Below, in pieces: positions 1-64,000 of a DNA stretch of 64,000 nt. Made by a program: the position numbers and the translations under genes. Numbering within the stretch: position 1 is the first letter of the stretch; each line of letters opens with the position of its first letter. The notes below the pieces were generated by a model, which was given only the letters and a program-made list of their open reading frames with translations, searched no databases and was not told where the DNA came from. Origin of the DNA: Candidatus Latescibacterota bacterium. Lineage in GTDB: Bacteria; Latescibacterota; UBA2968; GCA-2709665. The stretch is taken from the NCBI GenBank assembly GCA_965208835.1, contig OZ242358.1, positions 2,080,001-2,144,000 of the forward strand, in the 5' to 3' direction.

Positions 1-87
1 GATAAAGAACGCAACCTGTTGCTGCTCAAGGGAGCGGTACCGGGCCCCAATGGCGGCATCGTAAGGGTGCAGAAACAGCGCAACTAA
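1..87 (+). CDS. rplC: 50S ribosomal protein L3, C-terminal fragment
   Basis: Frame 1 reads DKERNLLLLKGAVPGPNGGIVRVQKQRN*, the L3 C-terminal motif (KGAVPGP), directly upstream of rplD. Confidence 0.93.
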   Translation, partial: DKERNLLLLKGAVPGPNGGIVRVQKQRN

Positions 88-104
88 TAGGAACCGAATG
101 CGTT

Positions 105-737
105 ATGGCGTCAGTTGAGTTAACAGACCTCCGGGGCGAGGTCGTTGGATCCGTCGACCTACCTGAGACGATCTTCGAAATTGAACCGTCTCACAATGCC
201 ATCTACCATACGGTAAAATCGTATATGATGAACCAGCGTCAGGGCAACGCCCATTCCAAGACGCGGGCTGAAATCCGGCGCAGCAAACGGAAGATGTATC
301 GACAAAAAGGTACAGGAAGATCGAGAGCCGGCAGCGCATCGTCTCCGATCCGTGTTGGAGGCGGAGTTGCTCACGGCCCCAGGCCTCGAGAGTTGAGCGA
401 ACGCGTGTCAAAAAAGGTACGACGACTTGCATTGAAATCGGCACTTTCCCTTAAGGTCCCCGACGGCGCGATCAAAGTGGTGGAAGACTTCACGTTCGAA
501 GCTCCCAAAACGAGACGTGTGGCGGAACTGACGCGAGCCATCGAGGTCGACGACCGCAAGGTTCTGCTTCTCACGCCGGAAGCCGCTCCTCACGTCCTGA
601 AGTCATGCCGGAATCTGTCCGGCGTCCAGGTTCTGCCGGTAGCCCAGGTCTCAACGTACGACGTCGTCAACGCCGATGCGGTCGTCTTCACACAGGAATC
701 CCTTGGAAGGCTTCAGGCTATCTGGGGGTCGACGTGA
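105..737 (+). CDS. rplD: 50S ribosomal protein L4
   Basis: RQGNAHSKTRAE and RQKGTGRSRAGS motifs; S10 operon order. Confidence 0.97.
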   Translation: MASVELTDLRGEVVGSVDLPETIFEIEPSHNAIYHTVKSYMMNQRQGNAHSKTRAEIRRSKRKMYRQKGTGRSRAGSASSPIRVGGGVAHGPRPRELSERVSKKVRRLALKSALSLKVPDGAIKVVEDFTFEAPKTRRVAELTRAIEVDDRKVLLLTPEAAPHVLKSCRNLSGVQVLPVAQVSTYDVVNADAVVFTQESLGRLQAIWGST

Positions 738-1027
738 AAAGAGACATCAGAGATATTATCCGCAGGCCGCTGATCACCGAACGGGCATCCGAACTCCAGG
801 AAGATCACAACAAGTTCGTCTTTGAAGTTCAGGTCGATGCCAACAAGCTGGAAATCAAGAAGGCCGCTGAATCGTTGTTTGACGTTAAAGTGCTCAACGT
901 CAATACGTCGGCAGTCGCCGGAAAGCTGAAGAGAATGGGGCGGTTTCAGGGCCGCCGTGCAAGCTGGAAAAAGGCGATTGTCACCCTCGCGCCCGGCGAC
1001 ACCATTGACTTTTTCGGAGAGTCCTGA
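734..1027 (+). CDS. rplW: 50S ribosomal protein L23
   Basis: GTG start overlaps the rplD stop (GTGA); PLITE, ANKLEIKKA and WKKAIVTL motifs. Confidence 0.95.
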   Translation: MKRDIRDIIRRPLITERASELQEDHNKFVFEVQVDANKLEIKKAAESLFDVKVLNVNTSAVAGKLKRMGRFQGRRASWKKAIVTLAPGDTIDFFGES

Positions 1028-1030
1028 TCG

Positions 1031-1861
1031 ATGCCGGTTAAATCGTTCCGACCGTTCACACCGTCGCTGCGGTTCAAGACCGTTTCCTCCTTTGATGAGA
1101 TTACCCGGTCTCAACCCGAGAAATCGCTTGTTGAGGCGAACCGGAAGAGCGGTGGACGAAACAACATGGGCCGCATCACGAGCCGGCGTCGCGGCGGAGG
1201 ACATCGCCGGCACTACAGGGTTATTGACTTCAGACGCAATAAACCCGGTGTACCGGCAAATGTTAATTCAATAGAGTACGATCCGAATCGCTCCGCCAGA
1301 ATTGCGCTTCTCCACTATGCAGACGGCGAGAAACGTTATATTCTCGCACCTTCGGGCCTGAGGGTTGGCGCTCAGGTGGAGTCCGGCCCCGACGCCGACG
1401 TACGGCCCGGAAACGCACTGCCTCTGGAGAAGATCCCGCAGGGAACGCATGTGCACAATGTCGAATTGCAGCCCGGCAAGGGCGGACAACTGGGTCGTTC
1501 GGCCGGCGCCGAAATCCAGATCATGGCCAAGGAAGGCAAGTTCGCTCAACTCCGCCTGCCTTCCGGCGAGGTCCGCCTGGTACCGGTAACCTGCTATGCC
1601 ACGGTCGGCCAAGTGGGGAATCAGGAACACGAAAACGTCGTTTTGGGTAAAGCGGGTCGCAACAGGTGGCTCGGAAAGCGCCCGTCCGTGAGGGGAGTGG
1701 CGATGAATCCCATCGATCACCCGCACGGGGGCGGGGAAGGACGCGCTTCGGGCGGCGGACATCCGGTAACGCCTTGGGGCGTGCCCACGAAGGGATACAA
1801 GACGAGAAAACGCAAGAAACAGTCCAACAAACTGATCGTGAGAAGGCAACGAAAGAGATAG
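1031..1861 (+). CDS. rplB: 50S ribosomal protein L2
   Basis: [12 protein letters not shown] and [18 protein letters not shown] motifs. Confidence 0.98.
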
Positions 1862-1938
1862 CAGTCCGTTTATAAAGTCGCTCTGCAGGCGAGGGCGAGA
1901 GCCGGCCGCAGTTCGGAACGGCTCTTTCAACGGGCTGA
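1861..1938. mobile_element. MITE-like repeat family A, short copy (78 bp)
   Basis: Ends GCAGTCCGTT...TCAACGGGCTGA; begins inside the rplB TAG; shares AAAGTCGCTCTGCAGGCGAGG with the other copies. Confidence 0.75.
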
Positions 1939-1958
1939 CAAGCCCCAGCGAGGATTGA

Positions 1959-2246
1959 ATGGCACGGTCGCTGAAAAAAGGACCCTTCGTGGATCCGGGT
2001 CTTCAGGCGAAGATCGAGGGGATGAACAAATCGGGCAATAAGCGCGTGATTCAGACGTGGGCACGTCGTTCGACCATTTCACCCGAGTTCGTCGGTCATA
2101 CGCTGGCTGTGCACAATGGGAACAAGTTCATTCCCGTGTACATCACGGAGAATATGGTGGGTCACAAGCTGGGTGAGTTCGCCCCCACGCGCACTTTTCG
2201 GGGGCACACGGGAAGCCTCACCGAGCGTTCGACGGGGCTGAAATAG
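1959..2246 (+). CDS. rpsS: 30S ribosomal protein S19
   Basis: [12 protein letters not shown] and [11 protein letters not shown] motifs. Confidence 0.98.
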
Positions 2247-2322
2247 CTTCGGCAGGCTTTCGCGCCGGTTGTCCCCGTCATTCCTGCCGGCGGGGCGGCT
2301 GTTTTATCAGGGGAGAATTTCA

Positions 2323-2664
2323 ATGACGGCCAGGGCCGTATCCAGATACGTCAGGATTTCACCCCGAAAAGCACGACAGGTCGTCGATCTTGTTCGCGGC
2401 AAAGGGGTTGAAGAGGCGTTTCACATTCTTCAGTTTACACCCAAGAAGGCCGCCCGACTTGTAGAGCGCACACTCCGGTCCGCAGTGGCCAACGCCGCCA
2501 ATAGCGAAGCTTCTACGGTCAGGGAAGAAGACCTTTACGTACAGGAGGCGTTCGTGAACGGCGCCATCGCCATGCGTCGGGTCCGCCCAATGCCGAGAGG
2601 CGCGGCCGGGTTTATCCGAAAACGCTGCAGCCATATCACGCTGGTCGTGTCGGACGTCGATTAG
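2323..2664 (+). CDS. rplV: 50S ribosomal protein L22
   Basis: ATG after a GGAG SD; RISPRKAR, SAVANA and SHIT motifs. Confidence 0.95.
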   Translation: MTARAVSRYVRISPRKARQVVDLVRGKGVEEAFHILQFTPKKAARLVERTLRSAVANAANSEASTVREEDLYVQEAFVNGAIAMRRVRPMPRGAAGFIRKRCSHITLVVSDVD

Positions 2665-2682
2665 CCGTCGGGAGGGTTTCTT

Positions 2683-3339
2683 TTGGGCCAGAAAACACAT
2701 CCAACAGGGTTCCGTCTGGGCATCGTGAAGGACTGGCGATCCCGCTGGTTTGCCGGAAGGGATTTTGCCGAACTGCTCAAGGAAGACTTGATGTTGCGGC
2801 GCTACATCCAGAGCAGGCTGCAACGGGCAAGCGTGTCTCAAATCGAGATAGAGCGCGCGCCGAAACGGGTAACTATTTCGGTGCATACCGCGCGCCCGGG
2901 AATCGTAATCGGCCGTAAAGGGCAAGAGGTCGACAAGCTCAGAGACGAGCTGAAACACATCACCGGGAAAGAGATCTACATAAATATTCAGGAAATCAAG
3001 CGGCCGGAACTGAATGCGCAGCTGGTTGCCGACAATATCGCACGCCAGCTGGAGCAGCGCGTATCGTTTCGCCGGGCGATGAAAAAGGCGATCGCTTCGG
3101 CGATGCGTATGGGCGCAGACGGAATCAAGATTGTATGCGGAGGGCGCTTGGGCGGTGCGGAAATGGCGCGGATCGAAAAGTCGGAACCCGCCGGCAGAGT
3201 GCCGTTGCATACGCTCCGCGCCGACATCGACTACGCAACCTCGACGGCCTTTACAACCTCGGGCACGGTGGGGGTCAAGGTCTGGGTGTGTCACGGCGAG
3301 GTCGTGGAACGCCGAGCACCGGGCGGGCCTGCGCAATAA
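2683..3339 (+). CDS. rpsC: 30S ribosomal protein S3
   Basis: [13 protein letters not shown] and [14 protein letters not shown] motifs. Confidence 0.98.
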
Positions 3340-3371
3340 TTGGCAATGAGGATCTGTAAGGATCAGACTCC

Positions 3372-3791
3372 ATGTTAATGCCGAAAAGGGTCAAGTGGCG
3401 AAAGCAGCAGCGTGGGCGTATGCGCGGCATGGCGCATCGGGGGAGCAGGATTGCTTTCGGGGAATTCGCGCTCCAGGCACTGGAACCCGGCTGGATCACC
3501 AGCCGGCAGATCGAGGCGGCGCGTGTGGCGATCACCCGCGCACTCGGGCGCGGAGGGAAAGTCTGGATTCGGCTGTTTCCCGACAAACCGGTCACCATCA
3601 AGCCCGCCGAGACCCGAATGGGCAAGGGCAAAGGGAATCCCGAATACTGGGTGGCGGTTGTAAAGCCGGGGCGCATCATGTTCGAAATCGACGGAGTTGA
3701 GCGGGAGAGCGCCCGGGAAGCTATGCGCAAGGCCGGCCACAAGATGCCCATAAAGACCCGGTTTATCGAACGGGGAGACACCGAGGAATGA
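3372..3791 (+). CDS. rplP: 50S ribosomal protein L16
   Basis: [11 protein letters not shown] and RMGKGKG motifs. Confidence 0.98.
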
Positions 3792-4033
3792 AAGCCAGCG
3801 AGATTCGTCAGATGACGCAGGGCGAGGTCGATGAGTTGCTTGGCGACAGACTCGAGGAGTTGTCAAACCTGAGAATTCAGCTTGTCACACAGCAGCTGGA
3901 CAATCCACTCCGGGTGAAGTCGGTCCGGAGGGACATCGCCCGAATCAGAACGGTACTGAAGGAGCGCGCACTGGAGCTGAACGCCTCCAGCGGTGCGGCC
4001 GGTACCGAATCCACCGGATCGGAAGGAAACTAG
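3788..4033 (+). CDS. rpmC: 50S ribosomal protein L29
   Basis: MKASEIR...RRDIARIRT; short low-complexity tail. Confidence 0.93.
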
Positions 4034-4036
4034 ACT

Positions 4037-4303
4037 ATGGCACAAACCGACGCGCGCGGACGTCGAAAAACCCTTGTGGGTCGGGTGCTGAGCAATCAGG
4101 CCAATAAGACAATCGTCGTGGAAGTCACCTGGCGAACGCCGCATCCCCTTTACGGCAAGGTCGTCCGTCGTCGTTCCAAATTCGCGGCGCACGACGAGAA
4201 CAACTCCGCGAATGCCGGCGACACCGTACTGATTATGGAGACCCGCCCGATCAGCAAGACAAAACGGTGGCGTCTTACAGAGATTCTGGAAAAGGCTCAA
4301 TAG
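4037..4303 (+). CDS. rpsQ: 30S ribosomal protein S17
   Basis: HPLYGK, AHDE and [11 protein letters not shown] motifs. Confidence 0.97.
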
Positions 4304-4316
4304 GGAGAATCGGCGG

Positions 4317-4685
4317 ATGGTTACTGAACAGACGGTCTTGAACTGCGCCGACAACAGCGGTGCCCGAAAAGTCATGTGTTTCAGGGTGCTCGGCGGGTCC
4401 CGGAGAAGATATGCCGGCCTGGGCGATACGATCGTGGTCTCAGTAAAGGACGCCCAACCCAACAGCGCTGTGAAAAAAGGAGAAGTCGCGCGGGCGGTCA
4501 TTGTTCGGACCAAAAAAGAGGCTCGACGTTCCGACGGTTCCTACATTCGTTTCGACGACAATGCGGCGGTTCTGATTAACGCCGAAGGAGAACCCAGGGC
4601 GACCCGCATTTTTGGCCCTGTTGCACGGGAGCTGCGCGACAGGAGGTTCATGCGGATTGTTTCTCTGGCGGCGGAAGTGGTTTGA
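4317..4685 (+). CDS. rplN: 50S ribosomal protein L14
   Basis: ADNSGA, FDDNAAV and [10 protein letters not shown] motifs. Confidence 0.98.
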
Positions 4686-4713
4686 TTATTCCGACGACGA
4701 GGAGAGTCGATAG

Positions 4714-5040
4714 ATGAAAACTCATCTTCGAAAGGGTGACCAGGTCGAGGTCATCGGGGGCGTGGACGCGGGGAGACGCGGACGCGTATTGAGAGTATTC
4801 CCGAAAAAGGCGCGTGCGCTTGTTGAGGGCGTTAACTTCATCAAACGTCATACCAGGCCGGGGCCCAAGAACCAGCAGGGTGGTATCATCGAGAAAGAGG
4901 CGCCCGTACATATCTCCAAACTCATGCTGATCGATCCGCAGACCGACGAACCGACGAGGATACGCCGGCAGAGACTGGAGAACGGCGTACGGATACGGCT
5001 TTCGGTCAAGAGCGGCGAACAGATTACCGAAGCGAGTTGA
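4714..5040 (+). CDS. rplX: 50S ribosomal protein L24
   Basis: KOW motif [10 protein letters not shown]; EAPVHISK. Confidence 0.96.
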
Positions 5041-5053
5041 TAGCGAGGGTTGT

Positions 5054-5608
5054 ATGGCTGCGCGACTTCGTGAGATATACAACAACGAGATCGTACCGGC
5101 GATGGTCTCACACTTCGCCTACAAGAATCGGATGCAGGTACCCAGGATTGAGAAGATCGTCCTGAACATGGGGATCGGTGAGGCCGTCCAGAATCCGAAG
5201 GCGATCGACAGCGCCATCGCGGATCTATCGACCATCTCGGGGCAGCGCCCGTCGATACGTCGGGCCAAGAAATCCGTCTCGAATTTCAAACTGCGCGAGG
5301 GCATGCCGGTCGGGTGCGCCGTCACGTTGCGTCGAGACAGGATGTATGAGTTTCTCGATCGTTTTTTTGCCTTTGCCATACCGCGCACGCGCGATTTCAG
5401 AGGTTTGTCCCCCAATGCCTTCGACGGCAGGGGGAATTATACCGTGGGCGTCCGGGAGCAGATCATCTTTCCGGAAATCAACTACGACGATATCGATCAG
5501 GTCAGAGGCCTTGACGTAACCATCGTCACAACGGCCGGAACCGATGAAGAGGCATTTGAATTACTCAGGCGCTTTGGCATGCCGTTCCAGACTGCCGAAG
5601 CGGCCTGA
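5054..5608 (+). CDS. rplE: 50S ribosomal protein L5
   Basis: [15 protein letters not shown] and FDGRGNYT motifs. Confidence 0.98.
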
Positions 5609-5630
5609 TTCCACGAAAGTGAGCGTACCT

Positions 5631-5816
5631 GTGGCGAAAAAGACGTTGATCGTAAAAGCAAACAAGAAACCGAAGTTTGCCGTTCGCCGGTATAATCGTT
5701 GCCATCGCTGCGGACGCGCCCGAGGCTACATGAGGCAGTTCGGCATCTGCAGGATCTGCTTCAGAGAACTGGCGTTGCTGGGTGAGATACCCGGAGTCGC
5801 GAAGGCGAGTTGGTAG
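5631..5816 (+). CDS. rpsN: 30S ribosomal protein S14, zinc-binding (type Z)
   Basis: GTG start; 61 aa with CHRC...CRIC; ends GVAKASW. Confidence 0.96.
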
Positions 5817-5847
5817 GCGTCTAGACTGACAGGAGGCGGTTTGCCCT

Positions 5848-6246
5848 ATGAGTATGAGCGATCCGGTTGCCGACATGCTGACCCGTATTCGGAATGCAGC
5901 CGGTGCAGGGCACCGGAAGGTAGACATTCCGGGTTCCCGGATAAAAGCCGAAATTGCCCGGATTCTGAAATCAAAAGGGTTCATCCACAACTACGCCTGC
6001 GTGGAGGACAACCGGCAGGGTCACATCCGCCTGTATCTCAAGTACAGCTCGGACGACGAGAGCGCCATACAGGGTCTGGAGCGCATCAGTCGTCCGGGGT
6101 TGCGTCGATACGTCCGTGTCGACGAAATCCCGAGAGTGCTCAACGGCCTGGGCGTGGCCATACTTTCCACGCCGCGGGGTATACTTACGGATAGCGAGGC
6201 ACGTAGGGCCGGGGTGGGCGGCGAGGTCCTCTGCCACCTCTGGTAA
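5848..6246 (+). CDS. rpsH: 30S ribosomal protein S8
   Basis: DPVADMLTRIRNA and SRPGLRRY motifs. Confidence 0.98.
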   Translation: MSMSDPVADMLTRIRNAAGAGHRKVDIPGSRIKAEIARILKSKGFIHNYACVEDNRQGHIRLYLKYSSDDESAIQGLERISRPGLRRYVRVDEIPRVLNGLGVAILSTPRGILTDSEARRAGVGGEVLCHLW

Positions 6247-6262
6247 ACCGGGAGGATTCCAG

Positions 6263-6829
6263 GTGTCACGCGTTGGAAGACAGCCGATTGCCGTGCCGGA
6301 TGGTGTTCAGGTCAGCATAGAGTCGGACGGGATACAGGTGAAAGGGAGCAAGGGTGAGTTGACGGTCAGGGTCCATCCGTTGACCCTGGTCCGACAGGAA
6401 GAAGGCGCGATACGTGTAACGGTAGAGGATGTTGAAGACAGGGAGTCGAAGGCGGTGTGGGGCCTCACACGCGCGTTGTTGGCCAACGCCGTTGAAGGCG
6501 TGCGTAATGGATTCGAGAAACGGCTGGTCGTCGTAGGCGTGGGGTATCGCGCTGAAATGAAGGGAAGGAATCTGGATTTACAGGTCGGTTACAGCCATCC
6601 CGTGATCATCGAACCCCTGGAAGGTATTGAAATAAACGTCGAACAGGCCCCCGCCGAAATTGATACGGCCCAGGCTTCGATTGTTGTTCGTGGCGCGGAC
6701 AAGGAACGGGTGGGGCAGGTGGCAGCCGACATTCGAAAAGTCCGTCCTCCCGAGCCTTACAAAGGTAAGGGAATTCGGTACTTTAACGAATACGTTCGTC
6801 GCAAGGCCGGCAAGGCCGCTGTAACGTAG
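6263..6829 (+). CDS. rplF: 50S ribosomal protein L6
   Basis: GTG after GGAGG; SRVGRQPI and PEPYKGKGIRY motifs. Confidence 0.97.
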   Translation: MSRVGRQPIAVPDGVQVSIESDGIQVKGSKGELTVRVHPLTLVRQEEGAIRVTVEDVEDRESKAVWGLTRALLANAVEGVRNGFEKRLVVVGVGYRAEMKGRNLDLQVGYSHPVIIEPLEGIEINVEQAPAEIDTAQASIVVRGADKERVGQVAADIRKVRPPEPYKGKGIRYFNEYVRRKAGKAAVT

Positions 6830-6845
6830 ACACGGAGCGGATTTT

Positions 6846-7214
6846 ATGGCAAACCCACAGATCCAGAAGGCCAGCCTGCGCCTGCGCCGTCGTCTGCGGA
6901 TACGAAAAAAGATCCGCGGTACCCCAGTACGGCCCCGATTGGCGGTGAGCAGGAGCCTGAACCACATTGAAGTGCAGTTGATCGACGACACAACGGGGCG
7001 ATCCCTGCTTGGACTCTCGAGCAATTCAAGGGAAATCCGCGACACGCTCTCGGGCAACAAGAGCGAAAAGGGCCGCGAAGTTGGACGCGCCCTGGCAGCA
7101 AAGGCGCTGGAAGCCGGGATCAAGACAGTTGTATTCGACCGGGGCGGTCGCCTTTATCATGGCCGGATCAAGGCATTGGCCGACGGCGCGCGAGAAGGCG
7201 GTCTGCTGTTTTAG
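6846..7214 (+). CDS. rplR: 50S ribosomal protein L18
   Basis: RPRLAVSRS and VVFDRGGRLYHGRIKALAD motifs. Confidence 0.97.
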   Translation: MANPQIQKASLRLRRRLRIRKKIRGTPVRPRLAVSRSLNHIEVQLIDDTTGRSLLGLSSNSREIRDTLSGNKSEKGREVGRALAAKALEAGIKTVVFDRGGRLYHGRIKALADGAREGGLLF

Positions 7215-7241
7215 TGGTGTCAGATTAAAGGGAGCAGCCAC

Positions 7242-7757
7242 TTGAAACGAATAGATCCTTCCGGATTGGACCTGACCGAAATCGTTATCAATAACAGCCT
7301 CAAAAGGGTATCGCACGTTCGCAAGGGCGGCCGTCGATTCGCTTTCAACGTGATGGTGGTTGTGGGAGACCGTCAGGGTCACGTCGGCGCCGGAATGGGC
7401 AAGGCAGGAGAGGTGGCGGAAGCCATCCGAAAGGCAACCGAAAACGCGAAAAAGGAACTGGTGCGCATACCGGTAATCAACGGAACAGTGCCGCATGAAA
7501 TCATCGGCGTCTTTGGCGCTTCCCGCGTCCTGTTGCGGCCTGCTGCTCCGGGAACCGGAGTGATCGCCGGCGGGGGTATTCGTGCGGTATTGGAGCTGGC
7601 TGGCGTCCAGAACGTCCTGACCAAATCACTGGGGTCCCAGAATACCCACAATACCGTGAAGGCAACGCTTCAGGGCCTGTCCAGCCTCCGGGACGCGCGG
7701 GCGTTTGCACAGCTACGGAACGTCGATGAGGCGGAATTGACCGGCGCTCGGGAGTAA
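7242..7757 (+). CDS. rpsE: 30S ribosomal protein S5
   Basis: KGGRRFAF and PGTGVIAGG motifs. Confidence 0.97.
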
Positions 7758-7763
7758 CGCGGC

Positions 7764-7961
7764 ATGGCAAACGACGGCAGAAAGCTGAGAATCACCCAGG
7801 TCCGCAGTGTGATTTCAAGAAATGAAAAGCAGCGGCGTACGCTTGCCGCGCTTGGAATACACCGTATTCGTCACAGTGTGGTTCACAACGATACGGCGCA
7901 AATCCGCGGTATGGTAAACACGGTTGCACACCTTGTGGAGGTGGAACCGGCAGACGGCTGA
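7764..7961 (+). CDS. rpmD: 50S ribosomal protein L30
   Basis: [10 protein letters not shown]...[12 protein letters not shown]. Confidence 0.95.
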
Positions 7962-8025
7962 CTTTCCGGGGATGCATCTCTACAGGACCGGTCCGTAGGA
8001 ACCGGGTCGCTTCCTCTCAAGAGTA

Positions 8026-8172
8026 GCAGCCCGTTGAAAAAGCCCATCCGGGCTGCGGCCGGCCTTGCGGTTGAAATACTGCGTTGTGCGCCCTCGCCGA
8101 ATCGCAGGATGGGACTCGGATGCGCGCCTCGTCTTCGACCTCGCTTGCAGAGCGACTTTTTCAACGGACTTA
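8026..8172. mobile_element. MITE-like repeat family A copy (147 bp) between rpmD and rplO
   Basis: TA-GCAGCCCGTTGAAAAAG...CTTTTTCAACGGACT terminal inverted repeats; highly similar to 22812-22967. Confidence 0.85.
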
Positions 8173-8186
8173 TAAGGACCGCCAGA

Positions 8187-8648
8187 ATGAAACCAGGAAA
8201 GTTCAAGCCCCCCGCGGGTGCCGTCAAGAGCCGCAAGCGGCTGGGTTGCGGCGTGGGTTCGGGCTGTGGCAAAACCAGCGGAAAAGGACACAAGGGTCAG
8301 AAATCGCGTTCAGGCGCGAAGATAAGGCCGTGGTTTGAAGGCGGGCAGATGCCGTTGCAACGCAGGCTGCCCAAGGTAGGATTCAATAGTCCTAAGAAGG
8401 TGGTCTATCAGGTCGTGAATCTGGACGATATCGCCAGGCGGGGATTGTCCGGACAGGTGACTCCCGAAAACCTGAAGCAGACGGGTCTGATCCGGTCAGC
8501 TCGGCGGCCCGTGAAGATTCTGGGGCGGGGTGAGGTCTCCGATGCCATACTGGTTCAGGCGCACGCGGTTTCCCAGTCGGCCATTGGGAAGATCGAAGCG
8601 GCTGGAGGCAGTGTCAGCCTGATGGACGCCGGTTCCGGGGCGGATTAA
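8187..8648 (+). CDS. rplO: 50S ribosomal protein L15
   Basis: GKTSGKGHKGQKSRSG and FEGGQMPLQRRLPK motifs; ATG at 8187 after AAGGA. Confidence 0.96.
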   Translation: MKPGKFKPPAGAVKSRKRLGCGVGSGCGKTSGKGHKGQKSRSGAKIRPWFEGGQMPLQRRLPKVGFNSPKKVVYQVVNLDDIARRGLSGQVTPENLKQTGLIRSARRPVKILGRGEVSDAILVQAHAVSQSAIGKIEAAGGSVSLMDAGSGAD

Positions 8649-8663
8649 TCTGAAGAGGAGGCG

Positions 8664-10004
8664 GTGGTGCTTCAGAGTTTCCAGAGCGCGTTTCGAATCC
8701 CCGAACTGCGCAATCGCATCCTGTTTACGTTGGGAATTCTGGTGGTCTTCCGGATTGGCACGTACGTGACCATTCCCGGCATCGACCCGAGGGCCCTGGA
8801 CGAGTATTTCAGCAGCGCCGCAACCGGCGTCCTGGGTTTCTACGACATGTTTGCCGGCGGCGCATTCGGACGCGCAACCGTCTTCGCGCTTGGCATTATG
8901 CCGTATATCAGCGCCTCGATCATACTCCAGTTGATGGGTGCGGTAATCCCGTTTCTGCAGAAACTCCAGAAGGAGGGAGAAGAGGGGCGCAAGAAGATCA
9001 CCCAATATACCCGCTACGGGACCGTTGCGCTGGCTGCCGCCCAGTCGTTTGGCGTCAGCCTGTTTATGGAAAGCCTCCGGTCACCCATCACGGGAATGCT
9101 GGTTGTGCCGGACCCGGGTCTGGGCTTTCGGCTATTGACAATTCTGACCATCACCGCAGGAACCGTATTTGTGATGTGGTTGGGGGAACAGATCGACGAC
9201 CGGGGTATCGGCAACGGGATGTCAATGTTGATCTTCATTGGAATCATCGCACGTGCGCCCGCGGCCGTGATCCAGGAATATCAGGATTTCGTGGCCAACA
9301 ACAAGCCCATTCTTCTGGAGCTGTTCGTGGTCGTCATCATCATCGCGGTAACAGCGCTGGTGGTGCTCATTACGCAGGGTACGCGGAAAATCCCGGTGCA
9401 ATACGCCAAGCGCGTTGTTGGCAGGCGCGTCTACGGGGGCCAAAGCACCCATATTCCGCTAAAGGTGAATACCTCGGGCGTAATGCCCATTATTTTCGCC
9501 CAGGCCATTATGTTTCTGCCTTCCACGCTGGCCAATTTTTTCCCAATGAACGAGTGGGTGCAGGATATGGCCTCCCGGTTTTCACCGGCCACCACATTGC
9601 ACGCGCTTCCTTACTGGATGCTCTATTCCGCAATGATCATCTTTTTCGCATATTTTTATACCGCAATTGTCTTCAATCCGGTAGACCTGGCCGACAATAT
9701 GAAGCGCCAGGGCGGGTTCATTCCAGGTATCCGGCCCGGTAGACGCACATCCGACTTTATAGACCGGATTCTGACCCGAATCACGCTTCCTGGATCGATT
9801 TTTCTCGCGGCGATCGCGGTCTTCCCGTTTTTCGTTATCAGTTGGGCCGATGTGAATCCCGGTCTGATCGACTTCTTCGGGGGCACGGGACTTCTGATTA
9901 TCGTCGGCGTAGCGCTGGACACGCTGCAGCGCGTGGAGTCACACCTGCTGATGCGGCACTACGACGGCTTCATGAAAAAGGGAAGGCTGAAGGGTCGTAG
10001 GTGA
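8664..10004 (+). CDS. secY: Preprotein translocase subunit SecY
   Basis: [29 protein letters not shown] and [11 protein letters not shown] motifs; multiple TM helices. Confidence 0.98.
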
Positions 10005-10020
10005 CCGAAAGGAAAGGCCG

Positions 10021-10137
10021 ATGAGGGTCCGTGCATCCGTCAAGAAACGCTGCAATCACTGCAAGGTCATTCGCCGCAAGGGTGTGGTCCGTGTGATTTG
10101 CAAACACGATCCAAGTCACAAACAGAGACAGGGATAG
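10021..10137 (+). CDS. rpmJ: 50S ribosomal protein L36 (zinc-ribbon type)
   Basis: Translated by hand (below the ORF-track cutoff): [38 protein letters not shown]. Confidence 0.97.
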
Positions 10138-10169
10138 ACCTTCGGAGACCGAACGAAGGGGGAGATATC

Positions 10170-10550
10170 ATGGCTCGTATCGCAGGTGTCGATGTTCCGC
10201 GCGAAAAGCGTGTAGAAATCGCGCTGACCTACATTTTCGGCATTGGCAGAAGCTCGGCAAACCGAATCCTTGAAAAGACGCAGATTTCGCCGGACACCCG
10301 GGTTGACGCGTTGAGTGAGGAAGACGTCACAAAGCTCCGGAGCGTGATCGAGGGGGAATACCGGGTGGAAGGCAATCTAAGGAGCGAAGTGGCCATGAAT
10401 ATCAAGCGGCTGATGGACATCGGCTGCTATCGCGGGCTCCGGTGGCGCAGGGGGCTCCCCGTGCGCGGTCAGCGGACCCGGACGAACGCCCGGACACGAA
10501 AAGGCCCCAAAAAGGGTCAGATTGCCAAAAGGAAGAAGGCGCAACACTAG
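10170..10550 (+). CDS. rpsM: 30S ribosomal protein S13
   Basis: MARIAGVD and [18 protein letters not shown] motifs. Confidence 0.98.
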
Positions 10551-10572
10551 TCATCGTTAAGGAGGCGAACTC

Positions 10573-10962
10573 TTGCCGCCGGAACAGAGAACAGGCCGAC
10601 GAAGGAATAAGCGGGTCGACGGACAGGGCGTTGCCCACATCAAGGCGACGTTCAACAATACCATTGTTACACTGACGGACAAGGACGGACACGTGATTTC
10701 GTGGTCCACAACCGGCAAGGTGGGTTTCAAGGGTTCGCGCAAGAGTACGCCCTTTGCCGCACAGTTGGCCGCGGAAGCCGCGGCAAAAGAGGCGATGTCC
10801 ATGGGGCTGCGACGTGTCGAGGTTTGGGTCAAGGGCCCTGGTGTCGGCCGTGAGGCCGCCGTGCGCGCGCTGCAGGGCGCCGGGCTGGAAATTGCGGCGA
10901 TTCGCGACGTCACACCGATTCCTCACAACGGTTGCCGGCCGCCGAAGCGGCGACGCGTCTAG
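10573..10962 (+). CDS. rpsK: 30S ribosomal protein S11
   Basis: [16 protein letters not shown] and [18 protein letters not shown] motifs. Confidence 0.98.
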
Positions 10963-10989
10963 AGGCATCCGAACGGAGAGGTCTACAGC

Positions 10990-11619
10990 ATGGCAAGGTA
11001 CACAGAGTCGAGTTGCAAGTTGTGTCGACGTGAAGGGGTTAAGCTATTCCTCAAAGGCGAACGCTGCTATCTGGACAAGTGCTCTTTTGAAAAGCGCAGC
11101 TATGCGCCCGGCATGCACGGACAGCGGCAGGGACGCAAGCCTTCGGAATACGCCCTTCAGCTCAGGGAGAAACAAAAGGCCAAACGCCAGTACGGTGTGT
11201 TGGAGAATCAGTTCCGAGGCTACTATCACCAGGCCGCCCGCCGTAAGGGTGTCACCGGTGAACTCCTGTTGCAGACGCTTGAGAGCCGCCTGGATAACGT
11301 TACCCACCGGATGGGCTTCGCACCTTCTCACAAGGCGGCGCGCCAGTTGGTACGCCACCGGCACATTATGGTGAACGGGCGAGTTGTGGACGTCCCGTCC
11401 TTTCAGGTCACGCCCGGCGATACCATTCAGGTGCGGGAAAAGAGCCGCCAGCTGGCGCTGATTCACGACTCCATCAAGCGGGTCGGAGAGGGGAGACAGG
11501 CTGCGTGGCTGTCCCTGGACAAAGTCAATCTCACCGGCACCGTCCTCGATTATCCCGACAGGGAGGGCATTCCGACTCCCGTCGAGGAGCAACTCATCGT
11601 GGAGTTGTACTCGAAATAG
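10990..11619 (+). CDS. rpsD: 30S ribosomal protein S4 (Cys-containing type)
   Basis: CKLCRREG, QLREKQK, LESRLDNV and VELYSK motifs. Confidence 0.98.
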   Translation: MARYTESSCKLCRREGVKLFLKGERCYLDKCSFEKRSYAPGMHGQRQGRKPSEYALQLREKQKAKRQYGVLENQFRGYYHQAARRKGVTGELLLQTLESRLDNVTHRMGFAPSHKAARQLVRHRHIMVNGRVVDVPSFQVTPGDTIQVREKSRQLALIHDSIKRVGEGRQAAWLSLDKVNLTGTVLDYPDREGIPTPVEEQLIVELYSK

Positions 11620-11707
11620 TCGCCGCAGCCTGACGTTGAATGGCCACGTTTTTGAGCAGGAACGGACTGCCATATTGTTTTTCAGTGGATCCAAGGAGAA
11701 TTCTTGT

Positions 11708-12724
11708 ATGAAGCCTAAGAACTTCCAGATGCCCAGATCCGTGCAGATCGATGAGGATAGCCTCACCAATTCTTACGGTTTGTTCACAGTGCAACCTCTG
11801 GAACGTGGATTTGGTACCACTATCGGCAATGCGTTGCGCCGCGTATTGCTCTCATCAATTGAAGGTGCGGCCGTCAAGGCCATCCGGGTAGAAGGCGTGC
11901 AGCACGAGTTCTCCGTTGTACAGGGCGTCGTCGAAGACATGACTGAAATCGTCCTTAATCTCAAAGAGGTAAACCTGCGAATTCATTCGGACGAAGACAA
12001 AGTGCTTCGCATCGACAAGATAGGGCCGGACACGTTGACGGCGAAAGAACTGGAGGTGGACGCCGACGTCGAGGTGATGAATCCCGATCAGCACATCGCA
12101 TCCCTGGATCAGGACAGCCACCTCGAAATGGAGATCATCGTGGGCAAAGGGAGGGGTTATGTGCTGGCCGAAGAGAATAAAGTCACCGATCCCGCCACCG
12201 ATACAATTATGCTCGACTCGGCATTTTCTCCCATCAGAAAGGTGCATTACGAGGTGGACAATGCCCGTGTAGGACAGCAGACAGACTACGATAAGCTCAC
12301 GCTGACTGTCTGGACCAACGGAGCGGTCAGGCCGGATGACGCCGTGTCTCACGCGGCAAAGATATTGAAGGACCATCTGGAGCTCTTTATACACTTCGAG
12401 GAAGAGCCGGAGGAGGAGTACGAGGAAGTTATCGACGAAGACACGCAACGCGTGGCCTCGCTTCTGCAGATGCCGGTGGAAGAACTGGAACTGTCGGTGC
12501 GTTCCGCCAACTGTTTGAAGGCAGCCAATATTCTGACCCTGGAAGATCTTGTCCAGAAGACCGAGACGGAAATGCTGAAGTTCCGGAATTTCGGTCGCAA
12601 GTCGCTGAACGAGTTGACTGCCATCCTGGAAGGACTGGGTCTTCAGTTTGGCATGGATATAGAGAGATACAGCGGGATTGCCCCCAGGGCCGAGGAAGTC
12701 GCGGTGCTGGAAGATGAATTCTAA
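11708..12724 (+). CDS. rpoA: DNA-directed RNA polymerase subunit alpha
   Basis: [21 protein letters not shown] and [10 protein letters not shown] motifs; ATG after AAGGAG. Confidence 0.98.
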
Positions 12725-12936
12725 GAAGCTGTTTTAAAATTCCCAGCGGTCTTCGCGTGGCTGCAAAAGCGCCGGTCGGCGCTGGTCAAACCCACCCAAG
12801 AGTGGCGAGGGGCGCGCAGCCACGATACATTGGATTTGGGCGGATTTTCCCGTCGGCGCTGCGCGACCCTCGCGCCTCATAACCGCCACTTTTTCGCTCG
12901 CGCTCGGGAACTCACCGGTAATTTTAAAACAGCTTC
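12725..12936. mobile_element. MITE-like repeat family B copy (212 bp) between rpoA and rplQ
   Basis: TIRs GAAGCTGTTTTAAAATT / AATTTTAAAACAGCTTC; directly follows the rpoA TAA. Confidence 0.88.
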
Positions 12937-12954
12937 CAAACGGAAAGACGGGCT

Positions 12955-13506
12955 ATGAGACACGGAAAGAGGGGGCGCAAACTCGGGCGTACGGCCAGCC
13001 ACAAGAGGGCAATGTTGAACAACATGGCCGCGTCTCTGTTCACGTACGGATCTATACGCACGACCCACGCAAAGGCCAAGGAGTTGCGCGGCGTGGCGGA
13101 GCGCCTGATTACGTTCGCAAAAAGGGGCGATTTACACGCCAGGCGGCAGGTTCTGCGACGGATACGAAACCAGCGTGTGGTTGCCAAACTCTTCGACGAG
13201 ATAGCAACTTCGTTTTCGGAACGCAATGGAGGCTATCTCCGGCTGCTCAAACTCGGACCCCGCCGCGGCGATCGCGTCGAAATGTGTCTGGTGGAGATGG
13301 TCGGGGAGGAATTCAGGGCGGATTTTTCCGGACGTGGGGAATCGGATGGCGATTCCGGGGCCCGCGATGAAAGCGTGAAATCCGCGGGAGCATCCGCCGG
13401 GGACGTCGCGGACGCGCCGGGTGAACCGTCTTCGGCTCCATCCGGCGAGGCGGAACCCGAGGAAGCCGGCGGATCGAGTGAGGACCAAGAGCGTACGAAA
13501 AAATGA
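12955..13506 (+). CDS. rplQ: 50S ribosomal protein L17 with acidic C-terminal extension
   Basis: MRHGKRGRKLGRT, TTHAKAKE and RNGGY motifs; S/G/E/D-rich tail. Confidence 0.97.
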   Translation: MRHGKRGRKLGRTASHKRAMLNNMAASLFTYGSIRTTHAKAKELRGVAERLITFAKRGDLHARRQVLRRIRNQRVVAKLFDEIATSFSERNGGYLRLLKLGPRRGDRVEMCLVEMVGEEFRADFSGRGESDGDSGARDESVKSAGASAGDVADAPGEPSSAPSGEAEPEEAGGSSEDQERTKK

Positions 13507-14762
13507 GTCCGTTGCGTCGTGACAACAATGGGACGAGAGGGCAAATCGACAGACCAGTCGATTTGCCCTTTGTATTCCGAGCCTTTTCCGGTGGGACACT
13601 CGTCTGTTTTTGCCTTGCGCTCTGCTTCTGCTGGGGTGCCGGCGACGCATCCGGCCGGCCGAATGGGGAATTCAGGGGGTTGTGGGTGGTTCGCCACTGG
13701 CTGGCGGATCGCGAGCAGGCCATGCGCGTGGTGCGTATCGCCGTCGACGCCGGGATGAACGCGATCCTCGTTCAGGTTCGGGGGAGAGGCGATGCTTTCT
13801 ACCGCAGTCGTTTGGTACCCCGGTCGGAAGCCCTGACCGATCTTGGGTTCGATCCACTTGCGCTTCTCGTGGAGGAGGGGCACCGGGCCGGTCTGGAAGT
13901 GCACGCGTGGGTGAATATGTACCTCACCTGGAAACCGACAGAGCAGCGGCCGGCGTCGCCGCGGCATATTTTCCTTCAGCACCCTGAATGGTTCATGCGG
14001 TCCGCAGACGGGATCGATATGGGACGTGTTGCGCTCGACGGGGTCGATCTCGTCAAACGAGGGGTGGAGGGGAGATTCCTCTCGCCCGGTAATCCCGAAG
14101 TCAGACACCATCTGCTAAGGGTCATTGAAGAGATCGTGGCCGAATACGACATCGACGGCATCCACATGGATTACGTCCGGTACCCGAATATCCACTACGA
14201 CTACAATCCCGCCGTGAGCGACGCGTTCAAGACGCGCTATGGCTTCGACCCCGCTGGACGGAAAGACGACGGGTCGGGCGCCGGCGCCGCTGCGGACGTG
14301 AGCGACGACGGGAAGCTGTGGCATAAATGGCGCAGCGAACAGGTCAGCCTGCTTGTGGGCCAGGTGCGAAAGGCGATTGCACGGCTCAAGCCCGATGTCA
14401 GGTTGTCTGCCGCAGTAAAGCCCGATATCGATTCCGCTTTCATGAAGTATGGACAGGACTGGATCGGATGGAGTAACGGGGGGCTCGTGGACTTTGTCGT
14501 GCCTATGTTCTATAAAGGATCTGCCGCGGAGATCGAACGCCAGATGACCGATGCCAGGAAGCGCGTCAAAAAGGGAAGTCTGTACGCCGGGATCGGCATC
14601 TGGAATCAGAACGCCGACGACACGGTGGCTCAGATTGAGATCGCGCGTCGCAAGGGTCTACAGGGCGTCGTGCTGTTTTCCGTGGATGGATTCGTGCAGC
14701 AGAAGGGACTGATCGGCACCTTACGGCGAGGCCCGTTTCGAGTGCCACCCGACCGACCGTGA
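13503..14762 (+). CDS. Family-10-like glycosyl hydrolase (YddW/DUF187-like), probably secreted
   Basis: RGLWV, QVRGRGDA, GLEVHAW, YDIDGIHMDYVRYP and QDW motifs; start uncertain. Confidence 0.82.
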   Translation: MSPLRRDNNGTRGQIDRPVDLPFVFRAFSGGTLVCFCLALCFCWGAGDASGRPNGEFRGLWVVRHWLADREQAMRVVRIAVDAGMNAILVQVRGRGDAFYRSRLVPRSEALTDLGFDPLALLVEEGHRAGLEVHAWVNMYLTWKPTEQRPASPRHIFLQHPEWFMRSADGIDMGRVALDGVDLVKRGVEGRFLSPGNPEVRHHLLRVIEEIVAEYDIDGIHMDYVRYPNIHYDYNPAVSDAFKTRYGFDPAGRKDDGSGAGAAADVSDDGKLWHKWRSEQVSLLVGQVRKAIARLKPDVRLSAAVKPDIDSAFMKYGQDWIGWSNGGLVDFVVPMFYKGSAAEIERQMTDARKRVKKGSLYAGIGIWNQNADDTVAQIEIARRKGLQGVVLFSVDGFVQQKGLIGTLRRGPFRVPPDRP

Positions 14763-14777
14763 CGGAGGAGGACACGT

Positions 14778-16142
14778 GTGCTGAAACCCAGGCGCGGCGA
14801 TCGGATCGAAATTGACATCGAGCGGCTGGATCGACGAGGAAACGGTCTGGGCCGGCTGGGCGTCTACACTCTGCTTGTGCGGGGCGCGGTGCCGGGAGAC
14901 CGCGTACGAGCGCGGGTGCGCAAGGTCAGGAACCGGTTGCGCCGGGCTGAAGCCAGTCTGGAGGAACTCCTCTCCACCGACATTCAGCGGTCCCCTGCAC
15001 GCTGTTCACACTTCGGGCTCTGCGGCGGCTGTCTGTGGCAGAACATTCCCTACAAGATCCAGGTTCGATTGAAGCAGGATCTGGTGCGGACCTGCCTGAC
15101 GGAGGCGGGAATAGATGCAGAACTGGACGCGCCGATGCCTTCCGCGGAACCGTTCTTCTACCGGAACAAGATGGAATTCTCATTCGGTTCGTCGCCGGAA
15201 GGGCGTACGGAGGTGGGATTGCACGTCTGGGGACGTTTCGACCGCATATTCGACCTGGATGCGTGTTACCTTCAGTCGGAGACGTCCAATCGCATCGTCG
15301 AAAGTGTACGGAACTTCGCCGGTTCGCTCTCCGTATATCACCTGAAGCGCCATGAGGGTCTGCTCCGTTTTCTGACCATACGCGAGGGTAAGCTGACCGG
15401 TGAAACCATGGTGGTGATTACGACATCAGGGGATGCGTTTCCCCAGGCGGAGTCGCTCGGCAAGATGTTGGAGGAGACGTTTCCGGAGGTGAAGAGCGTC
15501 ATCCGCAGCGTCAATCTGCGGCGGTCTCAGGTTGCCATCGGCGACCACGATGAGGTACTCGCGGGGATGGGTACCGTAAGAGAAACACTGGGGGATTTCA
15601 CCTTCGAGATTTCGCCGGGCTCATTCTTCCAGACCAACACCCGCCAAGCTCAGCATCTTTACCGTCGGGTGGTTGAACTGGCGGATCCGGGGCCGGACGA
15701 CAGGATTCTGGACGTGTATTGCGGCACGGGCGCGATCTCGCTGCATTTGTCGCAGAAGGCCGGATATGTACTCGGGATTGAGGCCGGTGAGGGGGCGGTT
15801 CAGGATGCGATTCGCAACAGCGCCATTAACGGCGTGTCCAACTGCCGTTTCATCGCGGGCGCCGCGGAGGATGTTCTGTGGCAGATCCGGGAGCAGGGTG
15901 AACGCTTTGAAACCGTGGTCACCGATCCACCGCGACCGGGTATGCATTTGAAGGCCATAACAGCGATTTGTGATCTGCGCCCGGAGCGCATTGTATATGT
16001 TTCGTGCAATCCTGAGGCGTTGGGTGCGGACCTGGTCCGGCTTGAGTCCTCAGGTTACAAGACCGACTACGTGCAGCTTGTGGATATGTTTCCCCATACA
16101 CCGCACTGTGAGGTTGTGGCGCGATTAAAGAAATCAGCCTGA
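14778..16142 (+). CDS. rlmD: 23S rRNA (uracil-C5)-methyltransferase, RlmD family
   Basis: TRAM domain; CSHFGLCGGC 4Fe-4S motif; SFFQTN, DPPR, YVSCNP and DMFPHT motifs. Confidence 0.9.
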   Translation: MLKPRRGDRIEIDIERLDRRGNGLGRLGVYTLLVRGAVPGDRVRARVRKVRNRLRRAEASLEELLSTDIQRSPARCSHFGLCGGCLWQNIPYKIQVRLKQDLVRTCLTEAGIDAELDAPMPSAEPFFYRNKMEFSFGSSPEGRTEVGLHVWGRFDRIFDLDACYLQSETSNRIVESVRNFAGSLSVYHLKRHEGLLRFLTIREGKLTGETMVVITTSGDAFPQAESLGKMLEETFPEVKSVIRSVNLRRSQVAIGDHDEVLAGMGTVRETLGDFTFEISPGSFFQTNTRQAQHLYRRVVELADPGPDDRILDVYCGTGAISLHLSQKAGYVLGIEAGEGAVQDAIRNSAINGVSNCRFIAGAAEDVLWQIREQGERFETVVTDPPRPGMHLKAITAICDLRPERIVYVSCNPEALGADLVRLESSGYKTDYVQLVDMFPHTPHCEVVARLKKSA

Positions 16143-16224
16143 CGATAAGGCATTTCGCCGGATCCGAACAAGCCGGGGAGAGGATGCAAATTTCGTCTGC
16201 ATTTGGAATTGGCAGGCTCGCATG

Positions 16225-16698
16225 TCAATCCCTGCTGATATCCAGAATCTCATAGGCAAGCGTGCCCACCGGAACCTTCGCTTCCACCTGCTCGCCAACG
16301 CCTTTGCCCAGAAGAGCACGGCCAACCGGAGACTGCGTCGAAATCTTGTTCTGTTCGAAATCCGCCTCGTCGGTCGATACCAGCGTGTAGCGGATCTGTT
16401 CGCCGGTCTTGCGGTCCTTTAACGTGACCGTAGCGCCAAGATAGGCCTTATCCTTGTCCATCAGACTTTCGTCGATGATTTCAGATCGAACCAGTTTGTC
16501 CTGGAGTTCGGCGATTTTCTTCTCAATGAACATCTGACGTTCCTTGGCGCTATGGTATTCCGCGTTCTCGCTCAGGTCTCCATGCTCACGGGCTCTGGAG
16601 ATTGCCTCTATTACCGCTGGCCGCTCCCGGGTCCTGAGGCGTTCCAGTTCAGTTCGGATCTTGTTGTAACCGTCTTTCGTGAGATAAAGCCGATCCAT
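16225..16698 (-). CDS. greA: Transcription elongation factor GreA
   Basis: AREHGDLSENAEY and ISTQSPVGRALLG motifs. Confidence 0.96.
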   Translation of the reverse strand: MDRLYLTKDGYNKIRTELERLRTRERPAVIEAISRAREHGDLSENAEYHSAKERQMFIEKKIAELQDKLVRSEIIDESLMDKDKAYLGATVTLKDRKTGEQIRYTLVSTDEADFEQNKISTQSPVGRALLGKGVGEQVEAKVPVGTLAYEILDISRD

Positions 16699-16756
16699 TG
16701 TTCTGTCTCACTTCCTCATGTCTGGCCCGCCCGGACTTGAGCGTTCTGCAATTTAC

Positions 16757-16818
16757 AGAAAAAATACCGGGGGTCCGGATCAGCGGACGGCCCCGCCGTG
16801 TACAACATGGACCCCGGT
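16757..16818 (-). terminator. Intrinsic terminator/attenuator in the greA leader
   Basis: Minus-strand stem ACCGGGGTCC...GGACCCCCGGT followed by ATTTTTTCT, between the promoter and the greA start. Confidence 0.65.
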
Positions 16819-16850
16819 GATGAGCCCCCTATTTAACTCTAAGATGCTTA

Positions 16851-16879
16851 AAAATAAGATCTTTATTGAATAAAGTCAA
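16851..16879 (-). promoter_or_regulatory. Sigma70-like promoter for greA
   Basis: TTGACT-17 bp-TATTTT on the minus strand; spacer overlaps the palindrome CTTTATT-G-AATAAAG. Confidence 0.55.
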
Positions 16880-16906
16880 GATCAAATGGTTCCTGGCAGG
16901 TTCGGA

Positions 16907-16935
16907 TTGACAACTTCAATGAAGGTTTGTATACT
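16907..16935 (+). promoter_or_regulatory. Sigma70 promoter for the dapA-like/adk genes
   Basis: TTGACA-17 bp-TATACT; palindrome CTTCA-A-TGAAG in the spacer. Confidence 0.7.
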
Positions 16936-16994
16936 TTACGCTTGGCGCAACCTTTCCCGTGGAAAAACACTGTGGAATCCATGCGGGGGTGGGA

Positions 16995-17903
16995 ATGGAC
17001 AGCACGTTTGTGCGCGGGCTGATTCCGGCGCTGGTTACTCCGATGACCTGCGACGAAGCGCTGGATGAAGCGGGCCTCGAACGCCTGGTGGATTACGTCA
17101 TAGACGCTGGTGCGCACGGCGTATTTACCGGAGGAACCGCCGGGGAGCCCTGGGCGCTGAGCGTCGAAGAGAAGAAAAGGCTCTACGAGTGGACCGTGGG
17201 CTATACGGCGGGACGGGTTCCGGTCTACGTGGGGACGGCGGCAAATTGCACAGCTGAGGCCGTGCGGCTGGCGGAAGCTGCACAGGAGGCGGGGGCGGAT
17301 TGTCTCTCCGTGCTGACGCCTTTCTTCATTACGCCGGGCCCGGAGGAGATGTTCAATCACTTTGCGGCGATCGCACGTGCCGTGGACCTTCCGGTGCTCT
17401 TGTACGACCTTCCGGCGAGAACGGGAAACACCCTCTCCGTAGATCTTGTAATGCGGCTGGCAACTGAATTCTGCAATATCGTCGGAATCAAGGAGAGTTC
17501 GGGTGATTTTTCGCGAACACTCGAGTACCTGCGGCTTGCTCCCGAGAATTTTCGCGTCATTATGGGTCGCGACACGCTGATCTACGCCGCTCTGGTTCAC
17601 GGCGCCGCAGGTGCGATTGCCGCAACCGCCAATGTCGCGCCCGACCTGGGGGTTGGTATCTACGAGCGGTACATGACCGGAGACGCCGTCGGCGCACTGG
17701 ATTGTCAGATGCGGCTTGCCCCGCTTCGAGCGGCCTTTGCGCTGGGTACCCACCCGGCAATGCTCAAGGCGGGGGCGGAGCTCGTTTGCAATGCGGGTGG
17801 TCCGCCGCGTCGACCCGTAAGCCGATTGTCCGGACGCGATTTGCAACAGTTGAAAGAGGTGCTTACAGAGATGGGAATGCCGGAAGTCTCCGACGCCAAT
17901 TAG
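16995..17903 (+). CDS. Dihydrodipicolinate synthase (DapA)-family aldolase/lyase
   Basis: GLIPALVTP; GTAGE (variant of GTTGE); LYDLP; GIKES Schiff-base Lys. Confidence 0.85.
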   Translation: MDSTFVRGLIPALVTPMTCDEALDEAGLERLVDYVIDAGAHGVFTGGTAGEPWALSVEEKKRLYEWTVGYTAGRVPVYVGTAANCTAEAVRLAEAAQEAGADCLSVLTPFFITPGPEEMFNHFAAIARAVDLPVLLYDLPARTGNTLSVDLVMRLATEFCNIVGIKESSGDFSRTLEYLRLAPENFRVIMGRDTLIYAALVHGAAGAIAATANVAPDLGVGIYERYMTGDAVGALDCQMRLAPLRAAFALGTHPAMLKAGAELVCNAGGPPRRPVSRLSGRDLQQLKEVLTEMGMPEVSDAN

Positions 17904-17952
17904 ACGACTTCCAGATCAACGGGTCTGTACGAATTGAAGGAGCGGCGGAACG

Positions 17953-18564
17953 ATGGAGCGACGGGAGAAACATCGGACGATTCTGGTCGTTGGCGCACCC
18001 GGATCGGGCAAGGGCACGCAGGGGAGAATACTGGGGAACATTCCTGGATTCCACCATTTGGCCTGCGGAGATGTTTTCAGGTCTCTGGATCCGGGCAGTG
18101 AACTGGGCAAGGTCTTCCTGGCCTACTCCGGAAAGGGCCGGTTGGTTCCGGACCAGTTCACCGTTCAGCTGTGGCTGGACCACATCCGCGGCGCCATCCA
18201 CAACGGTGGTTTTCGCCCGGACGAGGAAGTGCTCGTACTTGACGGTATTCCGCGCAATCTGCGCCAGGCCGAAATGATGGCTGACTATATCGACCTCAAT
18301 CTGCTCATCTATCTGGATATAGCCGACGACAACGTACTGGTTGAGCGTGCGCTTCGCCGTGCGCTGCGGGAGAATCGGCTCGACGATGCCAGCGAAGCGG
18401 TCATCAGGCGACGGCTGCGGGAATTCGAAAGGGAAACCGCGCCCCTGCTGGAATACTATCCTGCGGAGGTGATTCGCAAGGTCGACGGAGAACAGAAGCC
18501 TGTAGACGTCTTGCACGATGTGATAGGAATCATCCAGAAAGCCGATACGGTCGCGGATTTCTGA
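17953..18564 (+). CDS. adk: Adenylate kinase family protein (short LID)
   Basis: P-loop GAPGSGKGTQ; GRLVPD, LDGIPR and RLDD motifs. Confidence 0.8.
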   Translation: MERREKHRTILVVGAPGSGKGTQGRILGNIPGFHHLACGDVFRSLDPGSELGKVFLAYSGKGRLVPDQFTVQLWLDHIRGAIHNGGFRPDEEVLVLDGIPRNLRQAEMMADYIDLNLLIYLDIADDNVLVERALRRALRENRLDDASEAVIRRRLREFERETAPLLEYYPAEVIRKVDGEQKPVDVLHDVIGIIQKADTVADF

Positions 18565-18588
18565 GCATCGCAACCTTCGCGTTTGGAG

Positions 18589-18622
18589 GACGGTCGCCTG
18601 TCTCAGGCGGCCGTCGTATTTT
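18589..18622 (+). terminator. Rho-independent terminator after adk
   Basis: GACGGTCGCCTG-TCT-CAGGCGGCCGTC followed by GTATTTT. Confidence 0.65.
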
Positions 18623-18766
18623 AATACCGTTTATTTGGTCAATGGATGTCGGAATACCTGTGTGAAGGATTGCGCGGGACTTGCGCGTCCTCGTGAAGGT
18701 TGGAAACCCGGTACCGGCTGTATGTTCGCAGGCCGGTCCCGAACGTGCGGAGGAGTGTCGGCAGCT

Positions 18767-21700
18767 ATGACACGAATGTGTATCGGTCTGGTTCTCATGA
18801 TGGTCGTCCCGCCTCGCGCGGATGCACGACCGGTAATGGATTGGACGGTTTACCAGTACAAAGACGGGCTTGCCCACAACGTCGTAACGTCCGTTGTGCA
18901 GGCGAGAGACGGTACCATGTGGTTCGCCACCCGCGGAGGCATTTCCCGATACGACGGCCAGTCTTGGCAGACGTACGCTGAAGAAAGCGGATTGCCGGGC
19001 GGCAGCTTCAGTGCGCTGTTCGAGGCGGAGAACGGCACAATGTGGGCCACAGGGGGATTCGGGTTTCGCGGGCGGCCGGGAAATCGGATCGCCCGTCTGG
19101 CCGGCAACCGCTGGGAGCCGGTAATGCTGCCTGGAAACCTCGAGGGCGTCCGCGTGGGGCCGATTGTAGGCGTCGCAGGAGGCGGCCTCTGTTTCGCCAC
19201 CGCAGGTATGGGTATACTCCACTATGCCGGTGATGAATGGAAGACAATCGACGAAGAGGATGGACTTGCCTCCAACGATGTGCAATGCCTGTTGAGGTCG
19301 AAAGACGGTGCGGTTTGGGCAGCGTATGCGGGCCGGCGTCCGGGAGTGCCGTTTTCGGCACGTTCCAGGGGTCGCCGGGGCGGGGGCATGAGCCGGTTCG
19401 ATCCGACGAAGAATGCATGGGTGGAGGTCGCCGCGCCCGGTGAACTGGCAGGCGGAGCGGTAACGGCGATGGCACAGGCGGTCGACGGGGCCGTCTGGCT
19501 GGGTACCGAAAACCGCGGGGTGTTGCGTTACCACGGCGCAAATTGGCAGGTGTTCGATGCCCGGGACGGAATGCCCGCGGACCGGGTGCTTTCCGTCGCG
19601 TCGGCTCCTGACGGATCGATATGGGTTGGTACCGTCGGTGGTGCCGTAAGATTCACGGCATCAGAAGAAGCGTCGACAGCCGAGGGTCGCTGGCGGGTTC
19701 GTCAGGTCTTTACGGAAGAGAACGGCCTCCCCAGCAATCTGGTGACATCGGTCTGTATAAGCAAGGACGGCGCGGTCTGGTTGGGGACGGCGTGGGGTGT
19801 CGCGCGATACGGTGCGACACGCTGGGACCACCACAGCCGCTGGGCGGGGTCGGACGACCGGGGCGGGGTGGCCCTCGAACGCACCGAGGACGGACGTCTA
19901 TGGGCCGCCACGGGAGAACGAGTCTACGAATACGACGGAGCCGGCTGGAACGAGGCGTACCGGATCGGCAGGAGCGGTCGCCGCAGGTCCGGACGAATCG
20001 TGGCGTTGAGAAAGGGAAAGGGCGGCACGCTCTGGGCGGCCGCCCATCGAAGCGTGTTGCGATTCGATGGGGTCTTTTGGAAGGAATTCCCATTGCCCAT
20101 CTCCGGTCCGGGGTCCCGGATTCTCTCGATTTTTCCCGCGCGCACCGGCGGCGTCTGGGCGGGCACGGGAGCCGGGCTGTTCCGCTTCGACGGCGAGCAA
20201 TGGGAAGCGCAAGCGCCGGAGGATTCACTCAGAGTGAGCGCTGTGTACGAGTCAGACGACGGCGTTCTCTGGTTTGGCGCCAATGGCGGTATCGTTAGGG
20301 AGAAAGACGGCGAACGTGAGGTTTTCGATACGGCGGGGGGGTTGCCGGGCGAGCCGGTCATCGCGCTGGAGGAGGCCCAGGGCACTGTCTGGGCCGCGAC
20401 GCGCTTCACAGGAATGTTTCGGTACCATCAGGGAGAGTGGAACCCTGTGCCAACCGGTGACCAAACCGTTTTCGGCGGCGCGCATCGACTCTTCGTGGAT
20501 GACGACGGAATACTCTGGCTGGCCACCCTTGTTGTCGGTGCCGTTCAGACCGATGGCGTGACCTGGACGCGGTACACCACGCGCAACGGCCTTCCGGGCG
20601 CCAGGGTGTGGGATGTGGCGCAGGACCGGCTGGGTAGATTCTGGTTTGCCACGGATAAGGGACTGGGATGCTATACGCCGGACACCGATGCGCCTGAAAC
20701 CACGCTTTCCATGCCGTCCGGAGAGGTGGCGCCCTACCAGAGCGCACTGTTCAAATTCTCCGGCCAGGACGCATGGAAGCAGACCCCGCCACAGGGCCTG
20801 AAATACGCCTGGCGGGTCGACGGCGGCGACTGGTCGAGGTTTTCGAGCGAAGATCAGGCGTTCGTCGGCAGGATGGCTCCGGGACCGCACACCTTCGAGG
20901 TGCGCGCGATGGACCGGGGATTCAATGTCGACGCGACGCCGGCGCGCCACACTTTCACGGTTCTGGCGCCGGTCTGGCAACGGCCATGGTTCGTCGCGCT
21001 CAGCGTGTTCTCTTTCGTGGCCCATTGCGTGTCATCCGGCTACGCGCTGCACCGGCATCGGCGGTGGAAGGAGGCTCAGGCACGAATGATTCACGAATTG
21101 GAATCGGAGTTGCAGCAGGCGCACAGGATGCAGATGGGTCTGCTGCCAACGGTTCCGATCCGGGCCGACACGTTTGAAATCGCCGGGATCTGCGTGCCGG
21201 CGAACCACGTCGGCGGGGACTATTTCAATTATTTCTGGCTGGACGAAGCTCGCCGGAAGCTGGGTTTCGGCGCTGCGGACGTGTCGGGAAAGGCGATGGA
21301 GGCGGCAGTTCGCGCCATGCAATTGAGCGGCATTTTCCGATACGAATTTCGAGGCAGGCGGCCGCTGGACGAGGTCGCGATGCGGCTGGACGAAGATTTG
21401 AAGGAGCAGATGGATGAGGCCAGCTTTGTCACCTGCTGTCTTGGCACGCTCGATCTCGAGTCACAACGCGTGCATCTGATTAATGCCGCTCATCCCTTCC
21501 CGTACCACTATTGCGCCAGGACTCAGGAATTGCGGGAGATTCCGTTGCCGTCCATACCGCTGGGTATGGTACTACCTCCGGGAAGTCCCGGAGGGCGCGC
21601 CGAAGCCACCATACAAGTCGCGCCGGACGACCTGCTGTTGTTCTACAGCGATGGTGTGACCGACATGAGGAACGTAGCCGGCGAGTTTTATGAGAACGAC

Positions 21701-21859
21701 CGGCTGGAGCAAACGGTCAGAGCGCATATCGAGGTGAGCGCGGCGGATCTGGTCTCAGTGATCCTCGAAGACGTGTATCGTTTCAAGGGAGATGCGTCTC
21801 AACCCGACGATATCACGCTTCTGGTGATTCGAATGCTGGAGGGGCATCCGGGCGGGTGA
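18767..21859 (+). CDS. Membrane sensor: Reg_prop beta-propellers, Y_Y_Y domain, TM helix and SpoIIE/PP2C phosphatase
   Basis: Repeated GLxxNxV...DGxxWxGT units; PVWQRPWF before the TM helix; VGGDYF, ADVSGK, YSDGV and DDITL motifs; start uncertain. Confidence 0.88.
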   Translation: MTRMCIGLVLMMVVPPRADARPVMDWTVYQYKDGLAHNVVTSVVQARDGTMWFATRGGISRYDGQSWQTYAEESGLPGGSFSALFEAENGTMWATGGFGFRGRPGNRIARLAGNRWEPVMLPGNLEGVRVGPIVGVAGGGLCFATAGMGILHYAGDEWKTIDEEDGLASNDVQCLLRSKDGAVWAAYAGRRPGVPFSARSRGRRGGGMSRFDPTKNAWVEVAAPGELAGGAVTAMAQAVDGAVWLGTENRGVLRYHGANWQVFDARDGMPADRVLSVASAPDGSIWVGTVGGAVRFTASEEASTAEGRWRVRQVFTEENGLPSNLVTSVCISKDGAVWLGTAWGVARYGATRWDHHSRWAGSDDRGGVALERTEDGRLWAATGERVYEYDGAGWNEAYRIGRSGRRRSGRIVALRKGKGGTLWAAAHRSVLRFDGVFWKEFPLPISGPGSRILSIFPARTGGVWAGTGAGLFRFDGEQWEAQAPEDSLRVSAVYESDDGVLWFGANGGIVREKDGEREVFDTAGGLPGEPVIALEEAQGTVWAATRFTGMFRYHQGEWNPVPTGDQTVFGGAHRLFVDDDGILWLATLVVGAVQTDGVTWTRYTTRNGLPGARVWDVAQDRLGRFWFATDKGLGCYTPDTDAPETTLSMPSGEVAPYQSALFKFSGQDAWKQTPPQGLKYAWRVDGGDWSRFSSEDQAFVGRMAPGPHTFEVRAMDRGFNVDATPARHTFTVLAPVWQRPWFVALSVFSFVAHCVSSGYALHRHRRWKEAQARMIHELESELQQAHRMQMGLLPTVPIRADTFEIAGICVPANHVGGDYFNYFWLDEARRKLGFGAADVSGKAMEAAVRAMQLSGIFRYEFRGRRPLDEVAMRLDEDLKEQMDEASFVTCCLGTLDLESQRVHLINAAHPFPYHYCARTQELREIPLPSIPLGMVLPPGSPGGRAEATIQVAPDDLLLFYSDGVTDMRNVAGEFYENDRLEQTVRAHIEVSAADLVSVILEDVYRFKGDASQPDDITLLVIRMLEGHPGG

Positions 21860-21910
21860 GGTCTCCGTGTCCGGTTGGCTATCGGCGGCCCATCGACGAA
21901 TGACCGGGCG

Positions 21911-22789
21911 TCATCGGCGTTCGTTTCCCGGAACTGCGCCGGATCCGGTGGCATGCTTTGCCGCGGACTCCACTGTCTGGGCGATCAGCGTGGCAATTGT
22001 CATAGGTCCAACGCCGCCTGGCACCGGCGTGTAGGCCGCACACCGGTGGATGACTGCAGGAAGTTCCACGTCTCCGACGGGGCCCGGATGGTAGCCGGCG
22101 TCTATGATTACGGCGTTGTCCGCGATCCAGTCGGCCCTGATGAATTCCCGCTTTCCGACAGCGCCGACGACGATGTCGGCCATGCGCACAATACAGGGCA
22201 GGTTCCTGGTTCTGGAATGACAGATGGTTACGGTGGCGTTTGCATTCAGTAGCATCATGGCCATTGGCTTGCCCAGAATCGGGCTTCTGCCCACGACTAC
22301 TGCGTTTCTGCCCTCCAGCGGGACCTGGTAGTGCGACAGCAGCTTCATAATGCCCGCCGGTGTCGCGGCCCCGTAGGCGGACGCGCCCATTGCCTTCAGC
22401 CCGAAGCCGTGCGCCGTGACGCCATCAACGTCCTTCCCGGTCGAAATTCGGTCGAAGCACGCCCTTTCGTCGACATGGTCAGGAACCGGGTGCTGAAGGA
22501 GGATTCCATGCACGCGAGGATCGTCGTTGAGCTTGTCGATCTCGGCCAGGAGTTCGCGCGTGGTGGTTTCTTCCGGCAGCAGGATCCTCAATGAATCCAT
22601 GCCCACCCGCTTGCAGGCGTTACCCTTCATCCGCACGTAGGTGGCCGAAGCGGGGTCGTCTCCAACCAGAATCGTGGCCAGGACTGGGATTCGCCCGCCC
22701 GTGCTTCTCCTGATGCGCGCCACCCTCTGCTTCAATTCGTCCTCGATCTGCCCGGCAAGCCTTTTGCCATCCAGAACCGTTGCAGCCAT
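21911..22789 (-). CDS. folD: Bifunctional methylenetetrahydrofolate dehydrogenase/cyclohydrolase
   Basis: [19 protein letters not shown] and [11 protein letters not shown] motifs; ATG at 22789 after GGAGG. Confidence 0.96.
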
Positions 22790-22811
22790 CGCGCCTCCCG
22801 ATCTTGTCCAT

Positions 22812-22967
22812 GCAGCCCGTTGAAAGAGTCCATCCGGGCTGCGGCCGGCCCTTGCGGTCGAAATACTGCGTTGCGCTCCCTCGCCGAATCGCAGGATGGG
22901 ACTCGGTCGCACGCCTTGTCTTCGGCCACAATACCTCGCCTGCAGAGCGACTCTATCAACGGACTGC
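22812..22967. mobile_element. MITE-like repeat family A copy (156 bp) between purL and folD
   Basis: GCAGCCCGTTGAAAGAG...CTCTATCAACGGACTGC-TA; its end overlaps the purL TAG. Confidence 0.88.
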
Positions 22968-25900
22968 TACGATTCCTCGCACCATTCCCGGGCGTTCTGG
23001 AAGAGCCGCAGCCAGGGCGAAGCGTCCAGGGAATACTTCCAGGATTCCGGCATCCAGCCCCACTGCCACTTCAGAAAAGTCCGTTCGGGATGAGGCATCA
23101 TCGCCAGGTGACGTCCGTCAGGGGAACAGAGGGCTGCGATGCCATGAGGAGAGCCGTTTGGGTTGTACGGATAGACTTCGCTGATGTGATTCCCGTCGTC
23201 GACGTAACGGACGGGCGCCAGGCTGTTCTGAACGACCATGTCCAGCGTGTTCGGATCGGGGAAATGGATCCTGCCTTCACCGTGAGCAATCCATATACCT
23301 AGTGAAGCCCCCGCCATGTTCCTGAGCATCACCGCCGGACTCTCCTGGACCTGTACCGTGACGAAGCGTGACTCGAAACGCCCCGATGAATTCTGGATAA
23401 AGCGCGGTTGAGTCCTGGTCCCGTTTTCCGGTCGGGGTACCCACCCCAGAAGGGCCAACAACTGGCAGCCGTTGCAAACCCCCAGACTGAACGTATCAGG
23501 GCGTTCGTGGAACGACTGAAATTGATCCTGCAGACCCGGATTGAACCGGATGACCCCCGCCCATCCCTTGGCGGAGTCGAGAACGTCCGCATAACTGAAA
23601 CCACCCACGAAGGCGATGCCACGAAATGCGTCCAGCCGGACCCGGTCGGCGTGAAGATCGGACATCGTCACGTCCCAGGGTTCCATGCCCGCCGCATGGA
23701 ACGCCGAAGCCATCTCACGGTCGCCGTTGCTGCCTTCCTCACGTAGGATGGCAACCGGAATCTTCCTCCGGGCCTCCAGTATTTCGGGCGCGGTCGGCGA
23801 AGGCGTGAACGGAAGCGTGTACGCGGGTTTCGTGCGCTGCCTCAGCGAGAGGCGTTCCTGTTCGACACACTGCGGGTTTGCCTGGAGCCGTTCGAGACGG
23901 TAGCTCGTCTCCTCCCAAATGTCACGCAGATTCGCCACGTCGTCGCTGAGAACGGTCTCGCCGTTTACGGCAATCCGTACGGAAGTATCCGCCGTGGTTC
24001 TACCAATGGGAATACAGGGCACGTCTGCGTACTCCAGGGTCTGGAGAACGTGGGGCGCCTTCCCGGCGTGCACTTCGAATACTAGGCCCATCTCCTCGGC
24101 GAACAGCGACGCGATCGGATCTGACGTTGTCGGCAGATCGATGCTGACGCCGCAATTCCCCGCAAAAGCCATTTCAAGCAGACAAGTGACGATGCCGCCG
24201 TCGCTACGGTCGTGGCCCGCGGCCACATTGTCTTCGGCGATGAGCTGTTGGATGGCATTGAACGCGCGTTTCAGCAAACCGGGATCGTCCACGTCGGGCG
24301 GTGTATCGCCGATCTGGCTGTACACCTGGGCGAGGGCGGAGCCGCCCAGGCGGGTCCGCCCTTTCGAAAGGTCGATAAACAGCAGGCGTCCCTCATCAGG
24401 GAGTTTCAGGTCGGGCGTGACTACCTTCGTGACGTCCGGACTGGTGACATAGGTCGAAACAACCAGGGTGCCCGGTGCGGTTACGGTCTCGTCGTACCCA
24501 TCGGGTCCGGGTGCCAGCGCGGCCATGGAGAGACTGTCCTTCCCGCCGTCTATGGCGATTCCCAGGTCAAGCATAATCTCCACCAGGGACTTGGCTGCAT
24601 CGTATAGCGCGGCGCCTTCGCCCGGCAGTTTCGCGGCCCACATCCAGTTTCCGGAGCACTTAACGTCTTCCAGCGCGCTAACCCGCGCCCATACCAGATT
24701 CGTCAGCGCCTCTCCGACGGTCATCCGGGCCATCGCTTCCGGGTCCAGCAGACCGATTACCGGCTGCTCCCCGATGGACGTTGCGGCCCCGGTAATTCCG
24801 AAATGGCTTTGTGCGATCACGGCGACGTCCGAGACCGTGAGCTGAAGTGGACCCGCGCATTGCTGACGTGCAACCAGGCCCGTGACGCTCCGGTCCACCT
24901 TGTTGGTCAGAAATCGCTTGGAGCCAACCGACACGAGGCGCAGCACCCTCTTCAACGCGGATCCCGCTGTGATGTCCTCCGGTAGTTCGAGTGGCGTCAA
25001 TTCGGGTTGTTTGCGATACAATTCGAAGCTCTTGCGCGGCATGTCGCCCAGCACTTTGTCCAATTCCAGGTCAACCGGCGTGGTGTTGTCGTTTTCGTCG
25101 TAGAGGACAATTCTTCCGTTTCCGGTTACGTGTCCCACAAACGCCGCCTCGATCTTTTCCCGTCGGCACAGTGCCCTGAAGGCCATCTCGTGTCGGTGAT
25201 GCAGAAGCAGGGCGTCGTTTTCCTGGTATTCGGCGCCCCAGATCTCCAGCACGGATAGCGACCGGTCGCCGACGGGCAGCTCGCGAACCTGGATGCGGGC
25301 GCCTTCCGGCGCCACGATTTCCTTGAGTACGTTGCAGTTTCCGCCTGCCCCCTGGTCGTGGATGCTGATGATGGGGTTCTCGTCGCCCATTTCAACGCAG
25401 GCGCGGATTACCCTGTTTACTTTCTGCTCCATTTCCGCATCGCCTCGCTGCACGGCATTGAAGTCCAGTTCCGCCGTATTCTCGCCCTGCACCATCGACG
25501 AAGCCGCTCCACCTCCCATCCCGATACGGTATGCGGGACCTCCGAGTTTGACCACCCACATCTTCTTCTCGGGGCTTCCCTTCGTCGTGTGCCGGGCATC
25601 GATCTGGCCGATGCCCCCGGTGAACATGATGGGTTTAATCCACTCGCGGCGCTCACCGTTCGGCAGTCGCAGACCGAAGGCGCGCGTATAGCCCTGGATG
25701 AGCGGTTCACCAAATTTGTTTCCGTAGTCGGATGCGCCGTTGCTGGCTTCTATCTCGATCCGCAGTGGCGACGCGAAATTGTCGGAATATTCGAACGCCC
25801 GGTCCTCCCAGGGCAACTCATAGCCGGGTATACGGAGATTGCCAACACAGTAGGCTGCGGTGCCGGCGACAACCAGAGAGCCGCGACCGGCGGCATGTAC

Positions 25901-26878
25901 GTCCCGGATACGGCCGCCGGTACCGGTTTCCGCACCCGGGAAAGGCGCGACTCCGGTGGGAAAGTTGTGCGTTTCAGCGGTAAAGATGATATCGTAGTCC
26001 CGTGCGAAAGCTGCGAACGGGCTTGGCTCCCCGGGCCTGACGGGCAGGATGGTTCTCGTGGGATAACCCTTTATACCGCTGGCGTTGTCCCTGAACGCGA
26101 TGCAGCTGTTGCCGGGATTTGCCCTGAGCGGCTGCTGGATCATATCCATGAGATGGGCCGGCATTTCATCGCCGTCGATCGTTAGCCGGCCACGGAAAAA
26201 CCAGTGGCGGGAGTGTTCGCTGTTGGACTGGGCGATGTCGAAACATTCCACGTTCGTGGGATTTCGCCGGAAGTGGTCCAGAAAGAGATCCGTATAATAG
26301 TCGAGGTCCCATTCGTCGAAGGCCAGGCCCATGGTTTGGTTGACGTGTTCCAGCGCGGCCCTGCCCTCCTGGATGAGCGGAACCTCCGACACGGGCTCCG
26401 GTTCAGTGCCGGTTTCGAACGACGACAGAGGCGAGGGGTACTCGCACTCGGTCATGCGGTCGTGGACTGTATCCAGAAACGAGGTCTTCTGGTCCCGGGT
26501 CAGGCCGGGCCGGACCAGATAACGCCTGGATCGTTCGATGCGTGTAATTCCCGTCAGGCCGCACGCGTGGCAGACCGATACGGCATTCGTGGACCAGGCC
26601 GTACTGAAGTTCAGACGCGGTCCAACCTCGACCAACGTACCCTCCCCATCCAGAAACGGCGTCGCGGCGAGCTTTTCCGGTTCGAAGGTCTCGCCAAGAA
26701 GCCAGGCGAGCCGCTTTTGTTCTTCTGCGGTTAACGTCCCGTTCAGTTCGACATTGAAGCAGGCTTCGGTTTCAAGCCTCGCGACTCGGTGAAAGATGCT
26801 CTGTCTGACCTGATTGAGCAGGGTGTCCGTCTGCGTCCGTGAGAGGTACGGCGTGCGGTAATAATGAAGAAGACCCAT
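22967..26878 (-). CDS. purL: Phosphoribosylformylglycinamidine synthase, large single-chain form
   Basis: About 1303 aa; QSNSEHSRH, ETHNFP and DGGKDSLSM motifs; glutaminase motifs GVCNGCQ and MMPHPER. Confidence 0.97.
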   Translation of the reverse strand: MGLLHYYRTPYLSRTQTDTLLNQVRQSIFHRVARLETEACFNVELNGTLTAEEQKRLAWLLGETFEPEKLAATPFLDGEGTLVEVGPRLNFSTAWSTNAVSVCHACGLTGITRIERSRRYLVRPGLTRDQKTSFLDTVHDRMTECEYPSPLSSFETGTEPEPVSEVPLIQEGRAALEHVNQTMGLAFDEWDLDYYTDLFLDHFRRNPTNVECFDIAQSNSEHSRHWFFRGRLTIDGDEMPAHLMDMIQQPLRANPGNSCIAFRDNASGIKGYPTRTILPVRPGEPSPFAAFARDYDIIFTAETHNFPTGVAPFPGAETGTGGRIRDVHAAGRGSLVVAGTAAYCVGNLRIPGYELPWEDRAFEYSDNFASPLRIEIEASNGASDYGNKFGEPLIQGYTRAFGLRLPNGERREWIKPIMFTGGIGQIDARHTTKGSPEKKMWVVKLGGPAYRIGMGGGAASSMVQGENTAELDFNAVQRGDAEMEQKVNRVIRACVEMGDENPIISIHDQGAGGNCNVLKEIVAPEGARIQVRELPVGDRSLSVLEIWGAEYQENDALLLHHRHEMAFRALCRREKIEAAFVGHVTGNGRIVLYDENDNTTPVDLELDKVLGDMPRKSFELYRKQPELTPLELPEDITAGSALKRVLRLVSVGSKRFLTNKVDRSVTGLVARQQCAGPLQLTVSDVAVIAQSHFGITGAATSIGEQPVIGLLDPEAMARMTVGEALTNLVWARVSALEDVKCSGNWMWAAKLPGEGAALYDAAKSLVEIMLDLGIAIDGGKDSLSMAALAPGPDGYDETVTAPGTLVVSTYVTSPDVTKVVTPDLKLPDEGRLLFIDLSKGRTRLGGSALAQVYSQIGDTPPDVDDPGLLKRAFNAIQQLIAEDNVAAGHDRSDGGIVTCLLEMAFAGNCGVSIDLPTTSDPIASLFAEEMGLVFEVHAGKAPHVLQTLEYADVPCIPIGRTTADTSVRIAVNGETVLSDDVANLRDIWEETSYRLERLQANPQCVEQERLSLRQRTKPAYTLPFTPSPTAPEILEARRKIPVAILREEGSNGDREMASAFHAAGMEPWDVTMSDLHADRVRLDAFRGIAFVGGFSYADVLDSAKGWAGVIRFNPGLQDQFQSFHERPDTFSLGVCNGCQLLALLGWVPRPENGTRTQPRFIQNSSGRFESRFVTVQVQESPAVMLRNMAGASLGIWIAHGEGRIHFPDPNTLDMVVQNSLAPVRYVDDGNHISEVYPYNPNGSPHGIAALCSPDGRHLAMMPHPERTFLKWQWGWMPESWKYSLDASPWLRLFQNAREWCEES

Positions 26879-26905
26879 CAATTCCTTTCCGGCGCCGTTA
26901 ATTAG

Positions 26906-27115
26906 GAAGCTGTGTTAGAATTCCCGGCGAGTTCCCGGGCGCGAGCGAAAAAGTGACGGTTAAGAGGCAACAGGGGCGCGCAGCGCTGGCGGGCGAATTC
27001 GACTATGAGAGGCGAGCAAGCGCAGCCTCGATCTCGTAAGACGGGCGAATTTGACCAACGCCGACCGGCGCCTTTGCAGCAGTGCGAAGACCGTTGAGGT
27101 TTCTAGTACAGCTTC
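26906..27115. mobile_element. MITE-like repeat family B copy (210 bp, diverged, reverse orientation)
   Basis: GAAGCTGTG...TACAGCTTC ends; internal GCGAGCGAAAAAGTGACGGT and TTGACCAACGCCGACCGGCG match other copies; abuts the HAD gene TAA. Confidence 0.8.
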
Positions 27116-27910
27116 TTAAGCGTCGATACGGGACGGAAGCAATTCCTTTAAGGATCTGATGATTCGATCCGGACGGATTCCACTGTTTTCCGGCAGACCT
27201 GCCCCTTTTGCGTCGTTCCATACGCAGTAGATGCCCAGTCCCTGCGGAACCACCACCTCCCACTCCAGGTTGTCGCCCACCATCCACGCGTCCCCGGGCG
27301 TGGCGTCCAGGCCGCGGAGTGCGTCCATATAGATCCGGGTATCCGGTTTGCCGTAACCACATTCGCCTTCGATGAAAATGGCGTCGAAGAAGGGCGCAAG
27401 ATTGAATCTGCGTATCTTATCCCGCTGGGGCCCGGCGCCCCCGTTGGTTACCAGGGCCATCCTCACACCGCATTCTCGGAGCTTGCGAAGCGTTTCGAGG
27501 GCGCCTGGAAAAGGCTTTATCGTCTTTCCGCGTTCACGTTCGTACGATTCTGCGATCGTTCCCGCCAGTTCCCAGTTTTCAACGCCAAGACGGCAAAGGC
27601 CATGGTGGACGACGCGCTGAATCGCGAGCGGCATGTTCTGGCGGTTCGCCCGATGCCGATTGGGATCGGACCAGAACCACGTTCGGGTTTCGGCCAGCGT
27701 CCTGTACAACTTCTCTCCACCGACCCCCTCAATTCTGTCTGCCACATTGTGGCAGACCCGTTTCCAGCATGGTCCCGCATACGTGGAGTAGGAGACGATG
27801 GTATCGTCCAGATCCATTAGCATCGCGACGGGAAGGTCCAAGACGGAGTCCCTTGCCAGGCCGGGGTCAACTGCCCGCGGGAAGTGATCGTCGTGGTGTG
27901 GGAACGGCAC
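27116..27910 (-). CDS. HAD-superfamily hydrolase
   Basis: Motif I MDLDDT; VTNG, GKPD and VGDNLEWE motifs; start may be later. Confidence 0.88.
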   Translation of the reverse strand: MPFPHHDDHFPRAVDPGLARDSVLDLPVAMLMDLDDTIVSYSTYAGPCWKRVCHNVADRIEGVGGEKLYRTLAETRTWFWSDPNRHRANRQNMPLAIQRVVHHGLCRLGVENWELAGTIAESYERERGKTIKPFPGALETLRKLRECGVRMALVTNGGAGPQRDKIRRFNLAPFFDAIFIEGECGYGKPDTRIYMDALRGLDATPGDAWMVGDNLEWEVVVPQGLGIYCVWNDAKGAGLPENSGIRPDRIIRSLKELLPSRIDA

Positions 27911-28096
27911 AACTAATATTAGCGTACGACAATCTATATTGCTAATTTATAAATTTGATAAAATAAATAAATAAATTTTATCGATCTTCCGTGTCCGGAC
28001 GCGGGGTACCATCCCGATTAGACCGGCCTCAAGCCTTGAAACGACGCGTAGAGGAGACCGGGGAAGATGCCGTTCCGTGCGTCGAAGTCGAGCCTA

Positions 28097-28197
28097 TCAG
28101 TCCGTTGATAAAGTCGCTCTGCAGGCGAGGCCGCGCAACGCAGTATTTCGACCGCAAGGGCCGGCCGTAGACCGGATGGGCTTTTTCAACGGACTGC
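28097..28197. mobile_element. MITE-like repeat family A copy (101 bp, internally deleted)
   Basis: TA-TCAGTCCGTTGATAAAG...CTTTTTCAACGGACTGC-TA. Confidence 0.85.
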
Positions 28198-28264
28198 TAT
28201 GGACGGATTAAGTGGCGGGCGAGTTTACCGGCACGTTAACTTGATGTACCGAACCTGATTTTGA

Positions 28265-28293
28265 TTGACAACCTGATCTGAAGGTTCTATTTT
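28265..28293 (+). promoter_or_regulatory. Sigma70-like promoter for the aldo/keto reductase
   Basis: TTGACA-17 bp-TATTTT; AACCT-N7-AGGTT inverted repeat overlapping the spacer. Confidence 0.5.
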
Positions 28294-28401
28294 TGCCGCC
28301 GTATCCAAGTGATACTGAATTCGGCCTTCGAGGGAATCGCCGGGAGGGAGCCTTCGAGGGCCGTTTTGACATGGTTGTCGGTTGACCTGTTGGGGGAAGT
28401 C

Positions 28402-29355
28402 ATGAAATGTCGTGCGCTCTGTAAGGGCGGTCCCCGTATATCGGAGGTCGGATTCGGCGCCGGACCGTTTCGCGGGTTGGACTGGGGGCCCGTGAATGAC
28501 GAGACGTCGATTCGCGCCGTGCACCGGGCACTCGATCTGGGGGTGACGCTCTTCGATACCGCGGACGCGTACGGAAACGGCCGCAGCGAACGGGTTCTGG
28601 GCAGGGCGCTGGAGGGAAGGCGGGAACGCGTCGTGCTTGCAACCAAGGGCGGCTGGTGGTACGTGGACGGTGCGGCATTCTGTGATTTTTCGCTGATCTA
28701 CCTCTGCCGGGCGCTGGAGGCCAGTCTGCGTTGCCTGCGTACGGACTGTATCGACCTGTATTACATCCACGATCCGGATGTCGAGACCATCCGGCGGGGC
28801 GGCGTTTTCGAATTCCTGACCCGGATGAAATCAGCTGGCACAATCCGCTTGGCAGGCGTATCGATCGATACGGTTGAACAGGGGCGGCTCTGTATCGAAT
28901 CCGGCTGTGTGGATGTGATACAGACCTACTATAATATCCTGGACCAGCGTCCGGACCCAGGGTTGTTCGAGGCGGCGCGAAATGCTGGCGTCGGCACGGT
29001 CATCAAGGCACCGCTGGCGAGAGGTCTGTTGAGCGGGAAATACAGCAGGGACGCCCGATTTCCGGACGGCGATTTCCGGGAAGGCTGGCGGAGGGACGGG
29101 CGATTGCACCGTGCCCTGGCTCAGGTGGCCAGAGTGGAGGCGCTGGTGGGCGGCCGGAGCCCTTCACTTGCGCAGACGGCGCTGCGATTCGTACTGAGCC
29201 ACGAGGCCGTCTCGTGTGTGATCCCGGGCGCCAAGACGCCGGAGCAGGCAGAGGCGAACGCCGCGGCATCGGAAATGGGTTCACTGGATGAAGCCGACGT
29301 AAACGCCCTGAAGATGCTCTACAGGGAGATGGGCGGGCCGATCGATGCGCGTTAG
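28402..29355 (+). CDS. Aldo/keto reductase
   Basis: FDTADAYG, ATKGG, IDLYYIH, PLARGLLSGKY and VIPGAK motifs. Confidence 0.92.
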   Translation: MKCRALCKGGPRISEVGFGAGPFRGLDWGPVNDETSIRAVHRALDLGVTLFDTADAYGNGRSERVLGRALEGRRERVVLATKGGWWYVDGAAFCDFSLIYLCRALEASLRCLRTDCIDLYYIHDPDVETIRRGGVFEFLTRMKSAGTIRLAGVSIDTVEQGRLCIESGCVDVIQTYYNILDQRPDPGLFEAARNAGVGTVIKAPLARGLLSGKYSRDARFPDGDFREGWRRDGRLHRALAQVARVEALVGGRSPSLAQTALRFVLSHEAVSCVIPGAKTPEQAEANAAASEMGSLDEADVNALKMLYREMGGPIDAR

Positions 29356-29401
29356 TCCCGGTGCCGCGTGGCAGTTGAATACGAACTCTATTGACGTACT
29401 T

Positions 29402-29442
29402 AAACGAACAAGGCGGGGCTTACACCCCGCCTTGTTCGTTTT
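29402..29442. terminator. Bidirectional intrinsic terminator
   Basis: Perfect 17-bp stem AAACGAACAAGGCGGGG / CCCCGCCTTGTTCGTTT between convergent genes. Confidence 0.85.
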
Positions 29443-29466
29443 CGGATGCCATGCATGGACGCGAAT

Positions 29467-29652
29467 TCAGTCGGCTGCGATACCCAGGTGTTCCACACCC
29501 GAACTCGTCTCGCCCGCCGGCGTCTGCCTGGCATTCTTCATGAACCTCGCGATACGCACCTGAAGGTCCCTGGCTTCCGACTCAAACCGATCCAGCTCGT
29601 CCACAAGATCTTCATAGTCGAGCCGCGGCTCGACACCTGTGCGGTTCGCCAT
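29467..29652 (-). CDS. Small acidic helical hypothetical protein (61 aa)
   Basis: ATG with a GAAGGGAG SD, an upstream promoter and a downstream terminator. Confidence 0.6.
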   Translation of the reverse strand: MANRTGVEPRLDYEDLVDELDRFESEARDLQVRIARFMKNARQTPAGETSSGVEHLGIAAD

Positions 29653-29737
29653 ACAACGCTCCCTTCGTTCAAGGGGAATCAGGGAGAGGGGGGAGGTGAA
29701 TGCCGTACAAGCTTGCGCTATGTCTGTGAGGGATCAG

Positions 29738-29766
29738 AATATAGGACAGGGTGCAATTCGGGTCAA
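29738..29766 (-). promoter_or_regulatory. Sigma70 promoter for the 61-aa protein
   Basis: TTGACC-17 bp-TATATT on the minus strand. Confidence 0.6.
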
Positions 29767-29798
29767 GAGCAAAGACGTAGAAAAGGGAAATTGCGCGG

Positions 29799-30743
29799 TC
29801 AGCGCGGTGGTCGACTCTGTGTCCGGGCGTCCATCAGGGCCCGTATCTCGGCTTCACGAGGCAGCGCGGCCTGTGCTCCGACCCGGGTGACCGCGAGGGC
29901 CCCGGCGCAGTTGGCGAAGTCGACCGCGTCTCTCAGCGACCGCATCCGGCCGAGTGCGGCGGCCAGCGCGCCGTTGAAGGCGTCTCCGGCGCCCGTGGTG
30001 TCGCGCGCATCGACCACCGGCGCGGGGACCATTTCGGCTTCCCGGCCTGTCGCCAGAAGCGCGCCGCGTGCGCCGAGGGTGATAATGACGTTGTTCACCC
30101 CGCCGTCCATCAGGATGTCCGCGGCTTGGCGCGCCGTTTTTTCGGTTTCCGGCAGAATGCCGGTCAGAATGCCGGTCTCTGTTTCGTTCGGCGTCAGGAG
30201 AAACAGGCCGGAGAGCAGCTGCGGGGGCAACTTCCGCGCTGGGGCCGGGTTCAGAATAACCGGGACGCCGTGTTTTTTCGCGAGATTCGCCGCGTGCAGA
30301 ACGGTCGGCAATGGCGTTTCAAGCTGAAGCAGGCAGATGGAGACGCGTTCGAAAAGCGAACCGGCAGCGTCGATTTGAACAGGGGAAAGGGCGGCGTTGG
30401 CGCCCGGAACCACGGCGATGACGTTCTCGCCCCTGTCGTCCACCAGGATCGAGGCAATCCCCGAAGGCAGATTCGGATCTTCCATGACGAACGTGGTGTC
30501 GATTCCCTCCGCCTCGAGGCTGCACAGGGCCTGCGAGCCGTAAGCGTCGCTGCCGATCCGGGCGACGAAAGATACAGTCGCGCCTGAGCGCGCGGCGGCT
30601 ACTGCCTGGTTTGCGCCCTTGCCCCCTGGTAAGGTCGAAAACGAACTCGCCATCACGGTCTGGCCGGGGCTCGGCAAGTTCGCCGATTGAACGATCAGGT
30701 CCGTATTGGAGCTGCCGATGACCAGAACCCGAGCCTGTGACAC
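29799..30743 (-). CDS. rbsK: Ribokinase (PfkB family)
   Basis: GSSNTD, GGKGANQAVA, LNPAP, PNETE and DTTGAGDAF motifs; GTG at 30743 after GGAG. Confidence 0.92.
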   Translation of the reverse strand: MSQARVLVIGSSNTDLIVQSANLPSPGQTVMASSFSTLPGGKGANQAVAAARSGATVSFVARIGSDAYGSQALCSLEAEGIDTTFVMEDPNLPSGIASILVDDRGENVIAVVPGANAALSPVQIDAAGSLFERVSICLLQLETPLPTVLHAANLAKKHGVPVILNPAPARKLPPQLLSGLFLLTPNETETGILTGILPETEKTARQAADILMDGGVNNVIITLGARGALLATGREAEMVPAPVVDARDTTGAGDAFNGALAAALGRMRSLRDAVDFANCAGALAVTRVGAQAALPREAEIRALMDARTQSRPPR

Positions 30744-30952
30744 GACGGTGATCTCCAAAACTGTCGGACGGCGACGAAAACGGACAGCGGTAGCGGCAGG
30801 GCTGCGGGCAGGCGTGCCCCGGCCCTGATCCGTCCCGCCCGATCGCGTCCTAAGCCAACTCAAATTGGGATGCAAGTTAACCCTATCCGGCCGCGCTCGT
30901 CAAGCCGAACCTGTGTGAATCCCTTCCTGTGTTTCCAATGCAAGCCAGGTTA

Positions 30953-31160
30953 GAAGCCGTCTTAAAACTCCCAGCGGTCTTGGAGGGCTGTGAAAGCGCC
31001 GGTCGCGTTGGTTAAACCCGCCAGTATACAGAGGTCGAGGCTGTGCTTGCTCGCCTCTCTTGGGAGGATTCTCCCGTCGGCGCTGCGTGCCCCTCGCGCC
31101 TCATAACCGATGCTTCTGCGCTCGCACTCGGAAACTCACCGGGAATTCCAAAACAGCTTC
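30953..31160. mobile_element. MITE-like repeat family B copy (208 bp, diverged)
   Basis: GAAGCCGTCTTAAAA...CAAAACAGCTTC; flanks TTA/TCA. Confidence 0.8.
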
Positions 31161-31173
31161 TCATTGTATTCCC

Positions 31174-31202
31174 TTGACTTGCCTGTGGCGTTTGCTTAAG
31201 TT
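31174..31202 (+). promoter_or_regulatory. Sigma70-like promoter upstream of the structured leader and bamD
   Basis: TTGACT-17 bp-TAAGTT. Confidence 0.55.
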
Positions 31203-31230
31203 TTTTCGATCTGCGGACGAAAGTGGCACA

Positions 31231-31434
31231 GGGGCCTCGGTTTCTCGTGTTTTCGGTCTGTCGGCGATCGGGTTGCCGTGCAGGTTTTGTTCGGAACCGT
31301 CCGTGGGTTTCCAGAGTCAAAGGTAGGGGTGTCGGTAGTGACGACCGGCTCCACGGAATGCGCCACTCGAATACGAACGGATTTCCGGGTGGCCGAACGC
31401 GCCGACCGCTCGGGGTTGGGATAAACACGGCCCC
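31231..31434 (+). ncRNA. Candidate ~200-nt rod-like structured RNA (6S-like or unknown)
   Basis: Nested complementary segments found by hand, with G-U pairs favouring the + strand; promoter upstream and T-rich tract downstream. Confidence 0.35.
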
Positions 31435-31465
31435 GATTTTCTGTTATTACACGATAGGCAAGGGT

Positions 31466-32287
31466 ATGTTGAAGCGGAGTATGGTTGTTCTGTGTTCTCT
31501 TGGCCTGCTGGCAATGGCGGGATGCGCGCAGAACAGATATCGCCACCCCAGCGCGGACCTCTATCTGGAAAAAGCGAATGAGGCGCTGGAGAAGAAGGAC
31601 TGCTGGGAGGCTCAGAAGCTGCTCCGCAATCTGCTTTCGGATTTTCCCGGGTCCCATCTGGTCGATCGCGCCCAGTACAAGCTGGGCTTTGCGTATCTGT
31701 GCAATAGAGACTACGTAACCGCCGTATTTGAATTCGAGCGTCTTCTGAATGAGTTTCCCACCAGTCCGTTTGTCGATCAGGCGCGGTATCAGATCGGCGT
31801 GTGTTATTACCGGCAGTCTCGGGGAATCCACCACGACCAGGACGAGACCCATAAGGCCATCAGGGAGTTTGAACGGTTTATCGAGGACTTTCCAGACAGC
31901 GATCTCGTACCGGGCACCCGTGACAGAATCCGGGAACTACGAACGAAGTTGGCGCGGAAGAAACTCATGGTCGCCGAAAACTACATTCAGTGGGATATGT
32001 ATGAATCCGCCGGGCGCTATTGCGAGATTGTCCTGAAGGAATTCGACGATACCGTGCTCGCGTCGAGAGCGCGCTTTCTTCTGGCCCGGACGAAACATCG
32101 CCTGGGGGCGCTGGACGAAGCGCTCGAAATATTGAGGCTCCTGGCCGCGGATGGCGTTCAGGATGAACTCAAACAGGACATTGCGGATGAGATCCGCCAG
32201 ATTGAGAAAACCCGTGCCGCGCAGAAAGACGAACTCAGGAAGCCCGCGGAGAAGGCAGACGGCTCCAGTGCCGCAAATACCCGGTGA
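31466..32287 (+). CDS. bamD: Outer membrane protein assembly factor BamD (TPR lipoprotein)
   Basis: Lipobox LAMAGC; TPR repeats with FPGS/FPTS/FPDS; HHDQDETHKA and KLARK motifs. Confidence 0.88.
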   Translation: MLKRSMVVLCSLGLLAMAGCAQNRYRHPSADLYLEKANEALEKKDCWEAQKLLRNLLSDFPGSHLVDRAQYKLGFAYLCNRDYVTAVFEFERLLNEFPTSPFVDQARYQIGVCYYRQSRGIHHDQDETHKAIREFERFIEDFPDSDLVPGTRDRIRELRTKLARKKLMVAENYIQWDMYESAGRYCEIVLKEFDDTVLASRARFLLARTKHRLGALDEALEILRLLAADGVQDELKQDIADEIRQIEKTRAAQKDELRKPAEKADGSSAANTR

Positions 32288-32293
32288 GGCGGT

Positions 32294-32881
32294 ATGGACG
32301 GAAGGATCGGCATTCTCGGCGGCACGTTCGATCCGATTCATCACGGCCATCTGATCATCGCGCAGGAAGCGTTGGCAACGTGTCATCTGAATCGGGTTCT
32401 GTTCGTTCCTTCGGCGGACCCTCCCCACAAGAGAGTTGCCGATATGGCGCCGGCGGAGGCGCGCGCAAGAATGGTGGCCCTCGCCGTGGACAGACATCCC
32501 CGGTTTGAACTGTGCCGGATAGAAATGGAGCGAACCGGCAAGTCTTATACCGTCGAGACGCTCAGGCGGCTCCGCGGTAAACTGGGGTCCGGGCCTGATT
32601 TTTATTTGATCATTGGCGCTGACAGTGCGTTGGAAATGCCAACGTGGTGCGATCCCCAGGGCGTCGTGGACCTGGCCCGCGTAACGGTAATGGGCCGGCC
32701 GGGATTTCCGCGCGACGAAGTAGACGCGCGAATAGCTGAACGAATGTGTTATCTGGACTCCCCGCTGCTCGAAATCTCCTCTACACAGATCCGTTCGCGT
32801 GTTCGTACGGGATTGCCCATTCGGTACTGGGTACCGGAAAACGTCGCTCGATTTATCGAAACGCACCGCCTCTACCGATAG
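32294..32881 (+). CDS. nadD: Nicotinate-nucleotide adenylyltransferase
   Basis: GGTFDPIHHGH, PPHK, SYT and ISSTQIR motifs. Confidence 0.95.
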   Translation: MDGRIGILGGTFDPIHHGHLIIAQEALATCHLNRVLFVPSADPPHKRVADMAPAEARARMVALAVDRHPRFELCRIEMERTGKSYTVETLRRLRGKLGSGPDFYLIIGADSALEMPTWCDPQGVVDLARVTVMGRPGFPRDEVDARIAERMCYLDSPLLEISSTQIRSRVRTGLPIRYWVPENVARFIETHRLYR

Positions 32882-32896
32882 CAAAGCGAGCAAGCA

Positions 32897-33163
32897 ATGG
32901 CCGAGTCATCGGAGGACCAGACCCGCAGAAGCTCACAACTCGGCGGAAAGCCCGAGGGACGAATCCAGCGGTATTTCTGTATGGACGACGAAAAATACCA
33001 CGCGTTGGCCAGGGTTTCCAAAGAGGCGACGGTAATGCGACGTATCCCCAAACGGATTCGGGTAATGGGCAAGGACGTGGACGGATGGGTTGTTGAAGTC
33101 ATGGTGCCGGCGACCGACGGCGTGGTACGTGTGGATCCGCTCGAAGGCGCGGACAAGATCTGA
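32897..33163 (+). CDS. Hypothetical protein (88 aa)
   Basis: Co-oriented ORF 15 bp after nadD; no recognisable motif. Confidence 0.5.
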   Translation: MAESSEDQTRRSSQLGGKPEGRIQRYFCMDDEKYHALARVSKEATVMRRIPKRIRVMGKDVDGWVVEVMVPATDGVVRVDPLEGADKI

Positions 33164-33250
33164 CTTCGGCGCCGCCGGTACAGATCGTATGTTGGGATTC
33201 CCATTGTGACCGGATGGCGCCGCCGTGCCCCTGACAGTTGAGGAGGCAGG

Positions 33251-33562
33251 ATGATACTGACAGACGGCCTTAACCGCGGTGAGACCACATTTGTAACGAT
33301 CTACGGGCGTCAATACCCCGTTCAGAGTCGTGAGTCGTCTGAATATACCCAACGGGTTGCAGACCTTGTCGATCGGCGTATGAAGGAGATCGCATCTCAG
33401 CAGAAGCTGGCCGAACCCACGAAAATAGCTATAATCGCGGCATTGGATATCGCCGACAGGCTGCTGAAGTTCCGGTCGGGACGCGAAGCGGCGGGCCGGC
33501 AGGCCGAGGAGATTGCGGCGCGTCTGACAATGTTACTGGACGAAGAGGATGGCGGCGCCTAG
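33251..33562 (+). CDS. zapA: Cell division protein ZapA
   Basis: VTIYGRQYPV, VADLVDRRMKEI and KIAIIAALDIAD followed by a coiled coil. Confidence 0.88.
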   Translation: MILTDGLNRGETTFVTIYGRQYPVQSRESSEYTQRVADLVDRRMKEIASQQKLAEPTKIAIIAALDIADRLLKFRSGREAAGRQAEEIAARLTMLLDEEDGGA

Positions 33563-33716
33563 TGTTCTGTCCCGGAAATAAGTTGCCTGAATTCGACCGA
33601 GGAGTCGCCCGTCTCGCAAGGCGCCTCCGACCTGCGTAAGGTCGGCGAGCGAGGGGAACGTAGCGAGACGGGATGAATCGACGGTCGAATGGTGAGAAAT
33701 TTTTGGGACAGGACAC
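33562..33716. mobile_element. MITE-like element family C (155-bp long hairpin)
   Basis: TIRs GTGTTCTGTCCC / GGGACAGGACAC; nested inverted repeats; starts inside the zapA TAG. Confidence 0.6.
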
Positions 33717-33718
33717 AA

Positions 33719-33771
33719 GCGGTCCGTTGATAACGTCGCTCTGCAGGCGAGGCCGTTTCAACACGGGCCGA
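33719..33771. mobile_element. MITE-like repeat family A, collapsed copy
   Basis: GGTCCGTTGATAACGTCGCTCTGCAGGCGAGGCC followed by a degenerate right end TTTCAACACGGGCCG. Confidence 0.7.
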
Positions 33772-33781
33772 ACAGCCTGAG

Positions 33782-34480
33782 TCACGGCATTTTTATCAGT
33801 TTGTATCTGAAGATCGTGTAGAGAATCTTCCAGCCAGCCCGGATCGTGCCGCCGACGGTTCCTGTGATCTTGGAAACGCCGATACGACGGCGATAACTTA
33901 CCGGGACTTCGAGGTACCGCAATTTCAACCGGGCAGCCTTTACCTGCATCTCCACGGTCCAACCGAAAGTCCTGTCCTGCATTTCGAGCCGTAGCAGCGC
34001 CGGATACGTTACTGCGCGGAATGGCCCGAGGTCGGTGAAGCAGGCGTCAAACAGCCGTCGGATGAGCCAGGTGGCCAGCCAGTTGCCGAAGCGAGCTTGC
34101 GGAAGCAGTGCGCCGGCCTCCCGGTTGCCGAGTATGCGCGAGCCGATCACGAGGTCCGCGTGACCCTCGACGATCGGCTTTACCAGGCCCGTCATTTCAC
34201 CGGGGTAGTCACTGTAATCGCCGTCCAGGAATACCACAATATCGGGTTTATGCAGGGCGGCGATGCCCGCCAGGCAGGCCCACCCGTATCCTCTTCGATG
34301 TTCGTGAACGATACGGGCCCCCATCTGCCTGGCCAGCTCGACCGTTCGGTCGGTGGAGCCGTTATCCACCACCACCACGTCGGCTTCGAGATGGCCCGGA
34401 ATATCGGACAGTACATTCTGAATGGCCTTCTGCTCGTTGAAAACCGGGATGATCACGGAGATCCTGGGTGGGGTGCGCAT
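33782..34480 (-). CDS. Glycosyltransferase family 2
   Basis: SVIIPVFNE, VVDNGSTD, RGYG, FLDGD and TDLGPFRA motifs. Confidence 0.92.
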   Translation of the reverse strand: MRTPPRISVIIPVFNEQKAIQNVLSDIPGHLEADVVVVDNGSTDRTVELARQMGARIVHEHRRGYGWACLAGIAALHKPDIVVFLDGDYSDYPGEMTGLVKPIVEGHADLVIGSRILGNREAGALLPQARFGNWLATWLIRRLFDACFTDLGPFRAVTYPALLRLEMQDRTFGWTVEMQVKAARLKLRYLEVPVSYRRRIGVSKITGTVGGTIRAGWKILYTIFRYKLIKMP

Positions 34481-34515
34481 GGCGGGGACGTCTGTGGGGG
34501 TGGGGTAAATCGCGT

Positions 34516-34716
34516 TTATTCTCGATCCGGCGGTTTTCGTATCATTCGGGTCATTTTCGAGCCGCTCCTTCCTTTCAGGCGAGCGACAAGAATAAAGATG
34601 CAGAAGACGATACCCAGGATAACGGTACCGACGACCTTGTCGGGATGATCCACAAACCACATCAGTCCCAGGGTGATCAGCAGGCAGATGCCCGCAATGA
34701 TACGCTCTCTGGTCAT
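34516..34716 (-). CDS. Small two-TM membrane protein (66 aa; may extend to the ATG at 34929)
   Basis: Two hydrophobic stretches (IIAGICLLITLGLMWFV; VVGTVILGIVFCIFILVA) and a basic tail; GAGG SD. Confidence 0.55.
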   Translation of the reverse strand: MTRERIIAGICLLITLGLMWFVDHPDKVVGTVILGIVFCIFILVARLKGRSGSKMTRMIRKPPDRE

Positions 34717-34925
34717 CGGATCCGCCTCTCTTTCGCGTCTGGGATCGTGGGCCTCTGTCACCGGAAATCTAACGGACGAAACGATCGTTGTCAATTGATT
34801 CAGCCCGCAGGCGGCCGCCTGCAGGCTGACCGGAACCTGCGATTCAATAGTCCCCGCCGCCGCGCGTTCGGAACCGCTTCTATGGACCTGCACCTCGGGG
34901 GGCTCGGGTTTTTTCGCGAGTCGGT

Positions 34926-36149
34926 TCATTCGTGCTGCCCGCCACGTGGAGACCTGTCTGGAGGTGCGCTGACCGTGAGGGTTTCCGGTACCAGGAACGC
35001 GAAGGTGCCGGCGGCAAGAAGGCCGAAACCTGCGATTGCGAATGTGGCAGGGGAGAGTCCGAGCAGGTCGGCGATGCCCCCGATCACGAGAGGCGCGCCC
35101 ATGTGGCCCGTTTCCCCGACGAGGCGCCACGCTCCCAGAAACTCTCCGATCGAATCTCCGGGCGCAAGGTCCGCGCCAAGCGTCATCATGGAACCGGAGC
35201 CGATTCCGTTGCCCAAGCCCAGAAGCGCCGTCGCCAGAAGCAGCCCCGTAAAGCTGTGGGTGAAGGGTATGGCGGCCATAGCGACCGCTTGAATCAGGAA
35301 ACAGGGCACCATAGCGAACTTTCTTCCGAATCGGTCCATGATATGACCGGCCGGGTAGAATAGCGACATATCCAGCAGCGCGGAAATCGTGATGATCCAG
35401 CCGATGGCCTGAACGTCCAGACCAATCACGTCGGCGGCATAAAGGGGCACGACAACGTGGCGCCCGGCTCGAATGGTCTGCGCAAAGAGCTGTCCGGAAC
35501 CCGCGGTGGCAAGTTCTCGAAAATGCGATTTGAATATCGTTAGAAGGGGTCTCAGACGTCCCGGGCGGACATCCCGGGGTCCGGATGACGTATCGGACAC
35601 AAAACTCGATACCGCGATGAATACGACAACGGTCGCCAGACCTCCAAACACGAGGAACGGAGTTTCCAGACCGTAGATTCTGCCGAGTTCCCCGGCCGCC
35701 GCCGGTCCCGCGAAGGTCCCGATGCGGTGAATACCGCCGAAGATCGAGAGTGCCCTTCCGCGATGAAAGACGGGGGCGGCGTCGACCAGGTAGGCGTGGC
35801 ACGAAATGTGCCAGAGGGAACCGCCCACGCCGGCGACAAGACGAAGGCAGACGACCTCGTAGATGTCGCGCGCCCAAAACAGGGCAAGCGTGGAGACGGC
35901 AATGAAGCCTACGCCGAGAATCATCGCGGACTTCCGACCGAGATTTCCGATCAGAATGCCGGCCGGTAGCGCGCCGACCAGCCTGCCCACGCCTTCGGCG
36001 GCAAGCACGACGCCGATAAGGCCGTAAGACGCACTGAGTGTCTTTGCGTATAACGGAAGGATGGGAATGAGCATTCCGTTGCCGAACATCAGCAGCAGGC
36101 ACGGAACGTAAACGGGCAGGACAAGCGGATTGCGAGCGTGTATCGTCAT
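34926..36149 (-). CDS. MFS transporter
   Basis: About 12 TM segments; motif A-like GILIGNLGRK and GHIMDRFGRK. Confidence 0.92.
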   Translation of the reverse strand: MTIHARNPLVLPVYVPCLLLMFGNGMLIPILPLYAKTLSASYGLIGVVLAAEGVGRLVGALPAGILIGNLGRKSAMILGVGFIAVSTLALFWARDIYEVVCLRLVAGVGGSLWHISCHAYLVDAAPVFHRGRALSIFGGIHRIGTFAGPAAAGELGRIYGLETPFLVFGGLATVVVFIAVSSFVSDTSSGPRDVRPGRLRPLLTIFKSHFRELATAGSGQLFAQTIRAGRHVVVPLYAADVIGLDVQAIGWIITISALLDMSLFYPAGHIMDRFGRKFAMVPCFLIQAVAMAAIPFTHSFTGLLLATALLGLGNGIGSGSMMTLGADLAPGDSIGEFLGAWRLVGETGHMGAPLVIGGIADLLGLSPATFAIAGFGLLAAGTFAFLVPETLTVSAPPDRSPRGGQHE

Positions 36150-36185
36150 TGGGATCGAGGGGGTGTACGGGGCTTGGAAGACGGT

Positions 36186-36214
36186 ATGTTAAACAGCTGT
36201 TGGGGTTTTGTCAA
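36186..36214 (-). promoter_or_regulatory. Sigma70 promoter for the MFS transporter
   Basis: TTGACA-17 bp-TAACAT on the minus strand; AACAGCTGTT palindrome in the spacer. Confidence 0.6.
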
Positions 36215-36285
36215 GGAGCGCATCGGTTTAAACGTACGGGACAGTTCGACACGCCGCGTACATCCTGGGAAAGGCAGGATTAACC

Positions 36286-37248
36286 ATGAAGATTGTACTT
36301 TGTCCGCCTGTCAGCGACGCATTATGTGAACAGGTTCGCCGAACCGTGCCTGGGGCGGAGGTGGTGACGGCTTCGATGGATGTAGCGCCCGCGGTGGTCG
36401 GGGATGCGGACGTGATTTTCGGGATGTACAATGAGAAAATCATCGCTGCGGCAACGCAGGTCAGGTGGATTCAAACGACCAGCGCCGGCATGGATATGTT
36501 GATGGACATTCCAGGCGTTCGGGAGGGACAGTTCAGATTGAGCAACGCCAGCGGGCTGCATGCGCTGCAGGTGGCGGAACACGCCTGGGCGCTGACGGCG
36601 GCGCTGTTCCGCGGTCTGCACGTTTACGTAAGGAACCAGCTTGCGCGCAAATGGACGGGAGCGCCAATTCAGGATCTCTATGGGGCCACGGCGGGGATCG
36701 TCGGGTTCGGCGGAATCGGGCGGCGGTACGCATCTCTGGCCAGGGGATTCGACATGCGGGTCCTTGCGGTGGACGTACAGCAGACGGAGAGGCCGGACTA
36801 CGTCGAGGCATTGTGGGGACCGGAACGGCTGGATGATCTGCTGGCAGCATCCGACGTGGTGTTTATCGCTTGTCCTTACACGCCTGAGACGGAGAGGCTG
36901 ATCAATGCACGTGCGTTCCAATTGATGAAGGAATCGGCGTTCCTGGTCAACACGGCGCGGGGTCCGATTGTTGACGAAGCGGCGCTGGTCGACGCGCTCA
37001 GGTCAGCCGAAATCGCCGGCGCCGGGCTGGACGTCTTCGAAACGGAACCGTTGCCGGACACCAGCCCGCTCTGGGAGATGGAGAACGTGATCATCACGAC
37101 CCACTCGGCCGGCGTCTCCAGCTACCGTCCGCAACGTACGGTTGACTTTTTCTGTGAGAATTTGCGGCGGTTTATGGCCGGGGAGCCGTTATTGAACGAG
37201 ACGGACCGGAATCTGGGATACCCCGCGTTGGGAAGGCGCGTCGAGTGA
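36286..37248 (+). CDS. D-2-hydroxyacid dehydrogenase (SerA-like family)
   Basis: GIVGFGGIG, VNTARG, AGLDVFETEP and TTHSAG motifs. Confidence 0.92.
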   Translation: MKIVLCPPVSDALCEQVRRTVPGAEVVTASMDVAPAVVGDADVIFGMYNEKIIAAATQVRWIQTTSAGMDMLMDIPGVREGQFRLSNASGLHALQVAEHAWALTAALFRGLHVYVRNQLARKWTGAPIQDLYGATAGIVGFGGIGRRYASLARGFDMRVLAVDVQQTERPDYVEALWGPERLDDLLAASDVVFIACPYTPETERLINARAFQLMKESAFLVNTARGPIVDEAALVDALRSAEIAGAGLDVFETEPLPDTSPLWEMENVIITTHSAGVSSYRPQRTVDFFCENLRRFMAGEPLLNETDRNLGYPALGRRVE

Positions 37249-37279
37249 CCTGCACACGGAATTATCGGAGAGATCGATC

Positions 37280-38611
37280 ATGGCGGAGATCAGGGCATTT
37301 CGCGGAGTCCGGTACGCGACTGACAGGATAGGCGACATTGGAGACGTCGTCGCGCCCCCGTATGATGTAATCGACGGGTCGATGCAACGTGCATTGTACG
37401 ACGCACATCCGAACAACATCGTGCGAATTATCCAGGGCATCGGGAATGAAGGCGATTCGATCGATGAGAACCGCTACACCCGCGCCGCGGATGCATATCG
37501 GAACTGGCTCGAACAGGGCGTGCTCGTCAGGGACCAGGACGACGGAATTTATCTTTACGCACAGGATTTCGACGTCAGTACTCCCGACGGGAAAAAAAAG
37601 AAGACCAGGCTGGGGATTGTCGCGCTGGTGCGCGCGGACGCGCTGGGGAAAGGCGCGATTCTGCCGCATGAGAACACCATGCCGGGACCCAAGGCCGACA
37701 GGCTGGCGCTCATGCGGCACACCCGGGCGGCCTTCGGCCAGATCTTTTCGTTATACTCCGACCCCGCCGGACAGGTGCGGGAAATCCTGGCGCCCGTCCT
37801 GGATGATGCCCCGCTCTTCGCGTTCCGCGGGGAAGATGGCGTCGGACACCGCTTCTGGCGGACAACGGATCAGGCCGTGATTTGCGGCGTTGCCAATGTG
37901 CTGAATGACAGGCCGTTTTTCATAGCCGACGGACATCATCGATACGAAACCGCGGTGGTATACAGGGACGAATGCGCAGCGGCCGACAACGAGGATTGGC
38001 AGGGAAGGCCCTACGGATACCGGATGCACACGCTGGTGAATATGGACGACACGGAAGGGATGGCCATCAATGCGATTCACCGTGTGGTCATGGATCTGGG
38101 AGTGGACGGGGTCGAAAGACTCATCCGGGGACTTGCGGAACTGTGCGACTTCGAACGGTTGCCCCTCCGCAATACGCAATTGGCATTGCGAGAGCTGAAA
38201 CGGCGCGCCGTGCGCGGGGCCGTATTCGGATTCTGCCACGGAGCGTGTTCCGACGTTCACTTTCTGAAATTGAAGAGCGGCGTTCGGGCTTCCGATCTGG
38301 ACGGCGGAAATCACTCGGAGGCCTGGCGAAGGCTGGACACGGGCTTGCTGCAACTGATACTGGGCAGGGTGCTGGATCTGGATCAGGAAACGCTGGCCGC
38401 GGGCGAAAAGGTGAAGTTCGTAAAGGTCGAGCGGGAGGTGCTGGACCTGGTGAAGGCGGCGCCCGATCGGGCGGGCTTCTTCCTCAATCCGGTGGGCATG
38501 GAACAGTTGCGCGACGTTGTGCTGGCCGGGGAGCGAATGCCTCCCAAATCCACGTTCTTCTATCCGAAGGTATATTCAGGACTGGTGATTCAGGATCTGC
38601 AGTCGTTCTGA
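37280..38611 (+). CDS. DUF1015 family protein
   Basis: VAPPYDVI, ILPHENT, IADGHHRYETA and MPPKSTFFYPK motifs. Confidence 0.9.
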   Translation: MAEIRAFRGVRYATDRIGDIGDVVAPPYDVIDGSMQRALYDAHPNNIVRIIQGIGNEGDSIDENRYTRAADAYRNWLEQGVLVRDQDDGIYLYAQDFDVSTPDGKKKKTRLGIVALVRADALGKGAILPHENTMPGPKADRLALMRHTRAAFGQIFSLYSDPAGQVREILAPVLDDAPLFAFRGEDGVGHRFWRTTDQAVICGVANVLNDRPFFIADGHHRYETAVVYRDECAAADNEDWQGRPYGYRMHTLVNMDDTEGMAINAIHRVVMDLGVDGVERLIRGLAELCDFERLPLRNTQLALRELKRRAVRGAVFGFCHGACSDVHFLKLKSGVRASDLDGGNHSEAWRRLDTGLLQLILGRVLDLDQETLAAGEKVKFVKVEREVLDLVKAAPDRAGFFLNPVGMEQLRDVVLAGERMPPKSTFFYPKVYSGLVIQDLQSF

Positions 38612-38640
38612 CAGACGCAATGCACCAACGTAAAATCAGA

Positions 38641-38672
38641 AAAAAAGAAGGGGCGCCGCGCGCCCCTTCTTC
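38641..38672 (-). terminator. Intrinsic terminator between the convergent DUF1015 and peptidase genes
   Basis: A-run followed by the stem GAAGGGGCGC / GCGCCCCTTC. Confidence 0.65.
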
Positions 38673-38729
38673 GAATGGAGCCCCTGCTGTGCCGGATCGG
38701 AAGCGCGCGACGAGGATATCCGGGGGGCG

Positions 38730-39911
38730 TTAGAGTACCGGCAGGTCTTCGGGAGCGGGTTCGGAGAGGATCTCGAAGCCTCTATCCGTCACCACAACAT
38801 CCTCTTCGAGCATGAAATAGGCGCCTTCCGTGTAGAGAGAGGGTTCGACGGTGAGAACCATGCCTTCCTCCAGCAATGTGTCGTCTTCGAGTTCGATGAA
38901 GGGCGGTTCGATAATGTCGAGTCCGATGGCATGGCCGATCCCGGTGACGTGCCGCGCCTGCTCCGCGTAGCCCGCCCGCTTCAATGTCTCGTTCGAGACG
39001 CGAACCAGATCCGAAATCGGAATGCCGGGCCGGATCGTGCCGACCGCCGCTAGCAGGCATTCGTGGACGGTTCTGTACGCGTCTTTGTGTTTCTGAATAG
39101 CCCGTCCCAGCCCGAACATCCGAGTGTAGTCCGACCAGTATCCGCGGTACACGCCGCCGGCGTCGTGGGCGATGAGTTCTCCTTCGGTCAGCACGCGGTC
39201 GGTGTGTCGGCGCAGGCTTCGGTTGCTGCTGCGTGCATCCCCGGGGATGCACGTGGCCAGCGTGATCGAACCGGGCGCGTCCATTCCCCGTTTCAGGTGC
39301 TCCACACACAGCAGGCTATATAGATCTCTTTCTGTCATACCCGGTCTGACGGTGTCGAAAAGGGTGCGATAGGACCGATTGGTGATACTGACGGCCTCGC
39401 GGATGTAGTCGATCTCTGCGCTGGACTTGGTGAATCGGGTCTTCCAGAGCAACTGCGAGGCATCGGTGAATTCTACGCCTGGCAGATTGGATTTCAGCTG
39501 GCCGAAGTCGTCGTAGGGCATTCGCGACCAGAGTACGCCGCCCGATTCGGCGCCGACGCGGGCGCCAGGGCCGAGTTCGCGGATGACTTCTGTCAGAAGG
39601 GAAACCCCTGCCCGTACGCGGATGGGCGGTTGATACGTGCGCAGGTCTTCGATCCAGGCGTCCTCCTCGCACATCCCCGTTTCCAGCGGCGGGACGATGA
39701 GTACCGGGTCGCGTTCGAGCGGAAGCAGGGCGAACAGCGAGGTGAACTTGTGCCCCCAGCGATGCGTCCAGTGCCCGGTGAAGTAGCGATGGTTCGTGTC
39801 CGTGGTAATCAGGACCGCGTCCAGGCGGTCACGGGACATGAGATCCCGGAGCCCGGTCAGACGTCGTTCATATTCACAGGCATCGAAATCGGCGTACTGG
39901 CTGGTAAGCAC
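38730..39911 (-). CDS. Xaa-Pro peptidase family (M24) metallopeptidase
   Basis: Metal ligands in HDAGG, SDYTR, GHAIG, VEP and LEED; GTG at 39911 after AAGGGG. Confidence 0.9.
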   Translation of the reverse strand: MLTSQYADFDACEYERRLTGLRDLMSRDRLDAVLITTDTNHRYFTGHWTHRWGHKFTSLFALLPLERDPVLIVPPLETGMCEEDAWIEDLRTYQPPIRVRAGVSLLTEVIRELGPGARVGAESGGVLWSRMPYDDFGQLKSNLPGVEFTDASQLLWKTRFTKSSAEIDYIREAVSITNRSYRTLFDTVRPGMTERDLYSLLCVEHLKRGMDAPGSITLATCIPGDARSSNRSLRRHTDRVLTEGELIAHDAGGVYRGYWSDYTRMFGLGRAIQKHKDAYRTVHECLLAAVGTIRPGIPISDLVRVSNETLKRAGYAEQARHVTGIGHAIGLDIIEPPFIELEDDTLLEEGMVLTVEPSLYTEGAYFMLEEDVVVTDRGFEILSEPAPEDLPVL

Positions 39912-39934
39912 AACGGAATCCCCTTTTGATGTTG

Positions 39935-40096
39935 GAAGCTGTTTTAAAATTACCGGTGAGTTCCCGAGCGCGAGCGAAAAAGTGACGGTCAAGGCGGGAA
40001 AATCCGCCCATATTTGTCTATACGGGTGGGTTTGACCAACGCCGACCGGCGCTTTTGCAGCCGTGCGAAGACCGCTGGGAATTTTAAGACAGCTTC
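39935..40096. mobile_element. MITE-like repeat family B copy (162 bp, reverse orientation)
   Basis: GAAGCTGTTTTAAAATT...ATTTTAAGACAGCTTC; near-identical reverse complement of 56900-57061. Confidence 0.9.
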
Positions 40097-40204
40097 TTAG
40101 TCCGCTGGCGATTTGAAACGGCTGACGCACGCGCCGCAGGTGGGGGCGTGTGAATAAAGGTCTCGAATCGTGGTGGCGTTTAGCCGATGAATTGAGGTTG
40201 CCGG

Positions 40205-41053
40205 ATGCCGTTACAGGCTTTCATCCTGGTTTTGATCTCCACCGTCATGCATGCCGCGTGGAATTTCGCGGTTCGAAAAGCGTCCGGCAGTCTGGCGGTT
40301 CTGTGGGTGGGCAAGTGGTTCGCGGTGGCCCTGTGCCTTCCGGCCTTCTGCTATTTCCCCCTCGGCGCCGATGCGGTTGCGGCGGCATGGCCCTTTATCG
40401 CGGCTACGGGACTGGCCCATACGGTATATTTCCTGATGCTGGCCAAAGCATACGAAGAGGGGGAGATTTCGGTGGTGTACCCTCTCGCGCGGGGCACCGG
40501 CGTCGGAGGGACGGCGCTGGCGGCGTGGATTCTTATCGACGAGCAGCTTACGATGCCGGGTGTGGTGGGAATCGTGACCGTCGTGCTTGGAATTATCCTT
40601 CTTGGCGTCGCCGATTTGCGAACGCCGAAGAACCGCCGGTCCCTGGCGTACGCACTCTGTGTCGGCGTAACGATCGCAGTCTATTCCGTCGTGGACAAGC
40701 AGGGCGTATCGCATATTCATCCCGTGCATTACGTCTTTTCCCTTTTCCTTATTCCAGCGGTACTCCTGTCCCCCTACGTGCTCTTGCGACACCGGCCGTC
40801 AGTGGTCCGGACGTGGTGCGGACTCAAGAGATATGCGCTCTGGGCGGGGCCCGGTTCCATGGCGACGTATCTGCTCGTACTGTTTGCAATGCGCCTTGGC
40901 AAGGTCAGCTATATACTCGCCGTCAGGGAGTTCTCCGTGGTCATCGGCGCCGCCCTGGGTGTTCTCTTCCTGGGCGAGCGATTCGGATGGCACAAAGCCA
41001 CGGGGATTGCCGCGATTGTGCTGGGCCTGGCGCTGGTCAAGCTGGGCGGCTAG
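40205..41053 (+). CDS. EamA/DMT family transporter
   Basis: HAAWN, ISVVYPLARG, YSVVDK and VREFSVVIG motifs; about 10 TM helices. Confidence 0.9.
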   Translation: MPLQAFILVLISTVMHAAWNFAVRKASGSLAVLWVGKWFAVALCLPAFCYFPLGADAVAAAWPFIAATGLAHTVYFLMLAKAYEEGEISVVYPLARGTGVGGTALAAWILIDEQLTMPGVVGIVTVVLGIILLGVADLRTPKNRRSLAYALCVGVTIAVYSVVDKQGVSHIHPVHYVFSLFLIPAVLLSPYVLLRHRPSVVRTWCGLKRYALWAGPGSMATYLLVLFAMRLGKVSYILAVREFSVVIGAALGVLFLGERFGWHKATGIAAIVLGLALVKLGG

Positions 41054-41222
41054 GCTGCCGGGAAGCAGCAAAAACAGCTTCCAACGTCAGCGCCCTGACG
41101 AGGCGGCACCGGAACCGGCGCAGCAAGACAGGATGGATCAGCGTTCCAAGATAGCCGGAGGGAGAGGTAGGGTCAAGCGCTTATCTCCCGTGTGAGGATG
41201 CCCCTGGAACGGGAGATTTCGC

Positions 41223-41251
41223 TTTACAGGCAATCGGCCGCTCCGTATCAT
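41223..41251 (+). promoter_or_regulatory. Possible sigma70 promoter for the GH38-like gene run
   Basis: TTTACA-17 bp-TATCAT; the family A element starts right after the -10 box. Confidence 0.45.
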
Positions 41252-41252
41252 A

Positions 41253-41414
41253 ACAGTCCGTTGATAAAGTCGCTCTGCAGGCGAGGCCGAGCCATTATGG
41301 CCGAAGACAAGGCGCGCGACCGAGTCCCATCCTGCGATTCGGCGAGGGAGCGCAACGCAGTATTTCGACCGCAAGGGCCGGCCGTAGCCCGGATGGACTT
41401 TTTCAACGGGCTGA
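41253..41414. mobile_element. MITE-like repeat family A, longest copy (162 bp)
   Basis: TA-ACAGTCCGTTGATAAAG...CTTTTTCAACGGGCTGA-TA. Confidence 0.88.
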
Positions 41415-41480
41415 TAAGGCGCCTTATTGTGACGATCCGACAACGCACGACGGCCTACCTGACCGGTGGTCGAAATCTCC

Positions 41481-44012
41481 ATGTCGAAAGACGCATTACA
41501 CGTTGTCCCTTTTTCCCGGCTCACACTCTTCGGATTGGGCGACAAAGAGGCGTGCCTGTCTCGCGCAGCGCAGGTCATCTCACAGGTCCTGCGCCTGGTG
41601 GAATCCAGGGAAGATTTCAGTTTCTCAATCGAGAACTCGGTCCATCTGAGCGCTTATCTCAGGTCGCATCCCGAGGCGGCGGCGCGGGTCCGGAAGGCGG
41701 TTTCCCGTGGGCGTCTGGAATTGGGGGCTGCCTGGACCCAGATGGATCACCGTCTGTCCGCCGACGAAGACCTGGTCCGAAATCTGCTCTACGGAAAGGC
41801 CTTCGCCCGCGAGGCGCTCGGCGTGGACCCGACAGTTGTGCATCTGGGTGACGGGGGAGGCACGACTTCGCAATACGTGCAGGCCGCCTTCAAGTGTGGA
41901 GTCAAGCATGTCGTAATCACCGGGACAGGATGGAAGCAGCCCGTTCTGTTCCGCTGGCAGGCGCCGGATGGCTCGCAGGTGATCTGCTGGAACGCAACCG
42001 GGGGAAGCGGGCTGCTCTGGGAAGCCGTTCGCGGAACGCCGCAGTCCAGGCGGCTCCGAAACGCGGAAATTGCACGTCAACGCGAGATGCACGAAGGGAG
42101 GTTGCCGCTGCATTGGGGCGGGCCGATGGTTCAGCCGTGCGAAACCGCCGTGGACGAGTTGCTGGAGTGGGCCGAGGACGAAGCGATCCGCATAAGGCTT
42201 GGGACGCCGTCGAGCGTCATCCCGAAGTCTCAATTGGAAGAGCGACTGCCGGAGGTCGACGCCGCGAATCCGCCCGGTGGATCGCATCTGGAACCGGTGT
42301 TCCCGGGAACCGCGCCCCTGAACGACCGGGCTGTCTGCGGGCTGTCGCGTGCAGAGCAGTTGTCGGCCATGGCGGAGAGTCTCGTTTCGTTCACCTATCC
42401 TCGTGCGGCCCTCGAATCGGCGTGGCTGCGGCAACTGGAGTCGACGTCGTACCGTTACGACGGCGTGGCTTCGGAGGAGGGACTGGAGTACAGGCGGACC
42501 GACCAGCAGAACGTGATTGCGACGGCGTCAGGGATCGTGTGCCAGGCTGAACGGATGATCGCGGAACGGGTGACGCCCCGCGACGGTCCGGACGGCAGGA
42601 TGCCCGTCGTGGTATTCAATCCGCTTTCGTGGACGCGTACCGGCCTGGCGGAAATCCATGTCACGTTTTACGGGGCGGTGGAAGGGACCGACTTTTCCCG
42701 GTACGAAACATATAAGCTGGTTGATGCTTCCGGTCGGACGGTGCCGTTCCAGGAACTGGCGGGCAGACAGACCGAGACCGCCGAAGTGCGTCTGATGTTT
42801 ATGGCTCGCCAGGTTCCGGCAAACGGATATGCGACCTATTATCTCGTTCCCGGCGTTACGGAAACGCAGCCGCTTGTGGGCATCCATCAGCCGGAGACGA
42901 TGGCGCCGGGGCTGATGGCGCCTGAATTCCCTGAGCCCAGCTTTGTACTGGAAGACGTCGAGGACCGCGTGTCCGAAGCATTCGGGAGCGTGCGGATCGG
43001 CCGCCGTTTCAGGACGGCTTCCGTCGACCTCGAAGTTGACGAAATAACCGGTCGCGTGCGCGTGTCGGACAGAAGCGCGGACGGTCCGCTGGTCGACGGA
43101 ATTCATCTCATTGGCACCGAGGAAGCCCTGACCGACCGATCCGCCGTCACCGGCAGGCGGTTCGAGATGGCGGTCGAACGCGTCGATCTCGAAGAGAGCG
43201 GCGAGGTGCGGGCGACGTTGCTCGTGGCCGGAAAGCTGTTGTCGTCTCCATGTGAGATCAGATACCGGGTTTACGGCGAACTGGACCGGGTGGACGTGGA
43301 TCTCCGGATCCAGTGGCAGGACCGGAATCCCGTTAGAGTGCAGATGGTCTTCCCGGTCGCCGCCGGCGCCATCCGGTATGGGACGCCTCACGGCCATCAG
43401 AAACTCGAGGAAGCCGGGGGTGGAAACGCCTCGCTCGAAGTGCAGCGGATCTGTCAGGGATGGGTGGCCGTGGATGGACCCGATCGCGGCTTCGTGATCG
43501 CATCGGACCGGAAGGCGTTTCAGTTCGGCGCCGGCGAAGTGCGCGGCGAGGTCCTGCATTCAGGGCTCGACCCTGCATCGTATTCCTATAACGTCATATG
43601 GCGCGGGTTTCCGGACGCGGTGACGAGTAGATATTCCATCCGGGCATATAACGGCGATTTCGCGCGGGGAAACGCCTTCCGGGACGGATGGGAACTCCGC
43701 CAGGCTTTGAACGCCAGGGTCGTGTATGACCTGGTTTCAGAGAAATCATTGCCGGATCGAATGCAGTTCATCAACCTCGAGGGCCCCGGGATTGTTTGTA
43801 CGGCAATTAAACAGGCGGAAGACGGCGAAGGACTGATCGTGCGGGCTTACGAGACCGTCGGCGGCACATGCGAAGCCCGGCTGGTCTCGTGCCGCAATGT
43901 CGTCTCGCTCCATGAAACGGACCTTATGGAACGCCGCGTTCGGGATCTGGACGTCGACGCCATCGCATTCACCCCCTTCGAAATCAAGACCCTTCGGGTT
44001 GTGTTGAACTGA
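41481..44012 (+). CDS. Glycoside hydrolase family 38 (alpha-mannosidase)-like protein with degenerate metal site
   Basis: GRLELG.W, EDLVRNLLYG, FRWQAPDGS, VFNPLSWTR, IKQAEDG..LIVRAYE and PFEIKTL motifs. Confidence 0.8.
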   Translation: MSKDALHVVPFSRLTLFGLGDKEACLSRAAQVISQVLRLVESREDFSFSIENSVHLSAYLRSHPEAAARVRKAVSRGRLELGAAWTQMDHRLSADEDLVRNLLYGKAFAREALGVDPTVVHLGDGGGTTSQYVQAAFKCGVKHVVITGTGWKQPVLFRWQAPDGSQVICWNATGGSGLLWEAVRGTPQSRRLRNAEIARQREMHEGRLPLHWGGPMVQPCETAVDELLEWAEDEAIRIRLGTPSSVIPKSQLEERLPEVDAANPPGGSHLEPVFPGTAPLNDRAVCGLSRAEQLSAMAESLVSFTYPRAALESAWLRQLESTSYRYDGVASEEGLEYRRTDQQNVIATASGIVCQAERMIAERVTPRDGPDGRMPVVVFNPLSWTRTGLAEIHVTFYGAVEGTDFSRYETYKLVDASGRTVPFQELAGRQTETAEVRLMFMARQVPANGYATYYLVPGVTETQPLVGIHQPETMAPGLMAPEFPEPSFVLEDVEDRVSEAFGSVRIGRRFRTASVDLEVDEITGRVRVSDRSADGPLVDGIHLIGTEEALTDRSAVTGRRFEMAVERVDLEESGEVRATLLVAGKLLSSPCEIRYRVYGELDRVDVDLRIQWQDRNPVRVQMVFPVAAGAIRYGTPHGHQKLEEAGGGNASLEVQRICQGWVAVDGPDRGFVIASDRKAFQFGAGEVRGEVLHSGLDPASYSYNVIWRGFPDAVTSRYSIRAYNGDFARGNAFRDGWELRQALNARVVYDLVSEKSLPDRMQFINLEGPGIVCTAIKQAEDGEGLIVRAYETVGGTCEARLVSCRNVVSLHETDLMERRVRDLDVDAIAFTPFEIKTLRVVLN

Positions 44013-44145
44013 CGTCTGCCGATCAGGCGGCGGCCGGGCGTCCGTCCGTTCCCCGCCAAATTGGCAGGTTGCTGCACATATCTTTCCGTCGTGCTCCCCG
44101 TCCGATCCCCACGGAGCGCGCGACACAAGGGAGGAGGCGTCTCTC

Positions 44146-44874
44146 ATGGCGAACATCGAGGTGCCGGTACGTTACTACAAGGACTACCCCGGCGGTTACG
44201 ATTACGGGTACGAGGACCTTGCGTTGCCGCTCGAACGCTGTTGTTTTCTGCTTGTGGACGTGGATGGAGCCTATTCGTTCAAGGGCGAAAGAATGCCGCA
44301 TCCGACAACGCAGCACTTTATCGGACCGGCTCTTGAGGCCGCCCGGTCCGTGAAAATGAAAGTGGCGTACGTCCATAACGACTTGAGACTCGTGGCCGAT
44401 CCCGGTTGTGTGGCGGGACAATTCTGGAGCAGGACCAAGGTGCCCAACGGCGACCTGATGGAAAGCTGGACCAAGAGGCCGGACTACGAACCGGTGTACG
44501 TGGATTGCGTGGCGCCGCGCCCCGGCGAGCCGAATTTTCCCAAGTGGATGTGGAGCGGATTTCGCGATACGTTTCTCGATCAGAGGCTGCGTTCCTGGGA
44601 CATAGAGAATCTGTTTGTGGTGGGCTACAGCCGACGTGCGTGTCTGCACTACACCTGCGCGGAGGCGATGGGCCACAACTATCGCGTGATCCTCCTGCGT
44701 GACTGTTCGAATCCGCCCGGAGAAATCGAGTTTCCGGATACCCTGGACGACAGCCTGCCCGAGGGCGGATGGGTGAATCGGATGATGCTTCGCCAGTTCG
44801 AGCACCTGATCGGTTTTACCACGACGTCCGCTGAGTTCGCGGCCTCATGTAAACAGCTGGAGAAACCCGCATGA
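44146..44874 (+). CDS. Isochorismatase-family cysteine hydrolase
   Basis: Asp (LLVDV), Lys (FPKW) and Cys (RRACLHYT) triad; SGFRDTFLD. Confidence 0.82.
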   Translation: MANIEVPVRYYKDYPGGYDYGYEDLALPLERCCFLLVDVDGAYSFKGERMPHPTTQHFIGPALEAARSVKMKVAYVHNDLRLVADPGCVAGQFWSRTKVPNGDLMESWTKRPDYEPVYVDCVAPRPGEPNFPKWMWSGFRDTFLDQRLRSWDIENLFVVGYSRRACLHYTCAEAMGHNYRVILLRDCSNPPGEIEFPDTLDDSLPEGGWVNRMMLRQFEHLIGFTTTSAEFAASCKQLEKPA

Positions 44875-45992
44875 AAATCCGGGACATCGATACGATTCTG
44901 ATCAACTCGCCCGGGCGGAAGTGGACAGTCGTACGGGTGCACACGGACGAAGGGCCGGTGGGACTCGGAGAGGCAACCTACTCTCAAAAAGAGCCCGTGG
45001 TGGCATCGGCGCTGGAACACATGAAACAGGAACTGATTGGCGAGGATGTCTCGCGGATCGAATATCTCTGGCACAAGATCTACAGGATATCGTCACGCAG
45101 CGGGATCTGGCGGATGGTGGGACCCGTGTGGATGAGTGCCCTGAGCGGAATCGACCAGGCGCTGTGGGACCTGAAGGGGAAGGCGGCGAACCTTCCGCTG
45201 GTGGAGTTGCTGGGAGGAAGATTCCGGGACAGTGTTCGAGTGTATACACACTTCAGCGGAGCGACACCCGAAGCGTCGGCAAAGAGTGCCAGGTTCTGGG
45301 CAGACAGGGGTTTCAAGGCGCTGAAGACCGGTGCGCGATCGAATACCGGCCGCCCGTTCGAATTCTACCTGGACGATGGCGCACCGGGCGAAACCGCGGC
45401 CTGTTTCGCGGCCGCCAGGGAAGCGGTTGGTCCGGATGTCGACCTTCTGGTCGACTGCCACGGACGGTTTACGGTCGGCGGGGCCGTACGGCTGGCCCGC
45501 GCGCTGGAGCCCTATGGTCTGTTCTGTTTCGAGGACCCGGTTCCTCCCGAGGATCTGTCCGCGTATCCGAAAGTGAGGAGCCGGACGTCCATTCCGATTA
45601 TGGGCAGCGAACGGCTGAACACGAAGACACAGTACCGGCAACTGCTGGAATTGGATGGAATCGATATCGCCCAACCGGACCTCATGTACGCGGGCGGAAT
45701 AACGGAGGTGAAGAAGATCGCGGCGATTGCCGACACCTACCACGTTCCGATCTCCTTTCACAATACAAAGGGGCCGGTGGGTATTCTGGCGGCGGCGCAT
45801 CTGCTGGCTTCCATTCCGAACGAAGCGCCGATGGAGTTTGTCACCGGAATTGAATGGCGGGATGAGATTCTGGTCGAACCCCTGAAGATCGAAGCGGGCC
45901 GCCTGGTGCTGCCGGAAGGACCGGGCCTGGGGGTGGAACTGAACATGGAGGGCGTGGAGAAACATCGGTGGCGCGTGGGGGACCCCTTTTGA
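44871..45992 (+). CDS. Mandelate racemase/galactonate dehydratase-like enolase-superfamily enzyme
   Basis: GLGEAT, SGIDQALWDLKGK, KALK, VDCH, FEDP, GSER and PGLG motifs. Confidence 0.9.
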   Translation: MKIRDIDTILINSPGRKWTVVRVHTDEGPVGLGEATYSQKEPVVASALEHMKQELIGEDVSRIEYLWHKIYRISSRSGIWRMVGPVWMSALSGIDQALWDLKGKAANLPLVELLGGRFRDSVRVYTHFSGATPEASAKSARFWADRGFKALKTGARSNTGRPFEFYLDDGAPGETAACFAAAREAVGPDVDLLVDCHGRFTVGGAVRLARALEPYGLFCFEDPVPPEDLSAYPKVRSRTSIPIMGSERLNTKTQYRQLLELDGIDIAQPDLMYAGGITEVKKIAAIADTYHVPISFHNTKGPVGILAAAHLLASIPNEAPMEFVTGIEWRDEILVEPLKIEAGRLVLPEGPGLGVELNMEGVEKHRWRVGDPF

Positions 45993-46085
45993 AGGGGCGG
46001 CGGGTGGCTGACGCCTCTGCACCTTGCCCGGCTGCGGCCGGCCTTCGGAACCGACGTTCAATCGCACTCCGGAAACGCACCGATT

Positions 46086-47705
46086 ATGTTTGACGTTCTG
46101 ATCCGAAATGCCAGTGTTGTCGATGGAACCGGCGCGGCCGCCTTCGTCGGCGACGTGGGTATTGAAGGGGACAGAATCGCGGCCGTGGGGGATGTGTCGG
46201 GCCCGTCCAGGGTGGAGGTCGACGCGGCGGGGCTGACAGCGGCGCCGGGATTCATCGACATCCACACCCATTCGGACTACAGCCTGCTGATCGACGGCCG
46301 GGGCGAGAGCGCGCTCTTTCAGGGCGTGACGACCCACGTGTGCGGAAACTGCGGCATATCGGCATTTCCGGTTGGGGGGAACGGGTTCTATTTCGGCCCG
46401 TTCGACTCGGCTCGACTGCGGTCTGCAGTGGCGGCGGACTGGGTATCCGCGGCCGGGTATTTCAACACGCTGGAGCGGCAGGGCGTGGCCATCAATGCCG
46501 CGTTTTTTGTGGGCCATGGCGCGGTTCGTCACACGGTGATGGGACAATCCACGCAGCGGCCCGCCCGGCAGGAGATGGAGGAAATGAAAGCGCTGGTGGA
46601 GGCCCAGATGGCCCAGGGTGCGCTGGGACTGTCCACCGGGCTGACCTACATGCCGGGCAGCAGCGCGAAGACAGACGAGATTATCGCCCTGACGGCCGTG
46701 ACCGCCCCGTACGGCGGGATCTACGCGACGCACATGCGCAACTATACAGCGTCCATTATGGAGGCATTGGAGGAGGCGATTCTGATCGGAGAGGAGGCGG
46801 GCGTTCCCGTTCACGCCTCTCACATAACGCCCTGTCCTCCTGCGACGGGTTCCGCGGACCGTCTGCTGGAACGGATCGACCGTGCGCAGGCAGAAGGGCA
46901 GGATGTAACGGCGGAAACCGAATTCTATGCGACCGGGTCCACGTCGCTCAAGTCTCTCCTGCCGCCTTGGGCGCTGGAGGGCGGAAACCGAAGGATGGTG
47001 GAACGATTGAAGGAGGCCCGGCAGCGACGACGAATGTGGCGGGAGATACAGGATCGCGGATCGGAACTCGGTGGGAGCACGAAGACGGTCTTGATGCAGC
47101 GCGGCCTCTGGCACAAGCTCTGGCTGGGTAATTGCGCCGTCAACGCGCAGCTGACGGGACGGACCTTCGCCGAAATCGGTCGAATTCGAAACACGCACCC
47201 GTTCGAGGCAATCTGCGACGTACTGGTCGATGAGGGCGGCGCAGCCAGCTTTTACGGTGAGGACAAGACCAATCTGGACATCGACTGTCTCGCGCAGGGC
47301 AAGTATTGCGGTGTGGGTTCAGACGGACTTGCAATGGCCAATACCGGTCCCCTGGCGGATGAAAGGGAACATCCCCGATGTTACGGAGGCATGGCCTATC
47401 TGATCCGAACGCTGGTTCGTGAACGGGGGGTACTGTCCCTGGAGTCCCTTGTGCAAAAGCTGACTCGGTTTCCTGCCGAAAGGATGGGGTTTACGGACCG
47501 GGGTCTGGTTCGGGAAGGAAAAAAGGCAGACCTGGTCCTGTTCGACCCCGACGGGATGCTGGACCGGGCGACAATTCAGAATCCCTGTCTCTATTCGGTA
47601 GGGGTCCGCTGGCTTTTTGTCAACGGCGTCGCCGCGATCGAGGACGGCAAGGCAACGGGAACGAGGGGCGGGAGGGTGTTGCGGCGAGGCCTGACCAGCA
47701 ACTGA
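46086..47705 (+). CDS. N-acyl-D-amino-acid deacylase (amidohydrolase family)
   Basis: APGFIDIHTHSD, GNCG, THMRN, SHI, GSDG and HPRCYG motifs. Confidence 0.9.
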   Translation: MFDVLIRNASVVDGTGAAAFVGDVGIEGDRIAAVGDVSGPSRVEVDAAGLTAAPGFIDIHTHSDYSLLIDGRGESALFQGVTTHVCGNCGISAFPVGGNGFYFGPFDSARLRSAVAADWVSAAGYFNTLERQGVAINAAFFVGHGAVRHTVMGQSTQRPARQEMEEMKALVEAQMAQGALGLSTGLTYMPGSSAKTDEIIALTAVTAPYGGIYATHMRNYTASIMEALEEAILIGEEAGVPVHASHITPCPPATGSADRLLERIDRAQAEGQDVTAETEFYATGSTSLKSLLPPWALEGGNRRMVERLKEARQRRRMWREIQDRGSELGGSTKTVLMQRGLWHKLWLGNCAVNAQLTGRTFAEIGRIRNTHPFEAICDVLVDEGGAASFYGEDKTNLDIDCLAQGKYCGVGSDGLAMANTGPLADEREHPRCYGGMAYLIRTLVRERGVLSLESLVQKLTRFPAERMGFTDRGLVREGKKADLVLFDPDGMLDRATIQNPCLYSVGVRWLFVNGVAAIEDGKATGTRGGRVLRRGLTSN

Positions 47706-47791
47706 GAAGGTGATCCACGTATTGCGGGCGGACGCGCCGTAAATGCGTCCCTCCCAGATGACCATTCTTCGCAGGAAACATTTCACCCGGT

Positions 47792-50149
47792 ATGCGATCA
47801 CGAAACATCACCTCATCCGAATGTGAGCCGCCACCGTTCTCCGTCCCGAATGGCGCTTGCGGCCCTTCCGCACTAACGCCATGGATACGGACTCTCGCGG
47901 CTGTCATGCTGGTCTGCGCCTCTCGAGTCGGCCACGCGCATGCCGCGGCGCCGTCAACTTTCCAGGACAGCGTGAAGCTCTTCCTGCCCGAGGTCCCGCT
48001 GGCTTCCCGGGTGGAGCAGTATGGCGATTTGCTGTTCATTCCGCCTGAAGGCAACGCCCGGATTCTGAGGGACCGCTATGGCGTGCCCCATATATACGGC
48101 AAGCGGGACGTCGACGTCGCGTTCGGTTTCGGGTACGCACAGGCCCAGGATCACCTGATTCCCATGTTGCTGAACTACCGTGCGGCGGCGGGAACGGCGT
48201 CGGAAGTGCTTGGCGCCGGTTACCTGGAAAGCGACGAGCGGGCGCTGCTCTGGCGAATCCGGAGCATAGCCGTTGCGCGGTACGGCGCGCTGCCACCCGA
48301 GATCCGTGATCTGATCGGCGCATTTGCCAACGGCGTGAACCACTATATCGATGTATACAGGGACGAGTTGCCGGACTGGGTCGCACACGTCGGCGGTACG
48401 GACGTCGTGGCGCTGTCCCGATGGCTGGTCATGATGTTTGCGGAGCAGGCGGGGCGGCCGGAACTGGCGAAAAAAGGATTGACGCCGTTCCTGCGTACCC
48501 GCGCGACGTCGAATATATTTGTCCTCGGTGGTTCACGGACAACTGTCGGAAACCCCGTTTTCGTGATGGATTTGCACCTGCCTTGGCGGGCGCCCTTTCA
48601 ACCGTACGAGGCACACCTTGTCAGTCGAGAGGGATTGAACGTGGCGGGCGTGACCGTGTTCGGGATTCCGGTCATTCTGGCGGGCCACAACATCCACATG
48701 GCGTGGTCGCTGGCGGCCAACGAGGCCGATGTCTTTGATCTGTACGAGCTGAAACTGGATCCGGCAAACCGGAAGCGGTATGTGTTCGACAAGGAAAAGA
48801 GGCGGATGTCGTCGCAGCGCGTGCAGATCCGGGTCGCGGATCCTCAGGGGATCCGCGAGGTCGAGCGAGAGTTGCTCTATTCCCACCACGGCCCGATCTA
48901 CAAGGCCGGTGACGATTGGGCCTATGCCGGCCGCTGCAGCGCCGAGGACGTCGTCAATACCATAGGGCAGTTTTACGCAATCAATCGGGCGCGCGACCCG
49001 GATGCGTTCGAGGCCGCGTTGCGGAAGCTTCAACTTCCCATGTTCCACGTCCTGTACGGCGACGCGGAAGGACGAATGTTATACGTGTACAGCGCGCGAA
49101 GCCCGATTCGCGCCGAAGAATTCGATTGGCAGAGTCCGGTCCCGGGCTGGGTCCCGGATACGGAATGGCGTCGCATTATCGGGTACGAGCGGCTCCCGCG
49201 AATCCTGAATCCGCGCGCGGATTTCCTGCAGAACTGCAATGTCGCGCCGGATTTCGTGACCCATGACAGCGGGCTCAGGCCCACCGACTTTCCTCCTTAC
49301 ATGGGCTGGGGCGGGCTGGACGACCGCGGTCAGCGTCTGCTGACCTGGCTGTCGGCCAACCGGAAAGCCACGCTGCGCCAGTTGAAGGAACTGGCCAGAG
49401 ATCCGTATCTGATCGCTTCTGAGGAACTGAAGGCGTTCATCTTCAGGGCGTACAACCGATCGTGGTGGGAAATCTACGATCCTGACAGGCGGCTGGCCCA
49501 TGCCGTGGAGCTTCTGCGCGACTGGGACAACCGGGCGACGGTCGAAAGCCGTGCCACGGTGTTGTTCTCGCTCTGGAAAAACAGGTTCAATGAGCTAAAC
49601 TCCGGGGTATTGCCCGAGCAGACGAGCCGATTGGTGGTTCTGGAGAAACTGGCACTCGAGGCATTGAGGATGGTTGTCGAGCAGATGATGGCGACCTACG
49701 GGAGGCTGGACGTTCCGTGGGGCGAAGCGCACGTGATTGAACGGGGCGGCCGCCTCTTCCCGGTGGGCGGTTCGGCGCCCGGTACGCGGGCGCTGCATAC
49801 CACCTGGTCGAAGCCCGGTGAGGACGGCCTGTTTCGCGTCGACGGCGGATCGGCGTATACAATGGTGGTGGAGCTGGCGGATTCCCTTCGGTCCTGGAGC
49901 CTTCAGTCCTTCGGCAACAGTGAGGATCCGGAGTCGGACAACTATCACGATCAGGCTGCGATGCAGGCGACCGGGGAACTGAAGCGCTTCCGGCTTGAGC
50001 GTGACGAGGTACGTGCAGACCTGCGGTCGGTGGTATCCGTGCCGCTCGAGCAGGTGGACGTCGACCGGGAACGGTTTCGCATCCGCTGGAAATTGAGGTC
50101 GGCGTCGGAGGAGGCGGTGGAACAGGAGCCTGACGACGGAGGCGGTTGA
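47792..50149 (+). CDS. Penicillin/cephalosporin acylase family Ntn-hydrolase
   Basis: RDRYGVPHIY and FGYAQAQD motifs; beta-subunit start SN (ATSNIF); HHGP, QNCN and HDQA motifs; start uncertain. Confidence 0.88.
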   Translation: MRSRNITSSECEPPPFSVPNGACGPSALTPWIRTLAAVMLVCASRVGHAHAAAPSTFQDSVKLFLPEVPLASRVEQYGDLLFIPPEGNARILRDRYGVPHIYGKRDVDVAFGFGYAQAQDHLIPMLLNYRAAAGTASEVLGAGYLESDERALLWRIRSIAVARYGALPPEIRDLIGAFANGVNHYIDVYRDELPDWVAHVGGTDVVALSRWLVMMFAEQAGRPELAKKGLTPFLRTRATSNIFVLGGSRTTVGNPVFVMDLHLPWRAPFQPYEAHLVSREGLNVAGVTVFGIPVILAGHNIHMAWSLAANEADVFDLYELKLDPANRKRYVFDKEKRRMSSQRVQIRVADPQGIREVERELLYSHHGPIYKAGDDWAYAGRCSAEDVVNTIGQFYAINRARDPDAFEAALRKLQLPMFHVLYGDAEGRMLYVYSARSPIRAEEFDWQSPVPGWVPDTEWRRIIGYERLPRILNPRADFLQNCNVAPDFVTHDSGLRPTDFPPYMGWGGLDDRGQRLLTWLSANRKATLRQLKELARDPYLIASEELKAFIFRAYNRSWWEIYDPDRRLAHAVELLRDWDNRATVESRATVLFSLWKNRFNELNSGVLPEQTSRLVVLEKLALEALRMVVEQMMATYGRLDVPWGEAHVIERGGRLFPVGGSAPGTRALHTTWSKPGEDGLFRVDGGSAYTMVVELADSLRSWSLQSFGNSEDPESDNYHDQAAMQATGELKRFRLERDEVRADLRSVVSVPLEQVDVDRERFRIRWKLRSASEEAVEQEPDDGGG

Positions 50150-50152
50150 ATC

Positions 50153-50920
50153 GTGTTGCCCAGCATGCGCCTGGAGGACAAGGTCGTGATGGTAACGGGT
50201 GCCGGTTCCGGCATCGGCAGGGCCGTGGCCATAGCGGTAGCCGAGGCCGGGGCGCATTGTGTGCCCTGCGAATTGCCGGAAAAGACCGATGACGTGGAGG
50301 GCGTCTGCGCCGAGATCGAACGTCTGCAACGGCGGGCGCTGCCCGTTTCCCTGCGCCTGCCGGACCTGGACAGCATTGAACTGGCCGTAGATATAGCCGT
50401 GACGGAGATGGGGCGGATCGACGTGCTGGTGAACAACGCCGGTGTGAATATTCCCAGAGAGGCGCTGGAAGTCGACGAGGCGGACTGGGACGCCGTGATG
50501 GACGTGAATCTGAAGGGTCTGTTCTTCATGTCCCAGCGGGCCGGACGCAGGATGGTGAACGCCGGAGGAGGAAAGATCGTCAATATCGCCTCGCAAAACG
50601 GAGTGATCGGGTACTATCGCCGCGCGGCCTACTGTTCGAGCAAAGCGGGTGTGGTGAATCTGACCCGTGTGCTGGCGCTCGAGTGGGCGCCGCACGGAAT
50701 CAACGTGAACGCCGTCGGTCCCACGTTCATCCTCACCCCCCTGACGCAGTCCACGTTCGACGATCCGGCGCTACGGGAGGATCTGTTGAAGCGGATTCCT
50801 CTGGGACGGGTGGGGCGGCCCGAGGACGTCGTGGGCGCCGTGGTCTTCCTCGCGAGTCCGGCCGCGGACCTGATCACGGGGCATACGCTGCTGGTTGACG
50901 GAGGCTGGACGGCCGTCTAG
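50153..50920 (+). CDS. Short-chain dehydrogenase/reductase
   Basis: TGAGSGIG, NNAG, YCSSK and VDGG motifs. Confidence 0.93.
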   Translation: MLPSMRLEDKVVMVTGAGSGIGRAVAIAVAEAGAHCVPCELPEKTDDVEGVCAEIERLQRRALPVSLRLPDLDSIELAVDIAVTEMGRIDVLVNNAGVNIPREALEVDEADWDAVMDVNLKGLFFMSQRAGRRMVNAGGGKIVNIASQNGVIGYYRRAAYCSSKAGVVNLTRVLALEWAPHGINVNAVGPTFILTPLTQSTFDDPALREDLLKRIPLGRVGRPEDVVGAVVFLASPAADLITGHTLLVDGGWTAV

Positions 50921-50953
50921 CCGCCCATAGAAAGAGCCCATCCGGGCTACGGC
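50920..50953. repeat. Family A remnant (one end only)
   Basis: TAG-CCGCCCATAGAAAGAGCCCATCCGGGCTACGGCC resembles the family A end GCAGCCCGTTGAAAGAGTCCATCCGGGCTGCGGCC. Confidence 0.6.
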
Positions 50954-50979
50954 CCAACCCTGTTGAACTGGATACAAGA

Positions 50980-51945
50980 ATGGATTCGCCCGGCATCTCC
51001 GCAGTCGCTGTAGTCGGAGCGGGAACCATGGGTTCCGGAATCGCCGGCATGTTCGCCCGGGCGGGGTGTCATGTCCGGCTGGTCGATCTGAGCGATGCAT
51101 TGCTCGATCGGGCGATCGCGCGGCTGCGGCTGGGACAGGAGGCGCTGGTCGAAGCGGGCCTGCTTCTCCCGCGAGACGCCGATGCCTCCATGGCACGGGT
51201 CATCCCGACAACGGATCTGGCCGAAGCGTGCGACGGGTCGGATTTCCTCCTGGAGGCGGTGACCGAAGACCTCGCGTTGAAGCAGGAGCTGTTCGCGGCA
51301 TTTGACGGACTCTGTCCGCGTGAAACCGTTCTGGCCACCAATACGTCGGGCCTGTCCGTGACCGCCATTGCCCGTGCGACCGGTCGTCCGGATCGGGTGG
51401 GGGGGATGCATTTCTGGAATCCGCCGCATCTCGTTCCGCTGGTGGAAGTGATTCGCGCCGACACCACTTCCGACGATACGGCTGAACGTCTGAAGGCCGT
51501 CGCCCTGCGGTTGAACAGGAAGCCGATCATGGTGAGGCGGGACATTCCCGGATTCGTGGGGAACCGCCTGCAGTTCGCCGTGGTGCGGGAGGCCTTGCAC
51601 CTGCTGCAGGAGGGGGTGGCATCCGCCGAGGATATCGATACGGCGATGACGGCGGGCCCGGGCCTGCGTTACAGTTTCATGGGGCCGCTGCGCACCGCCG
51701 ACCTGGGCGGACTGGATGTGTTCAGGGCCATCAGCAGCTATCTGTTCGCCAGCTTGAGCGTGGATCGGGAAGCGCCCGAGACGTTGCACGCGCTCGTAGA
51801 GGCCGGGAAGCTCGGCGCGAAGACTGGATCGGGATTCTACCGCTATTCAGACGCTGATCTCGGCCAGTTCATACGGCGCCGGGATCGGATCCTGCTGAAG
51901 TTGACGGAGGTTTTGGAAGCGGAAGAGGACGTGAAAGATGGCTGA
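50980..51945 (+). CDS. 3-hydroxyacyl-CoA dehydrogenase family protein
   Basis: GAGTMGSG, EAVTE, TNTS, MHFWNPP and PGFVGNRL motifs. Confidence 0.92.
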   Translation: MDSPGISAVAVVGAGTMGSGIAGMFARAGCHVRLVDLSDALLDRAIARLRLGQEALVEAGLLLPRDADASMARVIPTTDLAEACDGSDFLLEAVTEDLALKQELFAAFDGLCPRETVLATNTSGLSVTAIARATGRPDRVGGMHFWNPPHLVPLVEVIRADTTSDDTAERLKAVALRLNRKPIMVRRDIPGFVGNRLQFAVVREALHLLQEGVASAEDIDTAMTAGPGLRYSFMGPLRTADLGGLDVFRAISSYLFASLSVDREAPETLHALVEAGKLGAKTGSGFYRYSDADLGQFIRRRDRILLKLTEVLEAEEDVKDG

Positions 51946-52936
51946 TCTGGCAACCGGATCGGGGCCGTTGTTTACAGATCCCGATCCCGAGGCGGCACGA
52001 CGGGTCTTCCGGAAGAAACGGGCGGCCTTTGAAGACAAGGTGACGACTGTCCGCGACGCGGTTTCACGATTCGTGAGAGACGGCGACTATGTCGCGTCCG
52101 GAGGGTTCGGCGCCAACCGGATTTCGACCGCCTGCATGCACGAGATCCTTCGGCAGGGCAGGAAGAATCTGGGTTTTGCCGGCCATACGACGACCCACGA
52201 CTTCGAAATCCTTTCCGCCGGCAACCGGAATGGCCGCAAGCTGCTGAACCGAGTGGATGCGGCCTATATCGTCGGTTTGGAGGCAAGGGGATTGTCGCCG
52301 CAGGCACGGCGCATGATGGAAAGCGGCGAAATCACCGTGTGCGAATGGACGAACTATGCCCTGGCGGCGCGTTTCCGGGCGGCGGCCGCGGGTGTTCCGT
52401 TTTTGCCAATGCGGAGCCTGCTTGGAACGGATACCTTCGAGCGCAGCGCTGCAAAGGAGATCGTGTGTCCGTTCACGGGACACAAGCTTCTGGCCGTGCC
52501 GGCGCTCTATCCCGATGTCTCGTTTATTCACGTACACGAGAGCGATCCCTGTGGGAACTCCCGGATTCGCGGCATCGCCGTGGCGGATTTCGATCTGGCG
52601 CGCGCCTCCAAACGGCTGGTCGTTACCACGGAGAGACTCGTCAGCACCGATGAGATCCGGCGGACGCCGGAAGCCACGGTGATTCCCGCGTTCTGTGTGG
52701 ACGCGGTCTGCGAGGTGCCGTTCGGTTCTTACCCGGGAAACATGGCGGGTGAGTACTTCTCGGACGAGGATCACCTTAAGGAATGGCTGGACGTCGAAAG
52801 GGATGAGGAGCGGTTCGAGGCCTTTCTTGAGAAAAATATCTATGGGGTGGCGTGTTTTGAGGAGTACGTGCGCCTTTGTGGCGGCTTGGAACGCCTGGAA
52901 GAACTGCGGCGTGTGGAGTTGCATCCGGAGTCATAG
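51938..52936 (+). CDS. CoA-transferase subunit A (glutaconate/3-oxoadipate type)
   Basis: FVRDGD..GGF, AAAAGVPFLP, PDVSFIHV and PFGSYP motifs. Confidence 0.88.
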   Translation: MADLATGSGPLFTDPDPEAARRVFRKKRAAFEDKVTTVRDAVSRFVRDGDYVASGGFGANRISTACMHEILRQGRKNLGFAGHTTTHDFEILSAGNRNGRKLLNRVDAAYIVGLEARGLSPQARRMMESGEITVCEWTNYALAARFRAAAAGVPFLPMRSLLGTDTFERSAAKEIVCPFTGHKLLAVPALYPDVSFIHVHESDPCGNSRIRGIAVADFDLARASKRLVVTTERLVSTDEIRRTPEATVIPAFCVDAVCEVPFGSYPGNMAGEYFSDEDHLKEWLDVERDEERFEAFLEKNIYGVACFEEYVRLCGGLERLEELRRVELHPES

Positions 52937-53007
52937 CCCGCGGGGTGGCGGAGGGTTCCGGCGCTCTCCGTGTCGTTTCGGGACGACGAGGTCGAAGGGA
53001 ACTGTGC

Positions 53008-53775
53008 ATGCCTGAGTACAGCGCCACCGAACTGGCGATCTGCACTGCATCCAGAATGCTGGAGGACGGTGCGACCGTGGGCGTTGGAACCGGCGCGCCG
53101 TGCGCAACGGCGATGCTTGCGCAGAAACGGCACGCGCCGCATCTGCTCGTCGCGTTCGAAGCGGGAGGGCTCGCGCCCCTGTTGCCGTCCATGCCGATAT
53201 CGGTTGGGGATTCAAGGACATTCTATCGGGCGCAGATGGCGACCAGCATGGGCGACGTCATGGAGGCGTGCCAGCGGGGGATGATGGACTACGCATTCCT
53301 GGGCGGTGCCCAGATCGATCCGTTCGGTAATCTCAACTCAACGGTGATCGGCAATTACACACACCCCAGGGTACGGTTTCCGGGAAGCGGCGGCGGCAAC
53401 GACTTCGCCAGTTTGTGCTGGCGCACGATGGTGATGACGCAACACGATCGGAGGCGGTTCGTGGAGCGGCTGGATTTCTTGACGACCCCGGGCTTCCTTT
53501 CAGGTCCGGGCGCCCGGGAGGCGGCAGGGTTGCCCGGCGGGGGCGGACCCCACAAGGTGATTACGGATCTGGCGGTAATGGGGTATGATCCCGAATCCTG
53601 CCGGATGCGGGTCGAGAGTCTGCATCCGGGGGTCACGTTCGAAACGGTTCAGGAAAACACCGGATTCGAATTGCTGCCGGCGCCTCAGGTGCGCGAAACG
53701 GCGCCGCCGGACGACGAGGAACTGCGCATCCTCAGGGAAGAGGTGGATCCCTACAGGTACATAATCGGCAGATGA
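53008..53775 (+). CDS. CoA-transferase subunit B
   Basis: FEAG (catalytic Glu), GGAQIDPFGNLNST, PGSGGGND and ENTGF motifs. Confidence 0.9.
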   Translation: MPEYSATELAICTASRMLEDGATVGVGTGAPCATAMLAQKRHAPHLLVAFEAGGLAPLLPSMPISVGDSRTFYRAQMATSMGDVMEACQRGMMDYAFLGGAQIDPFGNLNSTVIGNYTHPRVRFPGSGGGNDFASLCWRTMVMTQHDRRRFVERLDFLTTPGFLSGPGAREAAGLPGGGGPHKVITDLAVMGYDPESCRMRVESLHPGVTFETVQENTGFELLPAPQVRETAPPDDEELRILREEVDPYRYIIGR

Positions 53776-53791
53776 ACCGCGGAGGCTTCGT

Positions 53792-54655
53792 ATGTCATCA
53801 GTAAAGGAGATTTACCGGTTCGACGAGTTGACGTGGCCGGAGGTGAACGAGGCGGTCGCGATGGGGAAGATACCCATTGTCCCTACCGGATCCGTGGAAC
53901 AGCACGGGCACCATCTTCCGCTGAAGGTGGATCATCTCTGTGCCAATGCGGTGGCAACGGAGGCCGCACGGCGGAAGCCGGAGTTTAGCCTGGTATTGCC
54001 GCCGGTCAGCTACGGTTACGTTCACCACGTGATGGACTTTCCGGGGTCATTGAATATTCACTTCGAGCATTTTATCCAGTATGTGCTGGATATTTGCAAG
54101 AGTCTGGCCTATCATGGATTCAAGAAGATGATTCTGGTTAACGGGCACGGATCCAATCATAACCTTGTAGACATGGTGGCCAGGCGCACAATCGTCGAGA
54201 CGGATGCCAGTTGCGTATTCTGTTCCTGGTGGGAGTTGTTGAGGGTGAATCCGGACTTCGACAAGGAATGGCGCGAAAGCGTGTTCCCCGGCGGCTGCGC
54301 CCATGCGGGCGAGCTGGAGACGTCGATGATGCTGCACCTCGCGCCCGATAGTGTACGCAAGGACCGGATCAGGAGTGAAATCGCCAAAACGAACAAACTG
54401 GGATCGAAATTCGTCTGGACGGACCTGTTCTCCAAGGGAGCGATGGGTCTGATCGAGTGGACGAGCCAGTATACGGACAGCGGCGTGATGGGTGAGGCCG
54501 AAAAGGCCACAGCGGAAAAAGGGAGGGTCGTCTTTGAAGAGGCCAGCAGCAATCTGGCGGAGTTCATCGAGGAATACCACGGGATGAAGATTGCCGACCG
54601 TACGAAACACCAGGCAAATGTGCCGACATTTCCGCTGTCGTATCCTACAGATTAG
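53792..54655 (+). CDS. Creatininase-family amidohydrolase
   Basis: GSVEQHGHHLP.D, NGHGSN and HAGELETS motifs. Confidence 0.92.
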   Translation: MSSVKEIYRFDELTWPEVNEAVAMGKIPIVPTGSVEQHGHHLPLKVDHLCANAVATEAARRKPEFSLVLPPVSYGYVHHVMDFPGSLNIHFEHFIQYVLDICKSLAYHGFKKMILVNGHGSNHNLVDMVARRTIVETDASCVFCSWWELLRVNPDFDKEWRESVFPGGCAHAGELETSMMLHLAPDSVRKDRIRSEIAKTNKLGSKFVWTDLFSKGAMGLIEWTSQYTDSGVMGEAEKATAEKGRVVFEEASSNLAEFIEEYHGMKIADRTKHQANVPTFPLSYPTD

Positions 54656-54686
54656 CCGTAATTCGAAAGAGGATATCCGTTAAATT

Positions 54687-54770
54687 GGCCACAATGAGCG
54701 CAAAAGCACAAAAAGCACAGAAGGCGACGGTACGAATCGTCGCGGCCTGTCCATCCTGTTTATCCATGTG
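54687..54770. repeat. Short periodic repeats flanking a hairpin
   Basis: (A)AAAAGCAC tandem, hairpin GCGACG/CGTCGC, then CCTGTCCAT-CCTGTTTAT-CCATGT. Confidence 0.5.
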
Positions 54771-54811
54771 AGTTTTCGTTTCTGAATTAATCGGGTTAAA
54801 GGAGGTGCGGA

Positions 54812-55780
54812 ATGAAGCTCGTTACGTATGGTATCGGTAGAGACCGCTACGTAGGGTCCGTCGCGGCGGATGGCCGAATCGTCGTGGATCTCGCGGCCGC
54901 GGAAGGAGAACTGGCCGGCGGCCAGGGCCGGGAAGCGCGCGGATATTTCAGCGATATGCTCGCGTTGCTCGATGCGGGCGGGGCCGGTCTGCGCGCGGCG
55001 AAACAGGTAACGCGATTCGCAGAGGGCCGGCTTGGCGGGGACGCGGACGGGCGGCTCGGCCACCCGATCGGCAAGGTGCGGCTCAAGGCGCCCGTGCCGA
55101 ATCCCCGCAAGGTGTTCTGCCTCGCGGGCAACTATCAGGACCACATTGAAGAAGGCGGGGGAAAAATAGCCATCCAGGACAAGGAAACGCCCCGCGTATT
55201 CATGAAGCCGCCGTCTACGACCGTAATCGGCCCCGGAGACCGCATCCTGATTCCGCCAGTCGCCAGGTCGATCGACTGGGAGGGGGAGTTGGCCGTCGTG
55301 ATGGGACGCAAGGCGAAAGCCGTCAAGGCGGAAGAGGCGCTGAAATACGTGGCCGGATATACCATCATGAACGACGTCTCGGAACGGGACCTGGTTATCA
55401 AGGAACGCACCGACAGCCGCGAACGCGACATGTGGTTCGACTGGCTGAACGGAAAGTGGCTGGATACGTTCGGGCCCCAGGGGCCGTGGATCGTGACCTC
55501 GGACGAGATTCAGGATCCGCAGTCGCTGGAGATCAGCACCTACGTGAACGGCGAGAGAAAACAGAACAACAACACGGGGCAGATGTTATACCCTGTCGAT
55601 ATGATCATCGAATATATCTCGGCGATCATCACACTCGAACCGGGCGACCTGATCAGCACCGGCACGATTTCCGGAGTGGGCGCGACCACGGGGACCTTCA
55701 TGAAGCCCGGTGACCGCGTGGAAATCGAAATCTCGGGAATCGGTGTCTTGCGGAATGGGGTGGCGGCAAGCAAATGGTGA
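54812..55780 (+). CDS. Fumarylacetoacetate hydrolase family protein
   Basis: NYQDH, FMKP, DWEGEL, NDVSERD, GKWLDTF and STGT motifs. Confidence 0.92.
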   Translation: MKLVTYGIGRDRYVGSVAADGRIVVDLAAAEGELAGGQGREARGYFSDMLALLDAGGAGLRAAKQVTRFAEGRLGGDADGRLGHPIGKVRLKAPVPNPRKVFCLAGNYQDHIEEGGGKIAIQDKETPRVFMKPPSTTVIGPGDRILIPPVARSIDWEGELAVVMGRKAKAVKAEEALKYVAGYTIMNDVSERDLVIKERTDSRERDMWFDWLNGKWLDTFGPQGPWIVTSDEIQDPQSLEISTYVNGERKQNNNTGQMLYPVDMIIEYISAIITLEPGDLISTGTISGVGATTGTFMKPGDRVEIEISGIGVLRNGVAASKW

Positions 55781-55855
55781 CCGGTTGACGCGGACCCCGG
55801 TAATGTTCGTCGTGCAGGGCGAGGTGCCAATTTTGAAAATCCCGGGAATGGTGAT

Positions 55856-56887
55856 ATGGACGCAAGGAGCAAACGCAAGATCAACTGGTACCGTTGCCCG
55901 CTGGACCGTGAGACGCTGAACGCATTGAATCGGCGCAGCGACTCGCTGGGGTTCCTGCAGACCCTGGGCCACCTCGGCGTACTCACGCTCACCGGTGCGT
56001 CTGCCTGGTATGCATCTGAACATCTTGCGCCGCCCTTCCTGATCCTGGCTCTTTTTCTGCACGGTACCGGCTACGCGTTTTTGTTGAACGGGTTTCACGA
56101 GTTCTGTCACGGCACCGTGTTCCGATCGAGGTGGTTGAACGTGGTGTTTCTCAAGGTCTTCAGTTTCATGGGCTGGTACAATCCCGTATTCTTCTGGACC
56201 AGCCACTCCAAGCACCACCAGTTCACCCTTCATCCTCCGGACGATATGGAAGTTGTCCTGCCGGTGGAAATAACGCTCAGGAGCTTTCTCAAGGCCGCGG
56301 TGGTCAATCCATGGGGTTTGTACAACAGACTGAAGGGTGTGGTCCGGTTGAGCCTGGGCAAACTGGAGGGTCCATGGGAGCGTGTGCTGTTTCCCGAGTC
56401 TGAACCCGCGCTGCGGCGACGCCTGTTCAACTGGGCCCGCATCCTGCTTGCGGGGCACGCGGTGCTTGCTGGCGTATCGATCTATTTCGGATTGTGGATG
56501 CTTCCGCTGCTGGTCACGCTGGCTCCCTTCTACGGCGGGTGGCTTCTCTTCCTCTGCAACAACACGCAGCACGTCGGACTTCAGGACAACGTGCCTGACT
56601 TCCGGTTGAACAGCCGGACGGTCATTCTGAACCCGCTGTTCCGTTTTCTCTATTGGCATATGAACTACCACATCGAACATCACATGTACGCCGCGGTACC
56701 CTGCTATCGCCTGGGGAAACTGCACAGGCTGATCGTGGCGGACATGCCCCGGTGCCCCGTCGGCCTCCTCTCTTGCTGGAAGGAGATAATCGGCATTCTC
56801 AAAAAGCAGAAAGCGGACTCCGGATACCAGTTTACGGCTGAACTGCCCGCGCGGGTGGACGGTTACGATCCAAGGCCCGCGGATTGA
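55856..56887 (+). CDS. Membrane di-iron fatty-acid-desaturase-family enzyme (MocD-like)
   Basis: His boxes HEFCH, HSKHH, QH and YHIEHH. Confidence 0.88.
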   Translation: MDARSKRKINWYRCPLDRETLNALNRRSDSLGFLQTLGHLGVLTLTGASAWYASEHLAPPFLILALFLHGTGYAFLLNGFHEFCHGTVFRSRWLNVVFLKVFSFMGWYNPVFFWTSHSKHHQFTLHPPDDMEVVLPVEITLRSFLKAAVVNPWGLYNRLKGVVRLSLGKLEGPWERVLFPESEPALRRRLFNWARILLAGHAVLAGVSIYFGLWMLPLLVTLAPFYGGWLLFLCNNTQHVGLQDNVPDFRLNSRTVILNPLFRFLYWHMNYHIEHHMYAAVPCYRLGKLHRLIVADMPRCPVGLLSCWKEIIGILKKQKADSGYQFTAELPARVDGYDPRPAD

Positions 56888-56899
56888 CCTCCTCCATAA

Positions 56900-57061
56900 G
56901 AAGCTGTTTTAAAATTCCCAGCGGTCTTCGCGCGGCTGCAAAAGCGCCGGTCGGCGTTGGTCAAATCCACCCGTATAGACAAATATGGGCGGATTTTCCC
57001 GCCTTGACCGCCACTTTTTCGCTCGCGCTCGGGAACTCACCGGTAGTTTTAAAACAGCTTC
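56900..57061. mobile_element. MITE-like repeat family B copy (162 bp) with TAA target duplication
   Basis: TAA-GAAGCTGTTTTAAAA...TTTTAAAACAGCTTC-TAA. Confidence 0.92.
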
Positions 57062-57096
57062 TAAGCGACACAACCCCTGAGAGAACAATCGACACC

Positions 57097-58290
57097 GTGG
57101 CCGATCGCCCCAAAATTGCCGCCGTTGTTACCGAGTACCGCAAGTACTCCCACGCCCAGCACATTTGCGACCGCTTTCTCGAAGGATACGGTTGGAACGG
57201 CCGCCATCACATCCCGCCGATGGACCTCGTCTCTCTGTACGTGGACCAGCGGCCGGAAGGCGACCTGAGCGAGGAGCGGGCAGCGCGCTTCCCCGGTTTG
57301 TCGATTTTTCCAACGGTGGCCGACGCGCTCACCCTGGGCGGACCGGAACTGGCCGTTGACGGCGTTCTGCTCGTCGGTGAGCACGGGGAGTACGGCACCA
57401 ATGAAAAGGGTCAGCTCCTCTATCCGCGTTACGAACTGTTCAAGCAGATCGCCGCCGTTTACCGCACGTCGGGCAGGAGCGCACCGGTATTCAATGACAA
57501 GCATCTGTCGTGGCGTTGGGAATGGGCGCGGGAGATGTACGATGTTTCACGGGAGATGGGCTTCGCCTTTATGGCGGGCTCGTCGCTTCCTGTGACGTGG
57601 CGCACACCCTCCATCGACATGCCGCTGGGCGCCCGCGTGGCGGAAGCCATGTGCATCGGATACGGCGGGGTGGACACATACGACTTCCACGCTCTCGAGA
57701 CACTGCAGTGCATGGTCGAACGGCGGCGGGGGGGCGAGACCGGCGTGCGCTGGATCGACACGTACCGGGGCGAACGCTTCTGGGCCGCCCACCATAGTCG
57801 TGTGTGGTCACGTGAGCTGTTCGAAGCCTGTCTGTCTCGCAGCCATACGCTCGCGCAACCGCGACCGGGGTTCAGTCACGTGTTACCGACCCTGGACGAA
57901 ATGAAGTCGCTCGAGGATGACCCTGTTGCCTACCAGTACGAACACAACGACGGCTTGATATCAACCATGATTCTGCTGAACGGCGTCGTGCGGGACTTCA
58001 ATTTCGCCGCGTACCTGCAGGGACGGGACAAACCCCTCTCCACCCAGATGTACCTGCCTATGCCACCCGCGTACACAACGCTGGCGAACTTCTTCTCGCC
58101 CCAGGTCAACAACGTGGAACAGATGTTCCTCAGCGGAATAGCCACGTACCCCGTCGAACGGACGCTGCTCACCACCGGACTCGTGGCTGCGGGCGTGGAC
58201 AGCCTGAACAGCGGCCAGTCCCGCGTTCAGACGCCGCACCTCAACGTGATCTATTCACCCAATCCCGAGTCAACCTACTGGAGAACGTAA
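57097..58290 (+). CDS. Uncharacterised oxidoreductase-like protein, paralog 1
   Basis: SHAQHI, SLYVDQ, GEHGEY, PVFNDKHLS, AGSSLP and HALE motifs shared with the next gene. Confidence 0.8.
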   Translation: MADRPKIAAVVTEYRKYSHAQHICDRFLEGYGWNGRHHIPPMDLVSLYVDQRPEGDLSEERAARFPGLSIFPTVADALTLGGPELAVDGVLLVGEHGEYGTNEKGQLLYPRYELFKQIAAVYRTSGRSAPVFNDKHLSWRWEWAREMYDVSREMGFAFMAGSSLPVTWRTPSIDMPLGARVAEAMCIGYGGVDTYDFHALETLQCMVERRRGGETGVRWIDTYRGERFWAAHHSRVWSRELFEACLSRSHTLAQPRPGFSHVLPTLDEMKSLEDDPVAYQYEHNDGLISTMILLNGVVRDFNFAAYLQGRDKPLSTQMYLPMPPAYTTLANFFSPQVNNVEQMFLSGIATYPVERTLLTTGLVAAGVDSLNSGQSRVQTPHLNVIYSPNPESTYWRT

Positions 58291-59505
58291 GTGTCGCATC
58301 TCGAAGTGCGGAACGCGACGGGCGGCGCGCCCAGGCGCGTCGCCGTCATCGCTACCATATATCGCTATCTTTCCCACGCGCAGCACATCGCGGACCGGTT
58401 CGTGGTCGGGTACCCGTATGAAGGACATTGGCGGCAGCCCGGCACGCGCATTGTGTCTCTCTATGTCGACCAGAAGCCGGAGGGCGACCAGAGCGAAGAC
58501 CGTGCGAGGGAGTTCGGGTATGACGTTTACGACACCATATCCGGGGCGCTGCGCTGCGGCACGGACAGGCTGGCGGTGGATGCGGTGCTGATCATCGGCG
58601 AGCACGGCGAGTACCCGAGTAACGACAAGGGGCAGAAACTCTATCCGAGGTATGAGTTTTTCAGGGAATGCGTCGACGTCTTCGAACAGGACGGTGTTTC
58701 CGTGCCGGTGTTCAACGACAAGCACCTCTCCTACAGCTTCGAAAGAGCCAGCGAAATGGTGGCTGATTCCCGCCGGATCGGCTTTCCGCTTCTGGCTGGA
58801 TCGTCCCTGCCGGTGGCCTTCCGGCTTCCCGACGTGGAACTTCCCCTGGAATGTCATATTCGGGAAGCCTTTATGGTGGGTGTTGGCAGTTCCGACGCGA
58901 TGGACTACCACGCCCTCGAGGCCATGCAGTGCATGGTCGAACGCCGGAAGGGCGGGGAAACCGGCGTCAGGGCCGTGCAAATGATCGAAGGTGACGCGGT
59001 CTGGCGTGCAGGCGACGAAGGCCGCTGGTCGCGGGACCTGCTGGAGGGAGCCCTTTCGCGCAGCGATTCGCCCTGCGGGCTGCCCGAAGAAGATGGCCGT
59101 ACCCGGGACATCCTCGGCGCCGGAGAGCTGCAGGGTCTCACGAAGAATCCCGCCGCCTACTTTATCGAGTACCGAGACGGCTTGAGGGCGACCCTGCTCA
59201 TGCTGAACGGGGCCGTGCGAGATTACTGCTTTGCCGCGCGGGTGGACGGATACGACACCCCGGTATCCACCCAGTTTCTGCTGACGCCCACGCCGAATGT
59301 CACCTATTCGGCCAGCCTGGTCCACAAGATCGTGGAAATGATCGAAAGCGGGAAAGCGCCCTACCCGCCTGAACGTACGCTCATCGTCTGCGGCATTCTC
59401 GAAGCCTGTCTCACTTCCAGGTTGCGGGGGCAGCTGCGTCTTGAGACACCCGACATCGACGTGACCTACACGGCGCCGGCGGAGTCACATCACGCGCGGG
59501 CGTGA
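58291..59505 (+). CDS. Uncharacterised oxidoreductase-like protein, paralog 2
   Basis: Same motif set as paralog 1 and directly abuts it. Confidence 0.8.
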   Translation: MSHLEVRNATGGAPRRVAVIATIYRYLSHAQHIADRFVVGYPYEGHWRQPGTRIVSLYVDQKPEGDQSEDRAREFGYDVYDTISGALRCGTDRLAVDAVLIIGEHGEYPSNDKGQKLYPRYEFFRECVDVFEQDGVSVPVFNDKHLSYSFERASEMVADSRRIGFPLLAGSSLPVAFRLPDVELPLECHIREAFMVGVGSSDAMDYHALEAMQCMVERRKGGETGVRAVQMIEGDAVWRAGDEGRWSRDLLEGALSRSDSPCGLPEEDGRTRDILGAGELQGLTKNPAAYFIEYRDGLRATLLMLNGAVRDYCFAARVDGYDTPVSTQFLLTPTPNVTYSASLVHKIVEMIESGKAPYPPERTLIVCGILEACLTSRLRGQLRLETPDIDVTYTAPAESHHARA

Positions 59506-59666
59506 CGATCACGGCCGTCGGTTCTTGGTCCCGGGCAGGCAAAAGGCTTGCCCGGGTTTCTTTGTTGTCTCAAGGATTTCTGCTGCGAAGCTGCGTGTAA
59601 TTTCGTAGTTTGTTGAAATTCGGCCGCCGACTTTCGAAAGGTATTCGAACACACGGGAGGTATGCC

Positions 59667-60764
59667 ATGAAAATGCAGGCGTCGGTACTGTTGGAGCCGC
59701 TCGAGCCCCTGGTCGTGGAGGACCTGGACCTGGAAGGGCCGAAACAGGACGAAGTCATGGTGCGGATGGTGGCCAGCGGGGTCTGTCACAGTTGCCTGCA
59801 CGTTGTTGACGGGGGCTGGAAAGGGTTTCCGATGCCGATGGTGCTGGGTGACGAAGGGGCCGGCGTGGTGGAGGAGGTGGGCCCCGGTGTGACGCACGTA
59901 AAGCCGGGCGATCACGTGATCCTTTCGTGGTCGCCGACCTGTGGCCGTTGTCACTATTGCGTTACCGGACTTTCGCACCTTTGCGAGCGCGGCGTGCCCT
60001 CCAACGGCGTGTTGATGGATGGTACCTCGAGAATGAAATTGCGCGGGGAAACGGTCTACCACTATGGGCCGGCGTGCAGCTTTTCGTCCTATTCGGTAAT
60101 GCCGGCGTCGTGCGCCGTACCCATTCGCGACGATATGCCGCTCGACGTGGCCGCGTTGATCGGGTGTTCCGTGATGACGGGCGTGGGCTCGGTGATCAAC
60201 ACCGCCGCGGTGAGGCCGGGGGCGAGCATGGCGGTTTTCGGATCGGGTGGAATCGGCCTGAACGCGGTCCAGGGTGGAACGCTGGTGCAGGCCCACCCCA
60301 TCATTGCCGTGGACATCAACCCCGCGAAGCTCGAATACGCGAAATCGTTCGGCGCCACCCACACGATCAACGCCGCCGAGGAGGATCCCGTGGAGGCGAT
60401 CCGCGACCTGACGGGTCGAGGCGCCGACTACTCCTTCGTGGCCGTGGGTGAGCCTCGGGTGATCAACCAGGCATGGGATTGCCTGGCGTCCAGGGGCCAG
60501 TGCGTGCTGATCGGATTGCCGCCAACCGGATCCACGGTAACGTTCGATACCGGGAACCTCCAGTCCAACGAGCGGATCATGCGGGGCTCCAGATACGGAA
60601 GCGCGAGAACGTGGGACGACTTTCCACGGATGGTGGAGCTCTATCTGGCAGGCAAACTCAAGATCGACGAACTGGTGACGCGGAAATACGGCGTGGACGA
60701 AGCGAACGAGGCCTTCGATGCGCTCGTGGCAGGGGAAGTGGCCCGGGGTCTGATCGTCTTCTGA
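59667..60764 (+). CDS. Zn-dependent alcohol dehydrogenase (MDR family)
   Basis: GVCHS; LGDEGAG (variant of GHE); structural Zn site CGRCHYC...C; GSGGIG. Confidence 0.92.
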   Translation: MKMQASVLLEPLEPLVVEDLDLEGPKQDEVMVRMVASGVCHSCLHVVDGGWKGFPMPMVLGDEGAGVVEEVGPGVTHVKPGDHVILSWSPTCGRCHYCVTGLSHLCERGVPSNGVLMDGTSRMKLRGETVYHYGPACSFSSYSVMPASCAVPIRDDMPLDVAALIGCSVMTGVGSVINTAAVRPGASMAVFGSGGIGLNAVQGGTLVQAHPIIAVDINPAKLEYAKSFGATHTINAAEEDPVEAIRDLTGRGADYSFVAVGEPRVINQAWDCLASRGQCVLIGLPPTGSTVTFDTGNLQSNERIMRGSRYGSARTWDDFPRMVELYLAGKLKIDELVTRKYGVDEANEAFDALVAGEVARGLIVF

Positions 60765-60829
60765 TCGGGTTGCCCCACAGTTTTCCGCGAAGCCGGTCTC
60801 CGATCGACTTCCTTGTCCCTTCAACCCGT

Positions 60830-61765
60830 CTATTCGTTCGATCGGTCGTCGCGCCAGGACGGCTCGGTCCATGTGTTGAACCAGTTCCACTTCCAGAGGA
60901 CCCGCTTCGAGGGCAGTTCGACTTCGTATTCCACTCCGGCCGTGAAAGGCAGAACGCGGGTCCTGTTTCCCACGGCTTCCCGAATCCATTCGATGAACGC
61001 GCCCGCGTCCGTGACGTCGGGCGGCCAGGTCCCGTGCGGGATCGGGTCGGACACGCGGTCGGTTCGATAGTGGATGGGTATAAGGAACTCCGGATCGACG
61101 GCGTCGATGCATTGAAGGAGTTTGTCCGTGCGGTCCTCGCCGCCCCATTCCGTCAGGCCCAACTTCATGTGGATGAGATAGGTGACCCTGCCGCGGAGTT
61201 TCTCGAGTGCGCGGTACGGTTCGGTGAGATCCCCAGTGTGCAGGAAGGAGACGCCGAGATCCCGCACCGTAACGAGGTATCCGCAGTTCGGCAGGTCGGG
61301 TCTCTGGTTTTCTCCGCTTTCGATGATGTCCACCTGAATGGCCCCGAGGTCCAGCTCGAAGGGACCGGGAAAGCTCCGGGACTCCCCGCCGACGTGGCTC
61401 AGGTGCCGTGGGAAGACCACCTGTACGAGATTCGGGTCCAGGTATTTGGTGATGGGGAGGTCCCGGTCGAACGCGGCATCGCGGTATTTTTCGTCCACGG
61501 GTAGATCGGGGTCGCAGCAACCGGGGCTGACAAAGATTTTCTTGAAGCGATCGCCGCGGCAGAGCCGGCGAAGCGTTCCCGGGTGGCAGTGATCGAAGTG
61601 TTCGTGGCTGATGAAGATATAGTCGAAATCAGGCGAAGCGCAGGTCAGATGCTCTCCGAACAGGTAGGGGTCGAAGGCGAAGTTGACCGCGTCCGTACGC
61701 ACTTCGAAACCGCCGCAACCGGTCCATTTGAGAAAAATCGGTTTCATCGAAGAGTCACTTGGCAT
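60830..61765 (-). CDS. MBL-fold metallo-hydrolase
   Basis: DPY, SHEHFDH, HTGD and IPIHY motifs. Confidence 0.85.
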   Translation of the reverse strand: MPSDSSMKPIFLKWTGCGGFEVRTDAVNFAFDPYLFGEHLTCASPDFDYIFISHEHFDHCHPGTLRRLCRGDRFKKIFVSPGCCDPDLPVDEKYRDAAFDRDLPITKYLDPNLVQVVFPRHLSHVGGESRSFPGPFELDLGAIQVDIIESGENQRPDLPNCGYLVTVRDLGVSFLHTGDLTEPYRALEKLRGRVTYLIHMKLGLTEWGGEDRTDKLLQCIDAVDPEFLIPIHYRTDRVSDPIPHGTWPPDVTDAGAFIEWIREAVGNRTRVLPFTAGVEYEVELPSKRVLWKWNWFNTWTEPSWRDDRSNE

Positions 61766-61924
61766 TGGGTGGATTCCGTTTCGTCAAGTCCGGTGGGCCC
61801 CGGATCCTCTTACGTCACCTCTCAATCACTCCCGTCCCGTTGCAGGTGCGTCCCCTTGCGGGCGCCCGTCCGGACAACATATCGACCGTGAATCGGAAAG
61901 CAAAGCACGGAATGGGGTGCACCT

Positions 61925-62467
61925 GTGGCACGACGCGCTGACACACACCGGAAGGGAGGCCGGTCCGGATGTTCGATCGCCCTCTTTGTCTACGGCACCC
62001 TCAAACGCGGGTACTCGAACCACGAGGACTACTGTCGCGGTGTGCTGGCGGTTGAAGAAGCGCTGGTCCGTGGATGCCTCTATATCCGGCCCGATCGGAT
62101 ACCGTTTCTCGAAGTGCCCTATGAGGATATCCTTGCCACAGGAACCGCCGATTCCACGGCCGACGCGGTCACACAGGTACGCTTTGCGCGTGACATCGAG
62201 CCTCGACTATTGACGGAAAGCCCGACCGTTCCGCCTGTGAGCGGCCGTGGCGTCGTGCGGGGGGAATTGCTCGAATTCGATGATCCTGAAACCCGCCTGC
62301 CCGCCATCGACCGCCTGGAAGGCTTCCGCCCCGGCGGTCGAAGCCTTTATCGCCGGGTGCTCGTGTCGGTACGTGCGAAAGAGTCGTTCACAGTCGCCTG
62401 GACTTACGCGGTGGAGACGAGACCTCTCCATTGGCCGGAACTGGGATCTGACTGTTGGACGGGGTGA
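61925..62467 (+). CDS. Gamma-glutamylcyclotransferase-family protein
   Basis: LFVYGTLKRG, VRGEL, IDRLEG, YRR and AWTY motifs. Confidence 0.82.
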   Translation: MARRADTHRKGGRSGCSIALFVYGTLKRGYSNHEDYCRGVLAVEEALVRGCLYIRPDRIPFLEVPYEDILATGTADSTADAVTQVRFARDIEPRLLTESPTVPPVSGRGVVRGELLEFDDPETRLPAIDRLEGFRPGGRSLYRRVLVSVRAKESFTVAWTYAVETRPLHWPELGSDCWTG

Positions 62468-62570
62468 ATATGCTGGTGCTCGCGCAAGATCCGTCGCACG
62501 GCAGCAAGCCCGGCAGTTCATCCACGTCGTTGAGGTGGCTGTGAGATTGACGCCACGTGCGAGCGGACAA

Positions 62571-62586
62571 TGGCACGCAGTTTGCA
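62571..62586 (+). promoter_or_regulatory. Sigma54 (-24/-12) promoter consensus
   Basis: TGGCACG-CAGT-TTGCA, an exact match to TGGCACG-N4-TTGCW, in an intergenic position. Confidence 0.55.
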
Positions 62587-62659
62587 AAGTTTTTTTACCA
62601 CTGAAAGAGTCGATGTGAGACGAATTCAGAACGATTCTGGATGAGGGGTTGATTTTATT

Positions 62660-62688
62660 TTGACATGTAACTATTAAATGGTTACTTT
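62660..62688 (+). promoter_or_regulatory. Sigma70-like promoter and palindromic operator of the TA operon
   Basis: TTGACA at 62660; inverted repeat GTAACTAT-N3-ATGGTTAC at 62667-62685. Confidence 0.55.
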
Positions 62689-62690
62689 GG

Positions 62691-62954
62691 ATGTATCAGA
62701 TCTTGATAAGGAGAAGTGTGCTGCGGCGTATTCATAGGCTGCCAGACTCGGTTCAACGAAAGGCAGCCAACCTGGTCGAGGACCTGCGGGACAACGGGCC
62801 GGTCAGAAACGATTGGCCCAACTATAGCAGGCTTGGACAGGATGAATATCACTGCCACCTCACGCGTGGGTGGGTCGTCTGTTGGAAATACAAGAAGGGC
62901 TCACAGATCATCGAGGTTTACTATGCAGGCAGTCGTGAAAACGCCCCGTATTGA
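62691..62954 (+). CDS. RelE/ParE-superfamily-like toxin
   Basis: 87-aa basic protein with WPNYSRL, YHCHL, WVVCW and IEVYYAGSRENAPY; overlaps an HTH gene (toxin-first layout). Confidence 0.65.
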   Translation: MYQILIRRSVLRRIHRLPDSVQRKAANLVEDLRDNGPVRNDWPNYSRLGQDEYHCHLTRGWVVCWKYKKGSQIIEVYYAGSRENAPY

Positions 62955-63291
62955 GATTCTCATCAGAGGGGAAATCCCCGACAAGCTGATGTCCGTGCTG
63001 AACGAGGAGTACGGTGAGCAGATTCGGTTTTCCGAAGCCAACACCGACGATCTCGTCGATATATTTGAGACCGATTGGTATGGAAGTATCAAATCAGGAA
63101 TGGCGCCTGGAGACAATCTGAAGACTTACCGGGAGAATCACGGGCTGACGTAGGCGAGGCTGGGTGAGTTGCTCGGCGGTGTTCCTCGACAGCATGTCTC
63201 GAATATGGAGCGGGATGTCCGTTCAATCAGCCTGAAGACCGCGCGAAAGCTGGCACAGATATTTCACGTGTCACCCGAGAAGTTCATTTAG
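62923..63291 (+). pseudogene. XRE/HigA-like HTH antitoxin interrupted by an in-frame TAG at 63151-63153
   Basis: ...PGDNLKTYRENHGLT*ARLGELLGGVPRQHVSNMERDVRSISLKTARKLAQIFHVSPEKFI; TAG sits at the conserved LTQ glutamine. Confidence 0.78.
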
Positions 63292-63344
63292 AACAATGCG
63301 TGGCGAAGAGAACACTACAGCCGCTTATTTGCGAATAGATAGAC

Positions 63345-64000
63345 ATGCCCCGTCTACGCTTTGTACATGCCGCTGATCTTCATCTCGATAGTCCGTTTGT
63401 CGGGATACATGCGGTCGCACCCGACAACGTGTCGAGCGCGCTGCGGGATGCGACATTCAGGGCATACGAGAATATCATCGACCTGTGCATCCACGAACAC
63501 GTCGACGCGCTGCTGGTCGCGGGCGACGTGTACGACTCGGCCGATCGGAGCCTGCGCGCCCAGCTCAAGTTCGTGGAGGGCTTGAGACGGCTCGACGATG
63601 CTGGGATACGTTCTTTCGTCTGCCACGGCAACCACGATCCGCTCGACGGTTGGGAGGCACGTCTGGACTACCCGACAGGATCTATGCGCTTCCTCGAGGA
63701 GGCACAGGCCGTGCCGATATTTGTAGACGATCCCCATCGCGCGGTTGTTCACGGCATAAGCTATTCCAAACGAGACGTCTACGACAACCTCGCGCAGCGT
63801 CTCGGCAGCGGCGATCCCGAAGCGTTTTCGATCGGCCTGGTGCACGCTAATGCAGGCAGCGACACCTCACATGTGAACTATGCGCCCTGCTCGCTCGACG
63901 ATCTTGAACGATCGGGAATGGACTATTGGGCGCTGGGACACGTGCATGCGAGACAGGTACTCAGTAAACGGTCCCCGACCGTGGTCTATCCGGGCAACCC
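63345..64000 (+). CDS. Mre11/SbcD-family (YhaO-like) DNA repair exonuclease, 3'-truncated by the window edge
   Basis: Translated by hand: HAADLHLDSPF, AGDVYD, GNHD, YWALGHVH and YPGN motifs. Confidence 0.9.
   Translation, partial: MPRLRFVHAADLHLDSPFVGIHAVAPDNVSSALRDATFRAYENIIDLCIHEHVDALLVAGDVYDSADRSLRAQLKFVEGLRRLDDAGIRSFVCHGNHDPLDGWEARLDYPTGSMRFLEEAQAVPIFVDDPHRAVVHGISYSKRDVYDNLAQRLGSGDPEAFSIGLVHANAGSDTSHVNYAPCSLDDLERSGMDYWALGHVHARQVLSKRSPTVVYPGN

Follow-up and report, generated by a model that had tools for sequence, protein, structure and literature searches.

The window analysed here, a stretch of 64,000 nucleotides of contig OZ242358.1 (positions 2,080,001 to 2,144,000, forward strand) from a Candidatus Latescibacterota bacterium, contains copies of three families of short repeats, called A, B and C. 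All three are repeated throughout the 5.18-Mb genome, where family A occupies 180 loci (120 with both ends), family B 156 (124 with both ends) and family C 96 (66 with both ends), and their termini differ, as proposed by the first-pass annotation, which had described three families with unrelated ends. Full copies measure about 60–250 nt, carry terminal inverted repeats of 16–20 nt, contain no open reading frame and fold back on themselves (z = −4.3 to −8.6); they are intergenic, crude gene calls enclosing just 3 A copies out of 138 and none from B or C. The same annotation had suggested that the stems of all three families are interrupted by 5'-RAG opposite 5'-GYA, and that a single recognition module is thus being spread in different shells of miniature inverted-repeat transposable elements (MITEs). 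Every string that it cited was found at its coordinates, including the family C example at 33609–33671, in which the CTCGC-AAG...AAC-GTA-GCGAG stretch occupies 33612–33668.

Family A is represented by a full 169-nt form at 41251–41419 (+), flanked by ATAA on both sides, with a foldback of −79.4 kcal/mol (z = −5.1). A copy at 22812–22973 (−) is 95% complementary to 41288–41413, and a divergent one lies at 8024–8174 (−). Shorter versions include a deletion form of about 85 nt at 1859–1942 (+) and a form of about 108 nt at 28095–28202 (+), the latter apparently produced by deletion between two GGCGAGG repeats. A 5'-end fragment at 33717–33755 (+) immediately follows the only C copy of the window, and a fragment at 50918–50954 (−) resembles the 3' end, being 84% complementary to 41380–41416. 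The C copy itself, at 33560–33716 (+), folds back with −88.2 kcal/mol (z = −8.6). Some C copies contain inserted 21–23-nt hairpin units of another kind.

Family B occurs both with and without an internal hairpin. The basic form, with no such module, is found at 39932–40100 (−) and 56897–57064 (+), the former 96% complementary to the latter. The copy at about 12725–12936 (+), whose limits follow from loose contig ends at positions 12724 and 12936, contains two modules in opposite orientation, one with a GTGGC stem (12802–12823, +) and one on the arm with a GGCGC stem (12855–12876, −). In the copy at 26902–27118 (−), the apex module (27009–27029, +) has a GAGGC stem and the loop GAGCAAGCGCA, the commonest form, which recurs genome-wide in 42 exact copies. 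The same B copy has a decayed arm module near 26965–26986. The copy at 30953–31160 (+) has modules at 31037–31057, where ACA replaces GCA, and at 31079–31100, both on the minus strand.

The flanks bear the marks of transposition. Logos of the flanking sequence give YTAR-like targets for A, TNA for B and CTAG-like targets for C, and the two flanks agree for A in 35 of 89 copies (4 nt), for B in 40 of 79 (3 nt, TNA in every case) and for C in only 5 of 27. Insertion polymorphism was looked at for one B and one A copy of the window. An empty-site joint, 12724>12942, which lacks the B copy 12725–12936, was found in second-study contigs (runs X5 and X6), and the A copy 41251–41419 is missing at the orthologous site in two related genomes (G015 and G018) and present in a third (G009).

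A partner could be assigned to family B alone. In a relative (genome G021, locus L110, 1457–2416), a 958-bp element flanked by TTA duplications has ends that differ from the 20-nt end of B at 2 and 4 positions, and it encodes a 280-aa transposase of the IS5 family (NF033580, E = 1.2e-66; PF01609 plus PF13340). The first-pass annotation had suggested a search for transposase genes with matching ends, of IS5-like or HUH type; such an element exists for B, in a relative, and none was found for A or C, nor any HUH gene in this genome. PF01609, PF13340, PF05598, PF01797 and PF07282 gave no match in the A/B/C host genome, which is 97.8% complete, and it contains neither an HUH nor a TnpB gene; within the taxonomic family, PF01609 was present in 17 genomes out of 22. 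The sole pair of A, B or C ends lying more than 306 nt apart in this genome flanks an ordinary 422-aa gene, no full-length element with such ends was found in 104 loci from relatives, and de novo inverted repeats at 20 transposase loci matched for B's partner only. The genome thus carries some 430 copies but has lost every matching transposase, so that A, B and C are probably stranded here.

No homology between the families beyond nested copies was detected in profile searches. The best pairwise local alignment, an A–C block of 18/22 (z = 3.4), scored 24 against a shuffle maximum of 27. The C profile matched A loci 17 times in nhmmer, and the two matches inspected were A copies with nested C pieces; such pieces sit inside some A copies.

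The proposed motif takes a different form in each family. In A, the two foldback arms bring GAG and GYA face to face as a 2x3 loop (C-GA-G opposite C-GYA-G). The local hairpins that had been drawn for A have stems of only 2 bp and are absent from the minimum-energy folds of whole elements; the GC-GAG...GCA-GT hairpin is likewise missing from the minimum-energy fold of the short form at 1859–1942, and the local hairpin did not appear in the fold of the isolated stretch (z = +0.94). The loop bases had been described as fixed while the flanking stems change. This is uninformative where nearly all alignment columns are at least 0.9 conserved across the elements, and false where they are not: the Y position in A is T in 55 and C in 53 copies, and in C only 35 of 54 copies keep GYA intact, its Y and A columns (0.4 and 0.6 conserved) being among the lowest. 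The motif is accordingly conserved no better than its neighbours in A and worse in C. When 82,944 equally degenerate motif pairs were scored against A, B and C, 53.4%, 15.1%, 1.7% and 0.07% of them matched all three families with 2, 3, 4 and 5 flanking pairs, respectively. The consensus instance in A has 3 flanking pairs, the level at which 15.1% of alternatives match all families, and the sole A instance with at least 5 is private to the divergent copy at 8024–8174.

In B, the stems do vary and remain paired (GAGGC, GGCGC, GTGGC, GGCAC), and this part of the earlier description stands for B. Among 7 distinct rows, 97.1% of cells were paired, with both-sided change at 2 of 5 pairs, and the covariation score of 0.514 (0.139 in shuffles) was matched by none of 500 shuffles. 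The segment is laid out as GA, 5-bp stem, GAG, 5–6 nt, GCA, 5-bp stem, GA (about 26–30 nt), and forms an optional hairpin in which RAG/GYA bounds an 11–12-nt loop; isolated modules fold in the same way. The motif does not interrupt a stem, since only 0–3 Watson-Crick pairs are available on its inner side, so that in B it is a terminal loop. The two modules of the copy at 12725–12936, presented as the same motif on opposite strands, fold together into an inverted repeat in which GAG pairs with CUC. Of the 124 full B copies, 69 carry a module and 55 lack it. On the B− strand, a single module is found in 38 copies, two in 16 and three in 3; a further 10 copies have a single module on B+, and 2 have one per strand.

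The distribution of the module ties it to B. A genome scan returned 100 hairpins in which a 5-bp stem encloses a GAG...GCA loop, 81 of them in B; the 19 elsewhere represent a background level, as the mean per loop type in the same scan was 20.9. Perfect GAG..GTA hairpins numbered 17, of which 5 were in B. Sampling of 14 other genomes placed the module in B in 33 cases out of 34, and no free-standing copy was found in this genome or among those 34 cases. The idea of a module spread in MITE shells is therefore upheld as regards MITE-like shells and a discrete hairpin in B; one module common to the families is not supported, the discrete form having been found only in B.

What the families do have in common is a style, in which foldback arms are broken on one strand by purine-purine mismatches, often tandem G.A, next to G-C pairs. 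Unpaired foldback bases are purines in 27 of 40 cases in A, 24 of 30 in B and 30 of 31 in C, and the pooled families show 20 all-purine loops against 2 all-pyrimidine ones (p = 0.00012). A and C each contain 2 tandem GA loops, where simulations gave a mean of 0.02–0.04 (P <= 0.003). One strand is the more stable in 86 of 92 A, 120 of 120 B and 61 of 61 C copies, with energy gaps of 10–21 kcal/mol. Variants common to several copies favour G.U over A.C (56 vs 30, p = 0.007), whereas private changes show no preference for keeping the hairpin (G.U to A.C, 20:14 in A, 15:15 in B and 17:20 in C), and no post-insertion selection was detected from private mutations. Orientation is unbiased relative to genes in tandem contexts (46:35, 49:41 and 26:23 for A, B and C) and to replication (61:77, 60:77 and 35:32). 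In a scan of the genome for tandem mismatches in hairpins, GA/GA was not enriched beyond the three families, ranking about seventh with 19 of 1407 intergenic cases. A fourth repeat, the 'TTCGACARGCTCAGG' hairpin family outside the window, also has the form of a tandem-GA hairpin and lies within C, on the strand opposing that favoured by C; at Rfam E <= 1, its eight loci returned only microRNA and sRNA models far under the cut-offs.

Taken together, we consider it likely that A, B and C are three unrelated non-autonomous foldback MITE families and that RAG...GYA is not one module. IS5-family DDE transposases acting in trans would recognise the terminal inverted repeats alone, and we infer mobilisation of this kind for A and C as well. 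The A motif would be a 2x3 purine mismatch between both foldback arms, the C motif the margin of a large irregular central loop, and the B segment could have originated at the apex of B master copies, reached one arm by flipping or copying, and been carried along as B subfamilies spread. Several observations sit less comfortably with this: the searches of the own genome, of 104 loci from relatives and of 20 transposase loci returned no A- or C-ended partner, few C flanks are identical, simple decay does not account for the strand asymmetry, and few alternative motifs match all families at 4–5 flanking pairs, where the A instance is private to one copy. The B segment might instead be a very small insertion, itself mobile or templated, whose entry into hairpin apices does not depend on the transposition of B. 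This would suit an optional module that is found at two sites, in both orientations and at times as tandem 24-nt units, with GA dinucleotides on both sides, and the foreign hairpin units inserted in C copies offer a parallel. We regard it as very unlikely, given that no free-standing module was found in this genome or among the sampled cases, that the region around it departs from the basic B form by more than a clean insertion, and that each stem variant keeps to a single position and orientation, the pattern that a few ancestral rearrangements spreading with B subfamilies would leave. REP/REPIN-like hairpins moved by a RAYT (HUH Y1) transposase are close to refuted. Family A does have GTAG followed by a small hairpin (GCCC-GGAT-GGGC), and GTAG-tagged palindromes are a known REP class (PMC3733652); nevertheless, the genome contains no PF01797 match, the elements have target duplications and terminal inverted repeats of 16–20 nt, 53 of 114 A copies read C in place of the T of GTAG, and orientation relative to replication is unbiased.

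Why the mismatches are purines can only be inferred, and one account is that the foldbacks were shaped by selection on a single strand, either single-stranded DNA during mobilisation or RNA, with the G.A-type mismatches, GAG/GYA among them, recognised or structurally required; this would be a wider version of the idea in the first-pass annotation. The purine-only mismatches on one strand in all three families, the tandem GA enrichment, the strand energy gaps, the G.U preference of propagated variants, the compensated stems of the B module and the tandem-GA form of the fourth repeat all argue for it. DDE transposases act on duplex ends, however, and the absence of HUH and TnpB genes, the unbiased orientation relative to transcription or replication, the neutral private mutations and the variable GYA columns speak against it, as do the lack of a general tandem-GA excess in the genome and the position of the fourth repeat opposite to the favoured strand of C; in addition, the favoured strand was picked after the fact and founders were few. 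On balance we find this account unlikely. A more specific form holds that the G.A-punctuated one-strand helices of MITEs A and C, the B segment and the 'TTCGACARGCTCAGG' hairpin are a selected signature rather than decay, the single-stranded form being copied, or protected or bound by a factor specific to the lineage, in these uncultured sponge-associated Latescibacterota-like bacteria; we give this only a slim chance.

A, B and C resemble known IS5-family MITEs in their size of 85–250 nt and lack of coding capacity, their terminal inverted repeats and TNA- or YTAR-type duplications, their intergenic positions, presence/absence polymorphism between relatives and whole-length stem-loop, and B also in ends that match an IS5-family element. 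They differ in being unnamed families of uncultured Latescibacterota-like genomes, in a host without such a transposase and with no A or C partner found, and in their unusually one-sided purine mismatches. The Delihas review (PMC3184786) treats long RNA-level stem-loops as a classic MITE feature and notes that MITEs can carry structure or function motifs; according to it, bcr1 is transcribed and ERIC influences mRNA decay. The families share with bcr1 of the Bacillus cereus group and with ERIC/IRU the mobile hallmarks and the compensatory changes that keep the stem-loop, but they show no sense-strand bias relative to neighbouring genes, and their compensated changes are few and subfamily-tied. 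REP/REPIN elements with RAYT are likewise short, abundant, GC-rich intergenic hairpins, whereas A, B and C have target duplications and long terminal inverted repeats, and their host has no RAYT gene. A literature search found no paper joining Latescibacter with MITEs and nothing relevant on tandem G.A hairpins in transposable elements.

The GAG/GUA submotif belongs to loop E of bacterial 5S rRNA, to which the motif had been likened. In both cases GAG faces GUA or GCA beside adjoining G-C pairs, but loop E is internal, with a helix on either side, whereas in B the motif closes a terminal loop and has no inner helix. Its middle base is mostly C rather than U, the motif columns show no special conservation, and Rfam returned 0 matches at gathering score over the whole window.

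A shared module would have been a new RNA or single-stranded DNA recognition module riding on transposons, and the evidence does not support it. What remains are three unnamed and abundant MITE families in an uncultured phylum, with one partner insertion sequence identified in a relative. Between species, A copies are 94–98% alike and the DNA flanking them just 73–90%, which suggests that they spread recently among co-resident bacteria. The restriction of purine mismatches to one strand is a modest oddity, open to testing, that bears on how foldback MITEs stay foldable.

Self-comparison of the window resolved three repeat families, and a BLAST search against its own 5.18-Mb genome recovered 12 window segments that are multi-copy elsewhere. 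Family A copies lie at 1859-1942, 8024-8174 (minus strand), 22812-22973 (minus strand), 28095-28202 and 41251-41419, together with a 5' fragment at 33717-33755 and a fragment resembling the 3' end at 50918-50954. Family B occurs at 12725-12936, 26902-27118 (minus strand), 30953-31160, 39932-40100 (minus strand) and 56897-57064, and family C, quoted in the first-pass annotation without coordinates, at 33560-33716; the A fragment follows it directly (33560-33755). All the strings quoted in that annotation were found where it had located them. Genome-wide, A occupies 180 loci (both ends present in 120), B 156 (124) and C 96 (66), nearly all intergenic according to crude gene calls made for this analysis. 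By the same crude calls, divergent, promoter-side spacers hold 37 of 135 intergenic A copies, 38 of 137 B copies and 11 of 67 C copies, an over-representation relative to 462 of 3644 spacers overall.

The three families carry the hallmarks of MITEs. Each element forms one long imperfect end-to-end hairpin (z = -4.3 to -8.6 versus shuffles), and the duplications at its flanks resemble those of target sites: A shows YTAR-like ones, B TNA and C CTAG-like ones; among copies with recognisable termini, left and right flanks are identical in 35/89 for A, 40/79 for B (all 40 TNA) and 5/27 for C. Insertion sites are polymorphic among relatives: contigs from a second study run from 12724 to 12942 without the B element, dozens of contigs stemming from other copies end precisely at positions 12724 and 12936, and the A copy at 41251-41419, found in the closest relative (97% identity over 1 kb), is missing from the orthologous site of two others, G015 and G018, whose flanks join directly there. 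Many metagenome-assembled genomes whose titles read Candidatus Latescibacterota or Gemmatimonadota contain the 5' end of A. Across 14 congeneric genomes set against positions 40800-41800 of the window, A copies of other species were 94-98% identical to the window copy, versus 73-90% for orthologous flanking DNA, which suggests that A has spread recently between species or gone through very recent bursts.

A search for insertion-sequence genes with matching ends, as the first-pass annotation had advised, was productive for B. In the related genome G021, a 958-bp element with TTA duplications, whose ends differ from the 20-nt B end at 2 and 4 positions, codes for a 280-aa IS5-family transposase (NF033580, E = 1.2e-66; PF01609 and PF13340). 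For the ends of A and C, no autonomous partner turned up in the own genome, the relatives' loci or the transposase loci. The own genome (97.8% complete) gave no match to PF01609, PF13340, PF05598, PF01797 or PF07282, and PF01609 is present in 17/22 genomes of the same taxonomic family. The genome thus harbours about 430 MITE copies, yet IS4/IS5-type, HUH and TnpB transposase domains were undetected in it; sister genomes have up to 89 PF01609 matches. Two inverted A 3' ends, 1304 nt apart, at C1:2533500-2536000 were considered as an A-ended transposase element, and this was rejected, the enclosed gene being an ordinary one of 422 aa and no transposase.

It had been proposed that A, B and C share one internal loop, RAG opposite GYA, likened to the GAG/GUA submotif of bacterial 5S rRNA loop E and spread in different shells. 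In B, alignment of 124 full copies indicated a basic element to which an optional segment can be added, absent from 55 copies; the B- strand carries one module in 38 copies, two in 16 and three in 3, the B+ strand a single module in 10, and both strands carry one each in 2 copies. The module reads GA, 5-bp stem, GAG, 5-6 nt, GCA, complementary stem, GA, with four stem versions (GAGGC, GGCGC, GTGGC and GGCAC). Across 7 distinct rows, pairing holds in 97.1% of cells, 2/5 stem pairs have changed on both sides, and the covariation score of 0.514 was matched by 0/500 shuffles (slid controls, only 0-0.09); therefore the B stem is real, and the claim that stems change while staying paired holds for B. 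In A, the proposed local hairpins have stems of just 2 bp and were not predicted even for the isolated stretch. Several results speak against an internal loop in B: the inside of the motif offers only 0-1 Watson-Crick pairs, and modules folded alone give a 5-bp stem with a terminal 11-12-nt loop (z = -0.1 to -2.0). The two instances in copy 12722-12938, described as the same motif on opposite strands, are arms of one inverted repeat and pair mutually in RNA and DNA minimum-energy folds. In a whole-genome census of hairpins with a 5-bp stem and 9-14-nt loop, GAG...GCA accounted for 100 of 42,703 (mean per loop type 20.9), 81 within B and 19 elsewhere, and 33/34 sampled instances in 14 other genomes, with the same three stems, also lie in B, contrary to one module moving among shells. 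The B hairpin is a real but minor curiosity.

In the predicted full-element fold of A, GYA lies opposite the GA within GGCGAGG, which belongs to the opposing arm; the first site is a 2x3 loop (C-GA-G opposite C-GYA-G) and the second sets C-AA-G opposite C-GCA-G. The first GYA site reads GTA in 55, GCA in 53 and otherwise in 6 of 114 full copies, and the second GCA in 83, GTA in 2 and otherwise in 21 of 106. In C, AAG is kept in 48/50 full copies, and the GYA side (n=54) reads GTA in 26, GCA in 9, GCC in 14 and otherwise in 5. The supposed fixity of the loop bases is not distinctive, as nearly all columns of these young families reach at least 0.9 conservation, and the Y (0.4) and A (0.6) columns of C are among the least conserved. 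When all 82,944 motif pairs of equal degeneracy were scored for matches in A, B and C together, 53.4% succeeded with 2 flanking pairs, 15.1% with 3, 1.7% with 4 and 0.07% with 5; RAG/GYA succeeds at 5 solely via an instance private to copy 8024-8174, and the consensus A instance has 3. Cross-family homology among A, B and C was sought and could not be demonstrated, and the data lend no support to the proposed common module.

Orientation was unbiased relative to genes in tandem contexts (A 46:35, B 49:41, C 26:23; crude gene calls) and to replication direction (A 61:77, B 60:77, C 35:32), and private mutations at paired positions gave G.U:A.C ratios of 20:14, 15:15 and 17:20 for A, B and C; inserted copies therefore decay regardless of the hairpin. 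In each family one strand folds much better than the other (A+ in 86/92 copies, B- in 120/120, C+ in 61/61), and the unpaired foldback bases of that strand are mostly purines (A 27/40, B 24/30, C 30/31). Pooled all-purine loops outnumber all-pyrimidine ones 20:2, tandem GA loops number 2 in A and 2 in C versus 0.02-0.04 in simulated decayed palindromes, and variants common to several copies favour G.U over A.C (56 versus 30). Together these hint that the foldability of one strand acted as a filter on master copies. However, the favoured strand was picked post hoc, few founders stand behind the families, and a genome-wide scan revealed no overall surplus of tandem GA among hairpins. The one-sided purine mismatches are genuine, if a minor curiosity.

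A fourth repeat, with core TTCGACARGCTCAGG, occurs in the genome beyond the window (e.g., positions 100-200 of locus L162, C1:1557169 and C1:1557222). A strict pattern recovers 77 copies, of which 69 fall outside A, B and C, and its reversed control recovers 0. Read on the opposite strand, the repeat looks like a small hairpin in which G.A mismatches stand in tandem (CCCT-GA-G-CYTGT-C-GA-AGGG); Rfam gave no match, copies were unbiased relative to gene strand (26:27), and the GA strand lies on the leading strand in 50/77. Inserts of 21-23 nt resembling this core were observed at two different internal sites in some C copies (e.g., C1:151059-151252 and C1:1044694-1044912), without obvious duplication. 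A composite of about 305 nt, A with a nested C-subfamily copy and flanks ATGGCAAG...CCATGC, occurs about 10 times (e.g., C1:1313, 1220765 and 3416301), and the nested pair seems to have been amplified as a unit.

The Delihas review (PMC3184786) treats long RNA-level stem-loops as a classic trait of MITEs, and also describes structure/function motifs carried by MITEs and compensatory changes in bcr1. Our search for literature joining Latescibacter with miniature inverted-repeat transposable elements found none. A, B and C belong to a known kind of element, ordinary MITEs, and come from an unstudied lineage.
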